This document shows positions 1-64,000 of a stretch of DNA of 64,000 nucleotides, piece after piece. The notes under the pieces were generated by a model. That model did no database searches, had not been told where the DNA came from, and worked only from the letters and a program-made list of their open reading frames with translations. Source of the DNA: a virus. Positions within the stretch are counted from its first letter, which is position 1. Every line of letters starts with the position of its first letter. The position numbers and the translations under genes were made by a program. The DNA is taken from IMG/VR virus record IMGVR_UViG_3300001765_000053; one strand, written 5' to 3'.

Positions 1-11306: not shown

Positions 11307-12162
11307 TTTTAATAAACCTACTAATTATTGATTCTATTTCTGATATGTTTGCAACAGTATAATATTTACCATTCCACTCATTTAATTTTTGAACTTCAAA
11401 CTTATTTGTTTCAAAATCAAAAATTAATATATAATCATCAATAAAATATTTTTTATAGTCCATTTTTAATCATTATTATACTTAATATTGATTAAGTAAT
11501 CACTTTTCAATATCTTATACTGAAATGATATTGTTCCTTCACTTTCACCAGCATTTACAACTTCTTGTTCTAAATACTTATTAAATTCTGTCTCATTTTC
11601 AAATCCAACTATTTCAAGTTCTGATTTATCTAAATCTCTTGAATAATCTTCTTTTGAGAATACATAATATCTTTTACTTATAGCAATAACAATTGCATAG
11701 TCTTCGTTAGATAAATTTAACAGTTTTTTCATTTTGGTTAGAATTACTTTAACAAGTAATACTATTACTATGTTTTATTTATTTATAAATCTATCTTTTA
11801 CTCACTTTACTATGAGTAAATTTAACTAATCATCAAAATCTTCTTCTTCATCTTCTGGGTCTTCATCTTGTTCAATTGGACCAGCATTATAATAATCATT
11901 AATATTAGTAAATCCAAATTCTTTTATATTAGATTTATTCATTAAAATAAACTCGCTTAATACATCATATAAATTAAAATCTTTTGTAATCATTTTGTCT
12001 TTATATTTATCACCAAGAATTTTCATATCATTCATTGCTTTTTCAGTATCAATGAAACAAATTTCTAAATTTGAATTTGGCATTTGTAATTTTCCATCAT
12101 TTGTAATTTGTATTATTGTCATTTTAATAAAAGTAAATTTGTTTTATTTATATATATTTGTA

Positions 12163-12834
12163 TTAAAAATTGTCTAAATTATTACAAATTTGTCTTTCTA
12201 AATATATTTCAGAATTTGAATAATTTATAATATCTTTAATTTTTTTCTTTCTAACAGATTTCAAATCATATAAATATATATTTTTTGTTTTTGTAATATG
12301 ATATTTTGCAGTTCCAAGTTCAAGAGCATCTTTAATTTTTTTAGCAAATGGTTTTAATTTCCCATTAAATGTTGTTCTTATTGTTTTATCGTGATATATT
12401 TTATTATTATAAATTATAACTTTTGATGATAATGTTTCTCCTAAAAATTTAAAATGAGATGCTTGATATATTATTCCAGTATGATTATATTCATTATCTG
12501 CGTATGATATTATTTTTTCAATATGTGTATTATTTTTCAACCATCTAATACATTTACTAATAAAATAACTTTCTGTATTTTTTGGAGTATCATCTATACA
12601 ACACAATCTACGAAGTTCAATAATCTTGTTTTCATCATCAACATATTTTTTCCAAACATCTTTCATTGCAATTTCTCCAAACATTATTGCACCAATTATT
12701 GTATTATTATAAACTAATTTAAAACAAAAATTTGATTTTACACCATTTACACTCTTTGAATAATGATTTTTTTCTATAAACTTTACAATATCATTTCTTT
12801 TGCACAATTTTACTTGAAAATCATTTAAATCCAT
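12163..12834 (-). CDS. mom: Mom-like DNA adenine-modification enzyme (GNAT fold)
   Basis: IEKNHYS, IELRRLCCIDDTPKNTESYFISKCIRWLK, IISYADNEYNHTGIIYQASHFKFLG match Mu Mom-family motifs (HY; ELxR; PKNxES; SYAD; GxxYQAxNF). Confidence 0.85.
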   Translation of the reverse strand: MDLNDFQVKLCKRNDIVKFIEKNHYSKSVNGVKSNFCFKLVYNNTIIGAIMFGEIAMKDVWKKYVDDENKIIELRRLCCIDDTPKNTESYFISKCIRWLKNNTHIEKIISYADNEYNHTGIIYQASHFKFLGETLSSKVIIYNNKIYHDKTIRTTFNGKLKPFAKKIKDALELGTAKYHITKTKNIYLYDLKSVRKKKIKDIINYSNSEIYLERQICNNLDNF

Positions 12835-13291
12835 ATTAATTCATAGTTTATTTCTACATCACCAAAACAACAAAATGATATTTCATTGATATTATATCTA
12901 ATAATATTATTATTATCAATAAATTTATAAACTTCTTCTTTTGTTTTAAATGATTTAACTTCCATTTTCAAATAATTGTTTTATATATTGTTCATTATAT
13001 TCTTCAACTGAAATAATTGTTTTTATAGAATCAACAATTGAAGTTATAATTAAAAATTGTTCTGATTGTATATTTAAAAGAATTTTTTTATCTTTTTCTT
13101 TTTGGAATTTTATTAAAGAACCATTATTTATTGAACTTTGAAACTGTTTTGCAAAACCAAGTTCAATTAATTTATTGTCATAAATTATTTCAATCATATT
13201 TCTTCACAAATTCTACAAATTTTTTCAAGTTTATCTTCATAATTATGAATATATACAAGTTCTTCCTTTGGATGTTTTTTACAATACTCTT

Positions 13292-13441
13292 TCATTTACA
13301 ATTACAATACCATTTATTATCAATCCATTCTAATAATTTTTTACATTTTGGACAAGGTCTAATTCCAAAAGAACCATTTTGTTTTCCAAGCAAGTTTGGA
13401 TTAATTTTCAACATCATATCAAATTCTTCTTGTATTGTCAT
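13292..13441 (-). CDS. 49-aa Zn-ribbon protein (below track cutoff)
   Basis: Manual translation MTIQEEF...RPCPKCKKLLEWIDNKWYCNCK*; stop/start overlaps with neighbours. Confidence 0.55.
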   Translation of the reverse strand: MTIQEEFDMMLKINPNLLGKQNGSFGIRPCPKCKKLLEWIDNKWYCNCK

Positions 13442-15762
13442 TTTTTACTTTCCAATTCTTTTTCTACTATATTTAATATTCTATAATAATCTATTTCATT
13501 TACAACAAATCTATATTGAATTGCACCATTTCCATCTTTGTCACCATCAACAAATTCAATTGTTAAAACTTGTTCGCCCATATTTATTTGCCATACTTCA
13601 TTTTATACATTGTCCAAATAATAAAATGTAATATTAAAGAAGAAAATAATACAACATAACCAAGAACTCTTGGTATTTGTTTTAAACCAACTTCAAACCA
13701 AACAATTGAAACCATTATAATTAATAATGTATTACCACCATTTTCTTTTAAAAGCCATCTCTTAAAATATCCTTCTTGTTTTGCATCTTCATTTATTACT
13801 ATTTCTACCATTTTTATTTTTTATATTGACCTTTCAAACTTTCAAGTCTATGAAGGTCTTGTCTTAATGTATTTATATCTTTTTCTATATCTTCAAAAAT
13901 TGCTTTTCTACAATCTTTTACTGTTTCATAAGCATCAAATAATTTATATTTTGATATTTGAGTTCCATAATTAAAATCAGCAAAATTTTCTTTTGTTAAT
14001 GTTTCATAATAAATTGTTTTTGCAGTAACTTTTGTAATTTTTATTGAAAAAATTTTATAAGAATTATAAGACTTTTCATACACAAATATTACATCTCCAA
14101 TATTTAAATTATTCAAGTTCATTTAGTAAATACCATATTTCTTTTCTTTATACATTTCAAATTGAATTTCATCATAATCATCTTCCATTTGCTCATACTC
14201 TTTATCGTTTGGAAATTCATCATCTCTATCAGTCGTTACCATCTTCAAATTTTATAGTTTTTAAATAATAAATAATAAATAATAAAACAAGTATAACTAT
14301 ATATGAAAATTCTCCCATAATTATTCTTGCCATTGAAAAACCAATAGCACCACTAATATAACTTGATTGATTATTCCAAAAATATTGTTTCATTTTTAGT
14401 AAAGTGTTCCAACAACTTCTCCTTTTTCTTGAATTATATCAGATGGTTTATCAATTCTATCATTTTTACTTTTCATATCAAGTTTGTCTTTAATATCTTT
14501 AAATTTTCTAACATTAAATGGATTATTTCCTTGACAATCAATCAAGAACTTAATTTGTTTTTCAATATCACCATTTTGTCTTAAAGTTTTAAACCACTCT
14601 TTTTGTTCTTGATTTAAACTATTAAATAATTTAACAACATCACCAAGTTTTCTATCTTCACATTGACAAGGTTTATGAAAACATCTTTGGCAATCTTCAA
14701 AACTACTACTAAATTCACCAGCAATTAAATCATTATTAAATAATAATTGAATATCTTTCTTATGAACAAAATTACCACAAGCCCAATAATCAAATGCTTC
14801 ACTAAATCCACAAACTTGAATTGCATTTAAACTTACATTTGCAACATCACTTGCACTAAATATTTTTCCAATTACTTCTCCTTTATCATTAATAATTTCA
14901 ACTTCTGTATCATTAACTTGTGCAAATTTAATCATCTTTAAATTCATCTCCATCATCTTCTAACTCTGGTTCATTGTTTTCATTTGTTTCCTTTTCTTCT
15001 TCTACCCATTCCATTAAATCTTCAAGTAAAGAATAAAGAACTCTACATTCTTGATATGATAATTCTTCAAAGGAATTAAATCCATTTATTTTTACATTAC
15101 CAACACTTTCATTAAATGTTATATTTAATTGTTTATCTTCCATTTTCAATCATCTTTAAATTCATTTAAATAATATTCTGATATTGTAAACATATAATCA
15201 TTATCAACTGGAATAGTTAAACTTAGATTTCTTTCATAATTATAAACATAAAAATAAGTATCTTCTTGTTCAAAGTTTATAAATCCATCTTCTTCAAAAA
15301 TTTCTACAAGGTCTTCTTTCTTTTTATCAAAAATAGCCATATCATAATTTCTAATTGCACCAGACAAAGCAATTAATTTCATTCTTTCAAAAAACAATTC
15401 TTTGTTTGCTTCATTATCATCTTCAATCATTTCAAAATCATTTTCTAAATGTTCAATGATATCATCTTGTGTTTCAAGACTAAACTCACCATCAATTAAC
15501 AACTGGTCTTCATTTTCCCACGAGCAAGATTCACCAGAAGCACCATCTTTTACTTCTAATATTGACCAACCTTCAACATTATCAACTTCATTTAATCCAA
15601 GTGATGTAATCAATTCTTTTTTAAGATTGTATTTCTCATTAGAATACTTTTTTTCAAGTTCCTTAATTGCTTTTATGGTTTTCTTACTTAATACACTTTC
15701 AATATCCATAATTATTATAAAAATTAGTAATATATAAATCTTTCTATTAAAAAATATGTATT

Positions 15763-16014
15763 TTAATACATTGGAATTAATTGGTTTATATAAGAATTAT
15801 CTTCACTTGGTAATTTTCCAAGTGATTTAAGTATTTGTTCAATTTCAACTGATGTTACAATGTTGTTTCTCCCTTGTTTCATACAAAATGATGAACAATA
15901 AATAAATGAATCTCCTTGTGCAGAGATAACAAATTTTGGAAATAATAGTCTTCCTTCTGAATCAACAGCAAATGACTTTCCACAATTATCACATTTGTAA
16001 TTTGTTTTTTCCAT
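15763..16014 (-). CDS. TRASH/MYM-like Zn-binding protein
   Basis: YKCDNCGKSF...FIYCSSFC. Confidence 0.6.
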   Translation of the reverse strand: MEKTNYKCDNCGKSFAVDSEGRLLFPKFVISAQGDSFIYCSSFCMKQGRNNIVTSVEIEQILKSLGKLPSEDNSYINQLIPMY

Positions 16015-16069
16015 ATTAAAAGTATTGTTATTTTAACTTTATAAATCTATTGTAAGATTTACGACTAAT

Positions 16070-16999
16070 CTAACTCTTTTTGTGCCAGAAGTTTATAATT
16101 TGATTATAAAAATTTGAAAATTGTATATCGTGGTTACCCCTTGACATCATATCATTAACAATTGCAAATAATTTTACAATAATTTCATTATTTTCATCTT
16201 TTTCATCATATGTTTTCCAAAACATTTTCCAAAAATAATTGAGCAATTTAACCATATCAAGGTTTTCAGAAATCCAATAAATTCTTGCTTTATCTAAACT
16301 ATCTTTATTCATTAACATTTGATAAACATTATCATATGCTTCATCTTCATATGTAATCATATCAAATGTAATTAATTCATTAGAAGACAAATCATCAAGT
16401 ATTTTAATCATTGCTCTCATATCTGGATAATATAATGCAATAAGTCTTTTCAATGCTTTATCTTCTATATTTATGTTTTCAAGTTTACATATATTTTGAA
16501 TCCTAATAAGTATTTCTTCTTTATTTGGTTGTTTCAAATCAATTTCAAGACATCTACTTCTAATTGGTTGTGGTATTTTTTCTATTCTATTTGTTGATAA
16601 TACAAATATACAATTATATTGATACTTTTCCATTGTTGATTTCAAACTATCAATTGCTTGTGGCGATAATCGGTCTGCTTCATCAATGAAAAATAGTTTC
16701 CTTGAACCACCAATTAAACTTCTTGTTGAAACAAATCCTTCAACAACTTGTCTTATATAATCAATACCAGTAACACTTGACCCATTGATTTCTTTTGTAT
16801 CAGTTTTTAAAGTATGTTTAATTACATTGAAAATAGAACCTTTACCAGTTCCACCAGATTTAGAAAAAAGTAATAAATGTGGAAACTTACTATTATTTTC
16901 TTTTAAAAGCCTTCTTAATTTTTCTTTATTTGAAAAAACCAAATCATCAAATGTCTTTGGTCTATACTTTTCATTAAGAACTTCATTTTTCAATGCCAT
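16070..16999 (-). CDS. rfcS: Replication factor C small subunit / clamp loader ATPase
   Basis: EKYRPKTFDDLV, PHLLLF..GGTGK, EINGS, FFIDEADRLSPQA, STNRIEKI..PIRSRC. Confidence 0.95.
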   Translation of the reverse strand: MALKNEVLNEKYRPKTFDDLVFSNKEKLRRLLKENNSKFPHLLLFSKSGGTGKGSIFNVIKHTLKTDTKEINGSSVTGIDYIRQVVEGFVSTRSLIGGSRKLFFIDEADRLSPQAIDSLKSTMEKYQYNCIFVLSTNRIEKIPQPIRSRCLEIDLKQPNKEEILIRIQNICKLENINIEDKALKRLIALYYPDMRAMIKILDDLSSNELITFDMITYEDEAYDNVYQMLMNKDSLDKARIYWISENLDMVKLLNYFWKMFWKTYDEKDENNEIIVKLFAIVNDMMSRGNHDIQFSNFYNQIINFWHKKS

Positions 17000-17047
17000 T
17001 ATATATTTGAAAAATTGTGTATTTATATAACTTTGTATTTTAAAAAA

Positions 17048-17941
17048 TTATTTTATTTTTTCCAAATTAATATCAATTGTATTTGAGTTGTATTTTGATT
17101 TCCCATCAAAAGTTATACCATATTCTAATAATATACATAATTTTGATAGATTGCTCATAGACTTTAAGTTAAAGTTATATGGTGAAAATCTGATAATTTT
17201 TTTATCATTTTTATTATTAATTTTTAAATTGTCAAATATCTCACCATAATAATGTTTATAATTTAATATTTGTAAATCTTTATCTAAAATTATGTTATGA
17301 TATGCACAACTTATAACTTTAATTTCTTCTTTTTTATCATTTTCAATTGTAATATAATTTGGATAAATAGTAGGTATATATTCTCTACAATGTGGGCAAA
17401 ACATACAATCTATTTTATCTTTTGTAAATTTAAATTCTGATAAAGTATGATGTTCTTGACAATGTGGGCAATGAAATATATTTTTTTTATCAAAGCCTTC
17501 TTTTGTGATTATTAAAGATAGTTCTTTCCAAAAAACATCATCATTAACAACATAATTATTTTTTTTTGAATATTCTTTGATAAAATTATAATATTTATCA
17601 ATCAATAAACTATTATTATTGAATAATTTTTGTATAAATTTTTTTCTTTTTTCACTAATATCACCACTATTGTTATATCTTTCTATATCATATGCAAACC
17701 AACTATAATTTATACCAGTTAAATCTTCTGTTTTCATATTACAAGAAGGACAAATATAAAATTCTTTTGAAATTTTTTTGATTTCAAAATTTTTAAAATC
17801 TAATAATTCAATGTTGTTTTTATTTTTTGTTACTTTAAATTCTTTTAAAGAACATCTTGCTATTTCAGAAATATTAAATTCTGCGTTCTGCTTATACCAA
17901 TCATAAGTTTCTTGGTCTATTGAAAGTGTTATATTCACCAT
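17048..17941 (-). CDS. Ribbon-helix-helix regulator fused to several Zn ribbons
   Basis: N-terminal MVNITLSIDQETYDWYK...NISEIAR (RHH pattern); CPSC, CPHC, CPHC and CAYH downstream. Confidence 0.6.
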   Translation of the reverse strand: MVNITLSIDQETYDWYKQNAEFNISEIARCSLKEFKVTKNKNNIELLDFKNFEIKKISKEFYICPSCNMKTEDLTGINYSWFAYDIERYNNSGDISEKRKKFIQKLFNNNSLLIDKYYNFIKEYSKKNNYVVNDDVFWKELSLIITKEGFDKKNIFHCPHCQEHHTLSEFKFTKDKIDCMFCPHCREYIPTIYPNYITIENDKKEEIKVISCAYHNIILDKDLQILNYKHYYGEIFDNLKINNKNDKKIIRFSPYNFNLKSMSNLSKLCILLEYGITFDGKSKYNSNTIDINLEKIK

Positions 17942-17963
17942 ATGATATAATTATTTTTATTTG

Positions 17964-17971
17964 TTTATAAA
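17964..17971 (-). promoter_or_regulatory. Archaeal TATA box (TTTATAAA) of the RHH gene
   Basis: 22 nt upstream of ATG at 17941. Similar boxes 21-23 nt before ATG at 4341-4348, 15731-15738 (with GAAAGA BRE-like), 16038-16045 and 17022-17030. Confidence 0.65.
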
Positions 17972-18010
17972 TATTTGTATTAATACAAATATTTATGTGC
18001 TAATATATTT

Positions 18011-18090
18011 CCAATTATTTACCAATTTTTTAATTTATTTACCAATTTACCCAATTTATTTATCAATTTTTCCAAATTATTTACCCTAAA
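18011..18090. repeat. Degenerate ~10-bp periodic TTTACCAATT repeats
   Basis: CCAATT-like cores at 18011, 18022, 18042, 18051, 18063, 18072 and 18084. Confidence 0.65.
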
Positions 18091-18326
18091 TTTTTTATTT
18101 TGGCTTGTAAGTGCATTATAATACATATTAATTGATTATTCAATTATTTGTCATTTTAACCCCCCCCTTGTTCTTCTTTTTTTTTCTTCTATTATTATTC
18201 ATTTTTCTCACATACTTTTCTCACTACTTAGGTAATTTTCTTATGTATTTTATAAAAAAGAGCATAGGGGGTGTATTTTTACGAATAAACGAATAATGGG
18301 TTTTCTATTCTGTCTTCTTTTCTATC

Positions 18327-18409
18327 TTATATTATATTATAATATATTATATATATAATATTATATATATAAATAATATATAAATAATAATAAATAATAA
18401 AAATAAAAA
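18327..18409. repeat. 83-bp pure A/T tract (candidate DNA-unwinding element)
   Basis: No G or C from 18327 to 18409; (TA)n and AAT repeats; immediately upstream of the MCM-like gene. Confidence 0.6.
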
Positions 18410-18450
18410 GAAAGCAAAACCTTAAAAGGGAAGGAATTTCACCATATTAT

Positions 18451-20655
18451 ATGGTAGATACAAACAAATTAGAAGAAACAGCCAATTTGGAAGAAATTAA
18501 AAATAGAGATTATAAAACTTGGATTGAAAACAATAGAAAAAAAGAAAGACCAAAATATATTGAACCAGATAAATATAAACATCTTGTTAGTAATATGATG
18601 ACAAAGAATGAAACACATCTTGATTGGTCAAATGACCCAAAAAGAAATTCTTTTGATAGATATGATGAACTTACATTATCAGTAAAAAAATTGATTAATA
18701 TAGTTGATGAAGATAATTCAAATATTGGTCTTTATACTTGGTATGTTATATTATCAAAATATTTTGATGATATTATTGAAGTAACAAATTCTCCAAAAAA
18801 TGTCCCATTAAGGTTTTCAGCATTTATTATACAACCTTCAAGAACTGGAAAAAATACAAATGTAGATTTAATTATGAACATAGCAAAAAATCTAAATATG
18901 AATTTTAAATCAATTACTTCATATACTGAAAAAGCAATTACTGGTCTTGTTGATACAAAGGCAATTGAACATAATCATTTATTAAGAGCAAAAATAAAAA
19001 AAGACCCAGAAAAATATGATGAAAGTATGTTTAGAGAAGAATATAAAAGGGGTCTTATGGAAACAGAAGATATTATTATTGTTGAAGAAGCAAAAGGATT
19101 GTTTACTGGTGGATTTAAAGAAAACCTAATAGGAAATTTACAAGAAATTCTTGATACAAAAGGATATATTAATATATCAACTGGAACTGGTGGTAACTTT
19201 ACAAGACCATCAAAGTGTTGTTTTATTATGACAACTATTCCAATACAAAATAAAACAGACAATATTGCAGATGATGGTTTTTTTCAAAGATTTGCAATAT
19301 TAAGTAGAAAATTTACAAATGAAGAATTAAATGCAAGACATCAATTATATAGTGACTCTTTAAAAAAAAGTCAAACATTTGGTCAAAGAGAAATTGCAGA
19401 ATTTACAAAAGAAATTTCAGAAGAAGTTAAAAAAACAAAAAATTATTATATGAATTTAATTGATAGTTTACCATATGATGACAAAAGAGTTTATATAATT
19501 CAAGATTTTTATACTGGTGCAGAAAGCAAAAAGTTACAAATTTATTTAAGAGATGATGCAAGAGAAAAAATGAATGAATATATCAATAAAAAAAAATTAT
19601 TTATTGAAAATAATTTTTTTGGAGATGTTGTAACGAGATTTAATGCGTATGTTCCTTTGTTGCAATCTTTATATATTAAAATAAGTGCATTGTCTATGAT
19701 TCTTAGTAGAAATAGAGAGTTTAAAATAGAAGCATCTGATATTGATATTGCTGATGTTGTTGTTGATAAAACATTTTATGGTATTATAAATCTTATTTCT
19801 CCAATAGGAAGACAAAACAATGAACAAAATGTTAGACTTGCAAAAATAATTGGTTTTGATTGGATTTCATCAAACATAGCATTGAGAAGAATTGCAAGTG
19901 CAACTAAAATGAACGATTATGATTCAACAGAAAAACTTACAGAACTTGAAGAAAAAAAGTATATTGATGTTATAAAAAATGAAAAAACAGATGAAACAAA
20001 GGTTAGATGTTCAGAAAGTATTTTACAAATAACATTATTTGATAATGATTTAGATAAATTCAATGAAGAAAAGTCAAAACCAAAATCAGTATTTGATAAT
20101 GATTTAAGAATTAAACTTATAACAAAATATTTAGTTTATCTTGAAGAAAATAATGTAAATATTGAAAACATTTTATTTAGACATATAAACTATTATACAA
20201 ATTGTTATAGTGGAGAAACAAACTATGTTAATATACCTACAAAACTTTTTAGAAATGATGTTATAATTAAAAAACAAACATCAATTAGAGTTTTAGATAG
20301 TGCAAAAAAATATCTTGGTGATACAACTGATGAAGAATTAGAAACAATTAAATTTATTGATGAAATAATAAAAATTGAAATAAAAAATAAAGATGAATTA
20401 AAAAAAAATACTTATGGACTTGAATATGATTTTAAACATCTTCAAAGTATTGAAATATTAAATGAACATAATCAACTTGAAACAATTTCAGAAGAAATAG
20501 TTGAAGAAAGAGATTCAAAAAAAATTAGAGAGTTTGAAGATATGTATAAAGCGAATGTTCAAAGAGAATTAAAAGAACTATCTGATAATGGAATTAAAAT
20601 TACAGATTTATTTAAAAATGTATTTGTTGACTATAATAAAGATGTATTAAAATAA
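18451..20655 (+). CDS. MCM-like (DUF3987-related) AAA+ replicative helicase
   Basis: Walker A QPSRTGKN, Walker B IIIVEEAK, sensor CCFIMTT, Arg finger DGFFQRF; C-terminal wHTH-like region; heads the replication operon. Confidence 0.65.
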   Translation: MVDTNKLEETANLEEIKNRDYKTWIENNRKKERPKYIEPDKYKHLVSNMMTKNETHLDWSNDPKRNSFDRYDELTLSVKKLINIVDEDNSNIGLYTWYVILSKYFDDIIEVTNSPKNVPLRFSAFIIQPSRTGKNTNVDLIMNIAKNLNMNFKSITSYTEKAITGLVDTKAIEHNHLLRAKIKKDPEKYDESMFREEYKRGLMETEDIIIVEEAKGLFTGGFKENLIGNLQEILDTKGYINISTGTGGNFTRPSKCCFIMTTIPIQNKTDNIADDGFFQRFAILSRKFTNEELNARHQLYSDSLKKSQTFGQREIAEFTKEISEEVKKTKNYYMNLIDSLPYDDKRVYIIQDFYTGAESKKLQIYLRDDAREKMNEYINKKKLFIENNFFGDVVTRFNAYVPLLQSLYIKISALSMILSRNREFKIEASDIDIADVVVDKTFYGIINLISPIGRQNNEQNVRLAKIIGFDWISSNIALRRIASATKMNDYDSTEKLTELEEKKYIDVIKNEKTDETKVRCSESILQITLFDNDLDKFNEEKSKPKSVFDNDLRIKLITKYLVYLEENNVNIENILFRHINYYTNCYSGETNYVNIPTKLFRNDVIIKKQTSIRVLDSAKKYLGDTTDEELETIKFIDEIIKIEIKNKDELKKNTYGLEYDFKHLQSIEILNEHNQLETISEEIVEERDSKKIREFEDMYKANVQRELKELSDNGIKITDLFKNVFVDYNKDVLK

Positions 20656-20724
20656 AAATAAAAAAGTTTATAAAGGGATAAAATTTAAACTATTTTAGCA
20701 CTTGAATTTGTGTTAAAATAGAAT

Positions 20725-22020
20725 ATGGTTGAAGAAAAAAATACAGATACAAATATTATTATTAATGTATCTACATCAGAAGACTTTGATAATGCAAAGC
20801 GACAATTGATAGAAGTTGTAAGTAAACAACTTGGTGTATCTAAAAAAGAAGTTGAAGATACAGTTGAAAACCAATCACAATTACTTCTTTTAAGTCCAAA
20901 ATATCAAGGTAAATGGCTTACTATTCTTAATTTGTTACAAGATTCACTTAGAATGAAGTATAGAAAAGTTGGTCAACAAAGCCAAGATATGGAAGTTATA
21001 TTTTTTGGAAAAGAAAGAGAAACAGATTTTGGTAATACAAAAAAACTTGAAGAACTTAAAAGTATTATTAAAACTGATAAACAAACAGCAATTGTTAAAG
21101 GATTGTGTGATGATGAAGGAAGACCATTACATCAAACTGGTTATAAAAAAGGAAAGCCAGTTGATGTAAATGATTTGTATTCAAGAAATATTTATGGATT
21201 AATTAATTATGAAGGTGATATTCATTTAATGAAATTTGTTGCCAAAAGAAAAGCACTTTCAATTGATTTTCCAATGTTTAGAAAGTTAAAAATTAGGGGA
21301 AGTGTAACACCACCAAAGGCAGACAAGCCATTAAGATTTTTAAGTTGTGGTTCTACTGATGAAACAGTTGGGTTTGAAGTTCTTGATAATAATATTGTAA
21401 ATTTTGAAAAAAAGATTATCCCAATGTTAACAGAAGAAATAAAATATGATATTGAAACATATCCAAATAAAATTAAAACAACTGATAAAGAAGGAAACCC
21501 ATTAGTTATATATGATTCATTTTGGATTAAGGAAATGAATATTGTTTATGAAGGTAAAAATGATTATGGATTTGGTATAAAAGTTATTGAAGTTAAACCA
21601 TTTGAAGAAACAACACAAGCAAAACAAAAAGAGCAAAAAGGTGGATTTTCTTTATTTGATTTTTCTTCTCTAAATAAAAAACAAGATGATTCTAAAAAAC
21701 AAGTTCAAACAATTGAATATCAAACATCAGTTGATTATGATTTAGAAATTACAGCACAAGCAATGGGTTATGTAATTGGTAAATCTTATTTGACAAAAGA
21801 AAATAAAGTTGGTATTAATGTTCTTGGTGTTTGGGTTGAACCACAATATAGAAAAAAAATTATTGATGGAGATGTTATAAAAGATATGGCATCACTTGTA
21901 AAAAAAATGGAAAGTAAAGTTGAAGCATTTGAAGAAGAAAATAAACCAACTACAAAACCAGTTTCAACTCCAAAACCAGCACCAGTAAAAAAACCAGTAG
22001 TTCCAAAAGAAGACTGGTAA
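20725..22020 (+). CDS. Probable single-stranded DNA-binding (RPA/OB-fold) protein
   Basis: Lies between helicase and Sak4-like ATPase; beta-rich core, Pro/Lys-rich linker and acidic-aromatic tail (KEDW). Context-based call only. Confidence 0.4.
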   Translation: MVEEKNTDTNIIINVSTSEDFDNAKRQLIEVVSKQLGVSKKEVEDTVENQSQLLLLSPKYQGKWLTILNLLQDSLRMKYRKVGQQSQDMEVIFFGKERETDFGNTKKLEELKSIIKTDKQTAIVKGLCDDEGRPLHQTGYKKGKPVDVNDLYSRNIYGLINYEGDIHLMKFVAKRKALSIDFPMFRKLKIRGSVTPPKADKPLRFLSCGSTDETVGFEVLDNNIVNFEKKIIPMLTEEIKYDIETYPNKIKTTDKEGNPLVIYDSFWIKEMNIVYEGKNDYGFGIKVIEVKPFEETTQAKQKEQKGGFSLFDFSSLNKKQDDSKKQVQTIEYQTSVDYDLEITAQAMGYVIGKSYLTKENKVGINVLGVWVEPQYRKKIIDGDVIKDMASLVKKMESKVEAFEEENKPTTKPVSTPKPAPVKKPVVPKEDW

Positions 22021-22031
22021 ATTGATTAAAA

Positions 22032-22769
22032 ATGATGGAAGATATGCAATTTGATTTAAGTGAAGAAAAGGCAAATGATAAATTAGTCTATACTATATAT
22101 GGTAAAAAAGGAACTGGTAAAACAGTTACATTCTTATCATTTACTGATAAAGTTGCAGTAATTTCATTTGACCACAAAACAGTTACTAATAAAGAAGAAT
22201 TTTTTTCAAATAAAAAAATTAGAGTTTATGATGGAGTTAGATATATGGATAGAAGTCCAGAAAAACTTACTGAATCATCAAACACTTCTTTTAATTATAT
22301 AAAAAAAATTTTTCAACAATATGTAAATTCAGAAGTAAAACCAGATTGGATTGCTTTTGATGGTCTTGAAGTTTTAAATAATATTTGTGAGATGGCTATG
22401 AGATATCAAAGACAGTATAAACCATATCAAGGTATTTCTAATATGAACGATTGGAAATATAGAAATGATATGTTGGCAGAACTTCATAGAATAGCATTTT
22501 CAATTGCAACAAAAGGTGTTGTTTATACAACATATACAACACAAGAAGAAGTAATTAATGATGGTGTTGTAATAGAAAAAAAAGAAATTCCAAAATGGTT
22601 TGGTAGTGTATTAACTGAAACAGATATTGTTTTAAAAACAGTTGTTGGAGAAGACATTAAAGGAAATGTTGCTTTCAAAGTATTTTGTGAAAGTTCAAAA
22701 AAAAATAAAATAATGGAAACTGGAAAAACATATTTAGTTTCAATTGAAGAAGGATTTATAAAACAATAA
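22032..22769 (+). CDS. AAA_24 / Sak4-like ssDNA-annealing ATPase
   Basis: YTIYGKKGTGKT Walker A, WIAFDGLEVL Walker B, ETDIVL late motif. Confidence 0.75.
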   Translation: MMEDMQFDLSEEKANDKLVYTIYGKKGTGKTVTFLSFTDKVAVISFDHKTVTNKEEFFSNKKIRVYDGVRYMDRSPEKLTESSNTSFNYIKKIFQQYVNSEVKPDWIAFDGLEVLNNICEMAMRYQRQYKPYQGISNMNDWKYRNDMLAELHRIAFSIATKGVVYTTYTTQEEVINDGVVIEKKEIPKWFGSVLTETDIVLKTVVGEDIKGNVAFKVFCESSKKNKIMETGKTYLVSIEEGFIKQ

Positions 22770-22770
22770 A

Positions 22771-23511
22771 ATGGTAATGAAAATAAACAATAAAGAATTT
22801 AAAAAATTTATAGCAAAAGCAAATCTTAATGGGTTGAATAATAAATTTATAATTAAATTTGAAGAAGAAGGACTTAAAGTTGATTTAAGAAATGAAGCAA
22901 ATACAATTGGTGTTTCTGGTTTATTAAAAAAAGAAATTATACAAGGATATACTCCAATTGGAACTATTGCAATTAAAAGAGTTGATATTTTACTTGGTAT
23001 GTTAGGTAAATTTTCATCAGAATTTATAACAATTGATTTTGAAAAAAACAATGATGGTGATTATTCAAGATTAATTATAAAAGATGAAAATACAAAATAC
23101 AGACATATTTTATCTCCAAATAGTGATATTGAAGAATTTACTCCAATTAAATTTGATTCAATCCCATTTGATGATAGTGCAAATGTTGATATGAGTATTA
23201 TTAAAGAAACACTTAGTGCTTCAAGTCAAATTGGTGGTATTGAAAAAATATCAATTAAGGCTTCAAATAAAACAATGTTATTTTTAATTGACAATAATGA
23301 TAATGAATTTGAAAAAGAATTAACAATCAATGAAAAATTAAGCAAAGATTATTATTTTTTAATGCCACAAACATTTTTTGAAGTTGTTAAAACAATTGAT
23401 GGTATCTTTTCTATGAGACTTAATACTGAAACAGAAGTTCCAATTGTAATTATTAATGAAGAAGAAAATAGTAGTTTCAAATTTGCTGTTGCAAAAAGAG
23501 ATTTTGATTAA
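22771..23511 (+). CDS. pcn: DNA sliding clamp (PCNA)
   Basis: 246 aa; KFEEEGLKVDLRNEANTIGV, two-domain clamp pattern, C-terminal VPIVI...FKFAVAKR; an RFC gene is nearby. Confidence 0.8.
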   Translation: MVMKINNKEFKKFIAKANLNGLNNKFIIKFEEEGLKVDLRNEANTIGVSGLLKKEIIQGYTPIGTIAIKRVDILLGMLGKFSSEFITIDFEKNNDGDYSRLIIKDENTKYRHILSPNSDIEEFTPIKFDSIPFDDSANVDMSIIKETLSASSQIGGIEKISIKASNKTMLFLIDNNDNEFEKELTINEKLSKDYYFLMPQTFFEVVKTIDGIFSMRLNTETEVPIVIINEEENSSFKFAVAKRDFD

Positions 23512-24039
23512 ATAAAAATGAAAAATAAAAGTGGAGACTTAATTGTAGGAAATGTTACTATTGCAATTATGTTTGTATTCCAATTGATTGCAATATTTAT
23601 ATTTATTTCATTTTATGTTGATTCAAGCGATAAAATAGTTGTTTATAAAAGCAATGAAGAAAAAGTATATCAACTTGAAAATGAAATTGAACAATGGAAA
23701 ACAAATTATTATTCACTTGCACAAACAAAACAAGTTGTTTGTAAATCAGAACCAGATTATAATTGGTTTATATTTGGTATTTTATTTGGTGTTATTTTAC
23801 ATATAATTGAAAGAACAAGAAATAAAAAGAAAGAAGAAGAAAATAAAAAAAATGGAACACCCACTAAAAAGTCTAATAAAAAATAAATATTTTATTTATA
23901 TGAATATTTATTTAATTGTATGTTTGATAATTGGATATACTGATGGAATATTTGATATTGTTGAATTGGTTATATTTATACTCGCATCATTAATTGTAGT
24001 TTGTTTTAATGTTATTATATATTTGAATATGTTAGAAAA

Positions 24040-24369
24040 ATGGAAGAAAGAAAAACTTGGACAAGAGCAGAATACGACAATATTGAAAGAGAATTAAATT
24101 CTGGTGTTCCAATTGAAATTGTATCTCAAAAATATAGAAGAACAGTTGATGCAATTAGAAGGAAGTTTTATCGTGGATATGATAATCAAAGAACAATAAA
24201 TAAATTAAAATATTTTAATAATGAAAATCAATTAAAACAATTTATGATTGAATATCAAGATATAAATATTAATACAAAAGATTTAATGAATAAATATCAT
24301 ATTGAAACTAAAGAAAAATTGTATGATGTTGTAAGAGAACTTGGTGTATATAGAAATCGTGCATATTAA
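24040..24369 (+). CDS. Myb-like/HTH DNA-binding protein
   Basis: KTWTRAEYDNIERELNSGVPIEIVSQKYRRTVDAIRRK. Confidence 0.6.
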   Translation: MEERKTWTRAEYDNIERELNSGVPIEIVSQKYRRTVDAIRRKFYRGYDNQRTINKLKYFNNENQLKQFMIEYQDININTKDLMNKYHIETKEKLYDVVRELGVYRNRAY

Positions 24370-24371
24370 AA

Positions 24372-24611
24372 ATGAAATTATGTAAAGTTTGTGATAAAGA
24401 TATTTCACATTTACACAAATCAAGATTATTTTGCAACAATAAGTGTAGAAATAAATATTATTATAGATTATCCAATCCAAATTGTAATAATTATGATAAT
24501 AAATCAATAAATAAAACTATGCAAAAAAAATTTGAAAAATCTTATATGGATAGATTTGATGAAGAAGAACAACAAATAAAAATAAATCCTTTTAAAAAGA
24601 AAGATTTATAA
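24372..24611 (+). CDS. Small Zn-finger protein
   Basis: CKVCDKDI...RLFCNNKCRNKYYY. Confidence 0.55.
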   Translation: MKLCKVCDKDISHLHKSRLFCNNKCRNKYYYRLSNPNCNNYDNKSINKTMQKKFEKSYMDRFDEEEQQIKINPFKKKDL

Positions 24612-25554
24612 ATATATATTAAAGTATAATAATTGAGTGATTATTAAATTAATTGCTTTTCATAAATAAATGGTTGAATTAAATCAAACACAAATAGATA
24701 TGATAATAAATAATTGTGATATTAGTTACATACAAAATATGACTAATACAACAAGTGCCAAATACTTGTTTAAATCAGATGAAGACAAAATTAAATTTGA
24801 GATTAGACAATTAAATATAATTGAAAAAGAACTGATTAAAGTAAATGGTCATAATAAATCAATGAATGAGAATTTGATTGATTTGAAGAAAAAAATACAA
24901 AACAGAAAACAAGAAATTAAAAATGAAAGAAAAAAAGAAGAAAACATTTAGTGCTGGGTATGGTTCATTTTGGTTAACATTTCCAAATGGAACAAGCATA
25001 TCAACACAATTTAAAGGTGGAAATTATTGTGAAAATCACGATAATATAAAGGATATGATTAGACCAATTAGTCAATTTGATAGGATTGATTGTAATGATT
25101 GTGAACTTGCAATTTTAGGAACAGATAAAGAATTTATTACTAATGAAGTTTTAGGAAAACATTTCAATGGTTTAGATGATAATATTATTGGTAGAGTTAG
25201 ACTTGATGATTGGTTAAAGATTGTTGAAATTGTAAAAAAATATGATGAAGGTTTGAAAAATGGCGACTGACCCATTTAAAATAAACAATAAAGCAAAACA
25301 AGAAATTCAAGAGTGGCTTGAAAATAGAGTTTATGCTCTAATTAAATATTGTGATATTGAAATGACATTTTCATTTTCAAACCCAAATGAAAATTGTAAT
25401 ATATATCAAGGAATTATAGTTCTAACAGATAAAGGATTTATAATGGAAAGAGAAGGAATTGAGTATTATTTAAGTGAAATGACAGATTTTGATGCAAATC
25501 TTATTTTATCTCAACTTCCAGAATTTGATAAACTTATTGGGATAAAGATGGAAA

Positions 25555-26529
25555 ATGAAACTAAGCAAAAATGATGAACGATTTTATACTTTATTTGCAA
25601 GTGATTTTATTATAAAATATTCAAACTTATTAATCACAAAAGATTATCATAATGGTATTTTGAAAAAACAAGATTTAGATTCAAAATCTGGTGAAGAATA
25701 TATTGGTTTTGCACAAGAAGAACTTTTAGAAAAAGAAACTATAAATAAAATTATGATAAGAATATTTGAACTCGATAAAAAGCCAGAGTTTATTTATGAA
25801 ACAGTAAATTCAGATAAATTAATTAAATATCAAGAACATATACCATTATTAACTTTGTCTGATGAAAAATCAATAAAATTTATTGATGAAATTAAAATGT
25901 CTTTTGTTATGACAAAACAATCAATGAAAAATGTATCTGATAATGTTGATTACTTACTTGAAAATATAAATGATTTTGAAAAGTTTTCAAGTGAAATATT
26001 TAATAGAAGATTTAAAAAATTAAAAGAAAGGTGTAAACTTAATGGTTATCCAGAACCAAACAAAAAGATATTTGAAGAAGTATTTTTTGAATCATTTAAT
26101 AATGGTGGAGATGGAAAATTAAATAGTAAGTTTGTTTGTTATTATTGTGGAGAAACATTAAGATTTAAAGGAGAGCAATTAAAGAAAAAAGAAGTTTGTT
26201 ATAAAGATTTATTTACATTTGAACATAGAAAACCATTATCAAAAGGTGGAACAAATGATAAAAAAAATATTGTATTATCTTGTATGAGTTGTAATGCTAT
26301 TAAAGATGATATGGAAGAAGAAACTTTTATTAGTCTAATTAAATCAATAACACCAGAATTGAAATATAAATTATTTGAAGAAAAATTTAAATCTCAAACC
26401 AGAATTTCAATCAACTTTTCACATATGAAAGATAAGTTAAATGTTCTTGAAAAAGCAAATGCTGATTTAAAAATAAAAAATGCTCAATTAACTAACACTA
26501 ATAAACAATTACTTCAAAAAATTAGATGA
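25555..26529 (+). CDS. HNH endonuclease with N-terminal extension and coiled-coil tail
   Basis: CYYCGETL...TFEHRKPLSKGGTNDKKNIVLSCMSCNAIKDD. Confidence 0.9.
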   Translation: MKLSKNDERFYTLFASDFIIKYSNLLITKDYHNGILKKQDLDSKSGEEYIGFAQEELLEKETINKIMIRIFELDKKPEFIYETVNSDKLIKYQEHIPLLTLSDEKSIKFIDEIKMSFVMTKQSMKNVSDNVDYLLENINDFEKFSSEIFNRRFKKLKERCKLNGYPEPNKKIFEEVFFESFNNGGDGKLNSKFVCYYCGETLRFKGEQLKKKEVCYKDLFTFEHRKPLSKGGTNDKKNIVLSCMSCNAIKDDMEEETFISLIKSITPELKYKLFEEKFKSQTRISINFSHMKDKLNVLEKANADLKIKNAQLTNTNKQLLQKIR

Positions 26530-26905
26530 AGTAATTGACCTTAAATATTGCCATCATAAAGACAAACATTGCAATTGATATAATTGTCATTATCCAAAAA
26601 TTTGACCAAGATGTATTTGACATTTTTCCAGAGATTTGGAACAAAAAAATTAGGTTAATTACCAGCATATAAATTATTACACCAAGAACTATCCAAATTT
26701 CTGGTGTTTGGAGTTGCCTAATCAAGAAAATGGTCACAAATATTATCTCTATGATAGATAACACAGAAAACACCAAAAAGGTTTCAAATTTTTCGTTTGA
26801 CAAGATTTTAAAAATTATCAATGAAAAAAGTTTTAAAATCAATATTGGAAAACCAACATATATTAAAAAGTTTATAAAACTAAATGTTAAAAGTGTTGCT
26901 TCCAT
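26522..26905 (-). CDS. Small multi-TM membrane protein
   Basis: About four hydrophobic segments in 127 aa. Confidence 0.6.
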   Translation of the reverse strand: MEATLLTFSFINFLIYVGFPILILKLFSLIIFKILSNEKFETFLVFSVLSIIEIIFVTIFLIRQLQTPEIWIVLGVIIYMLVINLIFLFQISGKMSNTSWSNFWIMTIISIAMFVFMMAIFKVNYFI

Positions 26906-27743
26906 TTTTTATATAATATCATATTTTTGTTTTTATTTAAGTCTTTGCATTATAATTAAATTTTTTGCATATTTAATTGTTTTTTCTTTTGATTTAAATT
27001 CAGTTCCATCAGCATTTAATGTGTGTTTTAAATCATAATTAACTATGTCTGTAATAAAAATTAATCCATAATTCTTATCTTTTACAGTTTTAATATGATA
27101 CCCTTTATATATTTCAGTTGTTAAATTTCTATATTCTTTTTTACTTGGTTTAGACATTTTACATATATATTCTTTCTGATAATCCACTATTACCATCAAT
27201 AATGGTTACTCTTGTTGATTCTCTTTCATTTCTTTCTTCGCTTAAATATTGTTTTGATTTCCATCTATTAAGTATTGATGATATATAATCTTGAACCCAT
27301 TTTCTTGTAACAGTAATTGGCAATCCATTATTTAAACTATAAGTAAACTTTTTTGTTTGTTTATTATATCCAATTCTACCAGTATTATATGTAAAATTTA
27401 CTAAAATATCAGTATTGTTTTTTACTGCATTAATTAATTTTTCATTTGTCCAATTTATTTTTCTTACCATTTTTTATTTATACCATTTTTCTAAATGGTG
27501 CTTTAAATTTAATTTGATTTATATTGTTTAAATAATCAAAATCTGTTTCTGTAATATAATATTCTACATTTTTATATGTTATTGAAAATCCCATTTGATT
27601 GGAAAAATTATAAAAGTCATTGCTTTTATTTCCTAAACCAAGTCCCCTATAAGTAACTTTACCTTCACCAACTGCATATTCAATACCATCTAAAACATAT
27701 GGTATAAATTTTCCATCTTTCTTTTTATAACCAATTACTTGTA

Positions 27744-28187
27744 TCATTTTTTATTTAAATATATTTTTGCATAATCACTATCAAGTGTAACAGAACCATA
27801 AAAATTAGTTCTAAAGTAGTCTCTATCAATATCTGATTTATCATAATTATAACTTTGTAATATTTTATCTACATTATCTTCAAGAACAAGATATTGTTGA
27901 TTATACATTAATAATTTTCCATTTGATATATTTTTATTGTTGTTACTTTTTTCTTCTTCCATTCTCCAACTTTGCCATCTATCGTGATTTAGTATATATT
28001 CTCTTGTAAATGGATTGAATGGTAATTTTTGAATATAAATATTAATACTTTGACCACCACTATATCTTGATGTCTTTACACTAACATTTATTTGTGGAAA
28101 TGTTTTTTTAATATCTTTTTTAATTAATTTTGCAATATCAACAATATCATATGCTTCATTATAATTGTTTCCTATAAAGTTTGTCAT
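27744..28187 (-). CDS. LPD29-like (large polyvalent protein-associated domain) protein
   Basis: DIAKLIKKDIKKTFPQINVSVKTSRYSGGQSINI...NYDKSDIDRDYFRTNFY. Confidence 0.65.
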   Translation of the reverse strand: MTNFIGNNYNEAYDIVDIAKLIKKDIKKTFPQINVSVKTSRYSGGQSINIYIQKLPFNPFTREYILNHDRWQSWRMEEEKSNNNKNISNGKLLMYNQQYLVLEDNVDKILQSYNYDKSDIDRDYFRTNFYGSVTLDSDYAKIYLNKK

Positions 28188-28190
28188 TTT

Positions 28191-28592
28191 TTATTTAATT
28201 ACTTCATCAATAATTTGATTTATATATTTATTTGGATATTCTTGGCTTAGAAAAACTGCTTTATTTTGAATTTTATATGGAACTTTTAATTTATCTAATT
28301 TATCAGCATAATATTGTCTGTTTTCTTTTGTATTTAAATGTCCAATTCTTTCAGCAGTAATTAATTCTCTAATTGCTTCAATTTGTTCCTTTGAATATTT
28401 TTTATTAATTTCATTTTTTTCTACCATAAAATCAATAAGATTTTTCATATAGTCAAATGCTTCTTGTTTGGTTGGTGCTTTTGTTTCCCAATTTGTTCCA
28501 GCATTTTGTAAAACTATTGCTTGAACTTCATTATATTGATTTATTGCAAATTCAATTTTATGACCTTTATATGTTTCTGATTTTAGTTTCAT
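28191..28592 (-). CDS. 'ExYKG' repeat-family protein
   Basis: MKLKSETYKGHKIEF...TKQEAFDYMKNLID; near-identical core to 32859..33317. Confidence 0.75.
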   Translation of the reverse strand: MKLKSETYKGHKIEFAINQYNEVQAIVLQNAGTNWETKAPTKQEAFDYMKNLIDFMVEKNEINKKYSKEQIEAIRELITAERIGHLNTKENRQYYADKLDKLKVPYKIQNKAVFLSQEYPNKYINQIIDEVIK

Positions 28593-30224
28593 TTTTTATC
28601 TTTAAATTATTTTCATATATAATATGTTCAATATAGTTGTCAAGTATTCTATATAAATCATTATATTTTACTTGACTATAAGCACCAGAATTATTGTGCC
28701 ATATATTATAACTATTTCTAAACTCATATGATGAACCACCCATTATTCCACGACCATTATTTGCATTAATTTGTTTTTGTGATACTGAAATATAATCATC
28801 ACCAATTTTTATACTTAATATTTTTGAAAAACTTGGTTTGTTTAATGTTTCTAAATTGTGTTTTTTAGCAACTTGTAATATTAAATTATTAATTAAATAA
28901 ATTCTTGTTTCTTCTTTACTTTTTATTTGAACTTTTAAATTATATACTTTTCTATTTAATTCAATCAACTGAACTAATTGTTCATAATTTATATTACCAT
29001 ATGAATTTAATACAAATGTTTTAAAATCTTCACTATCAATTCTATTCCATAATTCATCTAATTCTTTTACTTCTTGTGGTTTCATTTTACACCTTTTATA
29101 AATAGTTCTTTTATGTTTTGATTTTTATAATCAATTCTTTGTATTCTAACTTTTGAAAATTCTTTTTTATCTTCAATAATTTTCTTCATTTTTAATACTA
29201 ATTTATAATCAGTTTGAACTTCTTGACCATTAACTCTAATTATATCTTCTATATTATTTTTAGTTCCCCATAATACATATTCAATTTGTTTTCCCATTTT
29301 TCTTTATAATTTAAAATCTGCAACAAAATCAACAAGTTCTACTTTTGAGAAATTTCTTAAATGTAAGTAATCTTTACTTGCTTCTTTCAATCTTTTTTCT
29401 GCACCAAGTATAAATTCTCTATGTTGATTTGCTTTCAATTGATTTAATCTATCTTCATATAATTTATTTGATGATATTACATCTTTAAATGTATCTTCAT
29501 ATGATGTATCAATACTATACCAAAGTTTAATATCTAATATTTTAAATTTAACTATTGTATCACTAACTGAAACAATTTGTATTTTTTGAGTTGATGGAAC
29601 ATATACAGAAATTGTTTGACCAGTTTCTAAACTAACATAACCCAAATAAAAGTTTGCAGTTCTATCATATATTCTTCCATTGATTTCTCTCAATATATCT
29701 CTTTTATTCATACTCTTTAATGTTTTATAATTCATTTTTTATTTAATTTTATTTGTTTTTTTATTCATATATAAAGTAAATTCACTTCCATAACCAATTT
29801 CAAATACAATAGAATAATTAATATCATCTTCATAAAGTTCTACTACTGTATATACAGATGAAACTTCATCATTACTAATTATATAAATATCATTATCTAA
29901 TTTAAAAGCAAATCTATTTTTATCACCACCAGTATTTTTAAAGGCAATTTTATCTTTTACTTTTAAAGTTCTAAATATTTCTTTGAATTGTTTTAATGAT
30001 GAAACTAAAATAAAATTATCTTTTTTTTTATTTTTAGTTATAATGTCTATTCTTATTTTTGCTTCTTCAAAAGATTCTTCTTTTGTTGTATGTAAATAAA
30101 AACCATCTATAAATTTATTATTACTATCATATATTTGTGTTGAAATATCATATATTCGTTTCAACGCATACCCTTGTTCTTTAAAACTAATATTATATCC
30201 TTTGTATTTTTCGTTTTTCATTTT

Positions 30225-30896
30225 TTAATGTCCATAATATGAATTTGTTTCACTAAGTCTTTGACCATTAGTATATTTTGTAAAACTACCAACTCTACTA
30301 TTATCCATACTTCCATTTGAATAAGCATAACTACCAGTAAGACCATATTCTTCTACACCATTTCTATTATATGTTCTAACTTGAAGTCTAAATGTATCAC
30401 CATATGCTTGTCTTGTTGGTTCAATTAAATCGTGAGAACCTTCATTACCAAGAGTTCTTGTTTTACACCTTCTTGCTTTAACTGTTTTACCAGTTTCTGA
30501 AACTTCTGTTATAATGATTGTATCTATATTTGTTTGGTCATATCCCCAACTTGTATAATAAATATCCCCAACTTTAATACCAATTTCCTTTTTTGGCAAT
30601 GCAACATATTTCTTTTTTGGTCTTAATATATTTAATTCTTCTTGTGTTGGTTTATATTGAAATGCTACAAATTGGTCTGCATCTCTATAATAATTACTTC
30701 CACCATTATAAAATACAAAATATCTATCACCAGTAAAAGCACCATATTCTTTTAATTCAACATTTCTAACATTTGGCAATGTTTTAAGATATTTAAATAT
30801 ATTATCTTTTCCTTCTAAAATATTAATTGGTTGAACATTTTTAAAGTCTTCATATCCTTCCATACTTTTTTTTCTATATATTTTCCAAAATGCCAT
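30225..30896 (-). CDS. Conserved phage hypothetical protein (SWGYDQTN family)
   Basis: IKVGDIYYTSWGYDQTNID...GKTVKAR motif, which I recall from many phage and plasmid ORFs. Confidence 0.55.
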   Translation of the reverse strand: MAFWKIYRKKSMEGYEDFKNVQPINILEGKDNIFKYLKTLPNVRNVELKEYGAFTGDRYFVFYNGGSNYYRDADQFVAFQYKPTQEELNILRPKKKYVALPKKEIGIKVGDIYYTSWGYDQTNIDTIIITEVSETGKTVKARRCKTRTLGNEGSHDLIEPTRQAYGDTFRLQVRTYNRNGVEEYGLTGSYAYSNGSMDNSRVGSFTKYTNGQRLSETNSYYGH

Positions 30897-31687
30897 TTTT
30901 AATTATTTCTTCTATATTGTTGTTCTCTTTCAAGTGTTTGTTCTGTTGTCTGATTTACAAAGAACACTCTTTGACCTTGCATACCATCTTTCTTTTTGTA
31001 ATCTTGTGTTCTAACAACTTGCCAATTTTTATCTATAATAAAATTTCCAGTATTGGACATTTTATAAGACCTTCCTAATTGATATTTTAATGTATAACTT
31101 TGTCCCATTTTATTTATTATTTAAACACTCTAATTGACATCTTGTTGCAATTAATCTTATATCATTTATCATTGAATCTTTTTGAGAATTATTCAATTTT
31201 TCATATTTTTCAAACTGATTTTGAAATTCCATACAACCAATTGAACAAGAGTTTGATTGATATAAACTACAATTTGATTGAACTATATCATTTTTATCAA
31301 CTTCATCAATATTAAAAAATATTAATGAAAGTATAATTATAGCAATGATTATTATAATATAAAATTTTGAATTAAATATTGTATTTTTTACCATTTTATG
31401 CTACCAAATATATACCAGTAATATTTTTATCTGGTGAATTATTAATTTTATTTTTTCTAATATTTACTTCTAAACTAATTTCTGTTATACCAAAATCAGT
31501 TTTATTTACTTTTACTGGAATTACCTTTTCATATCTTTCAACATACTCACCAATATCATTATCTAAATATGTATCTATAAATTGCCATTTTAAACTACCA
31601 CGAGATGGTGGATTATTATAAATTGATTTTTCAATTTCTCTATATCTTTTTCCTTCTATTGATTGAATTGGTATGTGTTGTGCCATT

Positions 31688-32026
31688 TTAATACCTACTA
31701 CCAGTTAATTCTGAACTTTCTGCATTTCTAATTTTACTTAATAATACTGGTTTATATGGAGTTATATCATAAACATCTCTATCAACTTCCATAAATCCTT
31801 GTTTAATTGATTTAAGTTCGCTTAAACTAAAATAACCAAGTTCACCATTTGTTTCCATTGGTGATACTACAAGTCCAAAGAAATTATCTTTGCCATCAAA
31901 TTCCATTACATACCAAGTCCAACCACCAAGAAAGAATTTCATATAAACCTTTTTATCTTTCTTTTTTTCTTGTGCATATGGTTTTGGTATTTTACTTAAT
32001 TGTATTTCTGTTGGTTCGTTCCACAT
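31688..32026 (-). CDS. DUF2958-family protein
   Basis: KFFLGGWTWYVMEFDG..FFGLV...ELGYFSLSEL...VDRD. Confidence 0.85.
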   Translation of the reverse strand: MWNEPTEIQLSKIPKPYAQEKKKDKKVYMKFFLGGWTWYVMEFDGKDNFFGLVVSPMETNGELGYFSLSELKSIKQGFMEVDRDVYDITPYKPVLLSKIRNAESSELTGSRY

Positions 32027-32858
32027 TTTTTATAACACCCTAAATTTATTTTTATTCTCATATACTTGTCCAACAATTGGACCCCTATCAATTAAATAAT
32101 TTTCATTATCTTCTTCAAGAACTTCATAAATAGTTCCATTTGATATTCTTTGAATTTTTTTTAAACTTGATTTTTTATTATTCCAATTTAATGTTTCAAA
32201 TAAACTACTTTCGTTTATTTCTAATCCTTTTCCATTATTTTCAGAACTAAAATCTCTACCTTGCATACTTTCTTTAAGACTTATGGCTTTTGTATAATAT
32301 AATTTTCCATTTTCATCTTTATAATAAACATTTTCAGAACCAGTTTGTTGAACATAAACAGTTCTATACTTTGGAACTTCAACTAATTCTGGATTTTTAT
32401 ATGATTCTAATTCTTTTCTAATTTTACCAGCATTTTGTTTCATATAATTTATTACACTCATTGGTATTCTTTCTGGTCTATCATAAGCAACTGTATTATT
32501 TTCATATATAATTGGATTTTCACCATATTCAGTTCCACGAACAAATGGAAATATTTTTGATTGATTATTATCATATTCCATAAGACCAATTTCCCAATTT
32601 CCAATTTTTCTAAATACTTTTATTATTTTTTGTGCCATTTTTTTTATAATAATCCATTTAATTCTTTAATTATTTCTTTTTTAGTTGATTTTGAACTATA
32701 TTTAAATGGTTTATTGTTGTTTATTTTAACCCAATATATACCAGTTAAATCTTTTTTAAATCTAACTTTATTTCCATTTATAATTTCTGGTTTTATTTCA
32801 TCTTTTATAACTAATGATGTAAAATTTATTTTTTTTATTGAATCTTTTTTATCCATTT

Positions 32859-33317
32859 TTATTTCCCATTTAATTTCTTAACAGCATTTTTTCTTATTAC
32901 TGCTATATTTACACTTTTATAAGGATTTCCATTTGATAAATCCCATAACATATCATCAAGAGAATCAAGCATTTCTGTTATTTTTCCTTCACTAAATAAT
33001 TTAACTGCATTTTTCCTATATTTTGCTGTTTTTCCTTTATTTAATGTAATGCCATCTAATTCCCAAACTGCATTTTCATATTCTTTTATTGCCAAATCTA
33101 AATTTGAATTATATTTATCTTTTTTATTTTCTATCATAAAATCAATTAGATTTTTCATATAATCAAATGCTTCTTGTTTGGTTGGTGCTTTTGTTTCCCA
33201 ATCAGTTCCATTTTCTTGTGGAACAATTGCATAAATACCATTAATATTCACATCACTTTTTTTAAAAAGTATTTCATATCCTTTATATGTTTCTGATTTT
33301 AATTCCATTTTATTCAT
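32859..33317 (-). CDS. 'ExYKG' repeat-family protein
   Basis: MELKSETYKGYEILF...WETKAPTKQEAFDYMKNLIDFM. Confidence 0.75.
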   Translation of the reverse strand: MNKMELKSETYKGYEILFKKSDVNINGIYAIVPQENGTDWETKAPTKQEAFDYMKNLIDFMIENKKDKYNSNLDLAIKEYENAVWELDGITLNKGKTAKYRKNAVKLFSEGKITEMLDSLDDMLWDLSNGNPYKSVNIAVIRKNAVKKLNGK

Positions 33318-33954
33318 ATCTCACACTATATTTATATCCATTATTATCCATAAACACAAGTAAATCTCTTGGTCTTGACCATAAACTACCATTCATTCCC
33401 ATTTGATAATATCTATTACCATTTGATGTTTTTTTACAAATAAAAAAAGTGCTTTTGGTATTATTTTCTGTCAATCTATCAGCAATTTCTTTAAATTCAA
33501 CTTGTTCAATATCTTTTTTAGATATTTTTTTCAATGAACCATTTAATAATTGTTGTTCATAATCATAATCAATATCAATAAAAAAATAAAATCTATAATC
33601 AAAATAATCTGTCATAGCATCTGAATAATTATGATTGTATTGACTTTGAAACATTTTTATATTTTCAACCATTGATTTATATTTATCATTATATCTTTTT
33701 GGTTGGTCATTTGAAGAAGTAAAATTATTTAATTTAGCATTTGAATACCAAGTAAGATATTCTTCTGTAAATGGATTAAATGGTAATTCTGTAAATTTTA
33801 ATGAAAATGAATATGTAGTTCCACCCCTTTGATTTACAAGACTAAATTTTACATTTGGATATTTTTCTTTAATATATTTTCTTATTAAAGGTAATACATC
33901 AGTTGTATTTTTCAATTCATCTTCTTTTGAGCCTTTTATATTATTGTATCCCAT
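33310..33954 (-). CDS. LPD29-like protein (second copy)
   Basis: PLIRKYIKEKYPNVKFSL...GGTTYSFS...LPFNPFT...NYSDAMTDYFDYRFY. Confidence 0.65.
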   Translation of the reverse strand: MGYNNIKGSKEDELKNTTDVLPLIRKYIKEKYPNVKFSLVNQRGGTTYSFSLKFTELPFNPFTEEYLTWYSNAKLNNFTSSNDQPKRYNDKYKSMVENIKMFQSQYNHNYSDAMTDYFDYRFYFFIDIDYDYEQQLLNGSLKKISKKDIEQVEFKEIADRLTENNTKSTFFICKKTSNGNRYYQMGMNGSLWSRPRDLLVFMDNNGYKYSVRYE

Positions 33955-34799
33955 TTTGTTATTAATTATATGTATATTTGTTAATTTATAAACTTACTCA
34001 TTTTAAAATGAGTAATTATTTATATTCATCTATTATATTTTTTGCAAGATTTAATATATCTTGCTTTGAATGTGCTGTATTTGGTTTTATATTTTCAAGT
34101 ATTTCTATTATTTTATCAACATTTTCATATGACTTTCCACGATAATAAACCTTTGGAATTGTTACTGAAACATTGAACCCAATTTTATGTTTTTCAAAGT
34201 GCATTTCAAATCCTTTGTATCTTTCTAACTTCATTTATTTTTTACTTAATTTATAATCAATTACTCTTTTTATATAATCAAAATATTCTTCTTTTGATGT
34301 TACAAATCCACTATTAATATAACTTTTTGAATTTGAAATCCAATTGCTCATAGGATTATTTTTATCATATTCAACAAAATCATTGTGTATTAATTCTGGA
34401 ATTGAATAATCAATAAATATAGCACCACTTTGATTTTGTTTTCCAAATCCAATTTCATATCCTTTGTATGTTTCTGTTTTTAATTTCATTTTTTATTTAT
34501 TACAATATTGACATCCTTTTAATTGATTATATGTTTCATTTGAACAAAAATCACTAATTTGAAAACAAGTTGAGAACTGTAATTTTTCAACTTTTAAAGT
34601 TTTTTCTTCAATTGTTAACGAATTAAACATATCTTTAGTATATCCCAAAGCAAGTTCTGTATCATTCATTTTTTTATTTTCTGTTGTATTAATACCAACA
34701 CCACCAAACTTATTATATACTACTGCTACATATATTAATAATATTAATATAAATAACGAAACTATAATTATTACTGTTTTATTATTTTTTGCCATTTTC

Positions 34800-35699
34800 T
34801 TAATTAGTAAAAAGATTTCCAACTTTTTTTTGAATTGTATCAAATCTTCTTAATGTGTATATTAACATAAATACAAACATTGTTATTATTACTAAACCCT
34901 TAATACTAAATAGTGCTGATTGAACTGCTTGTATTCCAAAGTTTTCCATAGCATAAATAAAATTATTGCTTTGGTGAAACGCAACTGTAAATGTTATGAA
35001 TAATCCCCAAGCATAAATACTTAGATTCATTATTAATCTAAATGCCATTGCTATTAAAAACATATAACCAACATATGAACTATTTAATGTATGAATTGCT
35101 GAAAAAACAAGCATTGTTCCAACCATTGCAAACCAGAAATTAAATGTTTCTGCTTTCATAAATGAAAAATCTTTACCATCATTTAATAATGTTAGTATAA
35201 ACTTACTCATTAAATAAAACATTGCAACCAAGAACCAACCAAATAACATTTCTTCAATTGTTCCAGCAACAAACACCATCATAAATAATCTAATAAATGG
35301 GTCTGCTTCAATTTCTGCAACAGAAAAACTTTGAACAATACCACCATCAATACTACTTCCAGCAAGTGGAATCATAAAACTTGTTACTGAAAATCCACTT
35401 GAAACAAGTCCAAATAAGAAATTCATTAAAAATGGTAATGACCACCCAATTAAATATAATGGAATTGCAATATCATAATCTGTTTCTAATGGTGCTTTAA
35501 ATTTACCATATGTTTTATCTTCTTGTTCTTTAACAAAAAGAAATGATAATAAAAATAATACAGAAACAACTACGAACATTGTAGTATATATAGTTCCACT
35601 TTTTACTTCGTTTAAACTTAACCACATAACACCAAGTGCAGTAAATATTAATTGCACATATATTACAAGATTATAATTTAAGTCTTTATTTGATTTCAT
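34800..35699 (-). CDS. CPBP (Abi/CAAX-protease-like) intramembrane protease
   Basis: Multi-TM; GTIEEMLF (EE motif), FSAIH (FxxxH), FHQSNN (HxxxN). Confidence 0.8.
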   Translation of the reverse strand: MKSNKDLNYNLVIYVQLIFTALGVMWLSLNEVKSGTIYTTMFVVVSVLFLLSFLFVKEQEDKTYGKFKAPLETDYDIAIPLYLIGWSLPFLMNFLFGLVSSGFSVTSFMIPLAGSSIDGGIVQSFSVAEIEADPFIRLFMMVFVAGTIEEMLFGWFLVAMFYLMSKFILTLLNDGKDFSFMKAETFNFWFAMVGTMLVFSAIHTLNSSYVGYMFLIAMAFRLIMNLSIYAWGLFITFTVAFHQSNNFIYAMENFGIQAVQSALFSIKGLVIITMFVFMLIYTLRRFDTIQKKVGNLFTN

Positions 35700-38600
35700 T
35701 TTTTATTTATTATTTAATTTCTATATAAAACATTAATTTGTTTTTTAATTAGATATTTTTCAATGAATTTTTTATCTGATATATATGTTCCATTAAAATT
35801 ATCTGTAAAACCAATTTGTTTTCCTTCAAACATAACCTTTCCTTGTCTTGGATATGTTGGAATTATAACACCAAGTTTTCTTAATTTATCTTCTTCTGAT
35901 AAAAATACAACAATTCCACCAGAACCAATTTTGAATTTATTTACTAATTTATCAATTTTTAATTTTGCAAATTCAAGTGCTTCTTTTTTATTTGTTAAAT
36001 TTGTATTTTCCCAACCATTTGAATCATTAACATTGATTGAAATTGTTAAATCTCCATTTTCTTCTTCGTGTTTATAAAAATCTATTCTTTTTCCCTTATA
36101 TATTTCAGATTTTAATATTATATTTTCTTTTATTATTGTCATTTTTAATATATTATTTTATATATTTATAGTTTTATTAGTGAAGGTGATGTTGAAATAC
36201 CTTTAATTGTCATTTTTTCAATCAATCTTAATCTCAATATCATAACATCAATTGTATCTTGTTTATTAGTTCCATAATATTTTATTCCCCAATCAAATTG
36301 AGTAATAACTTTTATAAATCTTTTTCTACCATCATCTGTTCTACCTTCAAGAACAGCACAGTTTATACCATTATATTTAAATGTTTCTAATAACTTTTTA
36401 ACTCCATCTTGTGTTCTTTCTAAATCATATTGTATATAGTTTTCCATTTTTATTTATTCCAATTTTTTGATGAAATATAAAATCCCCCAGAACCATTCAT
36501 ATTTTTTTCATCTAATATTATATTATTATTTCTTAATAAATTTCTTAATTTATTTTCTTTTATCCAATCACCATCAAATATACCAGTATCAACATAAACA
36601 TCATTCTCTGGTTTATATGGATTATATCTAATATGATTAAGATATCTATTTGTTTTTTTATCATAACAAGATGGACCACCACCATATCTTGAAAGTTCTA
36701 CAATTCTCATTTGAATGCCATTTTTATTGCACAATTTAACAACATTTGATAAGAAGTCTTTTGGATGTATTCTTTCTGATTCTATTTTTATTCTTTCTGA
36801 TTCTATTTTATCAAATTGTTGATTAATTTTCCACATTTCTTCATATTTATTATAATTCTTCATAATATCAAGCATATCTTCTTTTTCAAGAGAAGCAACA
36901 ATTCTTGCATTTGGGTCCATCATATTATATTTATTACTTCTTTGAACCTTTACAAATCTTTCAAATTTTTCTTTTGTCATTACCATTTTTAATATATTTT
37001 ATCACTATTCTCATTTATTTTTTTTATATCATATTCTATTTTATCAAATGTTTTTTTCAATTGATTTTTATAAAATGTATATGTTCCCCTATATATTCCA
37101 TAATTTTCATATAAAACAATATTCCAATTATGATATGGAGTTTCTTCTGTTAGTATATCAAGTGTAAAATTTGGATATTTTTTTTCTAATTTTTCTCTAT
37201 ATTCATATATTCTTTTTCTTTTTTCATTATTATCCATATTTTAAACTCTGTAATCTTTTTTATTATATTATTTTATATTTTTAATTATTTATATATTTAT
37301 CGTATTTTAAATCTTCAAATATCTTTTTATTATCAACTTTTTTTATATGTTTGAAATAATTTATTTGTGTTTCTCTATCCATTGCATCTTCTAATGAATA
37401 ATAATCACCAAGAATTTTATTATGTTGACCATATAGTCTCCATATATTTCTATTTGGTAATTTTCTTATTGTCATTTTATATTTCATCTACCTTTATTTT
37501 CTTTTATTACATCATCAACATAACCTTTCATTTGTTTTAACATTTCTTCTTTAGAATCTTCTACAAAAGTAATAGAACCATTATAATCACTTGTAATTGA
37601 TTTACCTTTATGATAAAGATACCCAATTGTTGTAAATCCTTCTTCAATATCATCACCACTTAATTTGTGTGTTTCTAATCTATAACCCCTATACATTTCT
37701 GATTTTAATTTTTTTATCATTTTTATTTTATTTATATCCCAAACCATTAAATCTACTATTTATTCTATTTTTTATTTTTGTGTGTTCTTCATAATCCAAA
37801 AATCCAATAGCACCCAATTCATCTATATATTCTAAATATGTTTTTCTTTGTTTCATTTTTTATTTTGATTTTTCATATATAGTTTCGCCATTGCTAAATG
37901 TTGCAACTCTATTTAATTTTGTTGAATATCTTTGATATACTTTTTCAATCAATTTTAATATTTTATCAAATTTTTGACTATTGACTAATTCTCTAATATC
38001 ACCATCATCAATTCTATAATCATTTCCTTCAACAATAATATCAATATCATAACTTGCACCTTGATAATAACCAAGATTATAATTTAAATATAATTCTACT
38101 TGTCTATTTTTATATGTAAAATCAATTACTGCAAAACTATATCTTTCAAATGATTGCAATGAGTAATTACTTCTTTTAGTTGTTTTTGATATTGAATAGT
38201 CACTATATGTTTTTAATTTAATTTGTGATTGCAAATCATAGAATATATTATCATTTGTATCAGTCAATTGTTCATCATAACTACCATCAATTGTGTAGTA
38301 TTTATCTAAGTTTACTTTGTAAAAGTTTCCAGTTCCCATTTTTTAAAAATACCTATTATATTTTGTTCCATTATGAATTATTGAATCATATTTACTATAT
38401 GTTGAACACCATTCATCAAATCTTTTCAATTGTTGTCTATCATAATTCATTTCTGGTGTATATGAACTTATATTAATATATCTATCACTAATTTCCATAA
38501 CTGTTGTTCTACCAAAATTTTCATAATTTCCATATTTTTCTGCTAAACTAACCAACCAATCTTTTGCTCTATTTATAGATGTTTCTATTTTTTTTGGTTC

Positions 38601-38913
38601 TGTTATATATTTTGGTATTCTAATTCTCTTTCCACTACCTATTGTTTCATATCCTACCATTTTTATTTAATTCTCCCCAACTCTCTAATTGTCCCATTTA
38701 CTACAATCCAATTGCCATCTCTAAATCTAATAATACTTGTTTTAGTTCCAGATTGACCAAGTTCAATTTCACTTACAGCACTTGCATCAACTTGTTTTTT
38801 AATATTAATCAATAAAGTTTGAAAAGAAGTTTCAACAATTTCTTTCTGTTTTAAGATATTAAATGCTTTTCTAATATCAAATCCATTTGCTTTTACTAAT
38901 ACATAATCGTTTC

Positions 38914-39156
38914 CCATTTTACATTATTAAATATATTACTTTATTTTTTTGATTTTGATAATCTATAAATAACTTCTTTTTTTGTTATGTTTCCTAATCT
39001 GTTCCAGTTTCCACCTTCTGGTTTTCCATATAATTGATTATTTAATTTTTTAAAACTATATGTTTTCCCATTAATAGTTTCACTTTTTAAAAAAGTCCCA
39101 AATGCTTCTTTTCCTAATTTTGTTTGATTTACCATTTTACATTATTAAATATATTA
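38914..39156 (-). repeat. Identical 25-bp leader (TAATATATTTAATAATGTAAAATGG on minus strand) at the starts of two adjacent genes
   Basis: CCATTTTACATTATTAAATATATTA at 38914-38938 and 39132-39156. Confidence 0.8.
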
Positions 39157-42100
39157 TTTTATTTACACTATAATCAGTTTGAAATGTTTTTCCATTTTCA
39201 TCAACTGTTTTATTATTTATAACTATTAATCCATTTTCAACTTTAACTATATCTCCATTTGGAAATTTATATTTTACTCCTTCTAATAAGTTAAGTTGTT
39301 GCCTACCATATTGAGATAATATTTTATGTGAAATTTTACCATTATTATCTCTTGCAAATGTTTGATTTCCCATTAGTCAAGTCTCCCCCAATTATAATCT
39401 GAATAAAGCCCAAGTTCTTTTACTTTTGGTTCAAAAACATCTCTATAATAATTACCTTCTATTGTTGTTCCATTTGCACTTTGTTGAAATAAAACTTTTT
39501 TATTTTTATCAAAAACAATTACATAACTACCAACAACTGCATTATGATTATCAGAGTATGGAACTTGATTCCACAATCTTGTTAATATAATTGATTTATC
39601 TTCTTCAACAAAATTTCCAATGTTTTGGTGATGTTGTAAATTATAATAATATCCACCAATTTTAATTACATATTTATTATTCCAACCATATTTTTGTTTC
39701 ATACCAGTTAATGAACCACTAACTTGTATTGAAGGATATTGTTGATAATTTGGAAATTCCCTTTCTGCATCTTTTACTTTCATTGTTATTGCCATTTTTT
39801 ATTTATTCTCATTCATTAATTCAATTGCTTTCTTTTTAGCATCTGCTTTTGTTTTACTATAATAATATTTATCATATATTTCAGTTCCACTTGTTTTTGT
39901 GTTATATTGTTTCCCATTTGTTTTACCAATATAAGTTTTCCACTCACCATAATGTTGAGAGAAATCTGGATAAACAAGAATACTTAAATCTTTTTTTTCA
40001 TTATAGTATTCGATATATCCTTTACCAAGAGAAATTTCCATTTCTTTTCTATTTGGTATTATTTTCCAATTATTTATTCTTGCCATTTTATTTATCTTGG
40101 TATATAATTAACACTTCCTAATTTTGGTAATGTTTCATCTTTAATTGGTAAATGTTTATTTAAATAAATTACCAATTCTTCCCATAAGTCATTTCTAAAT
40201 AATAAAATTCCTTGTTGTAATTCTCTAATTCTACCATTATATTTTATAAATCCCATCAATTTTAATTCTTTTTCAATATCTTCTTTATTATTTGTTGAAA
40301 TTAAACAAAAAGATTGTTTTGAATAATATTGACTACTACCATTTCTATAATTTAACGTATATCTACGAAAATTACCCTTTTCTAATTTTAATTCTATTGA
40401 TACCATTTTTTATTTAAATAAAATCTCTATTATTTGGACTTTCACCTTTAATATTTGCATTTTTCTTAATATATGCAACAATTTCCATTACAATATATTT
40501 TTTTCCAGTTATTCCAATATAACTTGCATAACCTTTTTCTACTTTTCTTTGGTTTGGATTTGTATATTCACCAGTAATTGGATTGTTTCCAGTAACAATT
40601 TCAACATCTTTATTTGACCAGTTAAATTGAGAATATCTATTGTCTTCTTTATATGGTGCAGTTTTTTTATATTTTAAATTATATTTATCTATAATATATT
40701 GAAATTCTTTTGCAGATTTAAACCCAGTTAAATCAAATCCCCAATTAATTGTTTTTTCATTTCCAATTGGATTCATACTATCAATATATTTTTTTGCACC
40801 CATAAATGCTAATGTTTTATTATCTCTTTGTAGTTTATGACTATCTCCATTTATGATTGGAACTGCCATCACACCATTTTCGTTTTTATAGAATCTTATT
40901 CTACAATCTTTGTAATTTTCTTCTTTTAATTCCATTTTTTATTTTTTAATTAACACGATTAATATATTTTTTTACCATTTTCTTTAATATCTTTATCAAT
41001 AAGTTTTTTGGAATATTCAAATGCTTCTTTTTTTGTTTTAAAATTTACACCTTGTAAATACCCATCAATCTCTGGTTCAATTTTTATTGAATTGTTATAT
41101 GTTATTACATCACGAAATTTAATTTCATATCCTTTATATGTTTCTTGTTTTAATCCAGTTCTTTCTTCATATCTTCTTTCCATTTTTTATTTAATTAAAC
41201 TATTTATTGGGACAAATACTCCACCAAAACCAAACTTATTTCCAGAGATATATGCCTTATCTCCTTCAAATGAATTTATGTATGGTTTCCCATCTCCTTC
41301 TTTAATAACTTTTCTTACAAGTTTTAAATATGGTGGCATATTGTCGTGTTTTTCAACAATTTTCATATTTACTTTTACTTCATCATAAATTTTAAATGAT
41401 GTTTTAATATTTGGAACTAATCTATCAATATAACTTTTTGTAATTTCAAGTGCTTGTGCTTTTGATGTATAACTTTCTCCATTGTTTTCAAACATTTCTA
41501 AATTTGGTTTCTTAATTGATACACTAATATCTTTTTCAATACCATTAAATCCATAATTCGTGAAATAAATTGTATATCCTTTATATGTTTCTTGTTTTAA
41601 GTCCATTTTTTATTTATTGTATTTTTATTAATTTAACATCTGAATTTTCATATCTATAATGTCCAGAGTTCCATTTTGAAATTTCTTTATCAGCAAGTCC
41701 TTTTTCAACAAGTATTTGATATGCTTCGCTTTCTGCACCACGAGTTCCACCACTTGAAAATGTGCTTTCCCCAATAAGTTTATATTTATAAAATACTTTA
41801 ACAATATATGTCATACTACCATACATCTTACTATAACTTTTCTTTTCAACAGTAAATCCATATTCTTTTCTTTTTTCAAATTCTGGTCTTGCCCATATTT
41901 TACTATATTTAAATACACTACCAGCATCACCAATTGTTTTTATATCACTTACTTTATAATTTGAATTTGGATTATTTCTAATATAATTCTTAGTAAATTC
42001 AATAAATTCTTTACCAAGCATAACTCTTTCTTTAAAATTTAAATCATTTGTATTTGCACTCACTCTTATTTTTACCATTTTTTATTTTATATTTGTTTTT

Positions 42101-43262
42101 ATTCTTTTTAATGGAAATTGTATTTCATCAATATTCATTGATTTATCGAATAAAACTTCAACCCAAGTTTCTTCTCCATTTTTATAATCTTTATAAAAGA
42201 TTTGTGCAATTTGTTTATTTGCCATTTCAAGAGTTACATTATTTGCTTTTAAAAAATCAAGCATTTCTTGTTTACTTTTAAAATAATCTTCATTTAAATT
42301 ATTATTTTTATATGTAATTGTATATTCTCTTACCATTTTTTATTTATTTTTCTTTAATATTTCTTAATATTTCTTCATAATTATTATAAAAACTATTACT
42401 TTTTGAAAATGATTGACTTGAAAATAATTCAGTATAACCAAAATCTAAAATAATAGAGAAAACTTTATAGTCATAGTCACCAAATTTAACTCTTTTTTTT
42501 GTTTGAACCAATAAAATTTTTCTATCGCCTAATTTCATATTGTTTATCTTTTATTATTATCATTTTTATTTTCCCATATATTTACTTAATTTATTATTTA
42601 ATTTAATAATGCTAATATCTTTCTATTTATATTATCTGTCATACCTTTCTTTTCAATTTCAAACTTAAATTTATTCAATGTTTGTAAATCTTTTTTATTC
42701 CAATCTATAAATTCATTGGTATTTCTATTTATTATTAATGGCATTCTTTCTTGATACATTAATGTTTCAAATAGTCTTATCTTTTGTGCTTTTTCAAGAG
42801 TTGAACATTTTGTTTTACCTTGAAATCCATTTGGATTATTTGCATCAAATACTAAATATGGATGTGTGTTATTGTCATTTACCATTTTATTTCATTACCT
42901 TCTAATTTTATTATAATTCCATATCTATTTTTTATTGTTTTTTTCAACCAATCAAATTCATCAATGTGAAGTATGTATAGTTTATTATTTTTTATTTGTA
43001 TTATATTATTATATTGATTTGCTAAAATATTAAATAGTTCTTCATTTGATATTTTGTTTGTATTTTTATCTATTTGATATTTTAAACTCATAATAGCACT
43101 CATTTTATTTGGCTTTTGTGGAGATTGATATATATAATCTTGTTTATTTTTTGATTTGCCCATTTTATAAGCATAAGCAATTACATATCTTACTTCATCT
43201 ATATATCCTTCCCAAGATTTTAATTCAAAATCTTTATATGTTTCTGTTATTAATTCTTTCAT

Positions 43263-45182
43263 TTATAATAAACTATTTACTATAACTAATATAATTATAT
43301 ATGATAAACCAGATAAAAGTAATATTACAATACTTTTTCTAATTAGATTATTTCTTTTTGCTTTTACATTACTTCCTTTTGCAAATTTAATATTTCTAAA
43401 TCCATATGAAATTAAACCAATTGATGTTAGTGCAATAATAATATCTGAATTTTCAACATTAGTTTTTTCTTCTAAACTTTTAACTAAAGATAAATCTAAT
43501 TCTCCATTTGCATTATATAAACTAAATGCTTGTGATGTTGTAATTGTTATATTTCCTTCATTTACTTTATTTGATAAAGAACTACTACTTCCACCACCAC
43601 CCCCACCAGTTGGTTGAGTTATATTATATAAACAACTTCCATCATCTTCTGTTGCAGTTGAGTTATAATTATTTGCAGTTGAGTTCATACAACCAAGTAT
43701 TGGATTAATTATAATAGTTGTATCAACATTTCCATAAACATAAGCATTTAAATCATATTCTGAACTTTCTTGTGTCCAAGTAAGACCATCATCTGATATA
43801 AACACACCACCATCTATATAATAATTACCAACACTATTATATCCCCAAGCCCATTGTTGAATTGATGTTGAAGAAGTTAAAACAATTGCATAAGTTTGAT
43901 TTGCTATAACATTACAATTTTCATCTGTAACATTATAATTCCAATATACATCTTGTAATTCCCAACCAGTTAATGTTAATACACCTAAATCACATTTATA
44001 TGTTGATGGAATACCATTTACATCTGTATCATATAAAACACCAGTTAAAGTTGTTCCAAAATCATAAATTGGAACTCTAACTTCTGTTATATTTCCACTA
44101 AATTCTGATTTAAATGTTTGAGCCATAAATATTGAATTTGGATATGAGTTCCAATACCAATTTGTTATTGTATCAAATTGAAAAAATATATCAGTAAATG
44201 TTGTTGCGTGTGGAATAATAGAAGTGCTTGGTCCAATTACAGCATTAAAAAATTGTGAATTAAAAGATGTTCTATCTGTATTTAACATATCAAATCTAAC
44301 ATATTGATTTGCTTTTGGAACACTTTGTCCAAGTGCATAACATCCACCAAAATAACTACCTTGTTCATTTGCTTGAAAACTATGTGTTGAAATTGAATTA
44401 TTTAATTCATCAAATACTTCAAAATTAACTGATACTTGACCAGTATGTGCTTTACTTTCAATTCTAATTGATGGACAAATATGAGTATCTGTTCCATCAA
44501 AATTATTCCAGTAAATAATTTCTGGATATGGTGCATTATTTATTCCATCATCAGTAATAATATTATCAAAAGTTGCAAAAACACCAGCACCTTGAACATT
44601 TTGTGGTGTAATATCAATTTTTAATAAATCATTTGTATTTTGTTCAAATCCTTGCCAAGTTGTTATATAAGTTCCATCAATATAAAAATCTATACTTTTA
44701 TTAACATATCCAATATTTTTAAGTGAATATGTATGAAATTGATTATCAGATGGTATTGTAGAAAGAACAACATATCCACTTCTTTGTGAGTTCCAACCAA
44801 GAATACTACCACTATCAAAAATAAGACCAAATCCATAATTACCAGTTCCACGACCCATAATACTTAAAGATGCTGGAACATTTGAAAGTTTTAAATCAAA
44901 ATTAACTTCATTTGGACTTGGTGATTGAAAATCAACTCTTGCATTTGAAATTATATAACCCATCATCATTTCATCATATGTTCCTTGTGCTGTTAATTCA
45001 TTATTTGATATTAACCAACCATTTGGTTCATAATATGTCCAAACATTTCCATTTGTTGCTGTTCCAAGAGTTCCATCTGCTCTATTAAAATTATCTTCTG
45101 TAACTTGAATAGCAAAAACACTAAATATAGAACATAATAATACAATAATTGTTAATAATATTTTTTTCATTTTTATTCCCAC
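43263..45182 (-). CDS. Secreted, C-terminally anchored surface protein (concanavalin/LamG-like region plus GCxxxxAxNY repeat)
   Basis: Signal peptide MKKILL...SVFA; EDNFNRADGTLG; GCMNSTANNYNSTATEDDGSC; GGGGG linker; two C-terminal TMs. Confidence 0.75.
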   Translation of the reverse strand: MGIKMKKILLTIIVLLCSIFSVFAIQVTEDNFNRADGTLGTATNGNVWTYYEPNGWLISNNELTAQGTYDEMMMGYIISNARVDFQSPSPNEVNFDLKLSNVPASLSIMGRGTGNYGFGLIFDSGSILGWNSQRSGYVVLSTIPSDNQFHTYSLKNIGYVNKSIDFYIDGTYITTWQGFEQNTNDLLKIDITPQNVQGAGVFATFDNIITDDGINNAPYPEIIYWNNFDGTDTHICPSIRIESKAHTGQVSVNFEVFDELNNSISTHSFQANEQGSYFGGCYALGQSVPKANQYVRFDMLNTDRTSFNSQFFNAVIGPSTSIIPHATTFTDIFFQFDTITNWYWNSYPNSIFMAQTFKSEFSGNITEVRVPIYDFGTTLTGVLYDTDVNGIPSTYKCDLGVLTLTGWELQDVYWNYNVTDENCNVIANQTYAIVLTSSTSIQQWAWGYNSVGNYYIDGGVFISDDGLTWTQESSEYDLNAYVYGNVDTTIIINPILGCMNSTANNYNSTATEDDGSCLYNITQPTGGGGGGSSSSLSNKVNEGNITITTSQAFSLYNANGELDLSLVKSLEEKTNVENSDIIIALTSIGLISYGFRNIKFAKGSNVKAKRNNLIRKSIVILLLSGLSYIIILVIVNSLL

Positions 45183-45709
45183 CTATATTTTAATATTTTT
45201 CTTGGATAATTTGGATTTAATAAATATACTTTATTATCTTCAACATATCCCCTTGTATAATCTCCATTATCAAGAACTGCAATTGGTTTTAATTTCTTTT
45301 TTTCTCCAAATTCATCAAGTTGTTTATAAGTTCCAGCCATATAAACTCTTTCTTCTGTTCCAATCAATGGAAAATATTTGCCATATTCATTTTCAGTCAT
45401 TGATTTTTTATCTTCTTTTAATTTATGATTTTTTAAAAATTCATTATAACCCTTATCTGTTGAAAATGCTGTATGTGAAGTAGCATTTGTTGTTATTAAA
45501 TATTTATAATGTGTATCCTTTCTAAATTTCATACCTTTTTCTGTAAGTTTTTGAACAAAAAGATTTGAATTTCTTTCTACATTAATAATTTCTAATTTTC
45601 CATCATAATTAGCATAATGTATTCCTTTACTTATTGATGCTCTACCACTTTTTCTAAATACATTTCCCTTTGCATTTGGATTATACATAAATTTTTTTGA
45701 TTCCATTTT

Positions 45710-47224
45710 TTATAATAAACTATTTACTAATACTAATATAATTATATATGCAAGTGCAGATAATAAAACAATAATTAATGATTTTCTAATCATATTACTA
45801 TTTTTATTTCTTGATAATTTTACTTTTCTAAATCCATAAGATATTGAACCAAGAGATGTTAATATTACAATATAATCTGCATATTTAATTCCAGTCTTTT
45901 CTTCTAAACTTTTAATTAATGATAAATCAAGATTTCCATTTGCATCAAATAAACTAAATGCTTGTAAAAAAGTAGTTTTATTTATAGTTACATTTTCAGT
46001 AATATTAATATTACTTCCACGACCACCACCAATTGTTTTTTTATCATATAAAAATGGCAATGAATTAATTGTTCTTGTTTCATTATTTATAAGGTCTGTT
46101 GTAATTATTTGTATATAATAAGTTCCTTTACTTGGTTCTGATGTTAAATTAATTTCTTTTATTGCTATTGCCCAATTATCATCAAATGTTACATTTCTTG
46201 AATATGAATTAATTAATACATTTTGACTATTGTATAAATTATATTGCAAATTGAAATCTTGTTGAAAATCAAAGTGATATACATTTAATGTATTATCTGA
46301 ACTATAAACATAATTTGAACCAACTTTATTTATTTTAAATGTAAATGGAGAATTTGTTTTATAAGTTACATTATCATAAACAATTGGTGCTAAATCTAAT
46401 GAATTTCTATATATATTTGATGTTGTATTTAATTCATTTGTTCTTAAAGTTACACTATCAGTTTGTATTAAATTCATATAATACCAATTTGTTGATGGTT
46501 CTTGTAAGAAATAATATGTATCTTTTGTTCCATAAATAGTTAAATCTGTTCCAAGTTGTTCAATTGTAAAATTATCTGTAAATATATTTCCATAAACAGT
46601 CATTAATCTAAAATTTGTTGAAAAATTATTGAATACTAACATATTTTCAAATGCAAATGTATTTCCATCATTTAATGATACTGTGAATCCATTACCATCA
46701 AAATATACTTGTGAACTTACAATTGGATTTAAATTTGAATCTGCATCATAAAAATATGGTCTATTTAATTGATTTGATATTTCAAAACTTGTAACATTTG
46801 GTATAGACACATCTGTTGGTATAGAATTATATAAAACATTGAAATTTATTGAAATATTATAAATTCCACTTTCATTAAATGTAACATCATAAAATTGAAA
46901 TTGACCATTATATGAATTATCAACAATTGTTGGATATACTTGTATTCCATTTTTATAAAATGTTATATTGAAATAATATTCTGGAAAAGCACTTGCATCA
47001 CCCCAATCACTTAAATAATCATATTCAAAATGAAAAGAACCTTTATTTATATATAAGTATGAACCACCACCAGTCATTTCCATACAACTAAATCCACCAA
47101 TCAATGGACAAACATCATTTACCATTTGAGTTGTTAATGTTATGTCTTTTTGAAATTGGTCTGCTGAAAAAACAGACATAACACTCATTAAAACTATTCC
47201 TATTATCATTAATATTTTTTTCAT
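45710..47224 (-). CDS. Secreted, C-terminally anchored surface protein; shares its anchor with 43263..45182
   Basis: Signal peptide MKKILM...SVFSA; GGGRG linker; QAFSLFDANGNLDLSLIKSLEEKT plus two TMs. Confidence 0.75.
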   Translation of the reverse strand: MKKILMIIGIVLMSVMSVFSADQFQKDITLTTQMVNDVCPLIGGFSCMEMTGGGSYLYINKGSFHFEYDYLSDWGDASAFPEYYFNITFYKNGIQVYPTIVDNSYNGQFQFYDVTFNESGIYNISINFNVLYNSIPTDVSIPNVTSFEISNQLNRPYFYDADSNLNPIVSSQVYFDGNGFTVSLNDGNTFAFENMLVFNNFSTNFRLMTVYGNIFTDNFTIEQLGTDLTIYGTKDTYYFLQEPSTNWYYMNLIQTDSVTLRTNELNTTSNIYRNSLDLAPIVYDNVTYKTNSPFTFKINKVGSNYVYSSDNTLNVYHFDFQQDFNLQYNLYNSQNVLINSYSRNVTFDDNWAIAIKEINLTSEPSKGTYYIQIITTDLINNETRTINSLPFLYDKKTIGGGRGSNINITENVTINKTTFLQAFSLFDANGNLDLSLIKSLEEKTGIKYADYIVILTSLGSISYGFRKVKLSRNKNSNMIRKSLIIVLLSALAYIIILVLVNSLL

Positions 47225-47227
47225 TTG

Positions 47228-47623
47228 TTAATATTCTGGATAAACATAAAAAGAATTTTCAAATTGATATCCGATTCGCTGTTGACCCCAATCTTTTTGT
47301 TTTTGTTTTATATATTTCTCTATTTTATATATATTAGTTTTATATTGTGTTTGTGTCATTGAACTTTCAACTAAAACACCTTCTTCATCAATCAATTTAT
47401 TATCATCTGATATATAACTACCAGTTTCTTTTACAGAAGTTGACCCCATAAATGTTTGAGATAAGAATTTTTTTGTGCCTTTTATTCTATTATTAAATTC
47501 AGTTTTAGAAATTTTTTTATCATATATTGTAGATGGAACTATTATCCCAAATTGATACTTTAATTCTGTTGATTCATTTTGCAAAGGTGCTTTCATTTTG
47601 AATTTAATTTTAGAGTTTGACAA
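47228..47623 (-). CDS. DUF3574-like protein
   Basis: FLSQTFMGST...GSY...IDEEGVLV...IKQKQKDWGQQRIG resembles the DUF3574 pattern. Confidence 0.5.
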   Translation of the reverse strand: MSNSKIKFKMKAPLQNESTELKYQFGIIVPSTIYDKKISKTEFNNRIKGTKKFLSQTFMGSTSVKETGSYISDDNKLIDEEGVLVESSMTQTQYKTNIYKIEKYIKQKQKDWGQQRIGYQFENSFYVYPEY

Positions 47624-47689
47624 GTAATTATCTTGTTAATATTTTAATATGTAACAAACTCATTATAATTTTAAATAGAAGTTTATGGA

Positions 47690-47884
47690 TTAATCCATAA
47701 ACATCATTACAAATTTGTAACCAGCACTTAAACCAACTGCTGAATAAACAATTGTTTCAAGAATTGGCATACCACCAAAAATTGTTGTTACAATGTTTGC
47801 ATCAAAAAGACCAACAAGTCCCCAATTTAAACCACCAACAATTAGTAGTGCATCTGCTGTTTTATCTAAAATTTTATTTCCCAT
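47690..47884 (-). CDS. DUF378 small membrane protein
   Basis: LLIVGGLNWGLVGLFDANIVTTIFG...IVYSAVGLSAGY. Confidence 0.9.
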   Translation of the reverse strand: MGNKILDKTADALLIVGGLNWGLVGLFDANIVTTIFGGMPILETIVYSAVGLSAGYKFVMMFMD

Positions 47885-47962
47885 TTTTTTTGATTGTTTT
47901 GTTATTTATAATAAAAGAATAAAAAATTAATTTTATTCATAATCAAAGTAATTAAATATTAA

Positions 47963-48862
47963 CTACTCTGCTACTAAATAAATATCGCCAGTAAATGTTG
48001 GTAATAAAACTACATCATTTCCTTCAATATTTGCTACATTTACATATTCACCACTATCATCTGAAACAAATCCAGTTTGGTATTGGTAGATTGTATATGT
48101 TAGGTTGTAATCACCAGCAACTAAATCAACATCACCAGTTACATCAAAGTTTGCTAATACATCAGAACTACCACTTAATTGACCTAATTTAAAAGCATAT
48201 GATTTATATCCAGTTAAAGTTGTATGTTCTTGTGGTAATGAAGCACTTGTTAAACTTGAATCAATAGTGTATTCATCTTTATTTGAATCAAATACAATAA
48301 TTGCATCTGTTGAAGTTTTAGACATACCATTGAATGTTGCTTTAACATTTTTAGTTTCTTCTGCACTTACTGGGATTCTATTCGCTACTGCGTTTGGACC
48401 AGTAATTTTACTATTCTCAAATGTTGAGTCAATACTTGTAGGTAATGCTGTTAAGTAGAATACTTTATCAGTTGGACCATTACAACTTTTATCAACACCA
48501 AATACTTCAAATCCATTTCTGAATCCATCAGCCATTGCAACAACTTCGTATGATTCTCCATAAGCAACAGTTAATTCACCAACTGCGTCTGGTTGTGGAA
48601 CTTTAACTCCATCAAGAACTTTCCATACTTTATATGTTACATTGTTAACAGTAACTCCTTTCTCAAAACTATTTCTTGTTACGAATGAAACTGCTTTCTC
48701 GTAATCTTTTGAGCAATCAACACTTGTTGGAACAATTGTGTCATTGCCAACCTTTTTAGTGTCACCAGTTGAATTAAAAGATAATCCAAGAACAGCAACA
48801 ACTAAAAGAACTATAATACCAAATAATAGGTAAAATACTTTATTTCCTTCTTTTCTTCCCAT
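47963..48862 (-). CDS. N-terminally anchored beta-rich protein; candidate major structural or surface protein
   Basis: Basic N-terminus plus one TM; visibly higher GC and more C-ending codons than neighbours; long upstream non-coding region. Confidence 0.5.
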   Translation of the reverse strand: MGRKEGNKVFYLLFGIIVLLVVAVLGLSFNSTGDTKKVGNDTIVPTSVDCSKDYEKAVSFVTRNSFEKGVTVNNVTYKVWKVLDGVKVPQPDAVGELTVAYGESYEVVAMADGFRNGFEVFGVDKSCNGPTDKVFYLTALPTSIDSTFENSKITGPNAVANRIPVSAEETKNVKATFNGMSKTSTDAIIVFDSNKDEYTIDSSLTSASLPQEHTTLTGYKSYAFKLGQLSGSSDVLANFDVTGDVDLVAGDYNLTYTIYQYQTGFVSDDSGEYVNVANIEGNDVVLLPTFTGDIYLVAE

Positions 48863-48952
48863 TTTTATTTTAATGTTTTTTGTATCAATATTAGCGAATC
48901 GCTTGAAATGTAATTAAACATATCTTAAATATCAATTACTACAACTAAATTA

Positions 48953-49078
48953 GTAGAACTTGCATTGAGATGTTATAATTAGTAAAATCCATATTCCCCA
49001 GCCCACACCATAAGGTAGAACTTGCACCTATGAAATTATAACTAACCTAACATAACTTTCCCAGCCCAACACTAATCA
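48953..49078. repeat. Two imperfect 62-63 bp tandem units
   Basis: GTAGAACTTGCA at 48953 and 49015; TTATAA at 48973 and 49036; CCCAGCCCA at 48997 and 49060. Confidence 0.7.
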
Positions 49079-49109
49079 AGTTATATTTAACAAAACTATA
49101 ACTTTCTTT

Positions 49110-49528
49110 CTTTATAAAGATAATTATGATTTTTGAAATAGGCTATGGTTAAAAATCAAAAAAATCAGATAAGGTATGGTTAAAAATCAAATTTTTCGAA
49201 TGTCTTATGGTTAAAAATCAAATTTTTCTATGTGAATTTTTAGGCACATCTTATTTTTTCAATTTTTAACCCTACCTTATACGAAAAATCGAATGAGACT
49301 GCCACCCCAATACGAAAAATCGAATAAGGCTACCCCAAAAATCGAAAATTTCGAATGTCCTATGGTTAAAAATCGAATTTTTTTTGTTTTTGGGGTAGCC
49401 TTATTCGAAATTTCTATGTGAATTTTGAGTCACATCTTATTTTTTTTATTTTTAACCATATCATATTTCATTTTTTTAATTTTTTACTATGTCTTATACG
49501 AAAATCCTTAATTACCTTTATAAAGATA
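49110..49528. repeat. Iteron-like direct and inverted repeat block (candidate origin, terminus or packaging site)
   Basis: TATGGTTAAAAATC at 49144, 49175, 49206, 49361; inverted copy ATTTTTAACCATA near 49448; 22-bp perfect inverted repeat 49320-49341/49387-49408; flanked by CTTTATAAAGATA at 49110 and 49516. Confidence 0.85.
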
Positions 49529-49584
49529 AAATGTTAGTTTTTTAGTAACTATATAAATAAATATAGTATTTTGCACATAAAAAA

Positions 49585-50346
49585 ATGGGATATGAAGATT
49601 ATGAAAGACATTCGCCAGATGGTGGCATTTGGACAAGAGTAACAAATGCAGTTTCTGGTGGTGGTATATTTAGAACTCTATTAAGATTTGTTGCTTTAGT
49701 AGGTGCTTTAATTATACTTGGTCTTAATAAAGTTCAATGTTCATTAAATTATGTTGGAAATAACAATCTAACTGGTTGGGAAAATTTTATACTATTTTAT
49801 GATGCAATAGTATATGGATATCAAAGAGCATCAATTTTATTGTGGTCTCAACTTGGAAATTTAAATTCTGATGCGTTGTCTAATTGGGGAGATATAACAA
49901 TAGTTCTTGTTTTTGTTTTCTTTGTGTTCATAGCACTTTACTCACTTGTAAGTATAATAGCAGATTTGATTGATGGAAGTCCAACAGATACTGCACCAAC
50001 TTATTTAAAAGTAATAATTACTATTGGTTTGTTGTTAATATTTAGTTCAGTTTCATATTATACAGCAGAAAAACCAGAAGGAGAATATTTTATTAATACT
50101 AATATAATATTAACTCAACAAGAAAGTCAAATTTGTAAACAATCTGGTGAACTTGGATATTTCACTTCTGTTAGTGCAATCAATGATACAATAATAAAAC
50201 AACCTATTAAAATAAATAATACAATAAATAATACAATGCAAAATACTATAATAGGTAATTCAAATACAACAATATATAATAATACAATCAATCAATCAAA
50301 AGAACAAGATAAATCAGTTCAATTAATAAATATGTTAAACAATTAA
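49585..50346 (+). CDS. Multi-TM membrane protein with N-glycosylation-sequon-rich tail
   Basis: Three hydrophobic segments; NDT, NNT, NNT, NTT, NNT and NQS in the C-terminal part. Confidence 0.65.
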   Translation: MGYEDYERHSPDGGIWTRVTNAVSGGGIFRTLLRFVALVGALIILGLNKVQCSLNYVGNNNLTGWENFILFYDAIVYGYQRASILLWSQLGNLNSDALSNWGDITIVLVFVFFVFIALYSLVSIIADLIDGSPTDTAPTYLKVIITIGLLLIFSSVSYYTAEKPEGEYFINTNIILTQQESQICKQSGELGYFTSVSAINDTIIKQPIKINNTINNTMQNTIIGNSNTTIYNNTINQSKEQDKSVQLINMLNN

Positions 50347-50348
50347 AA

Positions 50349-52391
50349 ATGGGAAAAAAGAAAAGTAAATTATGGTATATAGGAAGTGCTTTATTGGTAT
50401 TTCTTGTATTGGGAATAACATTTTCATTATATAATGGAAATTATGGGGGTGAAAATGCAGAATTGTCTAAAGTTGAAGGTAGTTTTTCAATTGAAACTTT
50501 AAAAGATGATTTTAGTAGTATTATACCATTTAAAACAGATTCAAATAGTCAATCATTTGTGTTTGTAGAAGGAACTAAAAGTGCTTATACTATGTTTAAT
50601 TATAAGTATTTAAGTGGTGGAACTACTGTATTTACACATAAGGCTGGTCAAGTGCAATATATTGGAAGTGCTTGTAAAGTTGGAGATGTTGTAAGAGTTT
50701 TATATTGTGATAATAATCTTAATACAATGTCTTGTAGCAAAGAAATGTTTGTAGATATGTTTTATATTTCAAAAACTGGTGATTATGTAACTATTGGAAA
50801 AGATACTTATAACTTCAATGATAGTTTTTATTTCACTTATAATTGTTATGAATATAAAACATCAACAACTCCAATTTATGAAGAAAGAAGTGTATATGTT
50901 TCAAAAACAAATACTTGTATTACTCCAAAAGAAGCAACTGGTATGACTGGTATTTTTCCATATACAAGTGAAAAAGATTGTTTTACAAAAGTTGGAACAA
51001 TTACAACTCCAATACAATCACCAACAACACCAACAACACAAACATTATCTGGTGTAACAAATCCATATCCAAATAATCAAGTTATTGGTGATAAAGGATA
51101 TTTTAAAGATGTTGTAATTAAACCATCTACTGCTTCAACTTATGATAGTGTAGTTGTTACTGGAAAATTTATTGTTGTTGGAAATCATAGTAAAATATTA
51201 CTTGAAACAACAATTGACCCAGATACAAGAAATATATTTGGTGGTCAATCACAATCTATCGTAACTTCATCTGCAAGTTATAGTGCTTGTGATAAAAGTA
51301 GATATTATGTTGGAAAAACACATTATAATCTTAAAGATGGAGATATAATTGAATTTACATATACACTTGCTACTCCACAAAAATCTGGTGAATATAAATT
51401 GAATTTAATATCTACAAAGGGTTGTTATAATGATGTAAATTATGATGATAAAGCATCAAGTGTAAATTTTTTAATTAACATAAAAGATAAAGTATTTGTA
51501 ACAAAAGATGATACTGATGGAGATGGTAAAAAAGATTTAGATAGTAATAAACAACAACTTGATAATTGTAGATATATAAGCAATCCAGCACAAGAAGATT
51601 ATGATAATGATAATATTGGAGATTCTTGTGATTATTGCCCAATGAATAAAGGATTATCAATTGAAAGTGGTATTGTTGAAAAAAATGGTTGTCACCCTTG
51701 TGAAGGAAAAGCACTAACAGATAGTTGTTGGAAAAAAGATTATAGTGAGTTTGAAATTGGAGACCCAAGATATGATGCAGTTGTAAAATCTGGTGAAGGA
51801 GAACTTACAAATGAAGATTTATTTGCAAAATATCTTGAAGAATTAAAACTTAAAGCAGAATCAGACAGAATAAAACAAGAAGAACAAAGATGTCAATTGA
51901 AGGGTGGTGAGTTTATAAATAATAAATGTGAAATTACAACTACTATGACTTGTGATGAAGCATTAAAAACAAATACTTATAGCACAATAAATGAATTTTG
52001 TTCAGAAACTGAAACACAAACTTGGTGGAATAGTCAATATTGTATTAAAAATCCAAGTGTAATGGAATGTAATCCAAACTATTGTGATGAAAATAAAGAA
52101 CTTGATATTTGTGGTGGAAGTTCAGATGTTTGTTCAATCAATCCAACATCAAGTGTTTGTGGTGGAAGTGGTGCAAGTGAAGAACCAACAACTTTAAGTT
52201 GTAATTCTGGTGAATATAAAACTTTAACTTGTAGTAATGATGAACAAATTATTTCACAAGTTTGTGATACAACAAGTGGAAACTTTATTACAATAGCAAC
52301 TTGTGAAAGTGAGCAATCTTGGTTATCAAAATATGGTAGTTATTTAACTGTTGGTGTTTTGGTTGGAATTGTAGGGGTATTATTTATTTAA
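50349..52391 (+). CDS. Cys-rich membrane-anchored surface protein with thrombospondin type-3-like Ca-binding repeats
   Basis: N-terminal TM; DTDGDG...DNCRYISNPAQEDYDNDNIGDSCDYCP; C-terminal TM. Confidence 0.75.
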   Translation: MGKKKSKLWYIGSALLVFLVLGITFSLYNGNYGGENAELSKVEGSFSIETLKDDFSSIIPFKTDSNSQSFVFVEGTKSAYTMFNYKYLSGGTTVFTHKAGQVQYIGSACKVGDVVRVLYCDNNLNTMSCSKEMFVDMFYISKTGDYVTIGKDTYNFNDSFYFTYNCYEYKTSTTPIYEERSVYVSKTNTCITPKEATGMTGIFPYTSEKDCFTKVGTITTPIQSPTTPTTQTLSGVTNPYPNNQVIGDKGYFKDVVIKPSTASTYDSVVVTGKFIVVGNHSKILLETTIDPDTRNIFGGQSQSIVTSSASYSACDKSRYYVGKTHYNLKDGDIIEFTYTLATPQKSGEYKLNLISTKGCYNDVNYDDKASSVNFLINIKDKVFVTKDDTDGDGKKDLDSNKQQLDNCRYISNPAQEDYDNDNIGDSCDYCPMNKGLSIESGIVEKNGCHPCEGKALTDSCWKKDYSEFEIGDPRYDAVVKSGEGELTNEDLFAKYLEELKLKAESDRIKQEEQRCQLKGGEFINNKCEITTTMTCDEALKTNTYSTINEFCSETETQTWWNSQYCIKNPSVMECNPNYCDENKELDICGGSSDVCSINPTSSVCGGSGASEEPTTLSCNSGEYKTLTCSNDEQIISQVCDTTSGNFITIATCESEQSWLSKYGSYLTVGVLVGIVGVLFI

Positions 52392-52398
52392 ATTAAAA

Positions 52399-53847
52399 AT
52401 GAAAAGTGAAAAAAAATTAAATTTGTTGTATTTTATTGGTGCATTATTAATGCTTACAATAATTGGACTTGGTTATTCATTATTAAATAATCAATCATTT
52501 TCATTAATTAGTGTATCACAAGCACAATATGGAGAAGATGGTGTTCCAAAATGGGTAATATTTGCAACAGCAGATAAAGTTGGAGATGGAACAACTTATG
52601 TATTTACACAAAATGCAAAAGATTTACCAAATGCACAAACAAGTGATGGTGGAACTATTGTTCCACAAAAAGATATAAAGATAACAGTTGTTCAAAAAGA
52701 ATCAAGTTGTAAATATGGTCTAACTAATAAAGATGGTTGGTTGGGTTATGATTGGGGAGACAATGATATGACAATTGATGCAATAGTAACAAGACAATCA
52801 TTATTGAGTATATCTGATGGAATAACTACAAAAGAAATAAGTGCATTTGAAGATGGAGAAAGTGGTGTTGAATATAGTATTGAAAATATAGATTATAATA
52901 ATAACAATGGAATATTAAAAATAAAACCAGTTGGTGGATTTATTACAAGCACAGACTGTCCAAGTTTAAGTTCTTATAGAATTGAATATAATGACATAGA
53001 AAATGAATTAAATTTTTATCAAGGTGGAAAATTTAGTAGTAATGTAAATGATGCTATTGGTATGGTTTGTAAAATAAATATATTAAATGATGGAACAAAA
53101 AATATTGGAACAAAAAATGAAATGATTTGTAAAATAAATAATAAAAATATTGTAATTCCATCATTTACGATTACAGCAGATGCAAAATATTTAAATTTTA
53201 AATATATTCCAAAAACAGTTGGTATTCCAAAAATAGTTGAAATTATAAAACCAGTTTCAAGTGTTGGTGAAAATGGTCAAGAAGGAATTAGTTTAAGAAT
53301 TAAAAATATTGGTGAAAATAGTGGAACATTTGTAATTGTCCCAAAATCACAAGCATTTTCGTTTTTCCCAACATCAATAACAGAAGTTTTTGCAAAAGGT
53401 GAAGAAAGAGAAGTTTCATTTAGATTATACTCTCCAAATGTAAACCAAAATTTTGATTTTGATGGAAATTTTAAAGTTTGTAGTGTAAATGAAGTTGGTG
53501 CAAGTCAATGTGTAAATGAAGATTTTACAATGACAGTAAAGGATTTAAGTGTTATTGATAAAATAATACCAAAGGATAAAATTTGTGGTAATAATTTTTG
53601 TGATGCAAATGAAAATTATTTAACTTGTTCAGTTGATTGTAAAGAACCAGTTGTTTGTGATGGATTAAATATGCAACAATACAATAATAAATGTGTTTGT
53701 GAAGAAGGGTTTACAATGACTACTGATGATTATGGTAGAGATTATTGTTCAGAAGATAAATCAAATACAATATTATTAATTGGTATTATTTCACTTATAC
53801 TTGCAGTAGTGATAATTATGATTGTAATAGCAAAAAGAAGAAAATGA
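52399..53847 (+). CDS. Type I membrane surface protein (Ig/CARDB-like, Cys-rich and EGF-like)
   Basis: LRIKNIGENSGTF; ICGNNFCDANENYLTCSVDC; CVCEEGF; C-terminal TM plus AKRRK. Confidence 0.7.
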   Translation: MKSEKKLNLLYFIGALLMLTIIGLGYSLLNNQSFSLISVSQAQYGEDGVPKWVIFATADKVGDGTTYVFTQNAKDLPNAQTSDGGTIVPQKDIKITVVQKESSCKYGLTNKDGWLGYDWGDNDMTIDAIVTRQSLLSISDGITTKEISAFEDGESGVEYSIENIDYNNNNGILKIKPVGGFITSTDCPSLSSYRIEYNDIENELNFYQGGKFSSNVNDAIGMVCKINILNDGTKNIGTKNEMICKINNKNIVIPSFTITADAKYLNFKYIPKTVGIPKIVEIIKPVSSVGENGQEGISLRIKNIGENSGTFVIVPKSQAFSFFPTSITEVFAKGEEREVSFRLYSPNVNQNFDFDGNFKVCSVNEVGASQCVNEDFTMTVKDLSVIDKIIPKDKICGNNFCDANENYLTCSVDCKEPVVCDGLNMQQYNNKCVCEEGFTMTTDDYGRDYCSEDKSNTILLIGIISLILAVVIIMIVIAKRRK

Positions 53848-54164
53848 ATAACGCAATAGATTTACTCGCAATTAATTGGAATATGGTTACTATGGTTGGT
53901 TTAATCATAGCGATTATAATAGCAATTTATATTGCTGTTAGAGTTGCAACTGGATTTCAAAATCCATATAATATAATAGATAAGATTGTTGGAATAATAG
54001 CAATTGTAACATTTTTAATGGTTTTTGGATATTCACTTTTACAAAATATGTTATATTCAGATATTGGTAAAGCAGTCTTTTTTGGCTCTTTAATATTAAT
54101 AACACTTTACTTTGTGTTATTTTATAGAGTTAGTAATAAAAAATCAAATAAAAATAAAAAATAA
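53844..54164 (+). CDS. Small 3-TM membrane protein
   Basis: Three hydrophobic helices and a Lys-rich tail. Confidence 0.65.
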   Translation: MNNAIDLLAINWNMVTMVGLIIAIIIAIYIAVRVATGFQNPYNIIDKIVGIIAIVTFLMVFGYSLLQNMLYSDIGKAVFFGSLILITLYFVLFYRVSNKKSNKNKK

Positions 54165-54168
54165 AAAA

Positions 54169-54240
54169 ATGGAAAACAAAAATAAAAAACAAGACAACAA
54201 TAAAAATAAAAAACAAGATAACAATAAAAAGAAAAAATAA
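54169..54240 (+). CDS. Possible 23-aa basic peptide built from a 24-bp tandem repeat
   Basis: MENKNKKQDNNKNKKQDNNKKKK*; normal AAAAATG start and TAA-AAAATG junction. Confidence 0.4.
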   Translation: MENKNKKQDNNKNKKQDNNKKKK

Positions 54241-54243
54241 AAA

Positions 54244-54609
54244 ATGACAGATATTTTATATAAAGATTGGAAAAAAGAATTTAAAAAAGATATTAAATCT
54301 AAATTAGATTTTGGTGAACAAGAATTTTCTTTATATAAAAAAACTGGATATATTATATATTTACAACAATCTGGAAATAAATTATTTTCTGCTGTTGAAA
54401 ATTATTTAATGTTAAAATATGATAAAAGAGTAAGTAATTATAAAGATTTGAGAAAAATGGTTGAAAATAATAAATCTGATAAAGAACTATTATTGATGGC
54501 TTCTCAATTGCATTATTTCTTCCATAATGGAGAATTACAAATAAGTAGAGATGAAGCAAAAGATTTTTATATAAATGTAAGAGATAGATTAAAAAATAGG
54601 TTAAAATAA
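54244..54609 (+). CDS. PaREP1-like (HEPN-superfamily) protein
   Basis: LQQSGNKLFSAVE...ASQLHYFFHNG resembles PaREP1 (QAxEKxWxA...AxxLHxxFY). Confidence 0.6.
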   Translation: MTDILYKDWKKEFKKDIKSKLDFGEQEFSLYKKTGYIIYLQQSGNKLFSAVENYLMLKYDKRVSNYKDLRKMVENNKSDKELLLMASQLHYFFHNGELQISRDEAKDFYINVRDRLKNRLK

Positions 54610-54612
54610 AAA

Positions 54613-54777
54613 ATGGATTGGTTTATTATAAGTATGATTATAGTAGTTTTGGCTTTCATAATTCTGTGGGCAGAAACTTTATATGAATTAGGGGGAAGGG
54701 ATTTAAAAATTTGGTTTTATTTAGTATTACTTATTCCACCACTTTGGATATTATATAGATTAGTAAACTTTAGATAA
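54613..54777 (+). CDS. 54-aa 2-TM protein, PLDc_N-like (below track cutoff)
   Basis: MDWFIISMIIVVLAFIILWAETLYELGGRDLKIWFYLVLLIPPLWILYRLVNFR*. Confidence 0.55.
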   Translation: MDWFIISMIIVVLAFIILWAETLYELGGRDLKIWFYLVLLIPPLWILYRLVNFR

Positions 54778-54778
54778 A

Positions 54779-55306
54779 ATGGAAAATAAAAAAGCAAATG
54801 GATTTGTAACAGTTATATTAACATTAATAATTATAATTGCATTAACATTTGTTTTTTTATTATATTTTGATATTGATACATCAGATATTCAAAGTAAAGT
54901 TTATGGTAAACCATCTTATAGTTTTAATAAAGAATCATCAATATTCCTTACTAAAACAATTGTAAATAAATTAAACTATGCTTATGCTCAACTATCAGAC
55001 AATTCAATATTATGTTTATATGGAATTGCAAAATCAAATGGTGATTTATTAATAAATGATGTTAAAGAACCATCATCTGGAAATGTATGTTTTAAAGATG
55101 AAACTTATTTAGGTAAGTTATATATAACAAAAAATAACCAAGTTCAAGTATATGATATAAATTGTGCAATTGATAGTGAATTATATAATGAACTTTCAAT
55201 AAATGAAACAAAATTATCAACAATAATGTGTAAAGAAAACTGGTTTGGTTTCTTTACCAATAATAGTATTTATAGAAGTTATGATTATCAAATAATAAAT
55301 GAATAA
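54779..55306 (+). CDS. Membrane-anchored protein, possibly a degenerate JAB/MPN-like fold
   Basis: N-terminal TM; ILCLYG...LINDVKEP..C pattern; no catalytic HxH. Confidence 0.3.
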   Translation: MENKKANGFVTVILTLIIIIALTFVFLLYFDIDTSDIQSKVYGKPSYSFNKESSIFLTKTIVNKLNYAYAQLSDNSILCLYGIAKSNGDLLINDVKEPSSGNVCFKDETYLGKLYITKNNQVQVYDINCAIDSELYNELSINETKLSTIMCKENWFGFFTNNSIYRSYDYQIINE

Positions 55307-55308
55307 AA

Positions 55309-55797
55309 ATGGAAAAAAGTAAAAAGATTTCAAGTAGAAGTTTAATGTTATTACTAATATTTAGTTTATTTTTTAGTTCTACAATGGCAAATGGAAATGA
55401 AAATATAATAGATATGAGAAGCGATAATAATATTGAAATTAAACAAGTAGTTGAAATTGAAAATAAAGAGATTTTATTATTTAATAATTATATTGAAAGA
55501 TACAATAATGATAAATTTGTAAAAGCAATTTCACCATATTATAGTAATATACTTTTTGAAGTTGATGATTATAATATGACTGTTTATTTAAATGAAACTG
55601 GTATTGAAAAAATTGTTGAAGGAACACCAGAAAATATTGATTTAAAAGTTAAAGTTGGTAGAGAAGAAATTATTTATTTTTTAAATAATTATCATAATAT
55701 GAATACTTTTGAAAAAATAAAATATATAATAAATAACTTAGATATGAAAACTGGTGATATAATAAGACTTGCTGGAATTTGTATGAGTGTAAAATAA
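55309..55797 (+). CDS. Secreted protein, SCP2-like
   Basis: Signal peptide; GIEKIVEGTPENIDLKVKVGREEIIYFL resembles the SCP2 strand-helix. Confidence 0.35.
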   Translation: MEKSKKISSRSLMLLLIFSLFFSSTMANGNENIIDMRSDNNIEIKQVVEIENKEILLFNNYIERYNNDKFVKAISPYYSNILFEVDDYNMTVYLNETGIEKIVEGTPENIDLKVKVGREEIIYFLNNYHNMNTFEKIKYIINNLDMKTGDIIRLAGICMSVK

Positions 55798-55800
55798 AAA

Positions 55801-58800
55801 ATGGATTTAAATAAAAAAATAAAATTTAGTATTGTAATGATTTTCAGTATTATATTATTTTCTATTAGTAGTGTTTTTTCTGCTGGTGGAAGTGGAACAG
55901 TAAATGACCCATATATAATGAATACTTGTGCAGAATTACAAGGTATGGTAGTTAATAATGCTTTACATTATAAACTTGGAAACGACATTGATTGTTCTTC
56001 AACAAGTTGGACAAAAATTGGAACTTCAACTGGTAGTGATTATTGGGGTCAATTAAATGGAAATGGTTATTCAATAATTGGTCTTAATAATCCTATGTTT
56101 GGATTTACAGATGCAAATGCAAAAATATACAACTTAACACTTAAAAATGGAAATATAGTTTCATATAATAATTTTAATGGTGCTTTGGTTGGAGAAAATT
56201 ATGGTCTTATTGAATATGTTAAAGTTACTGGATATAATATTTATGGAGAAGATTATGTTGGTGGTTTTGTTTCACATAATAGAAATGGTGGTAGAATTAA
56301 ATACTCTGGTGTTGAAAATTCAAGTTTATATTTACACTCTGGAACATCTGACTATGTTGGTGGTTTTGTTGGAATGCAAGATAATGGTGGTGAAATTTAT
56401 GAATCATATGCAAAAATAAATAATGTTATTACTGGTTATAATTTTCTTGGTGGTTTTATTGGTAGAAATGATGGTCAAATATTTGACTCATATGCAAAAG
56501 CAAATTTAAATGGTAATGTATATATTGGTGGATTTGTTGGTCATAATTATGGAAGCACTACGACAGTTGCAAGAATTTATAGGTCTTATGCAAGTGGAAA
56601 TGTAGTTGGAACATCAACATTTCACGCATTTATGGGTGGTCAAAATGTATATTCAAGTAATGGTTATACATATAATTGTTATTATGATAGAGAAACATCA
56701 CTTGATAGTTCAAATTATGGTGCAATTGGTTTATTAACATCTGAAATAAAAACTTTAAAACCATTTAATGGTTATGAAACTTGGGATTTTATTACTGCTT
56801 GGTATTGGGATGAAACTAAAAATGATGGTCATTTATCATTGAGAAAAGTTGATAATGTTCCTTATAATATTACTCCAATGACTGGAACTGGTGTAAATGG
56901 AAATCCATTAATAATTACTAATTGTTGGCATTTATATGAAATAGATTATGATTCAAATAAATTGGGATTATATTATAGATTAAACAATAATATTAGTTGT
57001 AGTGGAGTTGCACAAAGACCAATTGGTGGAAATTTTGTTGGAAATTTTGATGGAAATGATATGACTATTAGTGATACATATGTTGATTTATTTGAAAATA
57101 TTTATACAAATGCACAAGTTTATGATTTGAGAATTGAAAATGCTTTACTTATTGGTGGTTATGGTTCAAGGGGAATTTTAACAAGAAATAATTATGGTGT
57201 TATTACAAATGTTTTTGTAAATGGTGCTATTTATGATACATTAGACAATATTGGTGGTTTAGTTGGAACAAATCAAAATGGTGGTAGAATTTACAAATCA
57301 ATTTCATATGCTTATATTTATTCAAGCACAACACAATCAGATTATGTTGGTGGTTTAGTTGGTTATCAACCAAATGGTGGTATAATTTATGAATCATATT
57401 CACATAATAATGTTATTCAAGGTTATCAAGGTGTTGGTGGTTTTATTGGAAGAAATGATGGTCAAATTTTTGACTCTTATACACACTCACCAAGTGTTCA
57501 AGGATATGTAAATGTTGGTGGTTTTGTTGGTCATAATTATGGAATATCAACAACAGTTGGTCAAATTTATAGGTCATATTCAATTGGTCAACCATCTGGA
57601 AATTCTGCAATTGGTGGATTTGTTGGTGCATCAAATACTTATGGTGGTTCAAATGGTCAAATATATCAATCATTTTGGGATATTACAACATCTGGAACAA
57701 CAAATAGTGTTTCAATGGCAGTTGGTAAATATAGTGCTGATATGAAAAATATTAAAACATATTCTGGTAGCAATATTTGGGACTTTGATACAATATGGTA
57801 TATGGATAATGTTACTGGTTATCCTAAATTAAGAAATCTTGATAAAGTATTTAATCCAATTCCATCAATGGTTGGTGATGGTAGTGTTGGAAATCCATTT
57901 CAAATTGTAGAGTGTAGGCAATTAAAAGAAATTCAAGATAGTCTTACATCAAATTATATTATTATGAATGACCTTGATTGTGCAATTAGTGAAATGCACA
58001 GAGTTGGGACTTTTCAAGGAACTCTTGAAGGTAACAATAAAGTAATTTATTCAACATATTCACCATTGTTTGAAACACTTGGTGCAAGTGCTGTTGTTAA
58101 AAATTTAGGAATTACAAATCATTTAAATAGTGAACAACTTGACTATTATGGTGTATTAGCAAGATATAATACAAATGGTAGAATACAAAATGTTTATGTG
58201 TCTGGAACAATAGATACTGGAAATGACTATAATGGTGGTCTTGTTGGTCAAAGTAGTGGTGGTATTATTGAAGATAGTGAATCTTATGTAAATATTAATG
58301 GTAATGGTGCAAATTCAGATTATTTAGGTGGTCTTGTTGGTTATCAATTAGGAAATGCACAAATTTATAGAAGTTTCTCAAAAGGGAACACAGTAACTGG
58401 TCATAATTATATTGGTGGTCTTGTTGGTCAAAATCAATATGGTCATATTTATGACTCTTATGCAATGACAAATGTTCTTGCATTTCAAGGTGCTGGTGGT
58501 TTGATTGGTTATAATTATGCACATACTTCAACACCAAGTTTTATTTATAGGTCATATGCAACTGGTAGTGTTGATGCAACAAGTAATACTTATGAAGGTG
58601 GTCTTGCTGGTTATAACTATGTATATTCACCACCTTATGGTGGGTTTTATAATTCATATTGGGACACACAAACTACTGGTCAAACAATTGGTGCTGGAAA
58701 TCAAAATTATGGAACTGGTCTTACAACATCACAAATGAAAATACAATCCAATCTTGCTGGATTTGATTTTGCAACAGTATGGTTTATGGATAGTGTTTCA

Positions 58801-59757
58801 AATAATGGTTATGCAAATCATATTTCATTTATTCCACTTGTTGTAACACCATTTGATGTTACAATATTTTATCCAATGAATACTGAATTAATGACTTTAA
58901 ATAGTAGTATTTCACCAATTACATTTCAATATGCACATAATTCAGACAATGCAACAACAATGGTTTGTAGGCAATATTTAGATGGTGTATTATTTAAAAC
59001 AGATTATAATGTTGGAACAGCAATTCAATCTACAACATTAAATAGATGGATTGAAAAACAATATTTATATGAAGTTAGATGTTTTGATGGTATTATTACA
59101 GAATTAACTCAACACCAATTTACAGTTAATGTTGATATTGATTTAATTGGACCTAATCCAAATACAAATCCAAGTGGTGGTGGAGATATTAATATTTCAG
59201 AAATACTTGATGCAATAAATAGTTTAAACTTAACTGTTACTACAACACAAGGAAATACAACAGTAATTGAAGGAGAAACAAAAATTTATCATTCATATTC
59301 AACTGGAAGTCAATACTTTTCACAAAGTGATTTAGACAAATTAAATCTTGCAAATTTAACTGCTGTATATAATCCAGTTACTCAACAAATAGAAAATACA
59401 ACAAACAAAACTGTAATTGATATTACAGAATTATATAATACATTAACATTAAAAGATGGAACAACATTTGCAAATGTAAAACCAAAGAACTTTTATGATA
59501 ATGTTCTAATGAAACCATATTTTGATGGAGAAAAACTTGGAATAGAAAATACATTTGGAAAATGGTTGCTTGAAAATATTAAGAATTGGATGGTAGCACT
59601 TACATTTTTTGGACTTGTTACTTGGGGTATGAGTAGTATAAAATTTGGTAAAACAAAGGGTCAAAGAGTTAGAAATAAAATATTTTATGTTGCTGTTATC
59701 ACAGCAGTATTAATATTTTTATTAAAAATATTTATAAACCTAATATTATATAATTAA
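55801..59757 (+). CDS. Large GLUG-motif beta-helix surface protein (three internal modules) with two-TM anchor
   Basis: Repeated VGGFVG/GGLVG; module heads GSGTVNDPYI, GTGVNGNPLII, GDGSVGNPFQI; SGGG linker; C-terminal TMs. Confidence 0.9.
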   Translation: MDLNKKIKFSIVMIFSIILFSISSVFSAGGSGTVNDPYIMNTCAELQGMVVNNALHYKLGNDIDCSSTSWTKIGTSTGSDYWGQLNGNGYSIIGLNNPMFGFTDANAKIYNLTLKNGNIVSYNNFNGALVGENYGLIEYVKVTGYNIYGEDYVGGFVSHNRNGGRIKYSGVENSSLYLHSGTSDYVGGFVGMQDNGGEIYESYAKINNVITGYNFLGGFIGRNDGQIFDSYAKANLNGNVYIGGFVGHNYGSTTTVARIYRSYASGNVVGTSTFHAFMGGQNVYSSNGYTYNCYYDRETSLDSSNYGAIGLLTSEIKTLKPFNGYETWDFITAWYWDETKNDGHLSLRKVDNVPYNITPMTGTGVNGNPLIITNCWHLYEIDYDSNKLGLYYRLNNNISCSGVAQRPIGGNFVGNFDGNDMTISDTYVDLFENIYTNAQVYDLRIENALLIGGYGSRGILTRNNYGVITNVFVNGAIYDTLDNIGGLVGTNQNGGRIYKSISYAYIYSSTTQSDYVGGLVGYQPNGGIIYESYSHNNVIQGYQGVGGFIGRNDGQIFDSYTHSPSVQGYVNVGGFVGHNYGISTTVGQIYRSYSIGQPSGNSAIGGFVGASNTYGGSNGQIYQSFWDITTSGTTNSVSMAVGKYSADMKNIKTYSGSNIWDFDTIWYMDNVTGYPKLRNLDKVFNPIPSMVGDGSVGNPFQIVECRQLKEIQDSLTSNYIIMNDLDCAISEMHRVGTFQGTLEGNNKVIYSTYSPLFETLGASAVVKNLGITNHLNSEQLDYYGVLARYNTNGRIQNVYVSGTIDTGNDYNGGLVGQSSGGIIEDSESYVNINGNGANSDYLGGLVGYQLGNAQIYRSFSKGNTVTGHNYIGGLVGQNQYGHIYDSYAMTNVLAFQGAGGLIGYNYAHTSTPSFIYRSYATGSVDATSNTYEGGLAGYNYVYSPPYGGFYNSYWDTQTTGQTIGAGNQNYGTGLTTSQMKIQSNLAGFDFATVWFMDSVSNNGYANHISFIPLVVTPFDVTIFYPMNTELMTLNSSISPITFQYAHNSDNATTMVCRQYLDGVLFKTDYNVGTAIQSTTLNRWIEKQYLYEVRCFDGIITELTQHQFTVNVDIDLIGPNPNTNPSGGGDINISEILDAINSLNLTVTTTQGNTTVIEGETKIYHSYSTGSQYFSQSDLDKLNLANLTAVYNPVTQQIENTTNKTVIDITELYNTLTLKDGTTFANVKPKNFYDNVLMKPYFDGEKLGIENTFGKWLLENIKNWMVALTFFGLVTWGMSSIKFGKTKGQRVRNKIFYVAVITAVLIFLLKIFINLILYN

Positions 59758-59760
59758 TTT

Positions 59761-62700
59761 ATGGAAAAAATGAAATCGTTAAAATCAATAATAATTGGAC
59801 TTGTAATGTTGTTATTTGTTATGAGTAGTGTAAACTCTGCTTCTTTTTGGGATTTGGGTTGCTGGTTTAATCAAAATCCAAATATGGAAGTAGATTTATT
59901 GATTTATAATGAAAGTGGAAGTTTTAAATCATCAGTAACACAAGGAAATGGAAATGAAATTGATACATTATCAATAATAGAAGGAGATATAATTCAAATA
60001 GATTTCTCTCCAACAAGTGATGATGAAAATAATATTAGACAAGAAAGAGTATTTTTTTTACACGATACTAAAAGTGATTGGACTATTGATATTCAAGATA
60101 ATAATAATGTTCAAACTTTATTATCAACAACTTCATCAAGTTCAAATAAATTTGATTTTTATGAATATTTAAATACTGGAATATCTAAACCACAATATTT
60201 TAGTGAACATACACAAACATTAACTATTAATGGTAATCCACAAAATGATTTAATTAAAACATTTAAACCACAAATTGGAAATTATGAAGTATTATTTAGA
60301 GTTACAGATGATTGTTCAAATGATGCAACTGATGAAGTGTATAAATTTTTTGATTTAGTTGTTGAACCAAAACCATCAACAAGTCAAACTGTTTATGTTT
60401 GTAATTCAACATCAACTGTATCAGTTGCAAATCCAGTTGCTACAACTTGGATTGATATTTATATTGATAATGGTTGTGGAAATGCTTTAGATTTTAGTAG
60501 TGTAACTAATAGTGGTTTTTTAAATATAAATTTAAGAACTCACGAAAATAATACACTTGTAGAATTTCCAGCATTTAATTGTGGATATCAACATAATATT
60601 GGAAATAGTGTGATTAATTATATTCCAAATTTAAGAATTTATGGTAATGACTTTTATAATATTCATCAATGTGTTCAAACATTTAGTTACTTTACTGGTG
60701 CAACTGGAAATGAAAATATAACAATTGATTATAATTCTGGTAATCAATATTCAGAAAGTTTTGGACTTGGATATTTTGGAAATTTCAATAAAGTTAAATT
60801 GATAAGTTCATATGGTGAAGGTGGTATGGGATATTTAAGAATTAATGGATATATTGGTAATGTAAAAGATTTGAGTTTAAATATTACTGGTAGTGGTTAT
60901 ATGGATACTCCATACACATATGATGGAAATGTAAATATTACCTATGATAATTCAGTTCAAAATTATATATCATTTAGAAATTCATATAATAATGTTTATT
61001 CTGGATTTAATCAAGGTATAAATTTTAATATATATGGAGATTATCACAATAATAATCTTTATTATGGTTATAATAGTAATGGTTTTGATAATATTGATTT
61101 AACAAATAATGGAAATGTTTATTTAAATAGTATTTTAATTGGCGATAATTATGTTGGAAATGCGAATCCAGTTATATTACAAAAAAGGTGGGGAGAACCA
61201 TCAATTAAAATGTATGCAAATGTTTTACAATATAAAAATTCAAATGCTTTTTCAATTCAAGATTGGGATAGTGGAAGTTATAATTATACAATTAGTAAAG
61301 AAATTTCAACTGGAAATTTCTTAGGAAATGCTTGGCTTAATGAAAATGGAACTGATATATTTAATTGTAATGTTGCTTTAAAAAATATTACATTTGAAAA
61401 TAAAGTTTATACAACTTGTTCTTCTCCAATTATGATTGCAGAAGATACTTCAAATGGAGTAAAAAGAATTTATGATTATATAATTGTTACAAATCAATCA
61501 AAAGGTGGTTATAATCCATCAGTTCCAGAACAAATTATAATTCCAAATAATAAACCAGTTGCTAACATAAAATTAAATTCAACACAAGAAGTTGAAGTTG
61601 GTCAAACTGTTTGTTGGGATACAAGTGATAGTTTTGATACAGATGGTTCAATTGTTTCAAAAAAAATTTGGGAAGGAGATAAATATTATTCAAATCTTGA
61701 TAGTAATTGTTTGACAAAAACATCACCAGATGTTGTTTCAGTAAAAGTTGAAGTTACTGATAATGATGGTGCAAAAGATGATGATATAGTTTATATTAAA
61801 TGGTCAAAAACACAAGCAATTTGTCAAGATAATACACCATCAGATTTAGTTATAACAAATACTCAATATCAAAATAATATGTATTGGTTAAATATGACTG
61901 TTAGTGATTTTGATGGAGATACAGATTTTACATATGCTTGGACTGTAAATGGAGAAACTGTTTATGGAAAAGATATATTAACATCAATTGATTATAACCA
62001 AAATATTTATGGTAGTGTATTTGATGGTTGTAATATTACATCTGATATGATGTATATTGATGTTGGTCAAAATTATTCAGAACCAATTAATAGTATTGAT
62101 ATAAATCTTGTTTGTAGTCAAAATAATATTTATTCACCATCAACAGTAAGTTGCGAGTTGATTAAAGATTTAAAAAATCAACACCAAAACACAATTATTT
62201 GGTTATATGATACTACAATAATAAATGAAAATCAAAATGCTTCAATATTTTCAAGAAGTGTTGGTGATATTAATGACCATTTAATTACTGTAAGTGTTTC
62301 AACAATTGAAGGAGAATATAAGACAGATTATTATAGATTTAATCTTGTTCCACAACCAATTACTCCACCAGTTAGTGGTGGGGGTGGTGGCTCTACTCCA
62401 ATTACTAAAACAACTTGTAATATTAATATAACACCAATTGTTATTTCAATAAGCGATAATAATTTGACAATACCATTAACAATTAAAAACAATGAACAAG
62501 GTTCTTGGCAACCAGATTATATATTTGAAGATGTTGTTGGTTTTGATAGTGTTAAAGATGATTTATCTTTGGCAAATACTATTGGAACAATTGAAGCAAC
62601 ACAAACAAAAGTTATTGGTGTTAAATATAATAAAGATTTATTTGATACAAATCCAATAACAGCAAAAAATAAAATAAGATTTACAAGTGATAATTGTGAA

Positions 62701-63039
62701 GATGTAATATTAATAATAAATACAAATATAAATAATCAAGAAACAATACTTGCTTTTAGTGAACTTGATTTGCTTTCAAGTTTAAAACCAGAAAACTTTA
62801 TAGAACTTACAGCAATTAAAAAAGAATTAATAGTTGATAATAAAGAGTTACAAGATTTAAAAGTTTGGCATATTGGAGTAATAGTATTATTAATATTTAT
62901 TACTATGCTTTGGAATGTTAGATATGTAGATAGTGATTTTGGTAATATAGTGTCAAAATCATTAATAATAATATTATTAACATCAATAATAACAACAATA
63001 ATAATATATGGACTTAATTATCTTTTTAAGATATTATAA
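59761..63039 (+). CDS. Large PKD-domain surface protein with two-TM anchor
   Basis: NKPVANI...VEVGQTVCWDTSDSFDTDGSIVS...VEVTDNDGA; SGGGGG linker; C-terminal TMs. Confidence 0.85.
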   Translation: MEKMKSLKSIIIGLVMLLFVMSSVNSASFWDLGCWFNQNPNMEVDLLIYNESGSFKSSVTQGNGNEIDTLSIIEGDIIQIDFSPTSDDENNIRQERVFFLHDTKSDWTIDIQDNNNVQTLLSTTSSSSNKFDFYEYLNTGISKPQYFSEHTQTLTINGNPQNDLIKTFKPQIGNYEVLFRVTDDCSNDATDEVYKFFDLVVEPKPSTSQTVYVCNSTSTVSVANPVATTWIDIYIDNGCGNALDFSSVTNSGFLNINLRTHENNTLVEFPAFNCGYQHNIGNSVINYIPNLRIYGNDFYNIHQCVQTFSYFTGATGNENITIDYNSGNQYSESFGLGYFGNFNKVKLISSYGEGGMGYLRINGYIGNVKDLSLNITGSGYMDTPYTYDGNVNITYDNSVQNYISFRNSYNNVYSGFNQGINFNIYGDYHNNNLYYGYNSNGFDNIDLTNNGNVYLNSILIGDNYVGNANPVILQKRWGEPSIKMYANVLQYKNSNAFSIQDWDSGSYNYTISKEISTGNFLGNAWLNENGTDIFNCNVALKNITFENKVYTTCSSPIMIAEDTSNGVKRIYDYIIVTNQSKGGYNPSVPEQIIIPNNKPVANIKLNSTQEVEVGQTVCWDTSDSFDTDGSIVSKKIWEGDKYYSNLDSNCLTKTSPDVVSVKVEVTDNDGAKDDDIVYIKWSKTQAICQDNTPSDLVITNTQYQNNMYWLNMTVSDFDGDTDFTYAWTVNGETVYGKDILTSIDYNQNIYGSVFDGCNITSDMMYIDVGQNYSEPINSIDINLVCSQNNIYSPSTVSCELIKDLKNQHQNTIIWLYDTTIINENQNASIFSRSVGDINDHLITVSVSTIEGEYKTDYYRFNLVPQPITPPVSGGGGGSTPITKTTCNINITPIVISISDNNLTIPLTIKNNEQGSWQPDYIFEDVVGFDSVKDDLSLANTIGTIEATQTKVIGVKYNKDLFDTNPITAKNKIRFTSDNCEDVILIINTNINNQETILAFSELDLLSSLKPENFIELTAIKKELIVDNKELQDLKVWHIGVIVLLIFITMLWNVRYVDSDFGNIVSKSLIIILLTSIITTIIIYGLNYLFKIL

Positions 63040-63044
63040 ATAAA

Positions 63045-64000
63045 ATGGATGAACAAAAAAATTCAACAGTAAAGAAATTTGTAGTAATTGTATTTATACT
63101 TTTACTATTAATAGGTATGTTTGCTGGTATTTATGCTTATACACCAGAATATACCAGTTATTTAAATCAATTTCCAGTTCAAGTAATGCCAAAGGTTAAT
63201 GGAAACTTAAAACCAAATACTGAATTTGATTATAATTTTGTATTTGCAACAGATGAAAATTGTGTGTATGATGTATATACAAAAGCAGTAACTATTACAA
63301 CAGATAAATATGGTGTTGGTTCAACAATATTAAATTTATCAAGTGTAACACAAATTCCAAAATATTTATGTGAATATAGAGATGGTAGTCTTCGTAAAGT
63401 TCATCCATTGAATGAAAGATTATTTTTAAAACAGATTAATGACCAAGACATATTAAATTATGGTTTTATTAAAAATTATACTGATACTTCATTAAATGAA
63501 TCACAAGTTGATAATTTTGTTTCAAATAATGGATATTTAACAAATGAAACTGACCCAACAATAGATTTACAAAAATTACAAAATTTAACATTTAATGATT
63601 TTCATAATCTTGGTGGAATTGATAGAGTATTAAATGAAAGTGAAATTCAAATGATGGGATTTCTACAAAATGAAACAGATTATTGTAAAGATGGTATTTG
63701 TAATGGAGATTTAACAATTAATGGAGATTTAACAGTAATTGGTAGTCTTGCAAATTTAAGTGTTACAAATGTAAATACAAATGGTTCAATAATTCCTTCA
63801 TTTAATAATATGTTTAATCTTGGTGATGTTGGTTTTAAATGGAATACAATTTATGCAAGTGTTATTGATGCAAATATTGATTACTCAAAAATTCAAAATG
63901 TTCCAAACTTTTTATTGACTGAAACAGACCCAGAAGTTGGAACATTAATAAATGGTCAATGGTGTAGGGTAACTGGTAGTCAAGTTGTTTGTGATGTTGC
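63045..64000 (+). CDS. Partial fibre-like protein (not in track; runs off window end)
   Basis: Manual translation open for 318 codons: N-terminal TM; GYLTNETDP, NETDY and TETDP repeats; NGDLTINGDLTV; VGTLINGQWC. Confidence 0.75.
   Translation, partial: MDEQKNSTVKKFVVIVFILLLLIGMFAGIYAYTPEYTSYLNQFPVQVMPKVNGNLKPNTEFDYNFVFATDENCVYDVYTKAVTITTDKYGVGSTILNLSSVTQIPKYLCEYRDGSLRKVHPLNERLFLKQINDQDILNYGFIKNYTDTSLNESQVDNFVSNNGYLTNETDPTIDLQKLQNLTFNDFHNLGGIDRVLNESEIQMMGFLQNETDYCKDGICNGDLTINGDLTVIGSLANLSVTNVNTNGSIIPSFNNMFNLGDVGFKWNTIYASVIDANIDYSKIQNVPNFLLTETDPEVGTLINGQWCRVTGSQVVCDV

What the first reader, a model, noticed from the sequence alone, without database searches (positions are those of the whole stretch)
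43263..64000. Large archaeal element with an extensive membrane/surface gene set but no head-tail hallmarks here
Seen: about 20 kb of signal-peptide or TM-anchored proteins and a TM-anchored fibre-like protein, but no recognisable terminase, portal, HK97 capsid or tape measure. Inference: an enveloped or pleomorphic large dsDNA virus, or a vesicle-borne element, of DPANN-like archaea, possibly an undescribed lineage.
Basis: inference. Interest (0 to 1): 0.7.

Follow-up and report, generated by a model that had tools for sequence, protein, structure and literature searches.

The report
Membrane-fusion gene module of archaeal virus-like element
The 20-kb block of membrane-anchored proteins is real and contains an anchored relative of the protein fold that fuses eukaryotic gametes and enveloped-virus membranes. 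The element therefore probably spreads by membrane fusion, and it shows a large, apparently undescribed branch of these fusogens on virus-like DNA of probably DPANN archaea.

Summary
Observation confirmed. In 43263-64000, 12 of 17 ORFs (90% of residues) carry signal or TM segments, against 9 of 99 ORFs (8%) in the rest of the window. No terminase, portal, HK97 capsid or tape-measure match appears in about 110 ORFs.

The new key fact is that ORF 52399-53847 (482 aa) is a class II fusogen (fusexin). It has an N-terminal signal/anchor, an all-beta ectodomain, a Cys-rich stem, one C-terminal TM and a KRRK tail.
- AlphaFold model pLDDT 85; Foldseek's top PDB hits are all class II fusogens (Fsx1 E 2.5e-12, HAP2, alphavirus E1, bunyavirus Gc, EFF-1).
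- The family profile hits HAP2 sequences (E 2e-4).
- The domain II tip is aromatic-rich.
- A homotrimer model passes its controls.

The family is large (451 clusters at 50% identity). It is distinct from published Fsx1 and sits in conserved synteny with anchored adhesin- and fibre-like proteins. Two complete 35-41-kb IMG/VR genomes carry it without detectable head-tail genes.

Host evidence points to DPANN archaea but is indirect. The other 53 kb of the 117-kb contig could not be read, so off-window capsid genes are not excluded. The scan has noted other fusexin relatives on other DNA, though not this family.

The parts
43263..45182 (-). 639-aa surface protein with a signal peptide, a beta-rich/lectin-like passenger, a Gly/Ser linker and a C-terminal two-TM hairpin anchor
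   Evidence: Translation; TM census; weak Sial-lect-inser hit (E 0.007); anchor related to the other three hairpin anchors (z 37, 6.7 and 2.8) and alignment A11
45173..45706 (-). 177-aa soluble protein of unknown function inside the minus-strand operon
   Evidence: no TM and no family hit
45710..47224 (-). 504-aa surface protein with a signal peptide, a passenger, a Gly linker and a two-TM hairpin anchor paralogous to that of 43263-45182
   Evidence: tail score z 37
47228..47623 (-). 131-aa soluble protein of unknown function
47690..47884 (-). 64-aa small protein; its homologue in L003 carries a weak DUF378 (small membrane protein) hit, and related ORFs occur in G001 and L051
47963..48862 (-). 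299-aa N-terminally anchored beta-rich protein. It is among the best-conserved genes of the module and a candidate major envelope/structural protein (inference)
   Evidence: 58% identity to L003; 17 relatives at 38-70% identity; weak profile link to the roughly 300-aa N-anchored proteins of G001/G002 (hhalign E 4e-4, probability 35%); no informative fold lead
48863..49584 (.). Divergent intergenic region between the two membrane-protein operons; presumed promoter/control region. It was not analysed here.
49585..50346 (+). 253-aa polytopic membrane protein (about 3 TM), the first gene of the fusogen operon
   Evidence: 53% identity and the same position in L003, also in L040. No detectable homology to the 6-TM protein at the same position in G001/G002
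50349..52391 (+). 680-aa type-I-like protein with an N-terminal anchor, thrombospondin-type-3-like Ca-binding repeats, a Cys-rich region and a C-terminal TM
   Evidence: NCBIfam MtsC/TSP3-type repeat (E 3e-6); faint TSP_3 in the L003 homologue; TM census
52399..53847 (+). 482-aa class II fusion protein (fusexin). It has an N-terminal signal/anchor, three beta domains, an aromatic hairpin tip (about residues 109-124), a Cys-rich EGF-like stem, one C-terminal TM and a KRRK tail
53844..54164 (+). 106-aa three-TM protein directly after the fusogen, with start and stop overlapping; conserved in L003 and L040
54244..54609 (+). 121-aa soluble protein with paralogues elsewhere in relative L003
   Evidence: 72% and 46% identity to two L003 ORFs
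54613..54777 (+). 54-aa two-TM miniprotein
54779..55306 (+). 175-aa N-anchored protein, conserved in L003 and L040
55309..55797 (+). 162-aa protein with a signal-peptide-like N-terminus by eye, which did not reach my hydropathy cut-off in the census; conserved in L003 and L040
55801..59757 (+). 1318-aa adhesin-like protein with a signal peptide, three blocks of GLUG repeats and a two-TM hairpin anchor
   Evidence: Pfam Glug (E 1.8e-31); 46% identity to the L003 1667-aa protein; anchor
59761..63039 (+). 1092-aa surface protein with a signal peptide, a large unassigned beta-rich passenger, a Gly linker and a two-TM hairpin anchor
   Evidence: no Pfam, PHROG or PDB sequence hit
63045..64000 (+). 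N-terminal 318 aa of a membrane-anchored fibre, cut off by the window end. The full-length homologue is 1168 aa with tail-fibre-type 'GYLT-ETDP' repeats
   Evidence: 67% identity; phrog_9729, E 1e-75, in the L040 homologue; tail-fibre PHROGs in the G002 870-aa homologue

Best explanation
The block 43263-64000, which continues past the window end, is the membrane-protein (envelope) module of a large virus-like dsDNA mobile element.

Its core is a genuine, membrane-anchored class II fusion protein (fusexin, 52399-53847). This gene sits in a conserved operon with small polytopic membrane proteins and a Ca-repeat protein. Around it lie exported adhesin- or receptor-binding-type proteins: a GLUG-repeat protein, a lectin-like protein, and a tail-fibre-like protein anchored by a TM helix. 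Four of these proteins use one element-specific two-TM hairpin anchor.

Proposed mechanism:
1. The proteins are inserted by the Sec route into the host cytoplasmic membrane (inferred from the signal peptides).
2. The element's DNA leaves in a membrane-bounded particle, either an enveloped virion or a vesicle, that carries these proteins (inferred).
3. The fibres and adhesins bind a recipient cell (inferred).
4. The fusexin inserts its aromatic domain II tip, trimerises and folds back. This merges the particle membrane with the recipient membrane and delivers the DNA (inferred from the fold, anchor, loop composition and trimer model).

The host is most likely a DPANN archaeon of the Woesearchaeota/Nanoarchaeota type (indirect evidence).

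What is shown: the membrane-protein enrichment, the fusogen fold and topology, the size of the family, the synteny, and the lack of detectable head-tail genes in the window and in two complete relatives. What is not shown: particles, fusion activity and the host.
For: Fusogen, fold level:
- A first AlphaFold2 model from a 5-sequence alignment had pLDDT 70; a second model from a 131-sequence alignment reached pLDDT 85.4.
- The ESM Atlas shape search puts a HAP2 (PF10699) cluster first, aligned on residues 23-267, i.e. outside the domain III region 276-385.
- The BFVD top 50 are named class II-type envelope glycoproteins/polyproteins of RNA viruses or unnamed entries; no virus of bacteria or archaea appears.

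Fusogen, sequence level:
- NCBIfam Fsx1 hits at E 6.8e-5.
- The family profile A3 hits Arabidopsis HAP2 (E 2.3e-4) and entry 5OW4 (E 2.3e-3) as the two best PDB sequences. Identifying 5OW4 as Trypanosoma HAP2 rests on my own knowledge.

Fusogen, topology:
- All 131 family members have an N-terminal hydrophobic segment and 130 of 131 have a C-terminal TM.
- The loop between the two long strands 93-110 and 123-139 is 23% aromatic, against 10% for the ectodomain. It holds two or more aromatic residues in 128 of 131 members.
- A homotrimer model of residues 38-370 scores ipSAE 0.71 against a best control of 0.00. The mark was reached by 20 of 30 proteins solved as pairs of one chain and by 1 of 23 solved as single chains. 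The runs agree in at least 64% of contacts, and partner pLDDT is at least 64. Class II trimers have been solved, so this pass may partly reflect likeness to them.

Family and synteny:
- 451 clusters at E<=1e-3 and 115 at E<=1e-30 among 1.84 billion representatives.
- Relatives L003 and L040 keep the whole gene order.
- G001, G002 and other contigs keep the order polytopic protein, large anchored protein, fusogen.

Non-head-tail evidence:
- The window shows no such hits.
- G001 (40,777 bp, 109-bp terminal repeat) and G002 (34,656 bp, 127-bp repeat), both rated 100% complete by CheckV, show no Terminase_6N, Terminase_6C, Phage_capsid or Phage_portal hits. Pfam tallied 22 families and PHROGs listed its first 25 of 63; none is a capsid, portal or terminase family.
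- The two-TM hairpin anchor was not found in 231 DPANN genomes, so it looks element-specific.

Host evidence:
- The fusogen's stem plus anchor matches cellular proteins in 22 of 401 genomes of the phylum of a Woesearchaeota MAG at E<=1e-12. It matches 0 of 401 Patescibacteria.
- Pattern hits in species genomes are mostly Woesearchaeota or Altiarchaeum MAGs.
- A PTH2 peptidyl-tRNA hydrolase is present. That this is the archaeal/eukaryotic type rests on my own knowledge.
- A distant element sharing the 299-aa protein encodes an intein-containing MCM.

Precedent:
- Fsx1 lies in archaeal mobile elements (PMC9259645).
- A 2026 meeting report says that vesicles carry an Fsx1 element which is transmitted by fusion (PMC13712861).
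Against: - Only 64 of 116.9 kb could be read, so capsid, portal and terminase genes may lie off-window.
- The replication genes are of the kind common in tailed phages: a DUF3987-type primase-helicase whose nearest Atlas clusters are Uroviricota, a gp44-like clamp loader, AAA_24, HNH, Mom, LPD29 and DUF2958.
- To my knowledge, 117 kb is far larger than any known pleomorphic or vesicle-type archaeal virus.
- HMM-level absence of capsid genes is weak evidence for very divergent archaeal viruses, and no fold screen of the other ORFs was possible.
- No full-length fusogen of this family was found in 401 DPANN genomes and no CRISPR spacer match was found, so the host is not tied down.
- Wall-less bacteria were not tested as hosts.
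- Fusion activity is not shown. Other windows of this scan found fusexin-fold proteins that are probably not fusogens, but those lacked anchors.
Confidence: 0.6

Rival explanations
1. The element is a head-tail (Caudoviricetes-type) large virus whose capsid, portal and terminase genes lie in the unread 53 kb. The membrane block would then be an accessory cassette displayed on the infected cell. It could serve superinfection exclusion or host-surface remodelling. It could also drive fusion of infected cells with neighbours, for example a DPANN cell with its host, so the virus spreads cell to cell.
For: The replication genes are phage-like: Atlas neighbours of the 734-aa helicase are 74-100% viral, commonest phylum Uroviricota, and there is a gp44-type clamp loader plus AAA_24, HNH, Mom, LPD29 and DUF2958. 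The contig is 116,929 bp, a size typical of large tailed viruses. The anchored fibre matches PHROG tail-fibre families. The window shows dense short ORFs, as in phage early regions.
Against: In close relatives the membrane module exceeds 30 kb, which is very large for an accessory cassette. The same fusogen with the same local synteny sits in two complete 35-41-kb genomes with no detectable head-tail genes. The fibre is TM-anchored rather than attached to a tail. No structural hit appears in 64 kb of window, 35 kb of L003's contig or 23 kb of L040.
Confidence: 0.22
2. The element is a capsid-less plasmid-like or integrative element that makes no particles. The fusexin and adhesins would sit on the host cell surface and fuse donor and recipient cells, giving a conjugation-like, fusion-dependent transfer as first proposed for Fsx1 elements.
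For: Moi et al. proposed exactly this for Fsx1 elements (PMC9259645, section 10). G001 and G002 carry serine recombinases/integrases and many methylases, and their terminal repeats with a gene spanning the ends suggest circular molecules. Cell-surface display follows from the same signal and anchor features.
Against: No VirB4, TraG or HerA-type genes were hit in the window or in G001/G002. IMG/VR and CheckV class G001 and G002 as complete viral genomes. The 2026 meeting report describes the Fsx1 element as vesicle-borne, i.e. virus-like (PMC13712861). This rival differs from the best explanation only in whether a particle exists, which sequence cannot decide.
Confidence: 0.13
3. The block is a chromosomal surface-protein island of a small-genome archaeon or bacterium, not part of a mobile element.
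For: DPANN genomes encode many large anchored surface proteins, and the fusogen's stem and anchor resemble cellular DPANN proteins.
Against: The 64 kb holds no rRNA, tRNA or other Rfam family and no housekeeping family apart from a PTH2. The neighbours are about 95 short ORFs with phage-type families. No full-length family member was found in 401 DPANN or 401 Patescibacteria genomes. Relatives lie on terminally repeated 35-41-kb IMG/VR genomes.
Confidence: 0.03
4. The element has the same function, but its host is a wall-less or ultra-small bacterium (Mollicutes-like or CPR) rather than a DPANN archaeon.
For: The GC content is 23-24%, a wall-less host would suit fusion entry, and one stem-motif hit lies in a Parcubacteria MAG. 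To my knowledge, GLUG repeats and several phage-type families are more common in bacteria.
Against: The stem plus anchor matched 0 of 401 Patescibacteria against 22 of 401 genomes of the Woesearchaeota phylum. TGA is used as a stop in 19 genes, so the code is not code 4. A PTH2 is present, and a distant element sharing the 299-aa protein has MCM. To my knowledge, published prokaryotic anchored fusexins are archaeal (PMC9259645). Mollicutes were not tested.
Confidence: 0.15

Closest known systems
Archaeal Fusexin1 (Fsx1; PDB 7P4L; NCBIfam NF053506) and its mobile elements (Moi et al. 2022, PMC9259645; meeting report PMC13712861)
   Same: It has the class II fusogen fold and is the best Foldseek and VIA-align hit. 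Like Fsx1, it is membrane-anchored, prokaryotic and carried by a mobile element rather than a core genome. The proposed role in DNA transfer by membrane fusion is also the same.
   Different: It scores only 21 bits against the Fsx1 model, whose cut-off is 650, and the family profile does not hit the 7P4L sequence at E<=10. It has one C-terminal TM rather than three. The model has almost no helices, so it lacks the six-helix bundle. A Cys-rich EGF-like stem stands where Fsx1 has domain IV. The family's stem motifs are absent from the 96 published Fsx1 sequences. The genomic context also differs: phage-type replication genes and a membrane module of more than 30 kb, instead of XerC/D, HerA, VirB4 and TraG.
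Eukaryotic HAP2/GCS1 gamete fusogen (Pfam PF10699; PDB 5OW3, 5MF1, 7S0K)
   Different: There is no Pfam HAP2-GCS1 hit at E<=0.01. Identity is 10-14%. The protein is much shorter, the context is prokaryotic and polycistronic, and the cytoplasmic tail is only KRRK.
Viral class II fusion proteins (alphavirus E1, bunyavirus Gc, flavivirus E)
   Same: The fold and type-I topology match. The named entries among the BFVD top 50 are such envelope glycoproteins/polyproteins, and many PDB hits are too.
   Different: Those are proteins of RNA viruses of eukaryotes and are usually cut from polyproteins with a companion protein. Here the gene is free-standing on a dsDNA element of a prokaryote, and no companion is recognised.
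Membrane-bounded archaeal and bacterial elements without icosahedral capsids: pleolipoviruses, the plasmid-vesicle element pR1SE, and Acholeplasma phage L2 (from my own knowledge, not tested here)
   Same: The concept is shared: the DNA travels in a host-derived membrane studded with element-encoded anchored proteins and enters by fusion.
   Different: No sequence relationship was detected to anything in PHROGs or in GenBank phage and virus records. Those genomes are about 7-50 kb, against at least 117 kb here, and their fusogens are not class II.

Membership tests
Fusexin superfamily (class II fusogen fold) | Three beta-rich ectodomain domains (I, II, III) with class II topology | tested here: met
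Fusexin superfamily (class II fusogen fold) | Type-I membrane topology: an N-terminal signal and a C-terminal TM after a stem | tested here: met
   Family-wide, 131 of 131 members have an N-terminal hydrophobic segment and 130 of 131 a C-terminal TM.
Fusexin superfamily (class II fusogen fold) | Hydrophobic/aromatic fusion loop at the tip of domain II | tested here: inconclusive
   The tip of the long hairpin (residues 109-124, 'GWLGYDWG') is 23% aromatic, against 10% for the ectodomain, and 128 of 131 members have two or more aromatic residues there. That this hairpin is the domain II tip is read from the strand pattern, not from a residue-level superposition.
Fusexin superfamily (class II fusogen fold) | Homotrimer in the post-fusion state | tested here: inconclusive
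   The three-copy model scores ipSAE 0.71 against a best control of 0.00. The mark was reached by 20 of 30 proteins solved as pairs and by 1 of 23 solved as single chains. Contact agreement is at least 64% and pLDDT at least 64. This is a prediction only, and solved class II trimers may be remembered by the model.
Fusexin superfamily (class II fusogen fold) | Demonstrated membrane-fusion activity | not testable with these tools
   This needs a cell-cell or liposome fusion assay.
Fsx1 (NCBIfam NF053506, equivalog) | Score above the curated cut-off (650 bits) | tested here: not met
   21.4 bits, E 6.8e-5, over the domain III region only.
Fsx1 (NCBIfam NF053506, equivalog) | Three C-terminal TM helices, a helical insertion in domain II (six-helix bundle) and a globular domain IV (PMC9259645) | tested here: not met
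   There is one C-terminal TM. The ectodomain model has only two short helices, 216-220 and 385-389. Residues 396-452 form a Cys-rich EGF-like stem whose best weak PDB sequence hit is an EGF-type micronemal protein.
HAP2/GCS1 (Pfam PF10699) | Match to the Pfam model at the gathering score | tested here: not met
   There is no Pfam hit at E<=0.01. Only the 131-sequence profile reaches HAP2 chains, at E 2.3e-4.
Caudoviricetes (head-tail viruses) | HK97-fold major capsid protein, portal and large terminase | tested here: inconclusive
   Pfam and PHROGs found none in the window, in L040's extension or in the complete relatives G001 and G002. However, 53 kb of this contig is unread, and divergent capsids can escape HMMs.
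Pleolipoviridae-type pleomorphic viruses | Small genome (about 7-17 kb, from my own knowledge) with the conserved VP3/VP4 core genes | tested here: not met
   The contig is 116,929 bp. No PHROG or GenBank-virus match was found for the module proteins. The resemblance is in lifestyle only.

The most novel reading that the evidence does not exclude
This element and its relatives are a lineage of enveloped, capsid-poor dsDNA viruses of DPANN archaea, with genomes from 35 kb to over 100 kb. They would enter cells with a class II fusion protein aided by membrane-anchored tail-fibre-like receptor binders. That would make them the natural 'enveloped archaeal virus with a fusexin' postulated by the virus-first scenario for the origin of HAP2 and eukaryotic gamete fusion. 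The roughly 450-cluster family would be a second, undescribed prokaryotic fusexin branch.
Probability: 0.35. Interest if true: 0.9.

Novelty: new variant of a known kind. Interest (0 to 1): 0.78.

Why it matters
Class II fusogens link enveloped viruses, somatic cell fusion and eukaryotic sex. Where they came from is an open question.

So far the only described prokaryotic anchored fusexin is Fsx1, known mainly from haloarchaeal integrated elements. Here a second family appears. It is large (at least 451 clusters at 50% identity) and has a simpler, HAP2-like single-anchor architecture. It sits on virus-like genomes, two of them complete, together with a whole set of anchored adhesins and a TM-anchored tail-fibre.

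If these are enveloped archaeal viruses, three things follow:
- The 'virus-first' origin of HAP2 becomes directly testable with natural sequences.
- The size range of membrane-bounded archaeal viruses expands.
- Fusion-based gene transfer in DPANN archaea, whose cell biology is built on cell-cell contact, gains a handle for study.

Even if capsid genes turn up off-window, a tailed virus carrying a 30-kb fusogen and adhesin cassette would be unusual.

Tried and rejected
Reaching the rest of the contig:
- Exact-protein look-ups for three window proteins found nothing on record, and no whole genome is held. The other 53 kb stayed unread.
- The search for homologous proteins on the 734-aa helicase timed out.

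Host by DNA:
- A 20-kb DNA search against 401 DPANN-phylum genomes gave many hits. They come from an A-rich low-complexity spacer (54135-54244), the TSP3 repeats and the stem motif.
- The one 30-nt, 97% match (G094) lies in an AT-rich intergenic stretch with no CRISPR repeats.
- That search flagged genomes G368, G404 and G341 as unpublished. No claim here rests on them.

Start-codon context:
- Shine-Dalgarno and start-context statistics separate this clade from everything else sampled, but they do not decide the host domain.

Overlap with published Fsx1:
- A 74-aa N-terminal fragment of one published metagenomic Fsx1, taken from the paper's supplement, showed no similarity to the family profile. 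This is a low-power test and is inconclusive.
- Six stem motifs that occur in 50 of 131 family members are absent from the paper's supplementary sequences.

Other module proteins:
- PDB sequence searches with the 1092-, 639- and 1318-aa proteins found nothing.
- The Atlas search with the 299-aa protein gave only weak beta-sandwich neighbours.
- Profile-profile comparison of the first operon gene with the 6-TM protein of G001/G002 was negative. The comparison for the roughly 300-aa protein was only suggestive.

Wider searches:
- tblastn of the fusogen and the helicase against 50,697 GenBank phage and virus records gave no match.
- IMG/VR contigs L001 and L002 share only a 28-30% identical clamp loader and carry no fusogen in the parts held.
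- The 79-kb ENA contig that shares the 299-aa protein has no fusogen of this family in the 36 kb I read.
- The first 'control' phylum search (of G009) turned out to be the same phylum as G005, so it is not an independent control.

Full report
**1. What the window is**

The 64-kb window has 23-24% G+C, about 115 tightly packed ORFs and no tRNA. It has no Rfam family at all. Stops are TAA 88, TGA 19 and TAG 7, so the standard prokaryotic code applies. Many genes are separated by 0-3 bases, which means polycistronic, prokaryote-type expression.

Outside the finding, Pfam and PHROGs find replication and anti-restriction genes of the kind common in phages:
- a UvrD helicase (1649-3493)
- a gp44-like clamp loader (16070-16999)
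- AAA_24 (22032-22769)
- HNH (25555-26529)
- DUF7168/DUF2786 (8585-9421)

The 734-aa protein at 18451-20655 is a DUF3987-type primase-helicase. Its nearest Atlas clusters are viral, mostly Uroviricota. It is not an MCM.

A protein-cluster record gives the longest contig carrying the window's own fusogen as 116,929 bp. The contig itself could not be fetched.

**2.

In 43263-64000, 12 of 17 ORFs (90% of the residues) carry a signal/anchor and/or C-terminal TM segments. In the rest of the window, 9 of 99 ORFs do (8% of the residues).

Two divergent operons start from the 48863-49584 spacer.

Four large proteins (639, 504, 1318 and 1092 aa) share one architecture: a signal peptide, a variable passenger, a Gly-rich linker and a two-TM hairpin anchor. 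Their C-terminal tails are related, with five of the six pairwise tail scores at z 4.9-37 and one at 2.8 (alignment A11). This anchor was not found in 231 genomes of the DPANN phylum searched, so it looks specific to the element.

The 1318-aa protein has GLUG repeats (E 1.8e-31).

The last, truncated ORF is the TM-anchored start of a fibre. It is 67% identical to the N-terminus of a 1168-aa protein in a relative. The rest of that protein matches PHROG tail-fibre families (phrog_9729, E 1e-75).

No terminase, portal, HK97 capsid or tape-measure family was hit anywhere in the window.

**3. The decisive new fact: a class II fusogen**

ORF 52399-53847 (482 aa) gave a weak NCBIfam hit to fusexin 1 (E 6.8e-5). 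I followed it up.

It has close homologues. An exhaustive profile search found 451 clusters at E<=1e-3 and 115 at E<=1e-30, mostly full-length proteins of 450-570 aa.

Fold evidence:
- A first AlphaFold2 model from five sequences had pLDDT 70. A model from 131 sequences reached pLDDT 85.4.
They are Fsx1 7P4L (E 2.5e-12), Arabidopsis HAP2 (1.6e-11), Cyanidioschyzon HAP2 (1.9e-10), Chlamydomonas HAP2, alphavirus E1, bunyavirus Gc and EFF-1.
- The ESM Atlas shape search independently puts a HAP2 (PF10699) cluster first, aligned on residues 23-267.
- In BFVD, the top 50 are named class II-type envelope glycoproteins/polyproteins of RNA viruses or unnamed entries; no virus of bacteria or archaea appears.

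Sequence evidence: the 131-sequence profile has Arabidopsis HAP2 (E 2.3e-4) and PDB entry 5OW4 (E 2.3e-3) as its two best PDB hits. To my knowledge 5OW4 is Trypanosoma HAP2.

Topology evidence:
- All 131 members have an N-terminal hydrophobic segment, and 130 have a C-terminal TM.
- The tip between the two long strands 93-110 and 123-139 ('GWLGYDWG' here) is 23% aromatic, against 10% for the ectodomain. It holds two or more aromatic residues in 128 of 131 members.

Trimer evidence: a three-copy model of residues 38-370 scored ipSAE 0.71 against a best control of 0.00. The mark was reached by 20 of 30 proteins solved as pairs of one chain and by 1 of 23 solved as single chains. The runs agree in at least 64% of contacts, and partner pLDDT is at least 64. 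The interface runs through residues 125-133, 178-193 and 216-222. Class II trimers have been solved, so part of this pass may be memory of the fold.

I conclude that this is a bona fide anchored fusexin. Its activity remains to be shown.

**4. Same superfamily, different family**

It fails the Fsx1 model by a wide margin (21 bits against 650). The family profile does not reach the 7P4L sequence. It has one TM instead of three and almost no helices, hence no six-helix bundle. A Cys-rich EGF-like stem stands in place of domain IV. It gets no Pfam HAP2 hit.

Six stem motifs present in 50 of the 131 members are absent from the supplementary sequence tables of the Fsx1 paper. I found no paper in the held library that describes a second prokaryotic fusexin family.

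Other windows of this scan have noted fusexin relatives, mostly anchorless bacterial HAP2-like proteins and two archaeal cases. A search of earlier findings by this protein's sequence found nothing outside this window.

**5. Genomic company**

Two partial contigs keep the window's whole gene order at 31-72% protein identity:
- L003/L068, a JGI contig of 34.8 kb with 24% G+C
- L038/L040, a Logan contig of 23 kb with 27% G+C

The shared order is: the 299-aa anchored protein; the divergent spacer; the polytopic protein; the TSP3-repeat protein; the fusogen; the 3-TM protein; small proteins; the GLUG protein; the roughly 1000-aa protein; the fibre.

L040 continues for 9.6 kb more with signal/TM proteins only, so the module exceeds 30 kb. 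L068 shows the same replication genes on the other side, with nothing structural in between.

A second, more distant group has 27-36% G+C. It keeps the order polytopic protein, large anchored protein, fusogen. This group includes two IMG/VR genomes with direct terminal repeats that CheckV rates 100% complete: G001 (40,777 bp) and G002 (34,656 bp). In G001 a gene spans the ends, which suggests a circle.

These two genomes carry serine recombinases, several DNA methylases, a helicase and a fibre with a tail-collar domain. They show no Terminase_6N, Terminase_6C, Phage_capsid or Phage_portal match, and no capsid, portal or terminase family among the Pfam and PHROG families listed (all 22 Pfam families; the first 25 of 63 PHROG families).

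The fusogen and the helicase have no tblastn match in 50,697 GenBank phage and virus records.

**6. Host**

The evidence is indirect but consistent.
- The fusogen's stem plus anchor matches cellular proteins in 22 of 401 genomes of the phylum of a Woesearchaeota MAG at E<=1e-12. It matches none of 401 Patescibacteria.
- Motif hits in species genomes are mostly Woesearchaeota and Altiarchaeum MAGs.
- The window encodes a PTH2, which to my knowledge is the archaeal/eukaryotic type of this enzyme.
- A distant element sharing the 299-aa protein (38% identity) encodes an intein-containing MCM, a CPBP/Rce1 protease and giant anchored proteins.

On the other side, no full-length fusogen was found in the 401 DPANN genomes and no spacer match was found. 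Wall-less bacteria were not tested. I put the DPANN or other archaeal host at roughly 0.6-0.7.

**7. Mechanism and rivals**

The most economical reading is an envelope module. Sec-inserted anchored proteins decorate a host-derived membrane that carries the DNA, as an enveloped virion or a vesicle. Fibres and adhesins bind the recipient, and the fusexin merges the membranes.

There is precedent. Fsx1 lies in archaeal mobile elements (PMC9259645). A 2026 meeting report states that vesicles from an Fsx1-carrying strain carry the element and transmit it by fusion, 'a dsDNA archaeal virus' (PMC13712861).

The main rival is a tailed virus whose structural genes lie in the unread 53 kb, with this block as a cell-surface cassette. 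The phage-like replication genes and the 117-kb size speak for it. The size and conservation of the module, the TM-anchored fibre and the capsid-less complete relatives speak against it.

A particle-free, cell-fusion plasmid cannot be separated from the best reading by sequence. A chromosomal island is unlikely.

**8. Verdict**

The finding is a new variant of a known kind: a fusexin-bearing archaeal mobile element, with a distinct large fusogen family and an unusually large membrane module on virus-like genomes.

Noticed in passing
window, all genes (e.g. 54241-54246): Almost no Shine-Dalgarno motifs: 9 of 116 genes, against a background of 4%. In contrast, 'AAA' sits directly before the start codon in 72% of genes, often as TAA-AAA-ATG after the previous stop. 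Close relatives L003 (65%) and L040 (71%) share this. G001, G002 (15-36%) and the sampled DPANN and CPR loci (0-13%) do not.
   Followed up: partly
window 54135-54244: An A-rich low-complexity spacer between two genes gives spurious 70-80% DNA matches in many of the 217 (of 401) DPANN-phylum genomes that had any match. This is a trap for DNA-level host assignment.
   Followed up: yes
By ESM Atlas features and structure it groups with DUF3987-type primase-helicases of Uroviricota, not with MCM.
   Followed up: partly
window 3495-3824 (-): A 109-aa ORF next to the UvrD helicase has a PTH2-like motif pattern. It is probably the member behind the single Pfam PTH2 hit (E 3e-7), though that hit was not assigned to an ORF. 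To my knowledge this is the archaeal/eukaryotic type of the enzyme and an unusual cargo for a virus-like element.
   Followed up: partly
However, a clear Rce1/CPBP gene sits right after the 299-aa-protein homologue in the distant 79-kb element (L070 11050-11751).
   Followed up: partly
L072 57-3215; L073 10001-19865 (ENA contig k141_1075014, 79 kb, 35% GC): A distant element shares only the 299-aa anchored protein. It encodes an MCM helicase interrupted by an intein, RusA, an RNA ligase, a transglutaminase-core protein and two giant DUF285 proteins (1926 and 1359 aa) with an N-terminal signal and a C-terminal TM.
   Followed up: partly
G001 (L013-L015) 33050-34480; G002 (L016) 6069-7508: Each complete relative has a second protein of about 476 aa with N- and C-terminal TM segments, the same size and topology as the fusogen, which the fusogen profile does not match. 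It could be a very divergent paralogue or a companion protein.
   Followed up: no
G001 ends (L015/L013): An ORF runs off the right end (38461-40776) and another runs in from the left end (1-2088) across the 109-bp terminal repeat. The 'DTR' therefore probably marks a circular or circularly permuted genome with one protein of about 1400 aa spanning the junction.
   Followed up: no
L006 / G009: A MAG titled 'uncultured Methanosarcinales archaeon' (about 1.0 Mb) draws the same phylum genome set as the Woesearchaeota MAG G005. It is probably a DPANN genome carrying a misleading title.
   Followed up: no
L001, L002 (IMG/VR, 24% GC): Two IMG/VR fragments have the same extreme G+C and no Shine-Dalgarno motifs. 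CheckV rates them only 18% and 7% complete, which implies very large genomes. They carry clamp-loader paralogues 28-30% identical to the window's, and no fusogen in the parts held.
   Followed up: partly

Follow-up and report, generated by a model that had tools for sequence, protein, structure and literature searches.

A large, helically phased array of putative binding sites between divergent promoters in a probable archaeal virus

Most of the 722-bp gap between two divergent genes, a minus-strand gene for a 299-aa protein and a plus-strand gene for a 253-aa protein, is occupied by a block of short repeats that advances in steps of 31 bp, about three turns of the DNA helix. Judged from its sequence, this block is best filed as an unusually large, helically phased putative binding-site array between divergent promoters, probably those of an archaeal virus. 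The reading that we prefer, and hold tentatively, is that the block serves as the upstream control region shared by the two promoters and is bound cooperatively by an oligomeric DNA-binding protein. The DNA analysed (hereafter the window) is a stretch of 64,000 nucleotides from the IMG/VR virus record IMGVR_UViG_3300001765_000053, and all positions given here and in Table 1 refer to it.

When the block was laid out in rows of 31 bases, positions 49120–49522 filled 13 rows in a single register. Base autocorrelation was highest at a lag of 31 (0.511), followed by lags of 62, 124 and 93, and the best lag reached in any of 500 shuffled controls was 0.427, which bears out the original prediction of a block with 31-bp phasing at a divergent strand switch. 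Regularity was also seen at the scale of the helical turn. The power of A/T tracts and AA/TT steps at a period of 10.33 bp, the third harmonic of the 31-bp step, was 0.65 in the array against a tile median of 0.019, making the array the maximum among 1272 tiles of the 64-kb window, and the centres of the GGTTAAAAAT core, counted in either orientation, are separated by 31, 31, 52, 103 and 83 bp, all of them close to multiples of 10.3. The GC content of the array is 25%, compared with 24% for the window, with no outstanding AT-only stretch, and no further copies of the block occur elsewhere in the 64-kb window.

The array is a mosaic of three or four short boxes in both orientations rather than a series of copies of one iteron. 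Its building blocks are GGTTAAAAAT, CCTTAT(T/A)CGAAA or TCGAAT, and CTACCCC. A single 31-mer consensus is matched by only four forward units (with 19, 22, 27 and 31 matches of 31 to the reference unit) and one reverse unit, and the remaining rows belong to other sub-families that are kept in the same 31-bp phase. The individual repeats named in the original prediction were recovered. All four copies of the 14-mer TATGGTTAAAAATC are exact and a reverse copy with one mismatch was found in addition; five matches were reached in none of 100 shuffles of the window. The ATACGAAAAATCGAAT pair, 31 bp apart, was returned by the repeat finder, as was a two-copy module with an ATGTG..CACAT mini-hairpin, whose 56-nt copies are 88% identical and lie 186 bp (6 × 31) apart. 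The 22-bp inverted repeat proved exact when checked by hand.

Many other inverted pairs were found, including one of 37 nt that is 89% complementary (I4) and, at the ends of the array, terminal arms of 110 nt that are 75% complementary (I1). As single-stranded DNA the 22-bp inverted repeat folds with an energy of -29.9 kcal/mol (z = -7.4), and positions 49320–49408 can form a cruciform. The composition of the boxes also departs from that of the element as a whole. The tetramer TCGA is depleted in the element (12 seen, 32 expected) and yet 7 of the 12 occurrences fall in the array, as do 7 of the 9 occurrences of TCGAA in the 64-kb window; GATC, CATG, CTAG, AGCT and GTAC have no occurrences in the element. 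The array thus keeps a word that is otherwise selected against.

Table 1. Positions of the features of the array and its flanks in the window, and repeat units at the corresponding position in related loci.
Feature	Position	Strand	Description
299-aa gene, first of the left operon	47963–48862	-	ORF; 16 homologues, 38–70% identity
Conserved leader, left promoter to 299-aa gene	48945–49089	-	Candidate structured 5' UTR
Leader X boxes	48953, 49015		GTAGAACTTGCAC
Leader Y boxes	48993, 49058		TTCCCCAGCCCACAC
Left outward promoter module, predicted	49081–49118	-	TATA box TTTATAAA at 49118–49111, then GTTATAG, then TAAATATAAC
Flanking repeats	49110, 49516		CTTTATAAAGATAA; around the predicted TATA boxes
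Repeat array	49120–49510	.	Boxes GGTTAAAAAT, CCTTATWCGAAA / TCGAAT, CTACCCC, both orientations
Three successive forward units	49120–49212	+	All with TATGGTT end; matches to 31-mer reference
14-mer, exact copies	49144, 49175, 49206, 49361		TATGGTTAAAAATC
14-mer, reverse copy	49447–49460		TATGGTTAAAAATC with 1 mismatch
56-nt module, first copy	49225–49280	+	Family D3; ATGTG..CACAT mini-hairpin, T-run, ATTTTTAACC
56-nt module, second copy	49411–49466		
Tandem pair with G/C-rich tail	49279–49340	+	Family D4; ATACGAAAAATCGAAT at 49279 and 49310
Perfect 22-bp inverted repeat	49320–49341 / 49387–49408	.	Around one forward unit; read directly
Fourth forward unit	49337–49367		
13-bp perfect palindrome	49342–49354		TCGAAAATTTCGA
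15-mer in common with the L014 unit	49399–49413		CCTTATTCGAAATTT
Reverse unit	49454–49484	-	Mirrors left-hand forward units; 22/31 reverse-strand matches
Right outward promoter module, predicted	49517–49566	+	Aligned with L010, L011, L012, L001; TATA box 49517–49524, GTTAGTT 49533–49539, TAACTATA 49546–49553
Small conserved hairpin, right module	49549–49566		CTATA..TATAG
253-aa gene, first of the right operon	49585–50346	+	Multi-pass membrane protein; five homologues, 52–55% identity
Repeats of L001			GTCTATGGTAATTT / GTCATAGGTGTAAAAG; step 30–45 bp, 3/7 steps 30–32 bp
Repeats of L007/L011			CTATCCAAGTTT, both orientations; step 32 bp
Repeats of L012			GTCAAGTTTGATT; step 31 bp
Repeats of L010/L015			ATACGAAAA(A)TC units resembling those of the window
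Repeats of L014 (42% protein identity)			At least 7 near-identical CTACCCCCTTACCTTRTTCGAAATTTTAAC units abutting the TATA box of the homologous gene; step 30 bp

Two kinds of known repeat element were considered and rejected. A CRISPR array does not fit a total period of 31 bp without unique spacers, and no cas genes were found in the window. Insertion of a MITE or other mobile element, which would have left the 14-bp flanking direct repeat as a target duplication beside terminal inverted repeats, was dismissed on the grounds that the flanking repeats are a promoter module conserved in all relatives and that the window holds no other copies of the block.

A collapsed or mis-assembled repeat, an outcome that the original prediction had named as fatal to it, is not supported either. 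An independent Logan contig of 4373 bp from the source run covers 49048–51500 with zero differences from the window, and a freshwater-sediment run from another study yielded pieces that are 94–99% identical over 49017–49177 and 49301–49459. An adjacent contig from the source run ends at 49051, at a single-base variant. In the freshwater-sediment strain, which is about 95% identical, one unit variant has been swapped for another at 49354–49360 with the TATGGTT core left intact. Because the independently assembled contig runs through the array, the suggestion that the block marks a genome terminus finds no support. A further suggestion was a site for centromere-like partition or for recognition in packaging. 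Small dimeric proteins often bind centromere and pac sites, many of which are arrays of short repeats and may overlap promoters, as in the parC type, and the element is large (its contig measures 116,929 bp). Against this, the neighbouring genes encode membrane proteins, no ParA, ParM, TubZ, ParB or terminase was detected in the 64-kb window, and a contig that spans the array is not consistent with a fixed genome end. We therefore regard a role in partition or packaging as very improbable.

The palindrome reported at both ends of the block is present at the predicted places, flanking the array, and the two copies of CTTTATAAAG are probably the TATA boxes of two divergent, outward-facing promoters. 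An outward module, aACTAC-TTTATAAA-N8-(C)GTTGGAA-N8-TAACTAT, is kept at 11 of 11 array ends, counted in the window and in those relatives that have repeats at this place. Six of these ends are left and five are right (the right end of L014 is unassembled), and they represent six or seven genomes. The last box of the module reads TAACTAT(A/G), about 8 nt past GTTGGAA, and GTTATAG in the left module of the window is the counterpart of the relatives' GTTGGAA box. Altogether the conserved module shared by both promoters measures about 45 bp. Since these asymmetric flanks are conserved at all eleven ends, they indicate an outward direction for the promoters. Promoters facing inward had at first been suggested by A-rich flanks in three relatives, and were dropped after the asymmetric downstream boxes had been aligned. 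Transcription is predicted to start near 49088 on the minus strand and at about 49547 on the plus strand, and the two promoters would drive the left (299-aa) and right (253-aa) operons for surface and membrane proteins. There is no other occurrence of the module in the 64-kb window, so that the two operons form a promoter class of their own.

The predicted outward direction of the promoters bears on whether the array itself might be transcribed and act as RNA, be it one structured non-coding RNA or a tandem series of small transcripts. Its inverted repeats would form very stable hairpins, and internal TATA-like boxes are seen in the arrays of some relatives (TATTATAAAG three times in L001, and two boxes in L011). 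However, the conserved asymmetric flanks face away from the array, the array of the window has no internal TATA box, and no Rfam family was found at or near threshold. It is therefore extremely improbable, in our estimate, that the array works as a transcript.

Between the left promoter and the 299-aa gene lies a conserved leader, a candidate structured 5' UTR (Table 1), whose X and Y boxes are near-invariant across five genomes and absent from the rest of the window. In the consensus fold of the minus strand, X' pairs with Y' via G-U pairs, and a 4-bp closing helix covaries (CATA/TATG, TGCA/TGCA, TACA/TGTA). The fold of the plus strand is weak by comparison, and the single-sequence fold of the leader has a z of -2.8.

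The promoters have the geometry of archaeal ones. The 8-mer TTTATA(A/T)A (TTTATAAA) stands 21–23 nt before the ATG of six other genes of the window, enriched far above other distances, and no Shine-Dalgarno motif was found in the window, where starts lie within TAAAAAATG. This TATA spacing together with the lack of a Shine-Dalgarno motif is the pattern of archaeal leaderless genes. In a test for the archaeal TATA/BRE pair, in which the TATA box lies about 22–27 nt upstream of the start, TTTATAAA matched the other promoters of the window and the downstream boxes fell at the expected start; sigma-70-like promoters were not enriched. The window as a whole is 23.6% GC and densely coding, with about 117 mostly unknown ORFs. 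Among those that can be recognised are a UvrD-like helicase, a Sak4-like protein, an HNH endonuclease and a clamp loader, along with Mom, PTH2 and LPD29 domains; 1.6–26 kb of the window is the site of the replication module. The best curated match of the clamp loader is the archaeal RFC small subunit, and its Atlas fold falls with clusters of archaeal RFC and phage gp44, while the nearest Atlas clusters of a 734-aa protein are DUF3987-type primase-helicases of tailed viruses. Given the promoter geometry, the PTH2 domain and the RFC-like clamp loader, we consider the element to be probably archaeal, and virus-like. No tRNA was found.

The 299-aa protein is predicted to have an N-terminal membrane helix followed by an all-beta ectodomain that resembles tandem Ig-like sandwiches (AlphaFold, pLDDT 85). 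A fold search gave weak and generic matches to pilin and Ig-like domains, with a TM of about 0.3.

Homologues of the two flanking proteins were collected from metagenome contigs (16 for the 299-aa and 5 for the 253-aa protein), giving fifteen loci. A block of repeats stands at the corresponding position in five close relatives, and the plan that they appear to share consists of a promoter, a block of 270–400 bp of repeats with 30–32-bp steps, and a mirror promoter. The contigs of the relatives that come from short-read, k-mer-based assembly end 180–390 bp from either gene, within the repeats, and L001, a JGI contig, spans the entire gap in one piece. The motifs differ by lineage, with separate box types in the window and L010, in L007 and L011, in L001 and in L014 (Table 1). 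Conservation in relatives, the lack of which was to refute the original prediction, holds for the architecture and for some boxes and fails for most of the repeat sequence. The unit of L014 includes all three boxes of the window, and its best match there is the exact 15-mer CCTTATTCGAAATTT. Beyond this 15-mer, significant DNA similarity to the array of the window was found for L010 only, and the tandem pair with its G/C-rich tail is the only part of the array that shows it (local alignment score 48, shuffle maximum 40). A/T phasing is seen in L001, with a peak at 10.3 bp that was reached by 4 of 300 shuffles, and is undetectable in most of the partial arrays of the relatives. The step in L001 varies from 30 to 45 bp, so that 31 bp is not a strict value there, a point that, like the undetectable phasing, counts against a shared control region.

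More distant relatives (L002, L008, L009 and L013) have no array. In L008, L009 and L013 a small AbrB-like gene lies opposite the homologous gene, beside 10–11-bp TCCGAA-like repeats. An AbrB-type regulator was accordingly considered for the array and rejected, as a profile of the AbrB-like proteins of these distant relatives matched nothing in the window or in the close relatives. Comparison of the region with GenBank phages and of the motif with IMG/VR gave no match, protein-guided scans of IMG/VR and GTDB genomes found no relatives, and a single metagenome scan returned two distant loci only, both without an array.

Rapid change of this kind could mean that the array is a functionless, unstable satellite that has been grown and homogenised by slippage and recombination in a long promoter-free spacer. 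The sequences of the repeats turn over fast between relatives, the near-identical units of L014 suggest recent expansion, the unit-to-unit swap in the strain of about 95% identity is of the kind that such a process would give, and Borg elements have many fast-evolving intergenic tandem repeats (PMC9879509). On the other hand, a block of similar length is found at the same place in every close relative, its arms are mirror-symmetric about the promoters, the step of about three turns is preserved while the content of the units changes, the avoided TCGA is retained, and the 15-mer CCTTATTCGAAATTT is kept across 42% protein identity. We consider a functionless satellite to be improbable.

The symmetry of the arms can be followed within and between genomes. 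When the 60 bp on the upstream side of each TATA box are compared, the two arms of a genome are 55–75% identical, and the average between genomes is 43% (of the five pairs taken as within-genome, three were assumed to come from one virus, being from the same or a sister sample). Concerted evolution of the two arms would be expected if both bind one lineage-specific factor. The array also appears to stay linked to the gene pair for the 299-aa and 253-aa proteins, and even to the promoter of the 299-aa gene in L014. The constant position, the symmetry and concerted evolution of the arms, the three-turn step, the A/T phasing and the retention of an otherwise avoided word point to a cis-acting, protein-binding array that is tied to the promoters.

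These features are the basis of the shared control region that we prefer. The parts of the array beside each promoter are mirror images, which means that each promoter sees the same sites at the same upstream distance. A sequence-specific oligomeric protein, encoded by the virus or by its host, would bind cooperatively to the boxes, all on one helix face, and bend or wrap the DNA of the array, which would set the activity of both promoters together. With its sites upstream of the TATA boxes, the protein would be slightly likelier to activate late structural genes or set their timing than to repress them. Among the functions proposed originally, regulation of the two divergent operons is thus the best-supported option, resting on the outward TATA boxes, the shared module and a linkage kept in the 42%-identical L014. 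A protein-binding array as such fits all of the findings, although ORF scans found no binding protein: profile searches of about 120 window ORFs (Pfam, PHROGs and NCBIfam) gave no DNA-binding regulator at E <= 0.001, HTH_AsnC and AsnC_trans_reg had no match among the ORFs scanned at the same threshold, and no RHH protein was confirmed in the window.

Replication origins are no less typically marked by phased repeats and bent DNA, an observation that weighs against the shared control region. The block might accordingly be a replication element, either an origin or a second initiator-binding locus that aids or titrates an origin elsewhere. Phased direct and inverted repeats, a 22-bp palindrome, bent-DNA phasing and a divergent strand switch are classic traits of origins, and fast, lineage-specific turnover of motifs is typical of iterons that co-evolve with their initiator. 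In addition, CGAATAA/TTATTCG occurs five times in the window, twice in the array and twice in another divergent gap (at 18282 and 18290), which lies beside the DUF3987-like primase-helicase and also has TTTTAACC followed by a C-run. With four copies out of five, the two gaps may share a factor. Yet the array and the 18-kb gap share eight 7-mers, which is not above background (median 6, 95th percentile 11), and it is the gap, at 17942–18450, that has tandem repeats of 20–21 bp, an inverted repeat clamped by G/C and a stretch of about 90 nt made up of A/T only. Lying next to the primase-helicase-like gene, it would make a better origin candidate than the array does. An iteron origin has multiple direct repeats of one initiator-binding sequence; the repeats of the array are a mosaic of several boxes in both orientations, and a single 31-mer accounts for only five units, four forward and one reverse. 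A distinct AT-only stretch for unwinding is absent from the array, its neighbours encode membrane proteins and more than 22 kb separate it from the closest replication genes, and attachment to one structural-gene promoter across deep divergence is expected of a cis-regulatory element, not of an origin. The strand switch at the array is real and GC skew changes sign there, but this check, proposed for the origin, is uninformative because the sign follows the coding strand only. Replication origin, one of the functions first suggested, is thus a weaker option, and we think it unlikely that the array is a replication element.

The size of the unit raises the further possibility that the block organises chromatin, by positioning archaeal histone dimers or another wrapping nucleoid protein, or as curved DNA that insulates or tunes the promoters. 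Repeat units of 30 bp (L014) and 31 bp (the window) compare with the 30 bp that each archaeal histone dimer wraps (PMC10516927); AA/TT periodicity is 10.33 bp, the maximum of the window, and peaks at 10.3 bp in L001; and the block is about 13 units long. For positioning, however, boxes with G/C need not be conserved, yet relatives or the array retain CCTTATTCGAAATTT, CTACCCC and TCGAA, phasing is undetectable in most relatives, and no histone-fold gene was found in the window. A chromatin-organising role appears improbable to us. More specifically, and with a slightly smaller chance of being right, the array could be a 13-unit track of histone-dimer-sized (30–31-bp) units that nucleates an archaeal hypernucleosome or an equivalent filament between the promoters, in which case host chromatin would act as the switch for late genes. 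If true, archaeal chromatin would have its first known case of a positioning array encoded in sequence, and one carried by a virus.

Several known systems resemble the shared control region in part. The haloarchaeal gas-vesicle promoters PA and PD are divergent promoters of structural operons with GvpE-responsive sites placed symmetrically between them, but their spacer is tens of bp long and holds two overlapping sites, whereas the spacer described here holds 400 bp of repeats. The homologous regions (hrs) of baculoviruses, also in a large viral genome, are arrays in which an imperfect palindrome of about 30 bp recurs; they act as transcriptional enhancers and can be origins. They belong to a eukaryotic virus, are dispersed in many copies and bind IE-1, whereas the array is single in 64 kb and has a prokaryotic setting. 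Iteron origins and control loci, such as incC and incA of P1 and ori and crr of P4, have phased repeats that co-evolve with the binding protein and include a second array away from the origin. In contrast to these, the array has no adjacent initiator gene or unwinding element and is framed, with mirror symmetry, by two structural-gene promoters. Similar repeat blocks are generally common in both origins and control regions, and our view of the array derives from DNA sequence.

Archaeal regulators of the Lrp type wrap DNA and bind sites that are clustered at intervals of two or three helical turns (PMC2995911). Lrp/FFRP operators (Ss-LrpB, FL11, Ptr2) consist of imperfect, AT-rich, dyad-like boxes on one helix face, bound cooperatively beside the TATA/BRE (PMC2995911). 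The array likewise has a 13-bp palindrome, TCGAAAATTTCGA, and a 31-bp step, and its 31-bp register and 10.33-bp phasing agree with sites two or three turns apart on one face. It differs in scale, as these operators have 2–4 sites in about 100 bp and the array has about 13 units in 400 bp and two promoters, and no gene for a cognate protein of the Lrp/AsnC type was found in the window. Among archaeal viruses, AvtR is a regulator that spans about 100 nt of the DNA between two promoters (PMC5569661). AvtR, SvtR and F55, RHH proteins of crenarchaeal viruses, are virus-encoded and oligomerise along DNA between or over promoters, but their operators, unlike the array, are shorter and have no 30–31-bp phased mosaic. 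Borg repeats are also fast-evolving, non-coding DNA of large archaeal extrachromosomal elements, and are perfect, head-to-tail, A-biased and independent at many loci (PMC9879509); the array, unlike them, is degenerate, runs in both orientations, and has kept its position and some of its boxes across relatives. The published precedents thus cover parts of the arrangement and none is at its scale: an array of about 13 units in 400 bp exceeds by far the size of every archaeal operator or activating sequence characterised so far, which speaks against a shared control region.

Almost nothing is known about how the timing of structural genes is set in large uncultured archaeal viruses, and the archaeal operators and activating sequences that are known have two to four sites. 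The locus described here is found family-wide, clearly bounded and experimentally tractable, with mirror promoters, a unique core module, an array with three-turn steps and boxes that vary by lineage. In practical terms, the place where short-read assemblies of this virus family break can be predicted, as it is the arrays that break them. If the binding protein is found, the lineage-specific boxes would provide a specificity series for the study of cooperative wrapping and of the co-evolution of a protein with its sites.

Assembly of the repeat block (the array of repeats in 31-bp register) was interrupted at a consistent place. The ends of Logan contigs L004, L006, L007, L010, L011, L012 and L015, each a metagenomic locus with a homologue of one of the two flanking proteins, fall within the block on either side, and the overlap between L007 and L011, which come from one sample, is exactly 30 nt. 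The arrays are a systematic breakpoint in k = 31 assemblies of this virus family. Within the block, GAATGTCC at 49354-49360 is replaced by GTATAAGG in the run X3 strain (approximately 95% identical, from freshwater sediment). Because this replacement matches the variant carried by the neighbouring array unit, it suggests that the units undergo conversion between one another.

In the window (1-64000), GATC, CATG, CTAG, AGCT and GTAC are absent against expectations of 46-166 copies, ACGT occurs once (15 expected) and TCGA is depleted, with 12 copies against 32. Seven of these 12 lie in the array and are an exception to the site avoidance of the window.

The table below shows further features of the window. 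The divergent gap at 18 kb looks more origin-like than the array. It adjoins the gene for a 734-aa DUF3987-like primase-helicase and contains, in addition to its repeats, an inverted repeat with runs of C8 and G5, the CGAATAA box in two copies and approximately 90 nt of A/T only.

Coordinates and sequence elements of features in the window
Feature	Window position	Strand	Elements
Leader of the 299-aa gene	48945-49089	minus	two X boxes GTAGAACTTGCAC; two Y boxes TTCCCCAGCCCACAC
Other divergent gap	17942-18450		four AATTTATTTACCAATTT repeats, 20-21 bp each
Box near TATA boxes	49100-49110 and 49500-49515; also in relatives		TTTCAAAAATC or TTTTCAAAATCC, ~10-20 bp upstream of TATA box

The X and Y boxes in the leader of the 299-aa gene, the first of the left operon, vary hardly at all across five genomes and have no further copies in the window. 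In the predicted fold of the minus-strand RNA, G-U pairs join X' to Y' (the boxes as read on that strand) and a covarying 4-bp helix closes the pairing. The leader has no match in Rfam and is a candidate for a 5' UTR with conserved structure. A small hairpin (CTATA-loop-TATAG, 49549-49566) lies where the right-hand transcript is predicted to have its 5' end; L010, L011 and L012 have equivalents that keep the stem and vary in the loop.

Several array ends, belonging to different genomes, carry the TTTCAAAAATC/TTTTCAAAATCC box, which is possibly a promoter-proximal factor site that lineages have in common. In the relatives at 40-49% identity, L013 (1578-2032), L008 and L009, an AbrB/SpoVT-like protein of 46-59 aa is encoded opposite the 299-aa homologue, and L013 has five TTCTCCGA-like tandem boxes of 10-11 bp beside a TATA-like box. 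Gene and tandem boxes together may form an autoregulated switch in this lineage.
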